A DNA stretch of 64,000 nt from Chiloscyllium plagiosum (Eukaryota), in assembly GCF_004010195.1 (NCBI RefSeq), contig NC_057755.1, positions 4,963,643-5,027,642 on the forward strand. The letters run 5' to 3'. The translations under genes and the position numbers were made by a program. This document shows positions 1 through 64,000 of this stretch, piece by piece (the stretch's first letter is position 1; the number at the start of each line of letters is the position of its first letter). Below the pieces are notes generated by a model. The model was given only the letters and a program-made list of their open reading frames with translations. It was not told the origin of the DNA and searched no databases.

Positions 1-864
1 CAGTTGGTCTGGCAGCATCTGTGGACATAGAGAGAAAGCAGAGCTAATGCTTAGAGTCCAGTGACCCTTCTTTGAAATCATCCTTTGAGTTCTAAGCAAG
101 TGTCACTGGCCTCGAGACGCTCACTTTTTTTTCCTCTTCGTCCACAGATACCGTTGGACCTGTTCAGTTTCTCCGCCAACTTCTTTTTTTTCGTTTTAGA
201 TCTGCTGCATCTGCACTTCTTTCTGTATCCTGAATGAATAACCCTTTGCTATTACCTCGGTTATTTGTCTCGATTTCATTTCTGAACACGAGCCCTGTGT
301 CTCACACACTTGGCCAATTCTCCAAATCGTTGATGTCTGCAGCACTGTGCACTATTGATTCTGATTTACTGCAGCCACAAGATATTTTAGGGAACTTTCC
401 AGAACGGAGCACCGTTGGGAAGGTAAACTCCTCATTGAATGAATGGGCACTCTACAATCCGTGGTTTTGGGTTCCTGCGGTAGGTCATGGAATGTATATC
501 CCACGGGTAAGGAGGATCTACTGCATCTTTCTCTAACAAGAAATCAGCTCCATGATCTGGAAAGACTACGATGACAAGGATCCTTTTAATACAATTATTA
601 GTGGCATTAGGCCTACCTAATCAGAATGTTTATCTGCATGGCCACTCCCATGGTGAGACGATGCTGATCCCTCCCTCTCCTGATTCAGTTCATAATCAAA
701 ACAGAGCCTATTGAGAAAATTTGGAATTGTGACTTAGATTTCTAAATATCTGATTATACTCAGTCAATGGTTAAACGTGCTAAATTCAACCCAAATATAT
801 GTCAGCTCTTGAACAGAAATTCCTTTGTGACTAATTTCTTTTATTTTATCACCCGCTCTTGCAG

Positions 865-1755
865 TCAATGTCACAGCGATTATAATCTTGTCTCGGCAGA
901 AGTGTGGACTGAGCAACTGCATTACATGTTATCTCATCACTATGGCAGTGGCAGATGTATTGCTCATTATCTTCGGGGTCATACTGAGACAAATTAATGA
1001 TTATTATTTCCAATTATGTTTCTTGGACATCATTCCTGTGTGTAGCATTCTCAATGTCCTCAGTAGTGCAGCCACAAATTGTTCAGTCTGGTTCACTCTC
1101 ACTTTCTGCTTTGATCGATTTGTATTCATCTGTGGCCAGAAGATTAAAACTAAATACTGTACTGAGAAAACCGCAGCTTTGGTTCTAGGAATGACAGTCA
1201 TTCTACTGTTAATGAAAAACATTCCTTTCTACTTTGTATATGAACCTTCATAATTAATTGGCAAGGTACCATGGTTGTGTTCTGCAAAGTTTAGTTATTT
1301 TACTGAGCCTGGGTGGGTGGTGTTTTCTCGATTCGGTGCCACTTTAACGCCAATACCCCCATTTGTTTTAATGATATTGTTCAACGCACTGACAGTCAGA
1401 CACATTTTATTGACAAGTCGAGTCCGCACAGGACTGAGGAGTGTCAATGAGGGCAGTAATCCCAGTGACCCAGAAATGCAGAACAGAAGGAAATCTGATT
1501 TTGCTCTTTGCTATTTCCAGAAGCTTCATACCTTGGGGCTTGTATATGTCTTTAAAAAATGCTGTATATTACTTAAATGATAATTCAGCTTATATTTTCG
1601 AAAACATTGGGTTTCTGCTGCAGAACCTCAATTGCTGCACAAACACTTTTATTTACATGGCAACTCAATTCAAGTTCAGAGACCATTTGCAGAGCACTGT
1701 GAAATATGTGTTCACGCCAATTATTCTGTTAACTAATAGGCAGAAAATATGTTAG
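865..1755 (+). pseudogene. GPR139/GPR142-like class A GPCR pseudogene, exon 2
   Basis: Acceptor ttgcag at 859-864, then phase-1 VNVTAIIILSRQKCGLSNCITCYLITMAVAD...FCFDRFVFIC...LNCCTNTFIY. Nonsense TAA at 1251-1253 (GAA in the paralog), 2-nt deletion near 1497, compensating -1/-5 deletions near 1531-1555. Exon 1 would lie upstream of the window. Confidence 0.92.
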
Positions 1756-2544
1756 CGTCCTTTTGTGGTGGCGCTAGGGCTGAGAAAGGAGACCGAGCAT
1801 CAATCCAACCTTCTCCCAAAGTATCTTGTAACATCTTTGAAGTAAATGTCACAGCAAAAGTTACCCGAGGACAGAGCAGCAGTGAGCCTGCGTGATTCTA
1901 GTGCATTTACCATAAACCTTCATCAACGATTCACTATTGGCACTGGTGTCCTGATGGACAAAACTAGTTTTACACCAAATATGTATGGTGGTGATGGGGA
2001 ATGTTGGCCGAGTCAGAGTGCGACAGAAGAGATGTTTGGGAATAAACAGCCTAACTGAATGATGATTCCAATATTTCCTGCGGTCAGTGACTCAATTGGT
2101 GAGGAAACTCTAAGTGAACGGCTCGCCAATTGGCACTCAGCAGACATAGACTGGAAGCCAGAGAACGTGTTCTCTGCCCAGTTCCCCATAGTCACGTCTC
2201 AGCTCTTCATGGATGTCCCGAGTTCCGTCAACATAATTGTCCGGATTTGTGATTGGATAATGAATGATATTGAACTCCATAGAGACTCTGTAAAACCCAC
2301 AAGAGTTTTTACTGATCTTATTTTCATACCCTGCATGTTCATCTCCATGATCCACACAGCCATGGACAGAGTTACCACTAATTCTCAGTTTGTTGTCGTC
2401 CCTGAAGATTTAACTGTTTGAAAGATGTGGGAACGATTCAATGGTTACGGGGTCCATTCCGCAATATTGCATTTCTCACTGTCACAACTGATCATTTCTG
2501 TCTAATTTCGAAAGCATTTTCTATGGTCCTCAGTAATTCCAAGA

Positions 2545-3770
2545 ATGTCACAGAACTTTCTAGTACAGATGGAGGCCATTGAACCCATCGTGACCGTACC
2601 AGCTCCAGAGAGAACTGCACAGGTAGTTCCACTCTCCAACGTTCCCGCCGTGGCCTTCTAAATTCATCACTTTCAAATATATACCCTGCTCTCTTTCGAA
2701 ACACAGTACAACTCTCACAGGCCATGCATTCCACATCCCAAAATTTCCCGGAGCAAAGGAGATTCTGCTCATCTCACTGCCTTGTTCACAATTTTTAACT
2801 TGTGATACCGAGTTACTGGCATAACAGCCAGTGGAGACGGAATGTCCTTCTTGATCCAGTCAAAATTCTTCGTCGTTTTGAACACCACAGTAAGGTCTTC
2901 TCTGCTCCAAGGCGAATGTGCACCGATTCTCTCATCTTCTATGAAAAATCTCTCATTCCTGGCATCATTCCACTAAGTCTCCTTTGAAATGTCTCTTGAA
3001 TTTTAACATCCTTCATGAACGGAAATACCCATAAATGAACATACCCCATTTGATATCTGACCAATGGTTTGTAGAGGTGCAGCGTCACAGCCGTGTTCTT
3101 TTTTACTCTCTACTTCTGTTTATAAACGTCAGGATTTTATAAGCCTTCTTCACAACTGTTACAACTTAACCCTTTAGGGAATTGTGCACTTAACTCCAGA
3201 TATTCTCTTCTCCCATACTCCCCTCAAGTTGGTTCCATTCAGCCTGTATTCTCTCTCTGCGTTTCTTCTCCAAAACTGTATCAATTCACAGTTTTCTGCA
3301 CTGAAATTCAGGTGCCAGTTGTTTCCTCATTTGGACAACTTGTCAATAACTCCTTGACAACGGCATCCGCACAACTCACCATTCTACCCAGCTTAGTTCC
3401 ATCTGCAAATTAGTCCACTATAAGTATCTCCCAATCCCTGATCTAAATCAGAAAAGGCAAGGATTAAAACACCAAAGTCCATGGAATGCTAATTTCAACT
3501 CGTCTCTCATCTAAGAAATAGCTATTCACACATTTATCCTCTGTTTCCTACATTTAAGACAACTGTCAATCCATGCTGCTAAAGTATAACCCTTAACAAA
3601 CAACTAACTTGCTAACCAATGTGCCATGAGGAACCATATTAAATGTTTTCTTAAATTTCAATCATATCACATTCACAGCGCTATTCTCATCCACCGCCTG
3701 TGTCAACTTGCTAACGAATTCAATTAAATATGTCAGAAATGACACACCTTGACAAAGCCATGCTTTCTCT
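2545..3770 (-). mobile_element. Degenerate CR1-type LINE, 3' part
   Basis: Minus strand gives decayed RT C-terminal motifs (FADG.KLG, WHLNFSAENCELI, WNAWP). Mirrored at about 50060-51305. Confidence 0.7.
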
Positions 3771-3779
3771 TGTAGCATC

Positions 3780-4031
3780 TCTACAGGCCGTTCAGCCTAA
3801 GAAGTCCACAACAGTGCTCTGAAGAGTAACCCACCCAAGCCAATTCCTTATATTTACCCCTGACAAATGCACCAAATTGGCACATCCCTGCACAATTTCC
3901 CATGGTCAGTTCACCCACATAGAAACAGGAAGGACGTGGAAACACTGCTCAGCCAGTCACCTAAGGATGAAATTGAACCCAGATCCTTGGCACTGGGGGA
4001 CAGCAGTGCTGACCACCGAGCCACCATGCCA
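3780..4031 (-). mobile_element. HE1/V-SINE-like tRNA-derived SINE
   Basis: Reverse complement begins ggcatggtggctcggtggtcagcactgctgtcccc (tRNA-like A box) and ends with a CR1-like tail. Confidence 0.8.
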
Positions 4032-5497
4032 TTCCTCTGACTGTTTGGTGTTAAAGTATTTTTCTCTACGAGTATTTTTGCTTAGCTTGTTTTATGCTCT
4101 GCAGCTGTTTCTCCAGTTTTGATATCAAGCTGAGAAGTCTGTAGTTTTAGGGTTATCATTTGTACTTCTCTTAAAAAGCAGTGTCACACTTACAGTCCTC
4201 CAATCGCATGGGATTAATCCTGTGTTCAGTGAAACACGGAAAATGTCCGTCAATGACCTCCCAATTTGTATCCTTTACCTCTTTCATCAATCCAGAATGC
4301 ATCCCATCTGGATTTCTCTACCTAGATTCCCTCCAGCCTTTATAGTACCGCTTCTTCATCCAACATGATAATGCTGAGAGGCGAGGCAGCTACATTTCCA
4401 GCGGAACAATTATCACCAGCTTCCTTGATCATTACATTGCCATTGATTACCAGTCCATCATAATTCGTCATCCTTGGAATTTTTAAAGTGTTATGGTAAA
4501 CTTTGTTAAATGTTTCTGCTCTTCTTTGCTTTTGCCTGTAATCTACCGCAGCAGTTGGACATATAACAGCAGCTCAGGGAGACTGTCTGCTTCCGGTCTT
4601 GAAGTTGAGGATATCCTGTTCGCAATCTGATCAGCACCAGCCACAAGGTTCACATTACGTCACATCACATACTTTCTGAACGTCTGAATAGACAACATTC
4701 ACAGCACAACCCTCACTCCCCGACAGTCTGAACGCGTCAAAGCACTCAATCAGATTCGTCAGACAGTAGCCGCCATTGACAGTGCCATTTTGCCTGTCAG
4801 TGCCATTAACTTCTTTATTTCTTCATGTATGTTCATCTTGTCCTGTACTCTGGCCTTCACCAAATTTCACAAGGTTGATAACAAGCTAACAGGTCTGTAG
4901 TATATTGACATTAAAGAACTGAGTCACATTTGCAATCTCCCATCCGGGACTGTTTCTGCGTTCAGAGAAGCCTCTGAATTTCTGTCAAGAACTTTGCAAC
5001 TTGCTCCCTCTGCACTCTTACTAATCTAGGATTAATCCCATCTGGCACTGGTGACCTCTATATCTGGAGTGCTGCCTGCCTTTTTATCATTACTCCTTTA
5101 CCGATCACTCTTCTATTCAAATGTTCAACTTTAATGCAGGAAAGACAAATGAAAAACATTCATTTAGTATCTCTGCCATATCCTTAGGTTCAGTGCTCGT
5201 TTCGAAGGTGCCTTGCATTAATCTTCACTTATTGATAATGATTAATCTCTTACTATATAATTAAAACTTAAGGGTATTAGATCATCATTTCCTGAACCAT
5301 TTATCCCAACATCAGTCAGGAATCCGGGTGGACAATGACAGTAAGAGTGAGGTCCGGATGTGCCTGGTTTACGATTGGCAGTAACAGTGAGGTGAGTGGT
5401 TTTCCTGGATGGACAGTGATAACAAGATTGAGATCAATGTCGCATAGCGACACTTCGTGCGATATTAGTGAACAAAATATGGGTAAACAACATGGTG

Positions 5498-6174
5498 TGT
5501 TGTGAGGATGTGAGGTGTACTGACAGCACCACGTGTTCTCAATGAGGTAACAATGTAACACTTGGTCGAAACTAAATTAGCTGCTTGCCTGGAAAAAAAA
5601 AACAAAACAGATTCGAATTAGGCCAATCGGTTTAAATTGTACCCCGAAAAATTTCAAAGTCCAAGACAGATTGAATACATCATATTGACAATCTTAAAAG
5701 GCAACGATGGAATCTGATGTTTTGGTGGCATAAGTGCAAGGAAAGTTGAACAGTTGGGAGTAGAACTGCCAAACATCCAGCACTTAAAAAGACTGCCTAA
5801 AAAATAACTCTCTTAAAAAAACGTACCTTATCGTTCAATAAACTGTGAAGCAGAAATCCCTAAGAAGAAGAAGAAGAGAAAACCCGAATCAGAGAAAGAA
5901 AAAGCTGCCTGGTTTTGAGATAAGAAGTTTTGTTTTGTAAATCCTGATCTGGAGTTTTATCAGTCTAATGTTACCGAAGTGAAGTTAAAGGACAGGTTCG
6001 AGTAAATGGTCGTTAGTTAATTATTGTTTATCATACTTTATGAAAAATAAGTTGTTAAATATTACTTTAACTGGTTCTTGGCCTATCGAATTTTCAGAGA
6101 TTATTGCACGGGATAAATCTTTTCTGTGTTGCTGGCTTTCAATTAAGCAGAATAATTTCCCCAGTGTCATAACA
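5498..6174 (+). mobile_element. Probable solo LTR (Gypsy-type)
   Basis: Termini tgttgtga...tcataaca form an imperfect inverted repeat with TG..CA ends; flanks ggtg/gttg match 3 of 4 as a target-site duplication. Confidence 0.5.
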
Positions 6175-6485
6175 GTTGGAAGATGTTATTAACTCTAATG
6201 AAGACAGTAAGATCCATACTTCCAAGTGCAGTGACATTCCTCACTTAATATTTTAACATTTCAGCACGAAGGTATGTATCATTTACAGTCCACAGCAGAG
6301 AGATCACAGTGAGACTGTCTGTATGTGTGTGTGTATATGCGTGCGGCCTATGTGTCAATCTCTGCCTGCGATGGGAATCCCTTTTTCCTCACGGAAGCTG
6401 CAATGAATTAATGAAAATGTGGTGAATAAGATTCACAGTCTATATTTCCTGCTCTCTCTCTCTCTCCCTCTCTCGACATCCTGCT

Positions 6486-6540
6486 TGTGTTTAAAGTGAT
6501 ACAATGCCACACTCTGCTGGACTCCCCACGCAACTGCACA
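6486..6540 (-). promoter_or_regulatory. CTCF-like site (core plus upstream module)
   Basis: Minus strand TGCAG-N13-CCAGCAGAGTGTGGC-ATTGTATCACTTTAAACACA. Confidence 0.5.
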
Positions 6541-7252
6541 AGCAGCAGTTTCATTTTTGAAGAAATCATCAATGTCGATGAAGCTCTCACGTTGCACGTT
6601 TGCTTCTTTCTTCAAACAGTGCCTTCAGTAACACGAAGCAGCTTTGCCCGATCCGTTGCGATGCTGTCTCTGAGACATGAGGAGACAAGGGAAGAACATG
6701 CCCAGAGTTGAACTCACCCAGCACCCCCACCCCATCGGGGTTTGAATTCACTTTCCCTTTGAATTTGTGATAGCATATCGGAAAACATTATAAAAATGCA
6801 ATAAATTTCACTCTGTCTCTTCATGAAGAGTTTCAGTCAGAGATACCTGGATAGACTTGCAGCTGAATAACTCTACCTAATATCTCCAATGTCAGCACCA
6901 CTGCTAAAAGACAAATCGTTAACTCATTTCCACCTTGCAGTGAAAGTACAATTGATTTCTATTGAGTTAAAAATCACGCAAAACCAAATTATACTCCAAC
7001 ATTTGGAAAGTCCAAATTTCGGAGCGCTGAACTTTCATCAAGTGGTTGTGGAATATGAGGTAGTCCTTCTAAATAAGCATGTTGGACTCGAACCTTTTGT
7101 TGTGTGCTTTTTAACTTTGACACCACTGTCCAAGGCTGCCTCCTCCACATTACTTGTCACTTGAGTGTTTTCCACACTGACCGACATCAGTGCAATTGTA
7201 ATCCTCTCCACACGAACCTTGCGTGCAGTTCTTTGTGGGAGTGTGTATCTGT

Positions 7253-7293
<41 letters not shown>

Positions 7294-7386
7294 GATTTGC
7301 TGTCAGTTTGGATGTTGATGTGAGCTGCTGTCCTCCCTCTCTCACTCTGACCAAATCCCTGAGGGTTTTCGCCCTCAACCAACATA

Positions 7387-7441
7387 TGTGTAGTGGTGGA
7401 AGGAGGTCAGCAGAGGGTGACATTGAATCACTTTCAACACA
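7387..7441 (+). promoter_or_regulatory. CTCF-like site (core plus upstream module)
   Basis: TGTAG-N13-TCAGCAGAGGGTGAC-ATTGAATCACTTTCAACACA. Confidence 0.5.
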
Positions 7442-7717
7442 TGGAGTATTGATTGCATTATTTTCGTTCTGTCCCCTTCGACAGGGAGTTTCTGGTTAGA
7501 CTGCATTGGAGTAGCAGCCCACATTTTCTGATGAGCTATCCTATTTAATTTCATCAAAACACTCCTCAGGAATTAATTTGATGGAAACACGCAGAGGGTT
7601 ACAAGATAATAGGTGTTAGTCTGTAAGAGACATTATCGGTCTAACTGCAGCAGTTAAAAAAGGCAGCTTGCCCCACCTTCTCAAGGTGGGGGAAACTACG
7701 GATGAGGCAATAAATAC

Positions 7718-8972
7718 AGAGTCATAGAGATGTACAGAGTGGAAACAGAGCCTTCAGTCCAACCCGTCCAGATATCCCAACCCAATCTTGTCCCACCTGC
7801 CAGCACCTGGCCCATATCCCTCTAAACCCTTCCTATTCATATACCCATCCAAATGCCTCTTGAATGTTGCAATTTTACCAGCGTCCACCTCATTCCTTAC
7901 ATGTACCACCCCCTGCGTGAAAAAGTTGCCCCTTAGGTCTCTTTTATATCTTTCCCCTCTCAACCTAAGCCCTTTAGTTCTGGACTACCCCACCCCAGGG
8001 AAAAGACTTTGTTCTATTTATCCTATCCATGCCCCTCATAATTTTGTAAACCTCTAAAGGTCACCNNNNNNNNNNNNNNNNNNNNNNNNNNNNNNNNNNN
8101 NNNNNNNNNNNNNNNNNNNNNNNNNNNNNNNNNNNNNNNNNNNNNNNNNNNNNNNNNNNNNNNNNNNNNNNNNNNNNNNNNNNNNNNNNNNNNNNNNNNN
8201 NNNNNNNNNNNNNNNNNNNNNNNNNNNNNNNNNNNNNNNNNNNNNNNNNNNNNNNNNNNNNNNNNNNNNNNNNNNNNNNNNNNNNNNNNNNNNNNNNNNN
8301 NNNNNNNNNNNNNNNNNNNNNNNNNNNNNNNNNNNNNNNNNNNNNNNNNNNNNNNNNNNNNNNNNNNNNNNNNNNNNNNNNNNNNNNNNNNNNNNNNNNN
8401 NNNNNNNNNNNNNNNNNNNNNNNNNNNNNNNNNNNNNNNNNNNNNNNNNNNNNNNNNNNNNNNNNNNNNNNTCATTTATGTAAATGACAAAAAGTAGAGG
8501 ACCCAGCACCGATCCTCGTGGCACTCCACTGGTCACAGATCTCCAGTCTGAGAAACAATCCTCCACCACCACCCTCTGTCTTCTACTTTTGTGCCAGTTC
8601 TGTATCCAAATAGCTAGTTCTCCCTGTATTCCATGAGATCTAACCTTGCTTATCAGTCTCCCATGGGGAACCTTGTCGAACGCCTTACTGAAGTACATAT
8701 AGATCACATCTACTGCTCTGCCCTCATCAATCTTCTTTGCTACTTCTTCAAAAAACTCACTCAAGTTTCTGAGACATGATTTTCCACGCACAAAGCCCTG
8801 TTGACTGTCCCGAATCAGTCCTTGCCTTTCCAAATACATGTACATCCTATGCCTCAGGATTCCCTCCAACAACTTGCCCACCACCGAGGTCAGGCTCAAC
8901 AGTCTATAGTTTGCTGGCTTCTCTTTACCGCCCTTCTTAAAAAGTGGCACCACGTTTGCCAACCTCCAGTCT
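7718..8972 (-). mobile_element. CR1 LINE, 5'-truncated, spanning the assembly gap
   Basis: RT motifs ANVVPLFKKG, FSKAFDKVPHGRL, GVPRGSVLGPLLFVIYIN, then CR1 C-terminus FFTQGVVHVRN and 3' UTR. Confidence 0.92.
8066..8471. other. Assembly gap (406 N)
   Basis: Run of N inside a CR1 copy. Confidence 0.99.
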
Positions 8973-8974
8973 AA

Positions 8975-10010
8975 TTAACTATTCAATAAATACTTCTGGG
9001 TCATCCTTGCAGATTGGATAGTATGCCACGATTAATCACAGGCATTGGAGATTGAAGATCTGCCAGAACTCAATGGACAGGCGCATTTGGTCATGACGAG
9101 CAGTTCGGGATTGTTCACAGCCTTAAGTGGCCCCTCGTCCGACAGTGAAGAGGAATATTACGGAGAGACTGATCAAGGAAGGTGCAGGGCTTTTCCATCG
9201 ATGTGAGTTTAACATGGGCCCTCGTGCGGGAAGCAACAGGCTCTGAGAGAGCTGAATCATAAGGAGGAGGTAGCACTGGGGCCGTGGGGAGAACAGCGAG
9301 TCTAAGAGCATCTTCTTCGTCCGTATCACTGAATCAGGAAACATCGGCATGCCAGAGCAACTGGGAGGATCCTCCCTCATTTGAATCGGCTGGGCTCGCC
9401 CTGCCTGCCTGTTACTTGCAGCTGCTTATTTCAGGTCTTGATTTCTGAATAGTGCACACTCAAAACTTAATGTTTCCCAATCTTTCATTATACCATTCGT
9501 GCATTCGTCAATTCCCTGTTTATGAGCATTATCCCTCCAACTTATTAACTGTGAATGCTTGTGACGCCTAATCAATTCCTTTGTCCAATATGGTTTCAGT
9601 GATTTCCGATTGGAACCCGCATTTTGTGTCCAGGTCGCCTTTCTGGCAGTTTTGCAATTACAATGGTTCATGTGCCCCCTAGTGGCCAATACCTTTATCC
9701 AACTTGTTACTTAATATTGCGAACCGACGATGGAAATTACATGCCTGCGCCGGAAATACAGACCACACATATGACAAGCGTGAATTACGCTCGGTCGCTA
9801 TAGTCTGCAACACTTCATTATTCGTGATACCAAAAGCAACCAGAGTCCCAGACCCAATCTGAAAGGTAAGAGTGCCGCTGACGCTAAATCAGAAAAACAA
9901 AAAAAATCCTGTGTACACTTCCTGGCTATCCAGCAACTGGATCCCTAATCCACAGCGCTTCAATCACAGTCCACTGAAAAAACTTAGAATTTAGATTCGG
10001 AATTCGTCAC
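8975..10010 (-). mobile_element. gag: Endogenous retrovirus gag remnant (matrix, late domains, start of capsid)
   Basis: Minus-strand translation with frameshifts gives WPLGGT (about 9670-9688), PTAPVLPPPY (9259-9288), PVASRTRA and DDPEVFIE. Truncated on the left by the CR1. Same matrix motif as the ERV at 44 kb. Confidence 0.72.
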
Positions 10011-10944
10011 CTGTTAATGTCCTATGCAAGGTACCAGGGGTCTCAGCAAGAGAAAGCAAGACACCAAGGTTAAAGCCTTCATTGTGGCGCCCGTCTGTCT
10101 CTCACCTCTGGGCCATTGTTCGATGATTACTTCGGTGCCTCACAGAATTTACTTAGGGTATTTGGTTTTTGCTCAGCAGTGCCAAATTCAGGAGTGAATT
10201 TAACATAGCCACAAGACAGTCAGAGCTGAACTCTACAACACTCAACAAAAGTTCAACAAGCCTTGTTCTGACAAAACAATCGGTCCTTTTTAAAAGGCAA
10301 ACTGCATGCAGAGTGGCTGAATTTGGGAAAGAGAGAGAGGATCACTTTTTTGAGTTTTTCACAAGTTCGTGCTTAAGAGGAAATAGCAGGAATATTTATC
10401 CTTAAAACTTATCAATAGCTATCAATAAATGTCACGAGAGGTTTTTCTTCCATTAGACCGATACATTGAATTATGATCTGTGTTATTACTTGAGAGGTTT
10501 ATCACCTTGCCCTCCCAAAACCTGGTGCCACATACCTCATCTCATAATCTCGTCCTTATTGGGGCTGAAAGGATTGTGTGGAATGTCTTTATCTGGGCGT
10601 AGTCCACATTCCAGAATTTATGTGGACCCAGCCTGAACAAACTCTGCCGAGGTCTACCAAGGTTTCAGAATTTACGTGGACACAGCCTACGTCAAGTTCT
10701 GCTGAGGCTAGCAATGCTTTAACCTTTGTTACAGTCTTCACTTGTGTTGTGTCAGGCAGCTCTGGGGCCACACAAAGGACAGTCAAAGCATTTGTAACAA
10801 CCCGGTGTTGGCCAGTTTTTCCATCATGCAGCTATCTGTTTCACCCCATTCGACAAGTCCACTGAGCCAGCTGCATCATTCGTCATAAGAACCATGTGGC
10901 ACAGGAGGCTCAGTGGGTTTTTAATGCCCATTTGGTTTGCAGCA

Positions 10945-11885
10945 TCATAAAACCATCAGACATTGCAGCAGAAATTAGGCCATTCAGTCCATCTAGTCTG
11001 CTCTACCATTCAATCATGGCGGAGAACTTTCTCATCCCCATTCTCCCGCTTTCTCCCATAATCGCTGATCCCCTTGAGGCTGAAGACACTGTCTATCTCA
11101 GTTTTAAATATTCTAAAATACCTGACCTCCACAGCCTTCGGTGGAACTAATTCCATACATTCTCAACTCTCTGGCTGAAGAAGTTTCTCCTTATCTCTGT
11201 TCAAAATGGTCTTCCCTTTATTATAAGGCAGGGGCCCTTTGGTCCTAGTGTCTACTTCCAATGGAAACATCTTATCAACATCTCCCCTGTCCAGACCATA
11301 CAGAATTCTGTAAGTTTCAAACTGCATCGAGCATAAACCCAGAGTCCACAAACGTTCCTCATTTGTTCAGCTTTTTATTCCTCGGACCATTCTCGTGAAC
11401 CTTCTCTTAACACGTTCCAGAGCTAGCACATCCTTCCTGAGATATGGGCCCAAAAATGCGCACAATACTCCGAATGTCGTCTGACAAGAACCTTTTGAAG
11501 CCTGAGGCGTACATCCCTGTTTTTATAGCTCAGTCCTCTCAAAAGAAATGCTAGCATTGCATCTACCTCCCTAAATACTGACCCAACCAGCGAGTTTCAC
11601 TTGCGAGAATCCTGGGCTAGAACCCCCAAGTCTCTTTGCACATCAACTTCTGAAATTTCTCCCCATTTGAAAAATAGTCCACGCCTCTATTCCTCCTTCC
11701 AAAGGGAATGACTTCAAACCTTCCCGTGTTGCACTCCATCTGCCACTTCTTTGCCCACTCTACTAACCTGGCCAAATTCTTCTGCCGGCACCCCACCTCC
11801 ACAAATCTGCTTGTCCTTTTTCCTATCTTTATGCGTGGGCACACATAGCCAGAATTCCCTCAGTTCCTTCATTTAGATCATTATT
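10945..11885 (-). mobile_element. CR1 LINE 3' fragment
   Basis: RLVEWAKKWQMECNTGRFEVIPFG, ETYRILYGLDRGDVDKMFPL and a CR1-type 3' UTR. Confidence 0.85.
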
Positions 11886-11929
11886 GTGCAGAAAGCCAAG
11901 TATGGTTGCAACATTGATCATTGCGAACA

Positions 11930-13555
11930 AGCTGGCATCGAATTTGGAACCAGAAAAGACAATGGCAAAACACAAACAGCCCTGTCAAGCATGTTCTCCT
12001 TGCGAATATCTGGAGATTCATGCCGAAATCGGGAGAGCAGTCTCACAGACTAGTCAAGCAACAGCCTGACACTATCATCTGTATAGAATTATACATTACA
12101 GTTAACATGCTAGACGCTACCATTACCATTCCTGGATATCTCCTGTCTCAGTGGCAGTACACAGTCTGGAGTGATGGCGGCACAGTGGTATTTGGAGGCG
12201 AGAGAGTTGCCTTGGGAGTCCTTGACATCAGCACCGGACCCAATGAAATCTCATAGCTTCAGGTTAAACGTGAAAAAAACCCTCTTGTTGGTTCGCACAC
12301 ACTGTCCTCCTTCGGCTGATGAATCTGTACTCCTCCATGTTGAACAACACTTGCAGGAAGCACTGAACGTGACAAGGACACAAAATGGACTCTGAGTGGG
12401 GGATTTCAGTGTCCACCACCAGGGGTGGCCCGGCAGCAGCATTACTGATCGAGTTGGTCTTGTACTAAAGTATATAGCTGCTGGACTGGATCTATTGCAT
12501 GGGTGAAGGAAACAGCAAGAGTTGATAGTAAGAAGAAACACACTTGATCTCATCCTTACGAATCTGCCGGCTTCAGTATCGGTAAAAGTGACCACCACAC
12601 TGTCCTTGTGGAAACAAAGACCTGCCTTCACATTGAGAATAACCTCCATCATTTTGTATGGCACAATCATCATGTTAAATAAGACAGATTTTGAACCGAT
12701 GTAGCAGCTCAAGAATGGACATCCATGAGGCACTGTGGGCCATGAACAGCAGCAGAATTGTACTCCAGCTCAATCCATAATCTCATGGCCTGCCATATCC
12801 CCCACTCATCCATTACCATCAAACCAGTGGAACAAACCTTGTTCAATGAAGAGCGCAGGATGGCATGCCAGAAACAATATCAGGCATATCTAAAAATGAG
12901 GTATCAACCTGGTGAAGCTACCAAACAGGATTACTTGCATGCCAATTGGCATAAACAGGAAGTGATGGACAGAGCTAAGAGAGCCCATAACCGAAGGATC
13001 AGATCTATGCGCTACAGTCCTTCCACATCCAATCGTGAATGGTGGGGGCCAATTAAACAAGACACTGGAAGAGGAGGCTCCACAAATATCCACATCCTCA
13101 ATGTTGGAGGAGCCCAGCACATCAGTGAAAAAATAAGGCTGTCGCGTCAAGCAGCACCTGCTCAGAATAATCTGTACAATAACGCCCAGTTTGGGTTTCG
13201 CCAGGGCCACTACGCTCCTGAAATCATTACAGTCTTGATTCACACATGGACAAACGAGTTGATTTCCAGAGGGGAGGTGAGAGTGACAGCCGTCGACATC
13301 AAGGCAGCATTTCACAGAGTAAGACACCAAGGAACACTGGCAAAACTGGAGTCAATGGGTATTAGGAGGCAAACACTCCATTGGTTAGAGTCACACCTGG
13401 CACACAGGAAGATCGCATTGGTTGTGGAGGGTCAGTCATCTCAGCTCCAGGACATCTCAACAGGAATCCCTTAGGGTAGTGCCTGAGGCCCAACAATCTT
13501 CAGCTGCATCATCAATGACCTTCTCTCTGTCATGAGGCCAGAAGTCGCGATGTTC
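11930..13555 (+). mobile_element. LINE (CR1/L2 group) ORF2 fragment with APE endonuclease and RT, internally deleted
   Basis: GDFSVHHQGW, NTLDLILTN, QFGFRQGH, AVDIKAAFHRVRHQG, GIP*GSA*GPTIF; several stops. Confidence 0.85.
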
Positions 13556-13559
13556 TCGA

Positions 13560-13880
13560 GAGTCGAGAGTGGGGTGCTGGAAAAGCACACAAGGTCAGGC
13601 AGCATCAGTGGGGCGGGAGAATCGACGTTTCAGGCATAAGCCTTTCATCAGGAAAGAGGCTTGTTAGCCAAGGCGGCTGAGAGATAAATGGAAGGGATGG
13701 GGCTGGGAGAGAAGGTAGTCGGGAATTCAAAATGTAGATGAAGGTGGGGTTGAAGGTGATAGGTCGGAGAGGAGGAAGGAGACGATAGTTGGGGTGCGAG
13801 ATGGACAGGTAAGACAGGTCAAGAGGGTGGTGCCGAGTTGGAAGATTGTATTTGGAATAAGGTGAGGGAGCGGCCATAGC
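13560..13880 (-). mobile_element. Penelope-like element 3' terminus with hammerhead motif
   Basis: Pyrimidine-rich tract followed by ttcCTGATGAaaggcttatgcctGAAAcgtcgattc on the minus strand; homologous to the ends of the GIY-YIG elements at 26.2 kb and 49.0 kb. Confidence 0.75.
13621..13654 (-). ncRNA. Minimal hammerhead ribozyme motif (Penelope-associated)
   Basis: CUGAUGA-A-AGGC(UUAU)GCCU-GAAA-C-GUC: intact core, 4-bp helix II, palindromic ACGU in place of helix III. Confidence 0.6.
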
Positions 13881-14354
13881 TTCTGAGGGAGAATTGCTGG
13901 CTCTCTCATCCTCATCTATATATTAGAGAAAGAACTATTTAAATAACTAAGGGACAACCCACATAAAAGGCATTCCTGATGGAAAAATAGATGTGGGAAA
14001 GAACAGATCATTCCAGAAGACACGAACCTGGTTGTAATTTCGAGAGACTTTTTTGTTATATGGGTGGGGCTTGTTTTTTATTGGAAACTTGCTTTTGTCA
14101 GGAAAAGTTAGCAGTTCTGAGGAATTTATTTGGTTTGTGAATGAATTAGTTAATTTGTTCAATGTTCAAGTTCGATAATTGAGTTGTTACGTGTTGATTT
14201 AAAATGAGTCTCAGGGATTTAGTTTCTTTAGACAGTAGATTTTCTGAAACGCAGGTTATACCACTTTTCGCAATCCTTTTACAGATTATAGAGGGAGGTG
14301 TTCCTTTTTGGGTTTGTCGGGTTTAGTTCTCAAAGGGGGTCAACCTCCGTTTTA

Positions 14355-15790
14355 TAACCAATCCCATCTACCTGTACTTGATCCATAAACCTCTATTCCC
14401 TCCCTGTTCGTGCGTCTGTCTTCTAAACATTTCACTCGTACCTGTTTCGAATATCTCCCCGGCAGTACATTCCAGACCCCTCCTTCGTTCTGTATGAAAA
14501 ACGCTTCCTCACGAATCTCCCTTAAACATTTCGCCTCACGCCTTAAATCGGTGCCCTCTAGTATTTGACATTTCGACAGTGGGAAGAAAAGTCTGCTGAT
14601 CAACCCTATCCACGCCTCATACGTTGCTATCAGGTCTCCCCTTAGCCTCCGATGCTCTAGCGAAAACAATTTACCTTTATCCAATATCTCCTTATAGCTA
14701 ATACACTCCAATTAAGGCAACAATCCTTGTAAACCTCTACTGCATCCTCTCCAATGTCTCTATCTTTCTTGTAGCATCGTGACCAGCATTACACATACTA
14801 CTCCAAATGTGGCATAACTGAAGTCTTATACAGCTACAATATGATTGCCAAATTGGCCACTCAATGCCTCAACTGATGAAGACATGCATGCTGTTTGACT
14901 TTCGTTAAACCACCTTACTAACTGGCATCACCACTTTCAGAAAACAATGGACTGTTACCCCAAGATCCTCTTTGCGTCACTGCTCCTCAGGATCCTATCA
15001 TTTACTGTATGCTTCCCACAAACGTTTGAGATCTCAAATGTATCACCTCACACATTTCCAGATTAAACTTCATCTGCTATTTTTTTGCCCAGATTTCCAA
15101 TTGATCTGCATCCTGCTGCATCCATTGAAATGAGAATAGTTCTGATGAAGGGTCACCGGATTTGAAACGTTAACTCTGCTTTCTTCCCACAGAAAATGCC
15201 ATACCTGTTGCGTTTCTCCAGCAATTTCTATTTTTCTTTTAGATTCCCAGCATCCGTAGTTCTTTATTGTAACTTAGTGTGTCATTTGATAATTTTCTTC
15301 ACTATCCACAAATTCAGCAATTTTCATGTCGGCTGCCAATTTACTAATTTCCTACATTTTTATCTGAGACGTACTTGCGAGCAACAGAGGCAAGCGCACA
15401 AATCTTTGTGCAAAACTGCGCTCATAGCCCTCCAATCCATTAAAAAAAAACACCGTTCCACTGGTACCCTCTGTCTCCAGCTTCCCTTTAATCCAATCCA
15501 GCTTAATCTTCTGGATCTTCTTGTTAAATACTTTACTGAAGTCAACGTAGACAACATCCACTGCTCTACCCCCATCAACCAGCCTAATCACTTCCTCACA
15601 GCTCAAACAATTTTGTGAGACAAGACTTCCCTCACACAACGTGAAACTGACTATCCCTCATAAGCCCATTGTTTTCCAAATGCAAATAATTCCTGTCTCT
15701 AAAGGTTTTCTCCAATAATTTCGCTACCACTGATGTAAGGCTCACTAGACTATAAATTCCTGGATTATCCCGTTACCTTTTTTAGACAAA
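14355..15790 (-). mobile_element. CR1 LINE fragments, interrupted near 15135-15270 by a hammerhead-bearing short element
   Basis: LFSLEHRRLRGDLIATY and GRAVDVVYVDFSKVF on the minus strand. Confidence 0.75.
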
Positions 15791-16494
15791 AGAACAACAT
15801 TGTCTATTCTTTAGTCTTCTGGGACTTCACTTATGGCTAAATGCAATTGAAATGTCACAGAAATCTCCATCATCGCTTCCTTCAGAAGTCTGGGTTAGAC
15901 ACCGGGAACGTATGTGCCTTAATGTTTTTGCAAGAAACCCAACACCTCTTCTGGTTAAACATGGCATAATGCGGGAAAATGTCAAATTTCTCATTTTTGA
16001 AAAGAGTGCAGAGTATTATTCAACTGGAGATAAACTTGTGCAGGACACACAGAAAGCTCACACCAAAGGGCAGCAAGATAGAAGGAGGGGTCATGGAATG
16101 AGTTGGCACTTATTTCCAGGAGGGTTGGAGTGTAAGAAGTGGGAAGTCTTGCTGCAGCTGTACACGGTGCTGGGGAGACCACATGCGGAGTACTGTGAGC
16201 AAATTCGGTCCTTTAATGAAGAAAAAGTATTATTCCATTGGAGGCACGGCACCAGGATGAGCCTTGGATGGAGGGATTGTCTCAGGAGCAAAGGATAAAC
16301 AGGCTGGGACTGTACTCACATTGGTTTATGAGAATGGGAGATGATCTCACTGAACCAGAGCGGGGTCTGACAGAGTCAATGCTGGGAGGGTGCTTCCCCT
16401 CATGGAAGGGACCAGTGCTAGAGGGCACAGCTTCAGACTAAAAGGGCACAAATTTCAGACTGAGACGGAGGAATTTCTTCGCTCAAAGGGTTGC

Positions 16495-16935
16495 GTGTTG
16501 GTTGCACATTAACCATGTAGTCAACATTCTCAGTCATTGTTGATGCCCACTCAAAATGGTTGGCCGTGTATATAGGACATTTTTCAAACACGAGGAGGAC
16601 AATAGAAAAGCTGCTGACGACTTTTGCAATGCATGGTCTCGGAGGAATTGACCTACTATGAGAAGCTATAGGACAAAAGAACCAACATACGTCCCCAGAC
16701 AGAGAGGAGGAGGAATGTCGTTAACCTATTGAGGACAGCCAAGTGGATGTAATAGAATTGGACTTCCCTGATTGGTGATTTGCTAACGTCCGATCAAGAG
16801 CCCTGGCTGTCAAGTGAACAAGTGTGTCCGACGTATGACAGCTGGCTGTGAGGAAGGGCGACCAGTGTCAAGTACTGTGTCCGTGTAAATAAAGGGTGAC
16901 TAGGTGACGGGATGCCAGCTTCCATGTATCTCTGT
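16495..16935 (+). mobile_element. Gypsy LTR retrotransposon remnant: integrase fragment, polypurine tract and 3' LTR
   Basis: VDAHSKWLAVY integrase motif near 16540-16572; PPT agagaggaggaggaa at 16701-16715 directly followed by tgtcg; aataaa near 16888. Confidence 0.7.
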
Positions 16936-17099
16936 GACTGTGTCGATGTCCAACGGGGTCTCTGTTGCTTTAGCGGTTATTCTCTCCCACTCCTTCTCTG
17001 TCTGTCTCTCTCTCTATGTATCCCACGCTCTCTTTCTGTGCCTCTTGTGTGAAAGACGACATAATATTAATCTTATGTTGATGTGTGTCTCCATATGTG

Positions 17100-18370
17100 T
17101 CTCTGCGTCTGTTTTCTATGTGTGCGTGTGCGCGTGTGTCCATCTCTCCCTGCAATGTGAATGACTTTATCCTGATGGACGTGAATGAATTAATTTACGT
17201 GTGGTGAATCAAAAGCTCAGAGCCCAATCTGCCCCATCTTTTCTCTCCACATCTTGTGTTTAAAGAGATACAATGTCACCCTCTTCTGGATTAGCCACGC
17301 CACTACAGAAGCAGTCGATTATCTTTGGAGACAGTATCAAAATCTGTGAATTACTGACGTTGAACGATTGTTTCCTTCTTCATAGGAAATGTATGGTGAT
17401 GCAGCACAGTTGTGTTCAATCCCTTGCGATGTTGTCCTTAAGATATAAACAGTAGGAACTGCACATCCCCAAAACTGGCTTCGAAGGGGTGGACGCTTGG
17501 AAGTTGTTTCCATCAGGCAGGGAGACTATGACCCGTGGGCACAACTGTAAAATTAGAGGGAATCAATTTAAAACGGAAGTGAGGAGATATTTTTTCAGCC
17601 AGAGTGGTAGGCCTGTGGAATTCATTGCCACGGAGCGCTGTGGAGGCCGGGACGTTGGGTGTCTTCAAGGCAGAAATTGAGAAATTCATAATCTCGCTAG
17701 GAATTAAGGTTTACAAGGAGAGTGCAGGTAAGTGTAATTGTAACGCCGATCAGCTATGACTAAATGGCGGTGTGGACACGATGGGCCAAATGGCCTTGCT
17801 TCCACTCCTATGTCTTATAGTCTTATGGTCTAAAACTGGTCTTAATTTCTCCGACTTTGAATATCACTTTGAACATGTGACAGAGCATCAGAAAACAATG
17901 GCAGCTGCAAAGTTCACCCTGTCTCCTCAAAAAACGTTTCCCTGGGAGGTGCCTGGATGCAGTTGGAATGGAAATGATCGAATAAATATCAATAATATCA
18001 GCAATATTGCGCAAAGACAAATTGTTTTCTCATTGTAGAGAAAATGCAACATTTCTCAACATGTGCATATTCTACACTGAGGGGCCTCATTACAATTGGA
18101 ATGTTCTCCACACCAGCATGTGAGTGTGTGTGTGTGTGAGAGTGTGTGTGTGTGTATGTTGATAGTGCCGTCAGTTTGGTTCGTACTGTGAGCTGCTGTC
18201 CTCCCTCTCTCCCTGTCTGAACGAATCCAAGGGGTTTCCCCCTCCATCACAGTGTGGTGGCTTGTGGTGGCCAGCAGAGGCGAGCATTTTATCACTTTCA
18301 ACATAAAGGGAGCTAAATTTCACGATGTTGACTCTCATACCCATGGCAGAACATTTCTCATTGGAGAGCA
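17100..18370 (+). repeat. Duplicated non-coding cassette, copy 2, with inverted CTCF-like motif pair and (GT)n
   Basis: Colinear with 6300-7560 apart from a CR1 insertion. Motifs at 17255-17309 (-): TGTAG-N13-CCAGAAGAGGGTGAC, and 18251-18305 (+): TGTGG-N13-CCAGCAGAGGCGAGC. Confidence 0.85.
17479..17831 (+). mobile_element. 5'-truncated CR1 insertion with 8-bp target-site duplication
   Basis: aaaactgg at 17471-17478 and 17832-17839; CR1 C-terminus RGHNCKIRGNQFKTEVRRYFFSQ; (tcttatgg)n-type tail. Confidence 0.88.
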
Positions 18371-18759
18371 TTGGCGAGGCAACCCACCCAGATGCTGATA
18401 AAACAGGGAGATCAACAATTTGCTATCATTTATTTGATGGGTGAGTTCTCATAACATCATGTGATCACCTTCCACAATTTCCCAACATGAAACTATTCAT
18501 CGTTGACTATTTGTCACATTAGCATGTGGTATGTCGAATTGCTACTCTGGAGTGAGACCATGCATGTTATCGTGGGGCACGTTCTCATATACTATTATAC
18601 TTAATTTAATCAGAAACCTCCTAAGTCTTAGATTTTGATGGAAATTTATGGAAGGTTCTAATCTGATTGTAACAATCACGTGGGAAATTCTATTCCCCTG
18701 GACAATTCCTTTGGATTGTGCTAAGGTGGGTTCCCAGATCAACTCTCTCTCTGGGCTGA

Positions 18760-19300
18760 GATAAGTAACCTCTGTCAGGAGTGTGATGGAATACTCCCCA
18801 CTTGTCTTGGATCGGAGCAGCTCCAGCAGCACTTAAGAAGCTTGATACCATTCAAGACAAAACAGCCCTTAGTTGATTGGAACCACATCCACAAATATCC
18901 CCTCATTCCACCACAGACACACAGGAGCAGCAGTGCATACTGTCTACATGATGCAGTGCAGATATTCGGCAAATATCCTGAGACAGCAACTACTGAACCC
19001 ACGACTACTTCCATCCAAAAAGGCAAGGGCTGCACCTACACGTGAACACTACACACCTGCAAATTACTCTCCGAGCCACTCACCATCTAGACTTGGAAAA
19101 ATAATACCATAACTCACTGTTGCTGGGTCAAGATCCAAGAATTTCTACTCTAACAAAATTTTGGTTGATGTGTATCCCGTGGACTTCAGTGTTTCAAAAA
19201 GGCAGCTCACTACCAACTTCGCAAGGGAGGGCTTTTAGGGGTGGGTAATAAATGTTGACCCAGCCAGCGACGCCCACATTCCACGAGTGAATTTTTAAAA
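18760..19300 (+). mobile_element. LINE 3' end (probably the same family as 11930-13555)
   Basis: VRSVMEYSPLVLDRSSSSST-type C-terminal motif and the tail aataaatgttgacccagccagcgacgcccacattcc. Confidence 0.65.
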
Positions 19301-19357
19301 AAAGTCATTCCATGGTCTGGATAAAAATAACCCACCTGTGGGTATCACTGAGGAGTT

Positions 19358-20259
19358 TTATTTATTCATAGCACAAGGAATTTGTGCAAACAGGTCGTTT
19401 ACTGCATTACTGATTTTTGCCCTGAACCTAGACAATGTCGCTGCATAAATAAATGTGTTTGTGCAACAACTTAGCCTCTGCAGCATGAAACCAATAATAC
19501 CGAAGTGATATAGAAAGGGTGGGTAATCATCAGGATTGATTCCTTGAATGACATAAAGTAAGAAATCTGCAACATTGATTAACCGCAGGAGGATGAAACT
19601 CCCAGATATGGTGAAGAGCAAAATCACAGACTTCCTTCTGCTCTCCATCTCTGGGTCTCTGCGATCCTCTCCATTGCTGTCAACCTTCAGTCTCTTCCGG
19701 GCTCGACTCGTCACCACAATGTGTCTGACTGTCACAGCATTGAGCAAGAGAATTAAAACGAATGGCAGTAAAGGGGTTAAAACCACATCAAGCGAATCTA
19801 ATGCCACCCACCAAGTCTCAGTATAGTAACTTGACTTTGTTTCACTGTAGAATGGCATATTGTTGATTATCACCCAAGGTTTATAGGCAAAATAGAAGGG
19901 GATGTTTTTCAAACAGAACAGGGAGCAGGTTGTTGCGAGAACCACAGTCGCCGTTTTCTCGTTGCAATATTTTGCTTTCAGCTTCTGACAACAGATGGTC
20001 ACAAATCTGTCAAAGGAGAAAGTGACAGTGAACCAGACAGAACAGTCTCTTGCTGCACGAAACAGGGCCCCAATAACACTACACACTGGAGTGAGGGACA
20101 GGAAAGACCGTGGGTAATAATAAAAGCGAAAACTCGTCAGTATAATGTCAGTGATAATGACCATCAGATCGGAAGCGGCCATAACCACCAGGTAGCGAGT
20201 AGTGCAAGGGGATACACCACACTTTCCCTGGGAAAGGAGAGCAATCGCCAGCATATTAA
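19358..20259 (-). CDS. GPR139/GPR142-like orphan class A GPCR, exon 2 (intact ORF)
   Basis: Acceptor ttcttccacag ending at 20260; 902 nt open: VNMLAIALLSQGKCGVSPCTTRYLVVMAASD...TPVCS...FSFDRFVTICC...RRKSVILLFTISGSF...LSCCTNTFIY...MNK*. With exon 1 gives 969 nt, 322 aa, seven hydrophobic segments. Confidence 0.92.
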
Positions 20260-21463
20260 CTGTGGAAGAAAAATTGGAAAAGACCTAATGAAATTCTGAT
20301 CAGTTATTCTCCATGCCTGTTCCAAAAATCAAGAATACCAATTTACCAAAACAATTTGGCACACCCTGTAAGTGCAAGTGATTGGATTTGAGTGAGGTTG
20401 AAATTAATGTTTCCACACCATCCTCACATTGTCCTCCAAGACAATCACTCTAGAGATTGCGGAATTTAGCCAGAGACTGACCTCATGTCCCACCTAGGAG
20501 AGCAGAAGGAGACCTGAGTTTAAGGTGACTGAGTGAATTTAACAGATTACTTCAGCTCCCAGCTCCAATCCGGCAGGCACAGAAACCTATTAGCAATCTT
20601 GCTCTCAACACTGTCATAAAACTGGCGATTATACTGTCAATAAACCAAATTTACCCCTTCTCCATGTTTCAAGTGATCTACTCTTCACATTGGACCAAAT
20701 CCTGATTGGAGCCGCAACAGGAAAAGGAAACATGTCCAAAGCAAAATCGGACGTTGCTGTAAAATCTCAGCAGTTCTGCACACATCTGTGAAGAAGAATC
20801 ACCGTTAGCGTTTCGGTCCCATTGACCCTTCCTCAGAACCAGATCCGATATGTTAACTCTGATTTTTCTTCACAGATGCTGCCAGACCTGACGAAATTTT
20901 CCAGCAACATCTGCTTCCATTTCTTTCGGATTTTATTCAGGAAACGGGTAATCAGAACGTGCATAAGATTTCAAACAAGACTACGCCATGTATCTTACTC
21001 AAGTTAGATTCGATTAGATTCCATACAGTGTGGAAACAGATGCTTCGACCCAACTAGTCAACACCGACCCTCCGAAGAATAACCCACCTCGACACATTTC
21101 CCCTCTGTGCCGCCCAAGTGCAGCATAACAGTACCTCCAGGGTTCGCTCAGTGACAACGTGTGAGTGTTAGCACTGCTGTGATATTTACAGTGATAATCT
21201 ACACATCTGTACATGACAAATGTCTCGATGTACAGGGATCAGGAGGGAAGTCTGCCAAGAGTTGTTCTCTCTGAACAGTGAAGTTGGGACTGTTTATCAG
21301 TGGATATTCTGCCGACAGTGCTGTTCAGTGAATTGCTATCACAGTTCTGGTTTCTGGATAAGGCTGACCAGTCAGTGAGCTGGGAAAAAAAATGTCCAAA
21401 TGTTAAAGGCAGAGATCAGCTCAGCAGCAGATTAAAACTAGTTTAATTATAATTTTACCATAC

Positions 21464-21530
21464 CAGGGATGCCAATAAAAGCAAGGATGGTGTCGAATAT
21501 CTTCTCTACGTGTTCAATTAGTCGAAGCAT
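21464..21530 (-). CDS. GPR139-like GPCR, exon 1 (N-terminus and start of TM1)
   Basis: agaaaaATG, MLRLIEHVEKIFDTILAFIGIP plus G, donor GTATGG; 67 nt, phase 1, in frame with exon 2. Confidence 0.88.
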
Positions 21531-21611
21531 TTTTCTGGGCGAATTGTCTGTCTCTTCATTGACAAGCTCCTTGTTTGAAATTCTGAGCTAATGCATTCCC
21601 AGCGTCGCTGC

Positions 21612-21617
21612 CTTATA
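21612..21617 (-). promoter_or_regulatory. Putative TATA box of the intact GPCR gene
   Basis: gTATAAGg 87 nt upstream of the ATG; equivalent gTATAAAT 82 nt upstream of the paralogous exon 1 at 60838. Confidence 0.55.
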
Positions 21618-22029
21618 CAGTGTGGAAGCTCCTTGGGGAGGTCGAGCTCCAGAATTGCTCAGCTTTGTTGCTATTTTCAAATTTCTGTAAATGAATAAAC
21701 TAATTACAGTATCAAGCTTAATTCCAAATATGGAGGAGCGTTGCCGTTCATACATCATAATGCAAGAACAAAAGCAGAATCTGGAATCTGCCAGCAATAA
21801 TGCTATCTACTCAAATACCATGAGCTCCATCCCACAAATTCTTCAACCGATGCAACATCGAGGTAGTTTATTCTGATTGTGAATATATGTCTCAGAGCTG
21901 TCCTTCAGTTCCCAGGGTAGGAGCTGCTTCGTCTTTGCAAAAGCACATTCCATTCATTCATTGAAACGTGAGTCTTCAGTCACATTGAATGTGGGCATTG
22001 TTGTCGAAAATTCAGCAGCTTTGTACAAA

Positions 22030-22605
22030 GAGTCAGAGGGTCATTCAGCCTGGAAGCTGACACATCGGCCGAATTTGCCCAAGCCGATAAGATATCCTAA
22101 ACTGAACTACTCCTATTTACCTGCATTTAGCCGATAACTGGCTAAACCTTTCCTATCCGTGCACCTGTCAGACTATATTTTAAATATTATAATTTCAGCA
22201 GCTTCCACCACATCCTCTGGCAGCTCATTCCATTACTGAACCACACTCTGCGTGAAAACGTTGCACCTCAGGTCCTTTTCAAATCTTTCATCTCTCACCA
22301 TAACACTATGTCCTCTAGTTTTGGACTCCCCTACCCTGGGGAAAAGACCCGGGCTAATCACCTTATTTCTGCTCGTGGTTTTATCATTCTCCATATGGTC
22401 AGCCCTCAGCCTCTAACGCTATATAGAGAAAACTCCCAGCCTATCTACTGAGCACTCAAACGCAACAATCCCAGTGACAGCCTTGTAAATCCTTATGTAA
22501 AACCAACTCCTGCACTCAATGCTGTGACCAATGAAGGCAAGTGTGTTATAAGCCTTCCTCGCCTTCCTGTCTAAATGTGACAACACTTTCAGTGAACTTT
22601 GTACT
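22030..22605 (-). mobile_element. CR1 LINE 3' fragment
   Basis: Similar to the CR1 3' ends at 7718-8065 and 53590-54190. Confidence 0.75.
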
Positions 22606-23589
22606 GCCTAGTGGTGGCTATTGCTCATGGAAAACTAATAGATTTTCTTAAAGCAAAGTAAAAACAGTCACTTGTTATTTTTTAACAAGAGCGTACTCAG
22701 AAGCTGCTCGTTGTTGGTAATTATTTTGTGATGTATTTTTCAGATTGTCACACATTCAATTCTCTGAGGAAGTATTGAAAAGTTTGGAATGGATTCCAAC
22801 ATGACATGATTTGTCTACAGGAAAAGAATGAAGGAGGGATTGTCAGTTCTGTCCACATGCTTGTGTACACATTGTGGGGACACTTATGAGAATTAACCCC
22901 TTGATGGAACTGCTTTGAGGGACTCGTATCTTTACAGATTTAGATAGAATGCATTGTGTCTGTATAAAACTGAGAACTGCAGATGCTGGAAATCTGAACA
23001 AGAATGTATTTCCCAAAAATACATGAGCTTGTTACACAAATTAGCACACTTCTATAATATGGATAAATACATCTCTATTACATTAATGAACATATATTTG
23101 TTGCGGAAAAAATAGCACATTTATTCCACGAGTGGATGCAAGTTTACTATACAAATGAACAGTCATTTATGACAGTTACTAACTCACGTTTATTATTCAA
23201 GTGAACACTTGTTTGTTACTCAAATTTAAAAAAATTGTTTCATACAGAAGTAAACACGGTTAATGAGCTGAAGATGTTTCATGACTAACACAGATGAGCT
23301 GTACAACAGCAGATGGGAGTGCATAATTCTCTATTACCTGCAGTGATGCATACGGTGAAGAAACTTAAAATGGCTGACTGATGAAGAAATGGAACAGTTG
23401 GAAGGTAGATGGAAGGATTTGGAAACAGGATACAGAATTATCAAATGAAAGAGCTGTTAAATCTGAGAGAAGGCATACGATTGAGTTCAGAATTCACCGA
23501 GAACGAGAATGCCAGAGAGGCAGCACTGTAAGCAAAATAACATTGAAATATAAAAGGACATTAACATCTCACATAATGGGAAAGAAAGA

Positions 23590-23950
23590 GGAGTGATCTC
23601 ACTGAAACATGCAGAATTAAGGGGCTACACAAGATTGATGTTGATAGGATGCTTCCCCTACGGCAGAGTCAAGGACAAAAGGACATCGTGTCAGAATAAA
23701 GGAACATCAGTTTAATACTGAGATAAGGCGGATTTTCTTCACTTGGAGGATTGTCAGACTTGCAATCGACTTGCCACAGAGAGTGCTGCTGAGATAGATT
23801 CATGATCTTCGGGGAAATCAAGTTTTCTAAGGAAAAAGAAGGAATGTGAACATGAGTATTGTGAGATCATCCATGATCTAATGAATGGTTCAGCAATCTC
23901 GAGGAGCTGAATGGCCTACCTCTGTTCCCATTTCGTATGATCTGATAGTC
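23590..23950 (+). mobile_element. CR1 LINE 3' fragment
   Basis: gatctcactgaaaca...tttaatactgagataaggcggattttcttcac...gaatggcctacctctgttccc. Confidence 0.7.
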
Positions 23951-24614
23951 TCATTAGTGGTGCTAGAACTGAACCACAAGCCACGCTCCTCCTTATACTT
24001 GACTAAAAACCTGAAAATAATTGAATTCAATTGAGAACAGTGCAACGATCAGCTCGGTATTCTAACAACGTCAGCTTTTTAAAGGTTTTGTTTTGTCGTC
24101 TGGTGCTCTTCAGAGATGTTTCCCTTGCTTTCTGCTTAGTTTGGGAAGTTATGTTGACTCGTGTGCTTGTGAGAAATGGTGTAAAAATTATTCTCATAAA
24201 AAAACTACATGCTTTGAGAAAGAGAGACAGCAGATGCCCCAGTTTTCTTCCTGTTCTAGGCTTCACTCTGCTTCAGTGGAGAAAATAACCCACCGAGGTT
24301 TAGCCACGAACAAACAATATTGGTCAATGGATCTCATTTCTTCAAAAGTTGCCACTGACATTGTACTGCATGTGTGTATGTAGATTCAACCTGTTGTCAA
24401 CATCAACAAAACCACAACCCGTTCGTATAGAAACTGCACATCTTCAATGTACCAGGTTAAATGAACAATGTGCTGTCAATGTGAATGTTTCTTCCCTCGA
24501 TATCAGCCACTCATTATTTGTGCTGAGATTATAAATTGGTTCGAAATATCTATGATTTGAAGATTGCCGCGTTTACTTAAGCAGTTCAGACCATTCCTAG
24601 ACAGACCAAGTATA

Positions 24615-25105
24615 AAATTAAATAAGAACCAGGAACAGGACTAGGCCATTCAGCCTCTCCAGCTTATTCTGCAATTCAAGACAACCATGGCTGAATTCGT
24701 CTCGGCCCTCCTCTCCACTTTCCTGTCCACTCCCTATAATCTTTAACCTGTTACAAATCGAAATCCTGCTTATCTCCTTCTCAAACCTACGCAATATCGA
24801 AGCACTGGTCTCTGGGGAAGCGAACTCCACGGATTCACGACCGTTTTGAGTGAAGCCATTCCTCCTCATCTCAGTTTTATATCTGCTACTCATTATTCTG
24901 AACTATTACCTCTCATTCTAGGATTTCCCACATGAGAAAGCGTCCTCTCTACACCGACGTTCTTAATCTCCTTTTGCATATTAGAAATCTCAATTAGGTC
25001 ACCTCCCTGTCTTCTGAACTCCAATGAGTTTAGGCCTAAATTGTTCAATCTCTCTTCATAAGACAAATGAATGAACTGTCTCCAATGTAACTCCATCTCT
25101 TCTCT
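24615..25105 (-). mobile_element. CR1 LINE 3' fragment
   Basis: LSYEERLNNLGLNSLEFRRQGGDLIEI and YKTEMRRNGFTQ. Confidence 0.8.
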
Positions 25106-26229
25106 AGTATGGGGATAAAAGCTCTACATAATAGTTCAGGCACAGAAGAAGTCAATTTGTTTCATTGGTCCAATGTTGGCATTAATATCACATTTTGTTT
25201 TAATGCCAAATCAAAAGAAAAGATCGATTTCTGTCAGTACCTGGGGACGGATTGCTTCAACTCTGGTATCAGAGAAAAAAAAAAGTATGGTTCCCTCATC
25301 AAAGAATTAAGTGTACAGCGTGCTGCTAAAATCAAGCGTTGACTGAACAAGCTGTTCACCACATTTGGCCCAGATGCATATCCATATTTATGACAACTTA
25401 CACAGCCCCATGAGTCTTATTGAAGCTGAAACACGTTTACAGATACTAGGTATACTTTGTGTACGGAGAGCTCATAGCCGTGTCACGACTGTTTATGTGT
25501 TCTGCTGTTTGTTGAAGTAGGTAGTAATTCAGTTTCAACAGTTAATAACTCGCTGTCCACGTTTTAAAAACCAGAGGAGGTGAGTTCTAATCCCCACGTC
25601 CCAGTTTGATGATTCTATTTCAGTTTTAGAGAAGTTGCAAAAGAAATGAGCAAGTTTCAACAATAAAAGTTGCCATGAAGAAAGGTAGCTGTTCAAGAAA
25701 TGGAAAATAAAAGTTGTCATTATGTCCCTTCGAATAATGTAGTCATCCAGTCCTAAACTAGTCGGTGGAATTTTCATTTTAGGTCTCATACCGACACTTT
25801 AATTTCTTGCCAACCCGTCTCTCTCGCTCTCTTTCCCCTCTCTCTTTCTCTCTCTCTCTCTGTGTCTCCCTGTCTCTCTGTCTCTGCAATATGGATTGCA
25901 TGCCCTATCAACTAGCACAGTGAAAACATTTCTCACATTCCCCCGCTTTGTTTGCACATCACTTAATCTCTTTACATCCTCAGTCATATGACCGGCTGTA
26001 GTAGGGGCATGTGCCCGAAACGTCGAATCTTCTGTTCCCTAGATGCTGCCTGACCTGCTGTGCTGTTCCAGCAATAAAGTTTCAGCTTTGATCTCCAGCG
26101 TCTGCAGACCTCACTTTCTCCTCGGCTGTAGTAATGGCCTCAGCATGGTTCAGGACAAAGACTCACAGAGACTGACAGGATAGAAACAGACCCTTTAATC
26201 AAACCGTTCCAAGCATACCCTAATCTGGA

Positions 26230-27120
26230 CTAGAGTGGTGCTGGAAAACCACAGCAGTTCAGACAGCATCCAAGGAGCAGGAAAATCAATGTTTCGGGCA
26301 AAAGACCTTCAGCAGAAATTTAGGCAAAGTGCCTGAAGCGTGGAGAGATAAATGAGAAGAGGGTCGGGGAGGAGGGTGGGGGAAGGTATCAAAGAGTACA
26401 ATGGGTGGATGGGGGTGGGGATGAAGGTGATAGGTCAGAGAGCAGGGTGGATTGGATAGATGGAAAGGAAGATAGGTAGGTAGGACAAGACATGGGGACA
26501 GTGCTGAGCTCGTAGTTTGGAGCTGGGGTGGGGGGAGGGGAAATGAGGAAACTGGTGAAGTCCACATTGATGCCCTGAGACATTCTTCCTCCAAGCGTCG
26601 GGTGCTGAGGAAGTGATGGTGAAGGAGGCCAATGACTTCCATGTCCTCCGCTGAGTGGGAGGGGGAGTTGAAATGTTGGGCCACAGGGCGGTGTGGTTGA
26701 TTGGTGCGGGTGTCCCAGAGATGTTCCCTAAAGCGCTCTGTAGAGGATACCACATCGGGAGCAATGGATACAATAAATGATATTGGTGGATGTGCAGGTA
26801 AAACTTTGATGGATGTGGAAGGTTCCTTGAGGGCCTTGGATGGAGGTGAGGGAGGAGGTGGGCGCAGGTTTTACAATTCCTGTGGTGGCAGGGGAAGGTG
26901 CCAGGACGGGAGGGTGAGTTGTTGGGGGGCGTGGCCCTGATCAGGTAGTCACGGAGGGAACGGTCTTTGCGGAAGACGGAAAGGGGTGGGGAGGCAAATA
27001 TATCCCTGGTGGTGGGGTACGTTTGGAGGTGCCAGAAATGTCGGCAGATGATTTAGTTTATTCGACGGTTGATAGGGTGGAAGGTGAGCACCAGGGGCGG
27101 TTCTGTCCTTGTTATGATTG
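26230..27120 (-). mobile_element. Penelope-like element: GIY-YIG endonuclease region and 3' terminus
   Basis: ERFREHLWDTRTNQPHRPVAQHFNSPSHSAEDMEVIGLL; degenerate hammerhead near 26285-26318. Confidence 0.85.
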
Positions 27121-27395
27121 GAGCCATAATCCCAATCTAAACTAGACCCACCTGCCTGGCTTTGGTCCATGTACCTCCAAAACTTCCCTCTTCATGATCT
27201 TTTCTAAGTGACTTTTAAACGTTGTAACTGTACTTGCAGATACCACTTTCTCTAATAGTTTATTTAACAGAAAAAACATACTTTGTGTAAAAATGTTGCC
27301 CCCGTCCTTTTTGAATCTTTCACCTCTCACCTGAAAATTATGCTCTCTCGTATTAAACTCCCCTATCCGAGGCAAAGGACCCTTTCATTCAGACA
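27120..27395 (-). mobile_element. CR1 LINE 3' fragment
   Basis: TREHNFQVRGERFKKD.GNIFTQ. Confidence 0.75.
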
Positions 27396-27909
27396 CACGC
27401 ATTTTTACCTCATCTTGGTCCAGGGTTTAGCATCCAGCTTAAAGATTCTGAGGGAAGATGCTTGGACTTCAAGTACTTGCTGCATATCTGATACTCATTG
27501 GGAACACGTGTCCAGGAAATTCCACATGCCACAGTCTTGCATCATAATGTGACTATGCTGTGGCTTTAAGTCATTCATTTTGTTCTCGTTCTTATGAAGA
27601 ATGCCTGAGACAAAATTATTGAGCAGTCTGCTCAAAGCCAAAGGATTAATCGGTTTCTGAGTACGTGGAGTTCTTTCATTCAAATTTTGAACAAAGAAGC
27701 AGCCTGAATGGGTGGGGTCAATCTTCCAAGGAATCAGGAGTTTTAGTTTTAACATCCTGCAGTTTCTTAAAGCTGGGCACATAAGCTCTTGTTACTGTCT
27801 GTATTACAGCTAAAAGCTGGAGCTCTCTTCCAGTTGGTAGCCTTGCAAGTGAGACAATGCATTTTTCTGAACTTTCCTTTGACAAAGGTCTGTTTATGGA
27901 ATGCAACCA

Positions 27910-28046
27910 TGGGGTTTATGAGCTACGGGGAGAATGCGGGTAAGTGGAGTTGAAATGCCCATCAGCCATGATTGAATGGCGGAGTGGACTCGATGGGCCG
28001 AATGGCCTTACTTCCGCTCCTATGTCTTATGGTCTTATGGTCTTAT
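27910..28046 (+). mobile_element. Short CR1 3' end with (tcttatgg)n tail
   Basis: gatgggccgaatggccttacttccgctcctatgtcttatggtcttatggtcttat; same family as 17479-17831. Confidence 0.8.
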
Positions 28047-29264
28047 AATCAAACAGTAAATTAATATTAATCAATGTACGTATTATTTTAGTAAGCATTT
28101 CAACAGTGTTATAGTTAAAGCAAGTCATTTTTTTTCTATTTTGTCTGTACGTTAATTATAGTTTAATGTTAAAGCAAGTTTTATTTAAAGTTAACAGTTA
28201 GACCAATCGAATTACATCTGGAATGCAAAACTGTACATTTAATTTTAAAATAAAAAAACCATTGTGGCTATACCATCTGAATATATTTCGGGGAGGGTTG
28301 GTCTGGGCTATAACAATATATTTACATTCATATCATATATTATTCCTGAGCACACGAAGTAGAATTTGGAGACTGAGGACAAACGATAATTATTGTGACA
28401 TATTCTTAACATCTCGGTTGGTTCCCTCTATTTCGGATTGAGAAGCAATTCCCTGGTATTGATACAACGGATAGATTTTTAAAAATTCGTTTATGCGATG
28501 TAGGTGACTCTAGCTTTATTTTCCATTCCTAATTGCCCAAGAATTAAACAAGAGAAAACCACAACCATCAGTGTACAGAGTTGCATGTCGGCCAGACAAG
28601 GTACAGATGGACATTGCTTTCCCCAAATGACATCAGTTAACAATATTCGTTTTTATGACAATCGATTGGTCGCCATCGTTTGACTCTTAATTTTTGATTG
28701 ATTTTCTCATGGATTTATGCTGATTTCAACTTCCACCACCTGCTATATGGGGATTTCAAGCGATGACCACAAAATATTATCTGGGTCTCTGGATTAATAC
28801 TCCATAAATAACATCTTTAGACCATCTCCTCATCTCTGTATTGTGAGGTATTCACCAGTGAAGAACACTCTTTCGTGACCAACTTCGTCTGCTGAACGAA
28901 TCCACGTTTACACCAGTCAACAATACAGATAAGGTTGACAAACCAATCTCTTATTTGAAATAGATGTGCTCCCACCCCATGAGACTGTGTGAGGTTGAAC
29001 AAAATCGGACTGCAATCTGACCCAGAAGAGGACATCGGTGATCTGTTACCCAAGGTGAAATTTTGCATTCTTCATATTGTACATTTAGTTCTTTTGTTAC
29101 AGTTGCAATTTTCGGCCTGGGAACAACAGGAATATTTCCACAAGGGGTCTGAATGAATATTAATTAACGTGAGATGCTTCCTGAAGAAGGGTCGCTGGTC
29201 TCGAAGACTATTAACACTTTCTTTCTACACAGATGCTGCCAGACCTCCTGAATTTTATCAACAC

Positions 29265-29580
29265 TTTCTGTTTTTGTTTGTCCCAGGTCTCCAGTGATAT
29301 ATGTTCTTGTCTATTTTGGATTTCCAGTGATATAGGTTCTTGTTTGTTTATGATCTCCAGCAATCTCTACTTTTTGTACTTTTTTTTGCAGAGTCTTTTT
29401 TTTGTTTTTCTTTGTTTTAGATATACTGCAATTACTGTTGGTTACAGAATTCCAGTATCCGCTGTTCTTTGCTTTATTACATCCTGTAATTTCTGCTCTT
29501 ATGTGTTTCAGATCTCGATAAATTTCTGTTTGTTTCAGATAGCCAGCATCTCAGTACTTAGCTGTATTTTATTGTTTCTT
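29265..29580 (-). repeat. Degenerate minisatellite with ~33-bp unit, abutting a short element terminus
   Basis: ccagtgatatatgttcttgtctattttggattt / ccagtgatataggttcttgtttgtttatgatct / ccagcaatctctac...; reverse complement of the 35.3-36.0 kb array unit. Confidence 0.65.
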
Positions 29581-29758
29581 GGTACCGTCTGTAATATGAA
29601 GACATTACTCTGCTGTGCCGCCTGTGCAGAAACTATGCATTGGGGTTGACTCCTCCAGCACCCATCACGAGATAAACAAGATCAACCTTAAAATAAAATA
29701 AAGAAACTCGAAATATCGAGCTTGTTTCACTGTCCACAGTTGCTGCCAGAGCTGCTGA

Positions 29759-30011
29759 GATTCCCCAGTAATTCTAGTGAATGCCCGACCACTATTTTGC
29801 AATGTTACTTTTGTTTACAATGTGTTATCTGTAGGTTTTGTTACTTGAAGCCACCGGCGTTGCCTATGACTGAATTTTGCTAATTTATTTTGAATTACAT
29901 CTTCTTTGTGCATTTTGATTTCCAAATCTGCAATTTCTGTTATTTATTTCCTTCGCCAAACTGATCTGCACAGTTGCCTTCATTGGAAGGGGCATTAAGC
30001 GTAAGGATACA
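29759..30011 (+). repeat. Near-identical direct repeat, copy A (partner 31009-31271)
   Basis: gattccccagtaattcta...gtaaggataca is present twice with few differences; copy A lacks 12 nt. Confidence 0.95.
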
Positions 30012-30560
30012 CAAGTTATGTTATGACTTAGAATATTGCAGACAGTTCTAACTATAACACTGCCAGAAGGCTATGGACGCTTTACAGACAGTACAGAAAA
30101 ATGTTACCAGAATGTTGCCTGCTATGGGGGATATTAACAGTGAAGAAATTTCGGATGGAGTGGGTTTATTTTCACTGGAATGCAGGAGTTTGAGGGGCTC
30201 ACTGATAGATATTTATAAGATTGTTAATATCATGGATAAAGTAGGAAGTATGAGACTTTTGTCCAGGGTGCAGGAGTTGATTACTAGGGAACACAGGATC
30301 AAGGTCAAGGGATTTAGGTACTTTTAAAAGAGGTGTGTGAGTTACGTTGTTTTACTAGAAGAGTGACGAGTGCCTGGAACACGCTGCCAGAGGAGGTCGC
30401 GAAAGCATAGCAGCATTCAAGAAACATCCAGATGAATAACAAAGCAGTGGAGTGTAAGGCTCCTGTAAGTGAAATCAATTTTAGTGTGAAATGGCAAAAT
30501 GTTTCAGTGCATACCTGGAGGGTAAAAGGGCCTGTTCCTGTGCTGTACTGCTTTTGTTCA
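30012..30560 (+). mobile_element. CR1 LINE 3' fragment
   Basis: ALQTVQKNVTRMLP...GLFSLECRSLRGSLIDIYKI. Confidence 0.8.
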
Positions 30561-31008
30561 TCATTTATTTTTGAGGCGTTTTTTGAACATACTGTGTATC
30601 AGCACCGCAAGCAGGGCTATACCCAGTCAGTTTTGTTTTAGAATTTAAATACTGACCTTGCTGTAAATGTGATGTTTAGTAAACGCAATAGAATAGTTGG
30701 AATGTATTCAACAATCTAATCGGTCATCTTAATATTGAAACAAAACAAAGAAATTCGATGCTGAAGATCTGTAAAAAAAAGGAATTGGAGAAACCCAGCA
30801 GGACTGGCAGCTTCTGCAGGGAGAGAAAAACAGAGACAATGTTCAAATGATCCTTCTTTGGTTCTGCTATCTTTCCAGAAATGTTCAGTTTGCCCAGTAG
30901 TTTCTGTCTTTGTTCCTTTCATCAAAGCAATTACACGTGTATTAGTACAAAGGACGCAAGAGAGTCATAAATAATGAAAATTCGCTTAAATATTGCATCA
31001 GTAATGCA

Positions 31009-31271
31009 GATTCCCCAGTAATTCTATTTTATTACATAGTGAATGCCCGACCACTATTTTGCAATGCTACTTTTGTTTACAATGTGTTATCTGTAGGTTT
31101 GTTACTTGAAGCCACCGGCGTTGCCTATGACTGAATGAGCTAATTTATTTTGAATTACATCTTCTTTGTGCATTTTGATTTCCAAATCTGCAATTTCTGT
31201 TATTTATTTCCTTCGCCAAACTGATCTGCATAGTTGCCTTCATTGGAAGGGGCATTAAGCGTAAGGATACA
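31009..31271 (+). repeat. Near-identical direct repeat, copy B, inserted into a hairpin
   Basis: Flanked by catcagta (30996-31003 and 31270-31277) and by inverted arms atattgcatca / tgatgcaatat. Confidence 0.93.
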
Positions 31272-34200
31272 TCAGTATGATGCAATATCAGTGCTTATTC
31301 GTTACTTAAGAAAACACACTAAATCCCGCTGACATTTTTGTCTGAACTGGTGTGGTAAAATGTCGTGCAAGTCTCGGGGAGTTTTATAATTGCAAAAAAA
31401 AATAATGTTTTCGTATGCAAGCTTACAATTTCTCAAAAATTGTCAGACAGTTGAAAAAATACATTAGGAATAGATGTAATCGATTAGTCTCAAATCCAGA
31501 CATCCGTCTGTAGAATAGTTTTTAAAAAATATAGTCTCTAATGTTTTAGTGAATTGAAATATCAAAATCAGCAATATCATTTTGTGAAAAAAATGGAAGA
31601 ACGGAATTATTTCACAGAGGATATTAAATACAATATACAGTAATACACTCTAATTAACTCCCAAAACACATATTTCAGTGTTCACTGAAAAATGCTTGTA
31701 ATTCCACTCTAACTTGGTTAGCAATCCGACACACTACAATCTGTATCATTTAATTGCACAAAATCTTTTGTAGAACATGATCACCTCCTAACATCAATTA
31801 AACTCTTTTTTTTTGTTCACTAAACATTGCCAATCTACGGAACACGGAACCTGGATTTGTCATAAACCAACAGTACAGCAAAGTGGAAGACGCTGAGAGA
31901 TTGAATGAAGGAGTTGTTCCATCATCATTTGAAAGATACAAGATGGGAAAATTGAAAACGCTGAGTGTAAGGTTGAATAATTTTTGTAATTGATTTAACC
32001 TGACTTAGATAGATGAACAAGAGAATCGGCAGCTATCCCCAGTGCGCTCATTCCGATCAAAACATTTCTAGCTGCAATGAATCTCATTAAAGCCCATTAA
32101 AACAGTATATGAAAACTGGTTCCATTCATCATTTATGAAAGTCCGACAGGTATAATTTCAATATTGCCAACAATGCAGCAAATAATGAACAAACATATTT
32201 TGTTCCTTGCTCGGCCAATACTGGCGGTGGGCATCTTTGCTGAGCTCAATATTAAATGTTCATTCCCAATATTCCCTTTCAGAATATCGAGATGGGCTTT
32301 CATCTTTAACTTCTACAAACCCAGTGTGAATGATCCGACCAGAATGTTACCATTTCATCTGGTGGTCATGACCCAGCGGAGATGGAGGACAAATAACAAA
32401 CATCAATGATGCTTCAACAAGATCTTAACAATTCTCATTGCACAGGAGCTCAAAGGACGAGGATAGATGAGACACGCGAGGACCAGCACGTGCAAGCTCT
32501 GCTCCAAGTCTCACACACCAGCTCGACTTGGATGTACATCACCAATTTTTGTTTTATTTGTAGCTGGCTCGAGATCCTGGGAACCCCTTAATAGCCGCAC
32601 TGCATGTGTGTCTCGACAGCCATGAACCGCAGCAGTTTTTCAAAGGAGCTCACCACCACTGTTTAAAACACCTAGGATTCTTCAGGACAAATGTTGAGAT
32701 AATGTTTCCCCTCGTGGGCGAGCCATGTACCAGAAAGCATATCGTCAGAATTATGCGGCACCAATTTAAAATTGAGATGAAGAGGAATTTCTTTTCTCTA
32801 ATAGTTATAAATCGTTACAACTCATTGCCACAGAGAGCTGAGGGGATAGAGCCCAAACATATATTTAAGGCCTAGATAGATAGAGTTTCGATAAACAGGG
32901 GAATCAAAGGTTATGGGGAAAGGGCAGCATGGTGGATATTGGGAATTTCGGATCAGCCGTGGTGGAATAGTGGTACAGGCTCGAACAACCTTGTCCTGTT
33001 CCTATTTTTACCAACATTCTGCTTCGAGAAAACAAACCAAAATATTTATGCCATGTTCATGGTAAACTGAGAGGCAGGTTATTCCTGGGATTTTACCCTT
33101 CATTGTTCTGCTCCTCTCTTGTTCTTGGTTTCCTAATTCTTTTATTTACAAAATGAACTGTGGAATTTTCTGTTTGAAAACTAGCGGCTTTTCACACGAC
33201 AAATATTTAGTTCTGTCTGACACTTCATGCTGCTGCTCGAACTATTTCTTTTAGAAGCTCAGCACGTACTGCGTTTCTTTTGATTGTCCACAGCATTCTG
33301 CTTTCTTCCATTTAGGTTTTTTCTTTGCAGTTACCTGGATTAGCCAGAGATGTCCACACCCACCAAATAATCAAAGATATAATAAAATCTGGGTCAGTAA
33401 CTGCAGGGCATTTTGCAAATGCTACTCAGTTGTGTCTCTGATCATCAGTGGTGAAGGTAGTGAATTTTGAATTTAGCTGTTCGGATGCCAGTCAAGCAGA
33501 CATAATTATTTGTGTATGTTCCAACTGTCTCGCGTGTTTTTAGAGTAGTGCTCATTCAAGAAATTCGAGAGACTTTCACGACACTCCTTAGCTGACCTTG
33601 TAGATGTTGGACAGGGATTACAGAGAGAGGAGGTGAGTGATTCTGAGCCACTCTCACCTGCTCTGCCAGGCATGGAATCAATAGAATGGTTCAATCTAGT
33701 TTCTTCATAATGATATTCTCAGGATATGAAGACCTGTAGATTTGAGGATGGAAATGTTGGGCTGATGATTGAATTTGTTTTTGTTGGAGATGCTCATCTG
33801 CTGAAGATTGTGTAATGTGAATATATTGCCTCCTACATGTGCAAAGTTGAAGGCAACTCGTTGGCTAACTCTAACTGGGTCAATAATCTAATCGAATTCA
33901 GGGAGTTGTATCTGTTCAGGGGGTCTTCTATTCACCTCATTCCCACGAGCAGTTAACTCCTTCTTTGAATGCACATACTTTGCTCAACCTTAATTTTGTG
34001 TCCTTTAGGTCATTCAGATTGGCTTAGGAGTGCTGGATGTACTCAATTGGTACATATTGAATTGGATGCCAGCATTTCAGAACACGCTATCCATAGCAAG
34101 GATATTCGGGACACATTGGTGGGGCAGTTTGTCGGTAAGGTTCTTCGTAATTTGAAGCAAAAAATGTTCGAAGGAATGGGAAGATTGGAACCGAATAGAT

Positions 34201-35254
34201 TACATGCTTAACGTTACAATGACATTCAGTTTTGTTCTTGCAGGAAATAACTCCAACACTTTGTAAGCACTTTTATGTCTGTTCACATCAAACTTCGTGT
34301 AGATTTCTCACGCACAGAGAAAATGCCAACGATCATCATGGCAATCATGTCCCAAATCATATTGAAATTCAATTCAAAGTTGAATCTTCGAATTTTGCAA
34401 TGTCTTAGTTTCGGGTTCGGTGACTCTGTTTTCTTTCTTCTGAGGCTGGCAGAACTGCAGAGTTTCTCCAGCTGCTTCTGATCTTGTTTGAGAATTTCAG
34501 CATCTGCAGTTCTTCACGTACTGTTGTGATATTCTGTCTCAGTTATCTTCAAGTTTAAACATATTTCTAAGTGGCATTGTTTCACATGTTTCAATATTTT
34601 ATTTCGAAAACCCAAACCAAGTTGTTCGTGTCATATGCACAGTGAACTGAGAAGCAGCTCATTTCCTTACTTGGACCCAATATTGTCCTGTTTGTTTCGG
34701 TAACGTGAAATCACTGCAACACGATTGACAAATTGGCAGCACTGTTTGGAAATAACCTTATATAATGTGTGCTGGCTGGAACGTGTTTACATCACCAACA
34801 TTTTAAGCGGTGTTTCTCATGTGCGATTTTTCTACAAGAGGTGTTGCACAATAAGTCCACCATTGCGTTTTACAAGAACCATCTGTAAACAACTTGGTTT
34901 GGGATTGCGAAGTGAACTGTTGAAGCGTGTAAAAAAATGCTAGGTAGGAGATACGGTTTCCTACTTCAGTTTAGAAAATAATCGTGGAACTTTCTGATCA
35001 AAAGTCAGCGTGTTTTCATCCCAAAAAACAGCTTAGTTTGACCTGCCACACTTTCGTGAAGATATTCAGATTGTGCTGGAACATTCTCTGTTTAGGTTTC
35101 AGCACTTTACTCAAATTGTTTCCATTGTCTGCAGTATTGTGCTTTCTCCCAGTTACTTACTGCATGCCCCTTTATTTCTTAATCTAATTGTGGACACGAA
35201 TCCAGATAGAGAAAATAACATCTTGCTTCAAGACATTTCGTTGAGAGACAGGGA

Positions 35255-36050
35255 GAAAAATAAAATGAAGAATTGCAAATACAAACGATCTCATCTGAAC
35301 AAAAACAGACATTTCTGCAGATCCAAAACAACAAAATGCAGAAACTGCTTTGCATCTGAATAAAAAAAACAGAACTCACTGGAAATCTGAAACAATTAAA
35401 AACAAAATTTGCTGGTATCCGAAACAAATTAGGACAGAAATTACTGGAGAACTGATGCAAACTAAAACAGCAAAAGCCGGAGATAAGAAACAATTAAGAA
35501 GAAGAACTGATGGTGATCTGAAACAAATAAAAGCAAAAACTGCTGGCAATTCGAAACAATCGAAATGAGAAATCACTTGAGATTTGAATCAGATAAAAAG
35601 AAGAATTGTTGGAGATCTGACACAAATAAAACCCGAAAATGCTGGAGATCAGATAGAAAATTGCTCGACATCTGAAACAAATAAAAACAAAATGACTATA
35701 TACCCGAAACAAAGTAAAACAGAAATTGCTGGAGAACTGAAATAAATAAAAACGTAAACTGCTGGAGATTTGAAACAAAGTAAAGGAGAAATCGCTGAAG
35801 ATCTGAAACTGAAAGAGCATTGCTGGTGATTTCAGACAAATAGGATTTGAAATCGTTGGAGATTGAATGCAAATAAAAGCAAGAATAGCTGGAAATATGA
35901 AACAAAAAACAACAGACATTGTTGCAAATTTCAAAGAAATAAATGCAGAGATGGTTGGAAATCTGGAGCAAAGAGAAAGCAGAAATTGCTGTGATCCAAC
36001 ACAAACAAGAAACAGGTTTTGCTGCAGATCTAATAAAAAGACAAAACCAG
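35255..36050 (+). repeat. Degenerate minisatellite, ~33-bp unit, about 24 copies
   Basis: Units such as aaacaaataaaagcaaaaactgctggcaattcg, aatcagataaaaagaagaattgttggagatctg, acacaaataaaacccgaaaatgctggagatcag. Confidence 0.85.
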
Positions 36051-36657
36051 AGAGTCATCTGTAATGAGACTTGTTGCGTTTCTCCAGAAATTTCTGTTTC
36101 TTGTTTGTTGAGATGAGTTACAACCGAGTCAAAGTCAAGAAATAAAATGGAAGGGAGAACCCATAGTTTGAGATACTTAGCATCATTGTGAACGCGTTTG
36201 GTGAAGTAAAATTGATATGCCGGCTTTCCATTTCAAATTATGTTCTGCGGGACATTCTCATATACACTAGAAACAATCTCAAGTGCACACTCTGTAAGTA
36301 CACCTATACTGGAGTTTTGCTGTATGAAAGTTTTAAAAGTTACCATTATTGTGCTAATGTTCAATTTTTTTTTCTGAGGTGATAAAGTCAATGGCGCAAA
36401 CAACGTCATCACTATAAATTAAGACAGACTATAGTAAAATAGCACATGACAGGATAAAATCTGGAAAATGTTTGGTACTGAACCGCCTGCAGTGTATTCT
36501 TCTGCATTTCCATGTCACATTAATGCAGAATGTTAAAATAGGCCGTTGATGTCTTGAATTTATGTGCAATCTTGTTATATTTGCAAGAATGTAAAAGAAA
36601 GAATTGCAGATGTGACACTTAAGAAAATAAACGCTCCAGGAAATAGAAAGTATTGGA

Positions 36658-37265
36658 GGGACAGTGGCTCAGTAGTTAGCAATGCTGCCGCTTAGTGCTG
36701 GGGACCTGGTTTCGAATTTCACCTCGGAAGACTGTCTGTGTGTAGTTTGCACATCCTCCCACGTGTTTGCATCGGTTTCCACTCAGTCCAACAATGTGCA
36801 AACGAGGCGGATTGGCCGTGGTGAATTGACCCTTGGTGTCCTGAGGTGTGCAGCTGACATGGATTGATCATGGAAAATGTGGGATTACGGGGACAATGTG
36901 GAATGCTATTTGGAAGGTCAGTGCAGACTTGATGGGGGCTACTAGACTCGATTTGGAGTGACACATTGCCTAGTACTGCTGCCTTATATTGTTTGGGTCC
37001 ACATTTGATTCCAATCTCGATTTTATGGCGTTTGCATAATCTCCCTTTATCGGCGTGGGTTTCCTTTGGGTGCTCCGGTTACCTCCCTATGTCTAGAAAC
37101 ATGCAGTTTAGGTCCGGTAGGCCATGCTAATTTGTCCATTGAGAGCAGGGATGTGCACCCTTGGTGGATTAGAGCGACAGGTGTAGGGTGTGGGAGGGTT
37201 GCTGTTCAGAGGGTCAGTGCAGACTTATTGGGCCGAATGGCCTCTACATGCGCTGTAGAATTTCT
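36658..37265 (+). mobile_element. Two adjacent HE1/V-SINE-like copies
   Basis: gggacagtggctcagtagttagcaatgctgcc...gtttgcacatcctccc; second copy ...gcgtgggtttcctttgggtgctccgg...gggccgaatggcctct. Confidence 0.75.
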
Positions 37266-40200
37266 TTATCAGTAGAAGGGGCGATGTACAAGATTGGTTC
37301 CAGATGAGCATAGTTTGAAAAGGTTGAAACTGGTCTCCTTGGAGAGATGAAAGCTGAAAAGGAATAGGACAGAGGTTCACAAAATCAAGAGAGAATTGCA
37401 CAGAGTAGAGAGGGAGAAGTCGTTCCTGCTCACAAGAGAGTCCATGGATTAAAAATAATGTGCAAACGAAGCAGTGCGATTTGACAGCAAAGGTACTTTT
37501 TCATGAAACCCGTAGTTACAGAATGTAACACACTGTGCAGAATTGTGATGGAGGCAGATTCAGTTGGGACCGACAAAGGCAGCACGGGATTGGTATTTGG
37601 ATGTGGAGAGATATGGGTGGAATGACAGATGTTGGTACTGAGTGATAGAATCATGCAGACACAATGTGCCGCATGGCCACTTTCTGCATTGTCACAATTC
37701 TGTCAATTTGTTATACATCAAATGCTCTCTGCTAGAACAATGCATATTTTTCTATTGCAATGGTTGGCAACATAATCCTCACCTTTTGGGCTTGTCTCCA
37801 TTGCTTTCACGCAAACAGCCAATGGTTATGGGATGGTTATCAGGGAGATTGGATATATAAATACGTTATTGCTTATTATTTTAATGTGCGGACGTGCCTG
37901 GCGTTGAGAAACATGATCAGTGTCGTCATGGTGATCGTGGATGCATTCATTATTTTCGAATTCAATACGTACATCCCAAATATCACTGACTCTGAAGTGT
38001 CGAATTTCCTTGTATAGTTAAAGTAAGTATAGAAAAAGTATTGTCTTAAAACACACAAAAAGTACAAAGAATTGCTTACTTTCATTGACTCTGTTGTGCA
38101 TGGAGCTCCGAAGCATGTATGGAACAGAACAACTCCCTCCATTATTTTTACTTTACTTCAACTTTATTCTACTTAAGCATTTTACCGTATCAAGGTAACA
38201 AAAGTAATTAGATTTGGTATAGCCTTCATAAAAACGCAAAACATTCTTAGCTGCTTCACATGAGCAAAATATAATAAGCCTCAGTTCATGCTTTACAAGG
38301 TTGCTTCTAAGGATTTTGTTGGTGGCTCAGTGATTAGCACTGCTGCCTCACAGTGCCAAGGACCGGTCTCGATTCCACCATTAGGCAACTGACTCTACGG
38401 ACTTTGCACATCCTACCCATGTCTGCATGCGATGGCAGACTCCGCACTTGCTGAGGTGAGTGCGTCTCTCACAAAACTCAAGTAGTCAGCATCATCCAGG
38501 AGAAAGTGGCCAGCTTGATTGGCACTGCACGTGTGACGTTTCAGAACTCATTACCTTCATTAATTATGCACAGGGACAGCACTGACTCGCAGCTAGAAGA
38601 TGCACAAAAACAAACCAGGGGAGCACTTTCCAAACCCGAAAGGGTAGAAACTTGAAAAGTATGGGCAGTAGATGCATGATCAACAGCTCACTCACTCCCC
38701 ACCAGGATATGCACACTTGGAGAGAGAATGGATGACCTTCTTACATATTTAGTTACAGTGCAGGAGCATTATCGTTCCCAAAATAGCTGTATTCTTATTT
38801 AAAATGCATTTAGAAGGACATGAAAATAGATGTAAATTTGAAGATTTTTAATTTCCAGTGTCGTTTTTTAATTTCATGGGGATTATGTTAACTGCAATAT
38901 CCTCCACCATGGGGAAAGTTGTTAGCTATCTACTTTACCTGTACATTTCATGAATCCATCAGGTCCCCCGCCCACCCCGAGTTTCCCTCCTTTTCACACA
39001 TTTCCAGTTCAGATAGCATCCGACTTATGCTTTTCAGCACTTAGTATTTTAATTATGTTCTTTCTATATTGGAGTGAAAAGAACTGCAGTCAGCACTCCA
39101 AATGTGGCCTTACCACTAGGGAGTCTAAAACTCGCGGGCACAGATTTAAGATGAGACGGTAGAGACATGAAAGTGTACCGAGGATCAATTTATTCACACA
39201 GAGGTTGGTGATTGTCTGGAAAGGCTGCCAGCAGTAATAATGGAGGCGAGAACAATGTTCTCATTTCAGAAACTTTTGAATAGGTACATGGATGCGATAT
39301 CTATGTGGAGATAGGGAAGAAATGCAAATAAATGGGACTTGATTATATGAGAAAGCTGATCGATTTTGACAATTTGGGCCGAAGGTCCTGTTTCAGTTCT
39401 GGAAACCTCTCTAACTCTCTCATGCACTTTCACCGTCCATTACCATTCCCTCCCTGTCGAGGTATCAAACTCCTAGAACTCTCTCCCTAACTGTTGTATG
39501 ACCGGATCCCAAGGGCAGCAACAATTCTCAAAAATCTTCCCGAGACTAATGAGGGATGGACAATATAAATTTGACCGTGTCAGTGGCGCACGTAACACCA
39601 GAACGAAGTTAAATTTTCCTCGTTATGAATTTTTGGGAATGACTTTGGCTCCTTCTTCTCTAAGTAAATTAATTAACGTGTTTCATAATGGGGTTGCAGC
39701 CATAGATGATTTTAAATGATCCAAGAACACAGTTGTTGTGGGAGTTAGTTAGAGCACTTAGACAGAAGTAGAAAATAAACATCCTTTCAATGGGTGTAAT
39801 CTTACACTGAAGATCTGTACATTATTCTTCGTTCCCCAATCTATTAATTCTTAATTCGATATTTTAAAGTCCAGTAATTTGGGATCATGATGTAATCGAA
39901 GTTATGGGAGCAGAAAGTGGGGGTGGGGGTGGGGGATGTAACACTAATGATGAAAATCAGAATTATGCTCAATCATCTTCATTTTATAGATTTGATGATA
40001 TGCTCTTCGCCACGGCTTGGGTTCATTTTCTTCTTTAATTGGGTTAAAATATTACGTGCCGCAATGCGTATTTCTCAGAAATCTCAGACTGTTCTAAACA
40101 TGTTCTTCCCATTCATATATAGACACCGGCTTGGGTGATCTACTTACTCCATGGTTACTGGCCATATTGGAAGTATCAACATCAATTGCTGTTTCGTTTC

Positions 40201-43200
40201 TCGGATGTAATGAACTGTACATCAGTTCTGAGACCCGAGTCAACAAGGTTTGTATCATTCAGATACTATTAATCGTAACACTTGACAGCTCAGTTGGTGA
40301 TATTGCAAAATTCTAACACCATGGGTTGAATTTCTGTATCGGCTAAGTTGCACATAAAGGGCTCTCCTTCTTAACCTCTCAACTGGCCTGATGCATGTTG
40401 TACCTGAGATTAAACTCTACCAGTCTCCTCTAATACGATAGCAATCCTATGGTCTAACAGCACCATGGTGACTTCATGGTTGAACTGAAGAGATGTAAAT
40501 TACTTGGACTTGTATAGTTTACAAATGGCGAATCAAAAAGCTTGCAGAAGGAATTAGTCAGTGTTCTTATTCGAGTGTATTTAAAATTAGATTATATTTC
40601 ATGTACGTTTTTTGAGGGGATAGCTATTGTCCCCCAGAATTTGGTTGGAAATGCTAGAATGGATTCTTTGTGTCCAGCTGAGTTTTTAAAAAATTTAACG
40701 TCATTAGACTTGACCACAAACAGTTTGGCTTAAACTCCACCATATAACAGGTGGAGTTTCAAATTTAGATTAGATTAGATCAGATCATGATCTGGGCAGA
40801 CAGGATACATAACAGCTTGCTATTTACATATTGGTAGCCTGTATGCTCCTTTTAACAACGTGATCGCTCAGTTAACTTAAACATCAATTTAAATATTTAT
40901 GGATGGAACTGCACCTTCTGCACTCCGGATTTTGCAGTACGCACAAACTTTGTGAGTGACTAGTTTTTAACATCAGAAGAGAGTCCAATTACTGATCACA
41001 GGCGGAATGTTTGGCTACCTTAGCAGCAGTTGGAGTGGTGAGGTGAACATGAAAGGGTCCTTCCCAACGAGGTTGGAGGCCACTGAGTGTCCATTGTAAT
41101 AAAGTATAAACAATTTCCTCCTTGCACAGGCAGCAGAAAAGAATGGGCACAAACTTGTCCAGTAGACATTCTGGTTTGAGTATCGAGAGAGTACCATATT
41201 TGAGAGCATAATTTGTGCTCTGCTGCAGGGCCATCCCCCGTGATTACTGTACCTTACTCAGGCCTGGCATACCCATCCTTATACTGCGTCAAACCGGGTT
41301 TTACTGGGGACCCAATGGGACCATAAGCTCTAAAATCGTGGATCATATTAAAAGAGCAATAAAGAGTCAGTGTATATTGGTATATTTTCCTTTTGCTACG
41401 AAGAAAGCATGTTGATTTCCAACATCAGGTCCAAGGTAACATTAGAGACACATAAATCTCTAGTGGCCACATTTCAACAGTTAAAGCAAGGGGCAGGCAT
41501 TTGTCCCTGGGGGTTTTGCTGTTTTGTGGCCAGTCTCAAAGGTGAAATGCTGGGGCATGCATGTTCCCATTTTCAGGATCTCCTTAGGAAAAGTTTGCCT
41601 ATCCGTGGTGATCGGGTGGGGTTCATGAGGTAGATTCAGCCACCAGTGGGTACCTGGTTCCAATCAACCACATCAGAGCTGGCATATGGCCTTGGGATCG
41701 CGAGGAAGCTGGATATATTTTGTTTTACCTGCAACGCGCATCGTGATTCAGTCCGGTTCTCGCCATCCCAATAGCAAACCACCGCTCACTTCATTTGTGA
41801 CTGGAAATTCCTCGTCTGGTTCGTACTGTTGGTACAGATCATGTTTCCAAATGGAAAACATTGCAAAAGCATAAGGTTAAACAAAGGTAATTGGTCTTCC
41901 AGATTATTGTTGAATTGTACGTCACTTCCATCAGGCAGATAGGCACATCTTTCAGTATTGTAACACAAGTCATCTGTATTCAGGTTACGCCCAGAATTTC
42001 ACTGCATTTACATTCGTATCGCCATTGGACATATTTAGCCTATTAGGCTGGTTTGGTCTTGAGGTCTGGACATGCTTCATTAACATAACTCTAATTTCTG
42101 GGATGTGACCCGGTTTAGGATGGGACAGGTCACTCATCCCCATGATATCAGCTGTGAAGACTGGATGCTTCATTTTTAAAAGGAGGAGAGGTTTGAAACA
42201 AGTGGGTTGTTTAAACTAAGGCTGGAGTCAATCAGGAGAAATTAAGGGCTCAGCGGGTATACAAATTCCTCATCCTCAAAATAGACTCGGGAATTTTACG
42301 GTATTGATTCTTTAACCTTGTTTATATATTCCGCGATCTTACTAGCTTTACACAATTTCTCATGGCCTGTTTATATTTTTTCATATACGTATTCAGTCAC
42401 CTCCCCAGCTTTTGGAAGTTCCATCTGATATATGACCATTCCCCAATTACATGCTGAATTTCTTCAACTCACCAGTAAGTTAACTTTCCATCCTTTAATT
42501 AATAACGAATCCATGCAACCATGATTCAAATTAAACATGAGGCAATGAGGCAGGTCACTGACAATGTGTAAAGGAATGAAACCAAGCGATTCTGCCAATT
42601 AATTTTGATTTTGTGATTTGGGCTAATGCAAATTATTATTAAAATTTATAAATAAAATAATAATTATCTGTAATTAAGGGTGGAAACTCAACAAATGACT
42701 AAGACACTTTAAAAGTCATCAATAAAAATTGGAAATTCATTTTTTAGTATTTAATATTTAATATGTAAAATGTATTCAGTTTCTAACTTTGAAATCCATT
42801 ATAATTATCAGGTTTCAGTGCCTTAATTTAAGTCCAAGATTAATTTCCTTAAGTGGTCCTGACCAGTCATTATTCATTTACAATGCTATGTGTCGTGAAA
42901 TGACTGGAATTGCCTTAAAAGATCTTGTCTACTCAGATGATAAAAAAAGGTTTCTAATGCACGAGAAATGGCCGAGTCCAAAGACACAGATATTAACCAC
43001 AAGATATTAATTTTGTCACATGATTTATCAGAACGTGATGTTGAATTAAAACTTCAGTCGTCGTTGAGGGAGGGGTTCCCTCCATAAAGCTGCGGCTGGC
43101 ACATCACAATTATCAATGAAACACAGAAATCTTAAAATTAAGTGGAAACAAACGAGTCTGAAACAAGAAAATGTTGTCTTCACCGTATTAAACTGATTTG

Positions 43201-43830
43201 AAATTGAATAAAGTTGGCTTTGATGAATGGATAAAAGGTCAGTTAGAAACTGACAGTGGGGCAGTCATGAAGAACACGGGTTAATATTTCATTCCATATT
43301 CATTGAAGGAACCTTAACCTTAATATGCTGAATTTCCAAATCAAATCCAAAACAGTCCCGGATCTCAAGCTGCAGGCAACAAAACTCAACATTCAATCAC
43401 AGCAATCAAATGTGCATTCAAACCGAATCTGGAATGGTTAAACATTTGGCAAGCAGCAGGCAGTCTCACAGACACCGCCACCACCCCCCGCTCCCCCTCC
43501 CCCCCCCACACACATTCCAAATGTCAAATAAATCTTGGTTGTAGCAGATAAGTGCTTAATCAAGTGTTCGAGAATTGTACCACTGGCCAGCTTTCTTATG
43601 TATTTTTAACACAACAAGAACAGCAGCCACCCGCGTAAACAAAGAGCAAACATCGAAACGCACAGAAAAGACGCAGCCAATTTACAGATACAACAGGTAC
43701 AATGAACAACAAGACTAATGAGTAGCCAACCATTGAAAGTTTGACTCGGCAAAAGGGAATATTTTGTGAAAAACTGGTGATTTGTCCTTCCCCTCTGACT
43801 TGTGGTGGAGGATGAGTGTTATCAGGAGGT

Positions 43831-44999
43831 TTACCCAAGTGTCATAGAAGTTCTGAGGTTATTCTCATGAAAACTTCCTTGGTCCGCCTGTGTGGCCCCT
43901 CTAGGGCAATTAGAGGTCTCATGGAGGGGACTGCCGCAGGTAAGGCAGTTTCGAGTCGGGCAGTCACGGGCCCAGTGATATAGACTGTTGCAATTATAAC
44001 AGTTAGGGGGCAGACACGTAGCGGGTGTCCATCTGCCATACCCACGACCGTGGCCTCGAATGGGTGCAGGGCCACTACTATGACACACGGGTAGTTGTTG
44101 AGGTGCCTCCTCTTGGACTACAAATTCTGATTTTACGCGGATCGGTGGTCTGGTTTCACTCTGCTGTTTCCACAAGGCCTTAAGAGAAAGACGGACTTGA
44201 TTAGGAGTCGCTTCAACCCAGTCCAAGTTGTTTGTTTTGACTGCTGTGACGACAGAGGGTGACAGGAAGTTTAATAGCCTAGAATTATACTGAGCATTAA
44301 TAGCATTTAAATTCTAAGCCCAGTCGCTGGAACAAGACTCATTATATTATCCAAAACTTTCAAGGAAGCCTTCAGCAGACTCCTTGTTTGTGGAGCGAAG
44401 TTCAAGGATGCGAGTAAAGTCAATAGGCTTTGCTAGTATGGCAGATGCAGCAGCAGGGATATCATCTTGTTGTTGCTGAGCTTGGGCTACAGCATTAGAG
44501 AGGGCAGTAAAATTATTGTGACCAATACATTCAGTAAAACGGGCATATTCAGAGCGGGTCAGGACTTGTTGAAGAAGGGCTCGAAAATCTTGTGCATTGC
44601 CATCATAAACTGTAATTGTGGTGTTTAAAAGATCAACGAACTCCTGAGGAGTCTTTTGAGGAACTCAATAGATTTCATGGCACCATCAGCAGTTAATTAA
44701 ATTTCCAATTCAGTGGCACTATTCTACCATGGGCACTAAACTGATTCTTTTTGAGTTTCATCATCATATTGTCTCCACATTTAATTAGTTCCTTTGCTTT
44801 GGAATTCATGTTCATTTTACAAATTATTTTCTGGGCAGATCTGATCAATTGAATACTTTTTGAGCCACCTAGTGGCCACTGCTCGTCACCCAATGCTTTA
44901 ATCAAGGTGCCAGAAAGTTTCAAAAAGAGTTTGGATATCACACATATTTTTACTAACGGTGAAGAACGGATCTTCCATCTTATCTATGTGATTAGTCAT
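43831..44999 (-). pseudogene. gag: ERV gag, decayed: matrix, capsid and two CCHC zinc knuckles
   Basis: WPLGGS matrix motif; PQKTPQEFVDLLNTTITVYDG...; CYNCNSLYHWARDC and CLTCGSPLHETSNC; frameshifts and stops. Confidence 0.85.
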
Positions 45000-45496
45000 C
45001 TTTAAGCAAACGTCCTTTTATAGTTCTGACTGAAAAGCACTTATTATCCAACAGCCTATCAACACACAACAATTTTTCGACTTCCACAAACCCTTCTCGA
45101 CTTTGTTTTCAGATCCGTTTCTCAAGTCTGACCATGGATGTCACTCTCCCCATTTTGGCCGTGTATATAATCTCTCTCTCTTTTGTGTATATAATCTCTC
45201 CCTGACACTCTTTTGTGGAGTTCTCATCTCGGCAAAGGTCCTGGACTTTTTCTCTCTCTCTCTTTCTCTCTCCGTCTCTACCCTCCCTTAGTAGGACCGA
45301 TCCTTTTTGGGCTGTAATAGGGCAATAGACAACGATGGGTCAGTTCAAACACGACTTGAATCAGAGGAAAACAAACGGATATAAAATACTCACGTCCGGC
45401 TGGCCCAATTCCTTAACACTCACGAGTGAAGGACTCAAGGCTCTTACACCTCTGTCCATGATCCGTCCTTGCTGAACCACAATTCGCGCTACCATA

Positions 45497-46067
45497 TGAA
45501 TATGTGGATCCCAGTCGGAACCTCTCGGTTTCGAGATCAGTTAAAAGAATCTACAGGAATGCTGTCTGTACAAATCAAGGTTGCCAGTTTTATTAAAAAG
45601 GCAGCCAGGCGCAGCTTTATCCAGCATCACAGATGATAAAGCTTTTGTGTTCCATGGTGAAATTTTGTGCAATTACATTCGAAAATTAAACATCATTTAT
45701 ACATTTTTAAAAGAGACAACACAGCCTTAATTACAAGAAAAGACCAATAAAATGTAATCAGACGACATGATTGACAGCAGGCTAATGCAATGGTATTTCT
45801 CGGGAAATGGCTCTTGTCAACATAAATCATCATCTCATGCTTACAGTTCAACGTTAGTACAAATGGTCATTTTATGAAGACTGTTGTCTGCTTTATCTTG
45901 CAGTTCAGCTGACTCAGCAAAGTAGAAATGCAGGTTCATACTGTCAAATTATAACTTGAAACCATTTTGTTATGTAATTTTAATTTGAAAAGCTATTTTG
46001 TGTTTAATAAGAACCTGCATATATTTGTTGCTTTTAACAACAGTCTAAGTCATATTTCAAATCCTCA
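45497..46067 (-). mobile_element. ERV 5' LTR
   Basis: Minus strand TG(aggatttg)...(att)CA, TATAAA at 45696-45701, AATAAA at 45589-45594, followed after 2 nt by TGGTAGCGCGAATTGTGG. Confidence 0.72.
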
Positions 46068-46255
46068 TCCCCTCATGAACGATATCACTGAAAAGTGCAT
46101 GGATGCAATTGCAGTGGAAACATTCTATTCATTGTGTACAATGTCAGGAATACTGCTTAAAAACAAATTACTCCCATATTGCAGAGAGGGCACAACATTT
46201 CTTCAATGAGTGTATCCCACACGCAGGGATTTCAGTACAGTTGTAGTCTTCTCCA

Positions 46256-46345
<90 letters not shown>

Positions 46346-46540
46346 TGTGTGTGTGTGTATACCCTCTGATGGTGCTGTCAATTGACTGGTGTTGTAAGTT
46401 GTTGCCCTCCCGCTCTCCGCGCTCTCCCCCTGAGGGTTTTCACACTTCACCACCGCATGTCCAGTAGTATCGGGGGACCATCAGATGGTGAGATTGTATC
46501 ATTTTTAACACAGCGAAGTGTGGTTAAATTATTCAGACGC
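46068..46540 (+). repeat. Duplicated non-coding cassette, copy 3 (right half only) with long (GT)n
   Basis: Similar to about 6820-7500; (GT)n 46259-46358; motif 46458-46512 TCCAG-N13-CCATCAGATGGTGAG-ATTGTATCATTTTTAACACA. Confidence 0.8.
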
Positions 46541-46789
46541 TGTATCCTTTGACAGGACGTTTCTTGTTGGTGTTTTGGTGCTTTCTGTTTTCATCATTTT
46601 TAGGTCAATTCTGGTTTTTTGTATGTTCCGTAGTGTGTTTTTTATTCTATTGGGTATCTGTGGCATGGGGTCTCACTCCCTCTGAAGGTAGGTGTCAATG
46701 TCTGCCAGTAGGTCTCTGCTTTCTGAATACATTTAGTCTTCTCCACAAGCAGAACTTCCACAAATCCAACCCAAACTCTGGATCAGATT

Positions 46790-47820
46790 CGTGGATGATA
46801 CTTCTGTTATCATGAAGAGAACAGCAATTGGGAACACACACCGAATAATCGATAACATGCTCACAGGAATCAGAATTACGAGAGAGAAGAAAATCAACAA
46901 TCGACTTCTATTCCTGGATGTGATGGCACAAAGAACGCAGAAGGTGAATGCAACACACCAGTGTACAGGAAATCAACACACACCGACTAGGTCCTGAATT
47001 ACACAGCAAACACCCAAACACAAACAAGACACGCGCAATTAGGATCATGTTCAAAAGGGCTACAACACATTGTATCACTCCCGACCTGCAAAGAGAAGAA
47101 GGAAAACACCTTTACAGAGTCTTCACGAAGAATGGATATCCCTGCAACTTCATTCTCACATGCCTAACAAACAATGCAATGAGCACATGACATGACCAAA
47201 CTCACTATCCATGCTACCTAGCATAAAGAAAGTCTTGGAACTAAAAGCCAAAGCTCTCTGACCACTGGGATTCATGACAGCCCATAAACCAACAACAACG
47301 CTCAGACAACAACTCACCAGAACGAATTACGCTGTCCCCGTCATGTGCAAGACGAATGTAATTTACAGGGTTCCATGCAAAGACTGCACGCCACACGAGA
47401 ATAGAGAAACTGGCGGCAAACTCGCAATCCACATCCACCAACACCAACCGACCACTAAACGCCACGACCAGCTGTCCCTAGTGGCCATGCACACAGATGA
47501 CAAGGATCACTAATTCGACCGGAACAACACAACAATCGTAGGACAAGCTAAACAGAGGACGACCAGAAGCATGCACTCATTCACAGACTCCATCAATAAA
47601 CACATTGACCTCGACCCATTATACCGGCCACTATAAGAAACAACCGGCACCAGCAACCAGATGTAATGGGAATGGAACTAAGCAGCGCTTTGCAGAAGGC
47701 TCCAACGCACTGAAGATGTCAGCTAGACGGGGGATGAAAAGTCTGCAAATCTACTTCCCAGCTTGGTAAACCACAATGCGACAACTGACACTCGATCTAT
47801 AAGTCCTTCTGCAAATCTTG
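46790..47820 (+). mobile_element. Penelope-like element (RT C-terminus and GIY-YIG), second family
   Basis: VDDTSVI, LLFLDV, SKHPNTNK, VFTKNGYP, NVIYRVPCKDC...ETGGKL; degenerate ctgaaga...gaaa motif near 47710-47745. Confidence 0.85.
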
Positions 47821-48334
47821 AATGGAATACGCTGCTGGTTATTTGTATTTGTGTTGGAGGGATTTACTCACTGCAGGAGTCCTAAAGTGAGACATTTCTA
47901 ATGGCCTCAGTTCTTTGATCACATGGAATTCGGTTGAAGTTGAGATTAGGCATGATTGCATTGAATGGGGGAACAGCCTGGCGGGGCTGAATTTCCTGCT
48001 CCTGCTCCCAGTTTGTATGTTCTGATAGAACGCTATGATTTGTTGCAAGGGAAAAGAATACATTTGTATCGGGGTGATGTTTTAGGCTTCTTTTTTCATT
48101 GCTGAGACCGCCGCTGTAATTCCTCCAAAGGGAAGCTCAAGTACACCATGTTGCTGTGGGTCTGGAGTCACGTATCTGCCACATCAATGAAAGATGGTAG
48201 ATTACTTTCCCAGACTGAAACTGTTGATGTGGTTAAACTTTTATTACATGTGAATGTCATCACCTGCTATGGTGGAATTCAAAACCAATTTTATTCTTTA
48301 CAATTTAAGATAAAAATTATAAACATAAATAAAA

Positions 48335-49075
48335 ACACCCTCAATTCCCCTCCCGCCAGCTTTCCCTGCCACCGCAGGAATTGCAATGCATGCGCGAACA
48401 CATCCTTCCTCACTTCCGTCGAAGAACCTAGAGGAGCCTTGCACATCCATCAGAATTTCACCTGCCCTTCCACACGTCATTTACTGTATCTGTTGCTCTC
48501 GATGCGGTCTCCTCCACATTGGGGAGACAGGGCATCTTCTTGCCGAGTGAATCAGAGAACATTTCCAAGACACCAGCACTAACCAACCCCACTGCCATGT
48601 GGCCGGACACGTCAGCTCCTCCTCCTACTCCGCGGAGGGCATGCAGATCCTGGGCCTCCTCAATCGCCGCTCCCTTACCACCCAGCACCTAGAGGAAGAA
48701 AGCCACATCTTCTGACTCCCTTCACCCCATGGCATCAATGTGGATTTCACCAGTTTCCTAATTTCCTCTTCCCCCACCTTATCCTAGTTCCAATCTCCAT
48801 GTTAAGCACCACCCTCCTGACTTGTCCCATCTGTCTATCTTCCATCTCACCTATCCGCTCCACACTCCCTCTGACCTATCACCTTTACCCCCAATTCCAT
48901 CCAACTGTCGCACTCTCAGCTCCCTTGCGCCCAGCCCCAACCCCTCCACTTTAACTCTCCATCCCCTCGACTCCCAGCCTTATTCCCGATGAAAGGCCTT
49001 GGCCCGAAACGTCAATACTCCTGCTCCTTGGATGCTGCAAGACCTGCTGTGCTTTTCCATCAGCACACTCTCGAC
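48335..49075 (+). mobile_element. Penelope-like element GIY-YIG region and 3' terminus
   Basis: SFPCHRRNCNACANTS, IYCICCSRCGLLHIGETG; hammerhead-like cccgatgaaaggccttggcccgaaacgtc at 48985-49013. Confidence 0.85.
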
Positions 49076-49761
49076 ATACATAGCAGCAGTAATAATTACA
49101 AAGTAATAGCAACAGTGTTGCATTTGCTATCGTACGTAATGTGAACCTTGTTGCTGGTGCTGATCAGATTGTGAACAGGATATCCTCAATTTCAAGACAG
49201 GAAGCAGACAGTCTCCCTGAGCTGCTGTATATGTCCAACTGATGAGGTAGATTACATGCGAAAGAAAAAAAAAAGCAGAAACATTGAACAAAGTTTACCA
49301 CAGCGCTTTAAAAAATCCAAGGATGACGAATTATGATGGGCTGGTAATCAACGGCAAGGTAATGATAAAGGAAGCTGACAATTGTGCAACTGGGAATGTA
49401 GCTGCTGAGCCTCTCAGCAGAATCATGTTAGATGAAGAAGTGGTACTACATAGGCTGGAGGGAATCAAGGTAGAGAAATCGCCAGATGGGATGCATTCTG
49501 GATTGATGAGAGAAGAAAAGGCATCAAATTGGTAGGTCATTGACGGGCATTTTCCGGGTTTCACTGAACACAGGATTAATCCCATGCGATTGGAGGACTG
49601 TAAGTCTGACACTGCTGTTTAAGAGAAGGACAAATGATAAGCCTGGAAACTACAGACATCTCAGATTGATATAAAAACTGGAGAAACAGCTGCCGACAAT
49701 AATACAGGATAAGCAAAAACACTCGTAGAGAAAAATAGGTCAATACCAAACAGTCAGCGGA

Positions 49762-50052
49762 GTGGCATGGTGGCTCGGTGGTCAGTACTGCTGTCCCCCA
49801 TTGCCAAGGATCTGAGCTCGATTCCATCCTCGGGTGACTGTCTGTGCAGTGTTTCCACGTTCTTCCCGTTTCTGTGTGTGTTTCCTCCCACAATCAGAGG
49901 ATGAGTGAATTGACCATGGGAAATTATCCAGGGACATGCCAGTTAGCTGCATTTGTCAGGGATAAATACAGGGAATGGGCTTGGGTGGGTTACTCTTCAG
50001 AGCGTTGTTGTGGACTTCTTAGGCTGAATGAACTGTTACCACACTGTACGGA
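49762..50052 (+). mobile_element. HE1/V-SINE-like SINE (mirror of 3780-4031)
   Basis: ggcatggtggctcggtggtcagtactgctg...gggtgggttactcttcagag...cacactgtac. Confidence 0.8.
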
Positions 50053-52072
50053 TGCTGCAAGAGAAAGCATGGCTTTGTCAAGGTGTGTCATTTCTGGCAT
50101 ATATAATTAAATTCGTTAGCAATTTGACACAGGCGGTGGATGAGGATAGTGCTGTGAATGTGATATGATTGAAGTTTCAGAAAACATTTAATATGGCACA
50201 TTGATTAGCAAGTCAGTTGTTTGTTCAGGATTATACTTTAGCAGCATGGATTGGCAGTTGTCTAACATATAGGAAATAGGGGAAAAATGTGGGAATAGGC
50301 ATTTCTCAGACTGGAGGCGAGTTGAAATTAGCATTCCATGGACTTTGGTTTTGGAATCCTTGCCTTTTCTGATTTAGTTAAGGGATTGGGAGATACTTAT
50401 CGGGGACTATTTTGCAGATGGTACGAAGCTGGGCAGAATGGTGAATTGTGAGGATGGATTTGAGGAACGTCAGGGAGTTATTGACAAGTTGTCCAAATGG
50501 GGAGACAACTGGCACCTGAATTTCAATGCAGAGAAATAGGAATTGATACACTTTTGGAGAAGAAACGCAGAGAGAGAATATAGGCTGAATTGTACCAACT
50601 TGAGAGGAGTACGGGAGCAGAGAATATCTGGAGTTAAGTGCACAATTCCCTGTGGGGTTAATTTGTAACAGTTGTTAAGAAGGCTTATACTATCCTGGCG
50701 TTTATAAACAGAGGGAGAGAGTAAAAAAGATCTAGCCAGTGGTGCTACACCTCCAAAAACCATTGGTCAGCCCACATTTGGGTCATTATGTTCATTTATG
50801 GGCACATTCGTTAATGAAGGATGTCAAAACCTAAAGAGATTTCAAAGAATATTTACTGGAATGATGCCAGGAATGAGGGAATTTTCATAAAAGATTAGAG
50901 AAGCTTACCACATTCTCCTTGGAGCAGCGAAGATTGAGTGAATACTTTATTGTGGTGTTGAAAACGATGAAGAATTTTGACTGGGTCAAGGAGGACATTT
51001 CGTCTCCATTGGCTGTTATGCCAGTAACTCGGTGTCACAATTTAAAAATTGTGAACAAGGCAGTGAGATGAGAGGAGAAACACCTTTGCTCCGGGAAATG
51101 TTGGGATGTGGAATGCATGGCCCTCGAGATTTGTGCGGGCAGATTCAATACTGTGTTTTGAAAGAAAGCAGAGTATATATTTGAAACTGATGAATTTAGA
51201 TAGCTTTGAAGAGTGGAACTACCTGCGCAGGTCTTCCTGGAGCTGGCACAGCCATGATGGATTCAATGGCCTCCACCTGTACTATAACGTTCTATGACAT
51301 TCTTGGAAATTCTGAGGACCATTGAGAATGCCTTTCACATTAAATGGAAATGATCAGTTGTGACAGTGAGAAATGCAATACTGCTGAATGGACCCCATAA
51401 CTGTTGAATTATTTCCCATTACTTTCCCAGAGTTTAATCTTCAGGGATGCCAACAAACTGGGAATTAGTCATAACTCGGTGGATCATGGAGATGAACATG
51501 CCGGATATGAAAACATGATAGTGGAAGCTTTGTTGTGGGCTTTACAGGGACTCTATGGAGTTCATTATCATTCATTTTCCAATCACTAACCCGGAAAATT
51601 ATGTCAACTGAACTCGGGACATCCATGCAGATCTGCACGTGACTGGGGGACTGGGCGGAGAACAGTCTATGTCTGCTGTGTATCAATTGGTGAACCGTTC
51701 ACTTAGAGTTTCCTAATAGATTGATTCACTGACCGCAGGAAATATTGGAATAGTCAGTCAGTTACGCTGTTTATTCCCAAGCATCTCTTCTGCCACACTC
51801 TGACTCGGCCCTACATTCCCCATCACCACCATCTATATTTGGTGTCAAACTAGTTTTGTTCATCAGGCCACCAGTGCCAATGGTGAATCGTTGATGAAGG
51901 TTTATGGTAAATACAACACTCATGCACGAGAATCACTCAGACTCACTGCTGCTCTGTCCTCAGGTAACTTTTGCTGCGACACTTTCTTTAAAGATGTTAG
52001 GAGATACTCCGGGAGAAGGTTGGATTGATGCTAGGCCTCCTTTCTCAGAGGTAACACCAACACAAAAGACCG

Positions 52073-52971
52073 CTAACATATTTTCTGCCTATTAGTTAAC
52101 AGAATAATTGGTGTGAATAGACATTTCACAGTGCTCTGCAAATGGTCTCTGAATTTGGATTGAGTTACCATGTAAATAAAAGTGTTTGTGCAGCAATTGA
52201 TGTTCTGCAGCAGAAACCCAACGTTTTCGAAAATATAAGATGAATTATCGTTTAAGTAATATACAGCATTAAAAAATTTTAAGACATATACAAGCCACAA
52301 AAGTATGAAGCTTCCGGAAATAGCAAAGAGCAAAATCACAGATTTCCTTCTGTTCTGCATTTCTGGGTCACTGGAATTCTTGCCCTTGTTGACACTCCTC
52401 AGTCCTTTGCGGACTCGACTTGCCAACAAAATGTGTCTGACTGTCAGTGCGTTGAATAATATCATTAACACAAATGGGGGTATTGGCGTTAAAATGGCAT
52501 CGAATCGAGAAAACATCACCCACCCAGGTTCAGTAAAATAACTAGGCTTGATAGAACACAACCATGGCACCTTGCCAATTAATTCTGAAGGTTCATATAC
52601 AAAGTAGAAAGGAATATTTTTCATTAACAGTAGAATGAATGTCATTCCTAGAATCAAAGCTGCGGTTTTCTCAGTACAATATTTAGTTTTAATTTTCTGG
52701 CAGCAGATGAATACAAATCGATCAAAGCAGAAAGTGAGAGTGAACCAGACTGAACAATCTGTGGCTGCACAACTGAGGACACTGAGAATGCTTCAGACAG
52801 GAGTGATGTCCAAGAAACATAATGGGAAATAATAAGCATTAATTTGTCTCAGTAAGACCTCGATGATAATGAGCAATAGATCTGCTACTGCCATGGCGAC
52901 GAGATAACGCGTGATGCAGTTGCTCAGTCCACACTTCTGCCGATACAAGATTATAATCACTATGACATTGA
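52073..52971 (-). pseudogene. GPR139-like GPCR pseudogene, exon 2
   Basis: Acceptor ttttgcag; 899 nt without frameshift: VNVIVIIILYRQKCGLSNCITRYLVAMAVAD...DITPV*SIL...NRQKIC*. One in-frame TGA at 52793-52795 replaces the conserved TM3 cysteine. Confidence 0.92.
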
Positions 52972-53584
52972 CTGCAAAAGCGGGTGATAAAATAAAAGAA
53001 ATTAGTCACAAAGGAATTTCTGTTCATGAGCTGACATATTTTGCGTTGAATTTAGCACATTTAACCAGAGCCCATTCATTTAAATGAGAAGTTTACCTTC
53101 TCAACAGCCCCAGGTCCCCCATTCTGGAAGGTTCCCTGTAATATATTTTGGCCGCAGTAAACCGCAGGTAACTGAAACCGCAGAAAATGATTCCATCATA
53201 CGGGGATCGCTCTGTACTGGTCGTGATTTTACCTGAGGGCGACCACACATCAGGAAAGTAGAGAGACTGAGACGCAGAGTCCTTCGTGTTAATCTCAGCC
53301 ACCAATGGCAATTGAACACACACTGTTGGCACTATACTCTTTCACAAACTATCTTTTCAGCCTACTAAACTATCCCTACACCCAACAATGGCGTTCGGTT
53401 ATAGCTGGTTTCAAGTTTTCGCATTGACCTCTGTGGACTCAAGATACACAGCAAGTGGCAGCTAAAGGGAAATAAATTCATCGTTTTTACGATACCTCTC
53501 ATGCGACACGAGGAGATTGGTTGGTGAACATTCTCAGCCACTTTCTGACTACCACGAAAAGCATAGAGTCAGAGAGAGAGAGAG

Positions 53585-54190
53585 ACAGACCTGTACGACA
53601 TGGAAACAGAACCTTCGGTCCGACTCGTCCATGCCGACCAAATATCCCAAACCAATCTGTTCCTACCTTCCAGCATCTGGCCCATATCCCTCTAAACCCT
53701 TCCTATTCATATACCCATGCAGATGCCGTTTAATTGTTGCAATTGTGCTCGCCTCCACCACTTCCTCTGGCAGCTCATTCCATACACGCACCACCCTCTG
53801 TGTGAAAAAGGTAGCCCTTAGGTCCCTTTTATATTTTTCCTTTTTCACCCTAAACCTGCGGCCTCTAGTTCTGGACTCCTCCACTCCAGGAGGAAAAGAC
53901 TTTGTCTATTTATCCGATCCATGCCCGTCATGATTTTATAAACCTCTATAAGGTCAGCCCTGAGTCTCTGTTGCCCTGGGGAAAACAGCCCTAGCTTATT
54001 CAACCTCTCCCTGTAGCTCAAACATTCCAATCCTAGCAATATGCTTATAAATCTATTCTGAACCCTTTTACGTTTCACAACAGGATTCCAATAGGAAGGA
54101 GACCAGAATTTCGCGCAATATTCCAGAAGCGGCTTAACCAATGTCCTATACAGCCAAAATATGACCTCTCAACCCCTGTACTCAATAGTC
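53585..54190 (-). mobile_element. CR1 LINE 3' fragment
   Basis: VKPLLEYCAKFWSP, LSYRERLNKLGLFS, FFTQRVVRVWNELPEEVV. Confidence 0.9.
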
Positions 54191-55477
54191 TGACCAATAA
54201 ACATTATCCAAGTGTTGGAGATCGATCCCCTTCCAGGATATCTGTTCAGTAAACTGCTTAAGGAAGAGTTCACTCTTGTTCTGCGATCTTCCTCAGCGAC
54301 CTCTCCATCAGAGTATTGGTCAAAATTGGCAACCAACATGCCTTCCTGAAGGAATACATTCACATTGAAAAGAAACAAGAAACTATCGAACCACAGAGGG
54401 TGGACAGCTTCAGAGTTTCAGATTATCCCGCCAATCACTGCACAAAGGATCAGAAGTCAACTTGCTTAATACCGCTATGCAAAGAATTGAGCAATAGTGA
54501 TGTACCAGATAATATCTATGGACAGAGAGACCGAGTGACAGCTTCGGTTTGATACGCTTTGAGCAGAATGCAAATCTTTCGAAGGGTGCAGATATTTAAC
54601 GAAACAGTGAAAACTAAAAGGTGGGTATCGGTTATGTGGGGGTAGGGCGATTTGGAGACCGCATAAGCAAAGAAACACAAAAATATTAGGATCAGTTTTG
54701 TTGATTAAGCCCTACGAGTCTACTCGGCCATAATATCAGGGATGGTCATCGAACTCAGTCACCTGTTTCTTCTTCTCCCCACATATCCTTTGATTCCTTA
54801 CACTCCAAGGTCGATAATAAAAGTCCTTCCTGAAATCACACAATGTTTTCGTTTCAGCTAAGTGAAAGTGGGTACTGCAGATGTTGGAGATTAGAGTCAA
54901 AATTATAGTGGTGCTGTAAAAGCACTGCTCGTCAGGCAGCATTCGACGAGAGGAATATCGACTTTTTGGGCAAAAGACCTTCATCAGGAAAGTCCTGAAC
55001 TTCCTGCTCCTTGGATGCTTCCAGACCTACTGTGCTTTTCCACCATCACTCTAACGTTTTCTTATTGATTGCTTTCTCTGTAGCGAATACCACAGGTTCT
55101 GGATGAAGAAATTTCACCGCATCTCAATCGGTATGTCTTCCCACGAATCCTTAAATTTGGACCCTGGATCTGGATTCGCTGGGAAAAGCCGTCCTGCTGA
55201 TATCCCAAACAGCCCTGTTGGAATTTTGCAGGGCCGTATGAGAGTTTCCTCTCATTCATCTGAAATCTAGCTAATACAATGTTATTATTGAGCGAAAGGC
55301 ATGGTTGATTTAACGATAAACGTTATCAGGACTATGATAAAACGAATAAAAAAAGTTACTGCAGTTGGGACGAAATGATTGAGAAATTCTTAGAGCCGAG
55401 AGATCCGGAGGAGGGGTCCTTCGATAATCTGTCCTCAGTGTGCGTAAAGACCTTTATATACCAGTGCGTGGACCATA

Positions 55478-56010
55478 GGAATAAAGGAGCAGGAGTAAGT
55501 CGTTCAGCTCCTCAAGTCTGTTCGACCATTCAATTGGATCATGCTAATTCTATGGCCAAACTCAGAAATCTGCGTTTAGCCCATATGCCTTCATTAATTT
55601 GCTTGACACACATATGATTAACGCAGATTTAAAATTAAGAACTTTCATTTGTTGAAGAGAATTCCAAACCTCCACCACCCATTATGTGTCGAAGTGCGTC
55701 TGAATATCCTCCCTTAATGGGCTTGCCCTAATTCAAATACTATACCCTCATCCTAATTCCCAACCAGTGAAAGTATCTTTATCTACCCTGTCTATTCCCG
55801 TTAATATTTTGAAGGCTTTGATCAGATCATGCCTTCACCTTCTAAATTCTCGAGGAAACGATACAGTTTGCATAATCTCTCCGTGTAACTGAACCCAGAA
55901 GTCCAGGCATTATTCTCGTAAACCTACATTGTACTCCTCGAAGGACAATCTATCCTTCCTAACGTCTGGTATCCAGATCTGCTCGCAGTGCTCCAAATGG
56001 GGTCAAAGCA
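55478..56010 (-). mobile_element. CR1 LINE 3' fragment
   Basis: Plus strand starts with the reversed tail aggaataaaggagcaggagtaagtcgttcagc, then decayed C-terminal coding sequence. Confidence 0.7.
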
Positions 56011-58288
56011 CTCTGTTTATTTACAACAGCTCACTCCAGATTGAAATTCTGCGTTCTCCAATCACAGCCCAGATACAAAAAACGTGCCGACACCTGTTCA
56101 ACACTTGCTGCCTCTGACGTAGATATTTCCTGTAGTATATTCTAGCTCTGAAAGTGGGATCTGTTGTTAAGATACAAAGCAAAGGTCTCAGAATGCAACA
56201 GGAATAAAAAGGCTGATGTCCTCCATTTAGATAAATAGCAGACGTTTGCAGGAGCTACAGACCAAATCTATATATTCGACATAATAGAAGGAAAAAATGT
56301 TGACGTTGACCATGTAAGACCATGAGCCGATGAAGAAGATGGGAATTCTAGAGTGAGCAGGGAATGAAGGAATCGAAGCAAACACGAGTCAAGCTTCAAC
56401 ACAACATCATGGGCCACAGGGCCTGTTCTGTGCTGTACTTTTCTAAGTGGTGATTGGACCAGTGGAAGGCGATCAGTGGGAATTGATGCAGCAATGATTT
56501 TGTGCTGTCTGTCAAGAGACAATGGGATATGGGAAGAGAAAGGAGAATGTTCTGAACAGACAATATCAGAAATTAGGCAGGTGGTTAAAACTAAAGCCCT
56601 CAAAGGTAGCAATAACTTGATTACTCCGTGTGCCACATGCTTATGAGAGTGGGAATGCAAGGATAGGGCAGATGAATGTGTGACTGGGGTTCTGGAGGTG
56701 CGGTGGAGAAGGATTCACATTTCTGCATCGTTGGAATCTCTTCTAGTGTAGAAGTCACATGTACAATACGGACGGAATGCACATTAATTGGAACAGAACC
56801 AATATCCTGGTGGGGACATTTGCTCGAGCTGTTCATGAGGATTTAAACTTATTAATTGGAGATAAGGGTGTGAGCAATGACTCAGTAAGAAAAGTCTGAG
56901 CTTGGTACCGTTTAGGAGAGGAGCCCGTCAAATAGTGAAGGCAGGAAGGAAAAAACAGACAACGAAGTCAGACTAATAAATCAAATGTCTTTTAGTGCAA
57001 TGTAAGAGGCTTGACAGGTAAGGCAGATGGACCCAGGGCGTGGCTGTAGATATGGAACTGGGACATCATAGCTATTATAGAAACATGGTTCAAGGGAGGG
57101 AAGGACTGGCAGGGTTCATTGATTATTTATGAAGCAGTGCTTACCAGTGCGTACAGTTTTGTTGGATTTTCAAGGTGGGGTAGAAACTACTGCTACTGAC
57201 TCATATCCAGTGTGAGTTTACCATGATTGCATCCACATTGTGTTGCAAATGTCCTCGGATCACGCTAGTCAGTCACCAATATTCGGACAGTGAATCTCTC
57301 CAATCAGTGGCCAATGGGCCAAGTGATCCTGTTAGTGAATAAACTTCGCAAAATTGCACAATGACAGAGGATCTGTGTAATACATGGGGTCCTCAAAATG
57401 TAATGATACACATGCAGTATACTTTTATATTGCATTGGTTTCCTCCTTTCTCCGAGCAGTTCTTTGCACTAAAATCAGAATTAATGGTGCATGTGCTGGG
57501 AGACATCAAAGATTCAGAGAATCGGCCTGTTGTGTGAGAAATAGGGCTCGTGTTCAGAAAAGAAATCGAGACAAATAACCTAGGTAATAGCAAAGGGTTA
57601 TTCATTCAGGATACAGCATAGAAATGCAGATGCTGGAGATCTAAAACCAAAAAAAGGAGCTGTTGGAGAATATACGCAGGTCCAAAAGTATCTGTTGACG
57701 AAGAGAAAGAAGAGTTAATGTTTCGAGGCCAGAGACCCTTGTTCAGAGCTTAAAGGAAGATTTCAAAGAAAGGTCGTTGGACACAAAGCATTAGCTCTGC
57801 TTTCGCATTCTGTCCACAGATGCTGCCAGACCAGCTGAGTTTCTTCACAATTTCTGTTTTCGTTACTTATTAAGGATACTTGGTTAAGCTAAGTGTTCAG
57901 GTAGACTCTGGTGACTCAAAGGTTGATTTCTGATGCAGAAGAACACCAAAGATGTGGGTTCAACACGCTACATCGGCCGAGGTTACCACGAAGAGCTCTT
58001 CTTCTCAATCTCTCGCCTCACTTGATATGTCGTGACCCTAAGGTTAAACCACATCTAATCATCTCTCTCTGAATTGAAACAATAGCCCTGTTGCCTGATG
58101 GGACGATGCTGACTATCACTGAACAACATAAAAGAATAATAGTTCAGTATGTGAATGCATATCAATCCCTCAACAATGGCAGTAAGCAAATAAATCTGAA
58201 AGAGCTGCAGTTGCTGTCAATCCGCAAGGTTAAAATAAATGGCTGGAAAAGTTCAGCAGGTCTGGGAGCATCGATGTAGAGAAATCAG

Positions 58289-60545
58289 TGTATTATGGAC
58301 CCGGACAGACCCCTCTTAAAACATTTCGAGGAAGGAGCCCAGCCCCTAACTTTGCCAGTTGTTTTCAACAGGTGTAACATGTATATTCCAGGAGAGATGC
58401 AAATCGTCACACGACTTAGTTTTGAACAAAACAGAATTTATTTACAAGATCACTGAATGAAACACAAACAAAAGAGAACAGAAAATAGAATAACTTACCC
58501 TTTCCAAAAGCACAGCAGACTAACTAACTTAAAAATGCTATTCCGAATAAATGCAACAATCCCCTGTCAAAGACAGAAGTGGGAAGTTGAGTGTGGAACC
58601 TGTGGAGGTACTAAACGAACATTTCTGATCAGTTTTCACTCAGGAAAAGGAGAGTATTGTAGAGGAGAAGAATGATGTACGAGATATTAGACTAGAAAGG
58701 ATCGAGGTTAGTTACGAATAGGTGTTAGCAGTTCTAGAAGGAGTTAAATTAGACAAGTCCACTGGGCCAGATGGGATTTATCCGAGGATTCTCTGGGAAG
58801 CGAGGGAGGAGATAGCAGAGCCTTAGGGTTTGATATTTGAGTCGTCATTGTCTACAGGTTTAGTAGCAGAGCATTGGAGGACTGTAAATGTGCCCTTGTT
58901 CAGGAAGGGCAGTAGAGAGACCCAGGTATTTATAGACCAATGAGCTTTGCTTCTGTTGTAGGAAAGGTTTATAAGCGATAAGATTTATAATAATCTAGCA
59001 AGCAACAATTTGCCTTCAGATAGTCAACTTGGTTTTGTCAAGGGCAGATCATGTCTCACAAACATCATTAAGTTTTTTGAGAAGGTGACCAGACATGTAG
59101 ATGAGGGTAGGGCAGTTGACGTGCTATACATGGACTTCAGTAAAGTCTTCGATAAGTCTCTGCGTGGTAAGCTGTTGGAGAAAATGCAGATACATGGAAT
59201 TGAAGGTGATTTAGCAGTTTGGATTAGAATCTGGCTTTCTGAAAGAAGGCAGCGAGCAGTGGTTGATGGAAAATATTTAGCCTGGAGTCTGGTTACTAGT
59301 GGTGTATCACAATGATCTATTTTGGGACCACTGCTGTTTGTCATTTTTATAAATGACTTTGACACAGGCATAGGTGAATGGATTAGTAAATTTGCAGACG
59401 ACACTACAGTCGTTGGAGTAGTGGACAATTTGGAAGAATGTTACAGGTTGCAGGGGGACTTGTATAAACTGCAGAATTGGGCTGAGAAGTGGCAAATGGA
59501 ATTCAATGCAGCTAAATATGAGGTGATGCACTTTGGGAAGAATAACAGGAAGGCAGAGTACTGGGTCAATGGAAAGATTCTTGATAGTGTGGATATGCAG
59601 AGGGATCTTGGAGTCCATGTATATAGATCCCTGAAAGTTGCCACCGATTTGGATAGTGCTGTTAAGAAGGCGGTAGAGAGATTGTGTTCTGGAGCCACAA
59701 TATCATGTTGCAACGATACAAAACGCTGGTGTGGCCACACTTGGAATATTGTGTCCAGTTCTGGCCCCATTTTTCGGGAAGGATGTGGATGCGTTGGAAA
59801 AGGTGCAGAGGAGGTTTACCAGGGTGTTTCCTGGTCTGGAGGGAAGTTCTTATGAGGAAAGGCTAAGAGACTTGGGTCTGTTCTCATTGGAAAGAAGAAG
59901 TCTAAGGGGGATTTGATAGAGACATTCAAGGTGATCAGATGATTGGATAGGGTGGACGGCAAAAGTTTTTTTTTCTAGTATGATGACGGCAGCTTGTACG
60001 ATGGGGCATAACTACAAATTAAGGGGTGATAGATGTCAGAGGCAGGTTCTTTATGCAGAGAGTGGTAAGTGCATGGAATGCCCTACTTGCTAACGTAGTC
60101 AGCTCAGCCACATTAGGGAGATTTAAACAATCCATATAAGCACATGGATGATTTTTGGCATAGTGTAGGAGGACGACCTGAGAACAATTCACAGGTCGGC
60201 GCAACATCGAGTGCCAAAGGGCCTGTTCTGCGCTGTGTTGTTTTATGTTATATGTGCTAAATAGCCCTAAACCCAAAAGGTAAATTCAAACCGTGGTCTG
60301 ACAGGAGAAATGTCAAACAGAGAGAGAATGATCAGCTTGGACCTGCTTCTTTAGGGTCCAGCAGGCTTTCTCAAATCTACTGTGCTGAAACCAAAACAAA
60401 CCAAAGTAAATCTGAACTGGGAGAACTGGCCACTCCCCTTTCTTTGTACAAGTGATTTTTGTTTTAAATGTTGAAAGCCTGTTGCCTGAGGCAGTAGCTG
60501 TAGTAAAATTGGCCCAATAACCCTTCAACTTAGACATAACGGAGT
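58289..60545. mobile_element. Probable solo LTR split by a CR1 insertion (pieces 58289-58564 and about 60255-60545)
   Basis: Begins tgtattatggacc and ends near gacataac; tttatt present; LTR-like sequence resumes after the LINE tail. Confidence 0.45.
58565..60253 (+). mobile_element. 5'-truncated CR1 LINE, RT region to 3' tail
   Basis: QLGFVKGRSCLTN, YMDFSKVFDK, GPLLFVIFIND, SKFADDT, WQMEFNAAK, LEYCV, LGLFSLERR. Confidence 0.93.
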
Positions 60546-60751
60546 CTATGTCTTTTACAATAGCTCTGAACAAAAATACAAAGAAAACATAATTGAAAAG
60601 AGCACTATCGTCACACGGGGAAACATTAACTTTGAATTCGTTCAAAGATGCTGCCAAATCTTCACAGATCTTCCAGCAATTTCTGTTTCAGTTAAAGCAG
60701 TAACCAGTTCCCAAACAGATTCGCAAACATGAAGTAGTTATTGTCACTTAC

Positions 60752-60838
60752 CAGGAACACCAATGATGGCATGCCCTACTTGCTAACGTAGTCAACTCAG
60801 TACAGTATTTTAGATACACTGAGGAATACGTCTAGCAT
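60752..60838 (-). pseudogene. GPR139-like GPCR exon 1, disrupted; likely partner of exon 2 at 52073-52971
   Basis: agaaaaATG MLDVFLSVSKILY [30-nt foreign insert with TGA and TAG] AIIGVP plus G, donor GTAAGT; 87 nt versus 67 nt in the intact paralog. Confidence 0.85.
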
Positions 60839-60913
60839 TTTTCTCCGTGAACTGGTCTGTGGTGTCGCATCTGAATGTATTAAAATTGAGGCACGAAATT
60901 AATGCAGCCTGGG

Positions 60914-60920
60914 ATTTATA
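60914..60920 (-). promoter_or_regulatory. Putative TATA box of the GPCR pseudogene
   Basis: gTATAAAT 82 nt upstream of the ATG at 60838. Confidence 0.55.
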
Positions 60921-61319
60921 CCTGCGCGAGGTCTGTAGGGATTTGAAGGTTGTTACACGTCTTTGCTTTCGATGTGAGCAACAAGCATCACATTGGTATA
61001 CATAAGAACAATAGACTTGAGGATTGGGAGCGGTTTAGGTTTCAGCAAGGGAGAACACAGGGATTGATTTAGTTGGAGAGAGAAGGAAAATGAGGGTGAG
61101 CTTGCAGAGAAGAAAATAAAACGATTGTTGCATATTCTTTAGGCTTTTGAAGAGAAAAGAATTAATGAAGTCAAATGGAGATCCCTTACAAATTCAAGTA
61201 GAAATAATGGGAAACAAAATTTAATACAGACTTAACTTCGTTTTTCACAAACGAGGTCACAAAAGAACTCAGATAATATTGGGGGACAGAGAGTCCAATG
61301 AGATGAATAAATCATTGAG

Positions 61320-61690
61320 ACCCTTCAGCCCATCGAGCTCGACCCAGAAAACAAATTACCCTCTACGTACACAAGTCCAACATTCCACCATTTGGTCCAT
61401 AGCCTTGAATGACATAACATTTCGAGTGCTTAACCAAATGCCTTTTAAAGCTTGTGAGGTTTATGTCTCCACCAACTTCATAGACAGTGCATTTCAGAAC
61501 CCCGCCACGATTTGGGAGGAAATATTCCCTCAAATCCCCTTTAAATCTCCTGCCTTTCATTTTAAAATCATCCCTGCTTGTTACTATCCTTCAGTGAGGG
61601 AACAGAAGCTTTCTATCCAGATTACCATGCTTCTCATAATCTGAGAAGACATCACCCAGGTCTCCTTATGCATTCTCTGCTCTAAAGAGT
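61320..61690 (-). mobile_element. CR1 LINE 3' fragment
   Basis: MKGRRFKGDLREYFLP...LTSFKRHL. Confidence 0.75.
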
Positions 61691-62799
61691 GAGTGAATTA
61701 CATCAGGGCGAGTGAGAATGACATCAGCCCGAGTGAGAAAATGGTGTTGGGCAAACTGATGAGATTAAAACACATAAATCCCTGAGGCCCAATAATTAAC
61801 ATCCCAGAGTATTTAACGAAATAGCCCAAAGAGTAATGATGCATTAATGCTCACCTTCCAAGACTCCAGAAAAAAGTGAGGACTGCAGATTCAGGACATT
61901 AGAGTTGAGAGTGTGATGCTGGAAAAGGTCAGGTAGCATCCGAGGGGCAGGAGGGTCGTCGCTTCGGGGATGAAGGGCTCTTGCCTGAAACGTTGATTCT
62001 CCGGCTCCTCGCATTCTGCCTGACTTGCTGTGCTTTCCCAGCACCTCACCCTCGACCTTCAAAGACTCTATCGACTCTGGAACAGAAGAACACCAGAATA
62101 TAAGAACGAGGAGCAGCAGTAGCCCATTCGGTCCCTCGAGACTGCTGCTCCAGTCCTTACGAACGCAGTTGATCTGAAGTTGACCTCAGCTTCACTTTCC
62201 TATCGTCTGTAGCCCCTCAAGCCATTGCTGATCAAGAATGTCCGTGTCCTCTTTAAATGTACTCAATGTCCCTGCATCCACCAATGCCTGAGAGTGTAAA
62301 TTCTGCAGATGTGTGATCCTTTTGAGAGCAACATTTCCTCCACATCTCTGATTTAAATCGGCTAAGCTCTTATCCTCAATCAGTGAATTCTAATCCTCGA
62401 CTGGCCCATGCAGGAATGCATCCTCTGTTTGTCTACTTTGCCAATACCCTTTCGCATCTTATGTTCCTCAATTTGATTTCTTATAATTCTTTGAAATCCC
62501 GAGACTGTAGGCCAAAACTCCTCAATCTCAATTCAGAGGAGAGTTCCTAAGTGGGGATTGGTGCGTCCCTGATGTAATTTGAATATTTAAAGTGAGAAAA
62601 AAATTAATTAAAAACCCGTTAGAATGAAATCCAAATCGGAACCAATGCATTGCTGGTGTTTTTATCTGTGTTTAACTTCCATCCCTCCTCAGACATCCAA
62701 CGACAGTACAACTATTTATCCAAGATCATATTAATCTCGAAGAGGACCAAACAGGATCAATTCAAGAAGGTTGTTCCTGATTAAGGTCTCCAGAACGAG

Positions 62800-64000
62800 G
62801 GGTCACATCTGAAGATGTGTGTTTGTTCATCAACACGCTCCGGCACTCTTCCTCTGTTGTTGTAAGTGGCGCCATTCTGGCCAATTCATGGACCTGCACT
62901 TTTGCGGTTACCCGAAACATCTTCCATTCATCTGGAGGCCAAAGACGGACTGTACAGGGACTTCATGAACAAAACTCTGAATAAGGCGATGTGAAGATCG
63001 TACCCGACACTACGTTCATCCTGATGGCCACTTTTTTTGTGTGGCTGCATCCATCTGAGCGTAGACCCTCGGTACACAAACACCAAGCGTCACTCCGTAC
63101 TGAGGTTCTATTTGTCCCCGATGTTGTAAAGAATTGGACTGGCCTTAATCCCGTTGGACTCTCCGAATAGTTAAACCATTCTACATCACCTCTCCTTCAT
63201 GCAGAAATTTGCAAAGAGAAAGCACCTTTGGCCATAGTCCGTCAGGAAGTGGTCATCTGTAGGGTCCTCGAGACCTTGCACGAAAAGAAGAGGGGGGGTC
63301 GTCTGTTTGATTCCCTTTGCAGGCTGTCAAAGGCATTTTGAAGAACGCCTCATCTCTAGAAATGTCCTACAACTGCCAATGGACCGCTTGGCTGTTGTTG
63401 AGAAGTGCAGTCCCTGTGAGATCCTTCCTGTACTCCCTGTCGCTCTGTTCCACCACACACTGCCCATGAAACGTCTTCGGGTTGGTACCGGCTGTCAAAC
63501 TTCCTTCTGCAATGTAGAAGCGAAATCTGATGGAAGTTGCAGTTGTTTGTATCGTGGTTCATCCCGAGCAGCTCCGTGACGTGGATCACGGTCCATGGTC
63601 CTGTTCCCCGGGATACAAATCAAGAAAATCATTGCCTGCACCTGGAGGACTATTAACCCGGTGATAGACGCTCTTTGGTCTAACCTTCCAGAACAATAGG
63701 TTGACACCGACTGAGTGTTGCAGACTAGCCCATTCCAAGAGTTGGGGTTATGTGCTCTGGGATGCACTCAATCTTGGGGCAATTGCCTTCGAGGTGCAGT
63801 GGGGTAAGATGACCATTTAAGGTGTTTCAGCCAATATACAATGAACCTCTGTTCAATTATCGGAAGCTTCCAGTGTCCCAATTCTATTTAAAAATACGTT
63901 TTCTGTGTAAGATGTGTCTACGTTTGTTTGGATAGATTCAAACTCCTACGATTTTGTTTTCTTGTTGTACTATTGTACAGAACTGTGCTGCCTTTGTGAT
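62800..64000 (+). mobile_element. L1/Tx1-clade LINE ORF2 C-terminal remnant and 3' UTR
   Basis: Decayed VLFPGIQ...CTWRTINPVIDALWSNL...CCRLAHSK motifs typical of Tx1-like C-termini, then an AT-rich UTR. Confidence 0.65.

Follow-up and report, generated by a model that had tools for sequence, protein, structure and literature searches.

Inverted CTCF-like motifs beside GPR139-like genes of Chiloscyllium plagiosum: a possible fossil Kolobok-like element co-duplicated with one carpet-shark receptor subfamily

Background

In one stretch of the genome of the shark Chiloscyllium plagiosum, a 55-bp motif resembling a CTCF site recurs in back-to-back pairs between GPR139-like genes, which raises the question of whether these pairs partition a receptor cluster into loops or represent the ends of an old mobile element. 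An earlier note on this window (i.e., the whole stretch analyzed, 64,000 nucleotides of contig NC_057755.1, positions 4,963,643 to 5,027,642) had favored a per-gene insulator system and had named the terminal inverted repeats (TIRs) of a Kolobok-type MITE as the alternative.

Results

All five motif copies described previously were found, on the same strands and in ungapped alignment over their full 55 bp, far above chance. They represent the left (6486-6540, minus strand) and right (7387-7441, plus strand) arms of a first cassette (C1), the left (17255-17309, minus strand) and right (18251-18305, plus strand) arms of a second (C2), and the lone right arm (46458-46512, plus strand) of a third (C3). 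With a leave-one-out matrix the copies scored 39.7-70.3 bits and the best background at most 0.8 bits, and both left arms were retrieved by a matrix derived solely from the three right arms; the profile scan that the earlier note had proposed, run on the window, gave no sixth copy (nhmmer; next E = 1.9). The constant 13-nt spacing (N13) was confirmed in all five. The consensus TG(C/T)AG is exact in three copies, the remaining two reading TGTGG and TCCAG; the upstream module of the C2 left arm is TGCAG in three of three genomic runs (17305 A>G). The C1 left arm is nearest to the majority sequence, differing at 4 of 55 bases. Rfam gave no matches and ARAGORN no genes; exact-pattern scans of metagenome contigs, which are uninformative for shark sequence, found no loci. 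A literature search, with most subscription papers outside its coverage, found four short pieces of the motif in no paper and nothing on the cassette.

The motifs thus form two inverted pairs and one right arm without a partner, so that the back-to-back arrangement claimed before holds for two cassettes, and they lie in three copies of a segment of approx. 1.3-1.5 kb, all in the same orientation. C1 (6316-7607, plus strand) is complete, with both arms and the common flanks, and carries a stretch of approx. 180 bp (about 6967-7147) missing from C2 and C3. C2 (17095-18664, plus strand) is also complete, with a right flank that borders on the 3' region of the intact gene G2, and its interior contains a high-copy repeat fragment (17475-17855), which served as positive control for a dispersed repeat. 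C3 (46063-46570, plus strand) is truncated on the left, stopping at about 46063, and its right flank is interrupted by a foldback of approx. 490 bp, beyond which a resumption of the flank was looked for and not found. The cassette is larger than the 1.2 kb first proposed, as 6316-7607 aligns with 17095-18664. Nor does its divergence greatly exceed that of the motif: outside the motif, 955 of 1373 aligned positions agree (70%; the aligner is permissive and gives 56% on unrelated DNA), while same-arm motif pairs are 82, 71, 71 and 60% identical. Homology extends beyond the TTAA on both sides, in every available comparison of the flanks (left 1 of 1; right 3 of 3); the cassettes are therefore local duplicates, copied together with their flanks as had been supposed, and not independent insertions into unrelated sequence.

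By read depth at a likeness threshold of 80%, the cassette interior was close to single-copy in each of three species, older copies below this threshold being invisible, and its depth was lower than that of the dispersed repeat inside C2 by three to four orders of magnitude; the cassette is thus not a young high-copy MITE. Short extra matches accumulated on the motif bins in five of six run-by-arm cases, amounting to about 7-14 single-copy equivalents as a rough lower bound. GPR139-like exons, on the other hand, had depths of 420-13,000 (approx. 20 for single-copy sequence), which puts the number of family members roughly in the hundreds. Differences from species C were counted at 22 bases in 281 and 38 in 634 for cassette contigs, and at 18 in 325 for a neighboring repeat fragment (P = 0.33 and P = 0.88; Fisher's exact test), i.e., the substitution rate of the interior is neutral-like. 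In a single-cell RNA run, of which about 2% was read and which at this depth is too shallow for expression, no reads fell on unique bins of the cassette.

Left and right arms are as similar to each other (72% identity, 6 pairs) as right arms are among themselves (67%, 3 pairs), and only 2 of 55 columns distinguish the two sides. At the time the cassettes diverged, left and right arms were therefore almost identical, as terminal repeats that start out the same would be. The inverted match is limited to approx. 55-63 bp. In C1, the putative fossil element would occupy 6495-7432 (938 bp), bounded by TTAA (6491-6494) and TTCA (7433-7436) and with AG...CT ends. TTAA is intact in two of the five arms, both left ones (the other at 17260-17263); the right arms have TTCA in C1 and C2 and TTTA (46504-46507) in C3, changes compatible with one old mutation. 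Kolobok elements are defined by a TTAA target and 5'-RR...YY-3' termini. Here, TTAA is followed by AG at both left arms and CT is present at two of three right arms; read inward from the TTAA position, four arms have AG and one has AA. Over its first 8 inner bases, the majority sequence is the same as the right TIR of Xenopus XKol A1, a match with a chance probability of about 0.003 (11 distinct 8-mers, AG fixed), which is exact in one of the five copies and ends after 8 nt. Beyond the TTAA, the left/right similarity runs for another 5-8 bp, including five bases (ACACA) common to both arms with 1 mismatch in 25; for an element bounded by TTAA, the insertion site would have to have been a 14-bp palindrome, the odds of which are about 1 in 1000 if there was no target preference. 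No transposase was seen. The 8-mer shared with XKol occurs nine times in the KolobokP supplement, and the two occurrences inspected there are internal. Recombination-signal and Helitron-type readings were rejected, as inspection by eye found no heptamer/nonamer and no terminal hairpin. Overall, the Kolobok-type alternative explains the origin of the pair better than the insulator proposal does, once it is modified to a single fossil insertion that host duplication later copied, instead of independent insertions.

The likeness to CTCF sites exceeds chance: with at most 3 mismatches in the core and at most 1 in the upstream module, four of the five copies pass, against three other sites in approx. 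128,000 positions. The cores have 2-3 mismatches per copy to the 14-letter consensus of the earlier note, and four of the five copies have 0-1 mismatch to TGCAG at N13. This spacing can be written as 4 + 6-bp linker + 3, within the 2-7 bp linker range of CTCF (PMC12885311). As had been cautioned, the conserved C at core position 12, read by Glu362 of ZF4 (PMC10484683), is missing from every copy (T in four, G in one), and each copy has a private core lesion besides (core changes at positions 10 and 12 in the C1 left arm, 1, 12 and 14 in the C1 right arm, 11 and 12 in the C2 right arm, and 4, 12 and 14 in C3). TGG precedes the core in one of five copies, and two better CTCF cores occur elsewhere in the window, at 9685 and 44875; homology between these two is not claimed (score 49, null maximum 50; downstream only, P about 0.07).

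The core was found to be no more conserved than the cassette. Changes in the whole motif (44 of 275) and in the core (10 of 70) both fit drift at 16% per lineage (P = 0.48 and P = 0.39, respectively), and the right arms of all three cassettes agree at 7 of 14 core columns, as compared to 107 of 231 (46%) outside the motif, a comparison of low power. Rates within the motif are uneven, with 9 of 105 cells changed in the 3' 21 bp and 15 of 45 in the 9-bp free spacer (joint P about 0.003-0.005 under uniform drift), which may reflect selection or a slower change of AT-rich DNA; the five copies also have no net gaps (P about 0.05). Conservation of an interior 21-bp block (17 of 21) is higher than that of the 3' block (15 of 21). 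DMRT, SOX and FOX sites were rejected as conserved functions, the DM-, SOX- and FOX-type cores being intact in one, three and two of the five copies, respectively.

Three GPR139-like sequences lie in the window. G2 (19358-21530, minus strand) is an intact two-exon gene, with exon 1 at about 21530-21462 and exon 2 extending to 19358, and belongs to a fully supported, star-like carpet-shark clade with paralogs from whale, zebra and bamboo sharks; four of the whale-shark paralogs and four of the zebra-shark paralogs lie on shared contigs. G1 (831-1755, plus strand; in-frame stop and frameshift) and G3 (52073-53005, minus strand; in-frame stop) are pseudogene exons from a clade distant to G2. G1 and G3 are the products of a recent inverted duplication (identity at 89 of 95 four-fold sites and 88% in the flank), and their common block ends at 4668/49126 and does not include the cassette. 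An intact gene adjoins one of the three cassettes (C2, with G2), and the element does not occur once per gene at a fixed position. The arm on the side of G1 is a left one, that on the side of G3 a right one. The window scan placed no motif near the G2 promoter; a promoter role was rejected, as G2 has its own TATA-like box upstream and the motif is located 3'. These results do not bear out a working per-gene insulator system.

Discussion

We consider the chances about even that the cassettes descend from a single fossil element, Kolobok-like and with ends resembling CTCF sites, that was duplicated together with one GPR139-like subfamily of carpet sharks. The inverted pair would then represent the TIRs of an old, non-autonomous cut-and-paste DNA transposon, probably about 0.65-0.75 kb in size before later insertions, with an outward-facing CTCF-like site at its ends. 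A single insertion close to the 3' end of a G2-type gene would soon have been followed by copying, as part of the tandem duplications through which the G2-type subfamily grew in carpet sharks, the copies taking along at least 170 bp of flank on the left and 60-360 bp on the right. Drift would mostly have followed, with CTCF binding weakened or lost and two of the three window copies now lacking a G2-type partner. This history requires duplication soon after insertion; the star-like G2 clade may reflect a duplication burst, which would explain a near-simultaneous split of the cassettes.

A constrained regulatory module, in which each arm is a composite site with the CTCF upstream module, the core and a second factor on the 3' block, is less likely but deserves consideration. 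Such a module would be a divergent boundary selected at the 3' end of G2-type genes, whether or not derived from a transposon, with the orphan cassettes now decaying. Its architecture beyond chance, the N13 spacing compatible with the linker range (PMC12885311), the slow 3' block beside a fast spacer, the gapless copies, the TGCAG restored by all three runs and the extra matches on motif bins are in its favor, the C2 right arm may hold a compensating 1-bp deletion and insertion, and skate boundaries are marked by divergent CTCF sites (PMC10115646). These points have to be set against a core that evolves like the rest of the cassette, has lost C12 and gained a private change in every copy, and mostly lacks the preceding TGG, as well as against the decayed DM-, SOX- and FOX-type cores, the better conserved interior block and the better CTCF cores elsewhere in the window. 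We regard as rather improbable the more elaborate scenario in which a transposon whose two ends held CTCF upstream-plus-core sites inserted 3' of the gene that founded the subfamily and was retained as a divergent boundary; it would then have multiplied along with every paralog, so that each G2-type gene sits in its own loop and the outer 21-bp block binds a second factor. A cluster-wide system of one cassette and one loop per receptor gene, as in clustered protocadherins, seems highly improbable: the match of three cassettes to three genes, each with an arm pointing to a gene 3' end, is offset by the G1/G3 duplication that stops short of the cassette, the opposite arms that these two genes face, the G2 promoter without a motif, the missing left arm of C3 and a motif excess far below the size of the receptor family. 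Moreover, C2 and C3 are about 68% alike, while G2 and G3 share 23 of 61 four-fold sites.

Alternatively, the mobile unit may have been the whole 1.3-1.5-kb segment, or an element of another TIR superfamily ending outside the TTAA, that moved by local hops. Flanks and orientation common to all three copies whatever the gene strand, two copies with no G2-type remnant nearby and a left/right likeness running past the TTAA would agree with this; we nevertheless judge it improbable, as neither an outer terminal repeat nor a target duplication is visible, the segment merges at either end into microsatellites or other repeats, and the interior is near single-copy. Least probable, and for these three copies largely refuted, is the reading as independent insertions of an ordinary dispersed, TTAA-bounded MITE family: the star-like divergence and the Kolobok-like ends would suit it, but it conflicts with the homologous flanks and with the low depth relative to the repeat in C2.

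If neutral, the cassette would be of little use except as a marker to date and map gene gain and loss in one GPR139-like subfamily. If the arms bind CTCF and accompany every G2-type paralog in other carpet sharks, they would constitute a transposon-supplied, two-sided boundary that spread together with a little-studied family of receptors, and could help to explain expression choice among GPR139-like genes.

Xenopus T2-MITE/XKol (PMC6004289) and the Kolobok MITE in the sablefish gsdf promoter (PMC8327909) have TTAA followed by AG on the left and CT on the right, as here, and the first 8 inner bases are shared with XKol A1. The short non-coding interior of the cassette is likewise typical of non-autonomous Kolobok elements. 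The shark inverted match inside the TTAA is longer (about 46 bp, as compared to TIRs of 12 bp in sablefish and 11-18 bp in KolobokP), five palindromic bases are added outside the TTAA, the right-hand TTAA is never intact, and the copies have common flanks and no high copy number. CTCF sites with an upstream (ZF9-11) module, such as the IL3 insulator (PMC12885311), share the TGCAG-like module, a compatible spacing and a CCAGCAG-type core, and the back-to-back orientation of the arms is that of divergent CTCF pairs at skate TAD boundaries (PMC10115646). In contrast to known CTCF sites, the shark cores are mismatched, lack C12 and show no excess conservation, and the candidate arms have an additional, unexplained 21-bp 3' block. 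Clustered protocadherin promoters carry CTCF sites, and both systems have a CTCF-like element that recurs through a tandem gene family; the shark element, however, lies 3' of the gene and not in a promoter, forms inverted pairs and is not present once per gene. Rodent B2 SINEs are transposon-borne CTCF sites and resemble the shark element in that a mobile element brings a CTCF-like motif to new places; the shark motif, by comparison, seems to have spread through host tandem duplication of a single insertion.

Results

Five copies of a ~55-bp CTCF-like motif (hereafter arms) were found where an earlier note had placed them, i.e., at 6486-6540 (-), 7387-7441 (+), 17255-17309 (-), 18251-18305 (+) and 46458-46512 (+). 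All five aligned over 55 bp without gaps, with leave-one-out scores of 39.7-70.3 bits as compared to ≤0.8 bits at all other sites in the window, and the window contains no sixth copy. The arms form an inverted pair in each of two complete cassettes, C1 and C2, and a single right arm in a left-truncated cassette, C3. The proposed upstream consensus, TG(C/T)AG, held exactly for 3/5 copies and failed for the remaining two. Just past an imperfect ~490-bp foldback (46552-47039), which interrupts the right flank of C3, a single 13-nt match to the 3' block of the motif (the 21 bp beyond the core) was seen at 47067-47079 (+) (nhmmer E = 2.2); it may be due to chance.

C1 (6316-7607) is homologous to C2 (17095-18664), and the homology passes the left arm by about 170 bp and the right arm by at least 60-80 bp, with a weak additional block reaching 7607/18664; C3 covers 46063-46570. 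The three cassettes share the same orientation irrespective of the strand of the nearest gene. As homology continues beyond the TTAA in C1, C2 and C3, sequence comparison indicates that they are local duplicates of one locus, in agreement with the earlier proposal of a duplicated unit, rather than independent MITE insertions bounded by TTAA. C2 also contains a high-copy repeat (17475-17855). At the place where C1 should have its G2-type partner, the assembly has a gap of ~400 N (8061-8471) embedded in a LINE fragment.

Other repeats in the window include two gag-like ORFs at 43831-44664 (-), one with a CCHC zinc knuckle, which are probably a decayed LTR-element fragment; a direct duplication of ~260 bp (29758-30011 and 31008-31271; 93% identical); and related fragments at 26232-26911, 48346-49075 and 13562-13869, which appear Penelope-like by eye, and of which two ORFs tested showed no Pfam match.

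Three GPR139-like genes are present in the window. The intact member, G2 (minus strand, 21530-19358), comprises two exons and has a TATA-like box; its exon encodes a 7tm_1 receptor, and the 120 matches listed (of 1718) were shark proteins, nearly all labeled GPR139-like, the best among them being a Chiloscyllium punctatum protein (90% identical). G1 and G3 are pseudogenes that differ in their lesions (a stop plus a frameshift in G1, one in-frame stop in G3), and for neither was a first exon found in the window. They represent a recent inverted duplication (768-4668 and 49126-53067; also 1-373 and 57465-57836), with 89/95 four-fold sites identical and 88% identity in the 3' flank, as compared to only 23/61 four-fold sites identical between G2 and G3; the common block stops at 4668/49126, before reaching either cassette. 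In a midpoint-rooted tree that combined the three window genes with 25 of the 120 listed matches (28 rows), G2 grouped in a star-like clade with whale-, zebra- and bamboo-shark paralogs (support 100/100), while G1/G3 were placed on a long branch outside this clade. Poly(A)-signal hexamers occur downstream of G2 at 18434 and 18610 (-), in or beside the right flank of C2; transcripts of G2 may thus have their 3' end shortly ahead of the right arm of C2.

Copy number was assessed by aligning contigs of three species to 16950-19949 at 80% likeness, where summed contig depth does not equal copy number. Ten interior or flank bins free of motif and repeat edges showed depths of 8-110, near single-copy (about 10-30), as compared to 10^4 to 4x10^5 for the repeat inserted in C2 and 420-13,000 for the receptor exon. 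Depth of the motif bins was elevated in 5/6 cases (171, 94, 99; 302, 175, 14), an excess of at least ~7-14 single-copy equivalents, of which copies in the window may account for 3-4; in one of the runs, X3, point depths located the left-arm excess at 17231-17304. A single short deep contig can mimic such an excess (depth 251 at 18437, 2 contigs), and the neighboring bin 18150-18249, which includes a microsatellite edge, was equally deep. The excess fits a dozen conserved arms or a larger, older family alike. A young abundant MITE is ruled out by the depth signal at 80% likeness.

A combined core and upstream filter was passed by 4/5 arms and by only three other sites on both strands of the window, which shows that the ancestral arm resembled a CTCF site. 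The upstream-core spacing falls within the linker range given in PMC12885311, and the upstream module of the C2 left arm was TGCAG in 3/3 genomic runs. As the earlier note had observed, none of the five arms (0/5) has C at core position 12, and each carries an additional private core change (positions 10, 1, 5, 11 and 4). In the excerpts of PMC10484683 and PMC10325916, position 12 is contacted by ZF4 Glu362, TpG on the motif strand is absent from the five accommodated states named, and a downstream CTCF contact is placed immediately past the core; on these excerpts, the 21-bp block is thus unaccounted for by CTCF, as previously claimed. Outside the cassettes, a perfect core (9672-9685, -) and a one-mismatch core (44862-44875, -), each preceded by TGG, are better candidates for true CTCF binding than all five arms; similarity between these two cores was within the null. 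Of other factor motifs compared with the arms, a SOX-type site is intact in 3/5, a FOX-type site in 2/5 and a DM-type core in 1/5.

Conservation statistics rest on five motif copies and have low power. Non-motif cassette segments were identical at 955/1373 positions (70%), a value somewhat inflated because the aligner yields 56% identity even on unrelated DNA; same-arm motif pairs showed 82, 71, 71 and 60%. Drift from the majority affected 44/275 motif cells and 10/70 core cells, both fitting ~16% per lineage (total motif drift: P = 0.15 at 19%, P = 0.014 at 22%). Among the three right arms, invariant columns numbered 30/55 in the motif, 7/14 in the core and 107/231 outside, and an interior 21-bp block (17/21) exceeded the motif 3' block (15/21). 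The core thus showed no excess of conservation over the cassette. Pointing the other way, rates within the motif were uneven (outer 21 bp, 9/105 changes; free spacer, 15/45; joint P = 0.003-0.005, assuming 16-19%), and no copy (0/5) had a net gap (P about 0.05); slow change is thus seen in the AT-rich outer block rather than in the CTCF core. Compared to species C, the cassette showed 60/915 differences and was no slower than a neighboring repeat fragment (18/325), whose orthology is assumed from a full-length match at single-copy depth.

Left-right arm identity was 72% as compared to 67% for right-right; no more than 2 columns distinguish left from right arms, and the inverted similarity does not extend beyond about 55-63 bp; terminal repeats that were once identical would give this pattern. 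Kolobok elements are defined by TTAA duplications and RR..YY ends (PMC9587614, PMC8327909). AG ends occur in 4/5 arms, and at its inner end the arm majority sequence begins with the same 8 bases as the right TIR of Xenopus XKol A1 (PMC6004289; chance about 0.003; exact in only 1/5 copies). The suggested TTAA-type ends are intact in 2/5 copies; the right TTAA is intact in none, and 5 further palindromic bases lie outside TTAA (about 1 in 1000 without target preference). For these two reasons we did not assign the element to Kolobok. No description of the cassette was found in the openly available literature; repeat annotations for sharks in subscription papers or preprint supplements may already list it under a name.

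Discussion

The most likely origin, to which we give an even chance, is a single insertion of a non-autonomous, Kolobok-like element, its ends resembling CTCF sites, on the 3' side of a G2-type gene. The element would have multiplied during a burst of tandem duplication of the G2-type subfamily, and its copies would have drifted afterwards, leaving C1 and C3 as orphans. A composite site under selection, now or formerly, is an unlikely reading of the arm: the uneven rates and slow outer block would agree with it, while core drift at the general rate would not. Divergent CTCF sites mark boundaries in cartilaginous fish (PMC10115646), so the arms may have a function. The full model of one insulator cassette per receptor gene, as put forward in the earlier note, failed the one-per-gene test within the window, and we regard it as very improbable. 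Clustered protocadherins, another tandem gene family with a repeated CTCF-like element, have it in their promoters; the element described here is found 3' of the gene, occurs in inverted pairs and does not accompany every gene. Rodent B2 SINEs also bring CTCF-like motifs to new sites, but the present element seems to have spread through tandem duplication, by the host, of one insertion.
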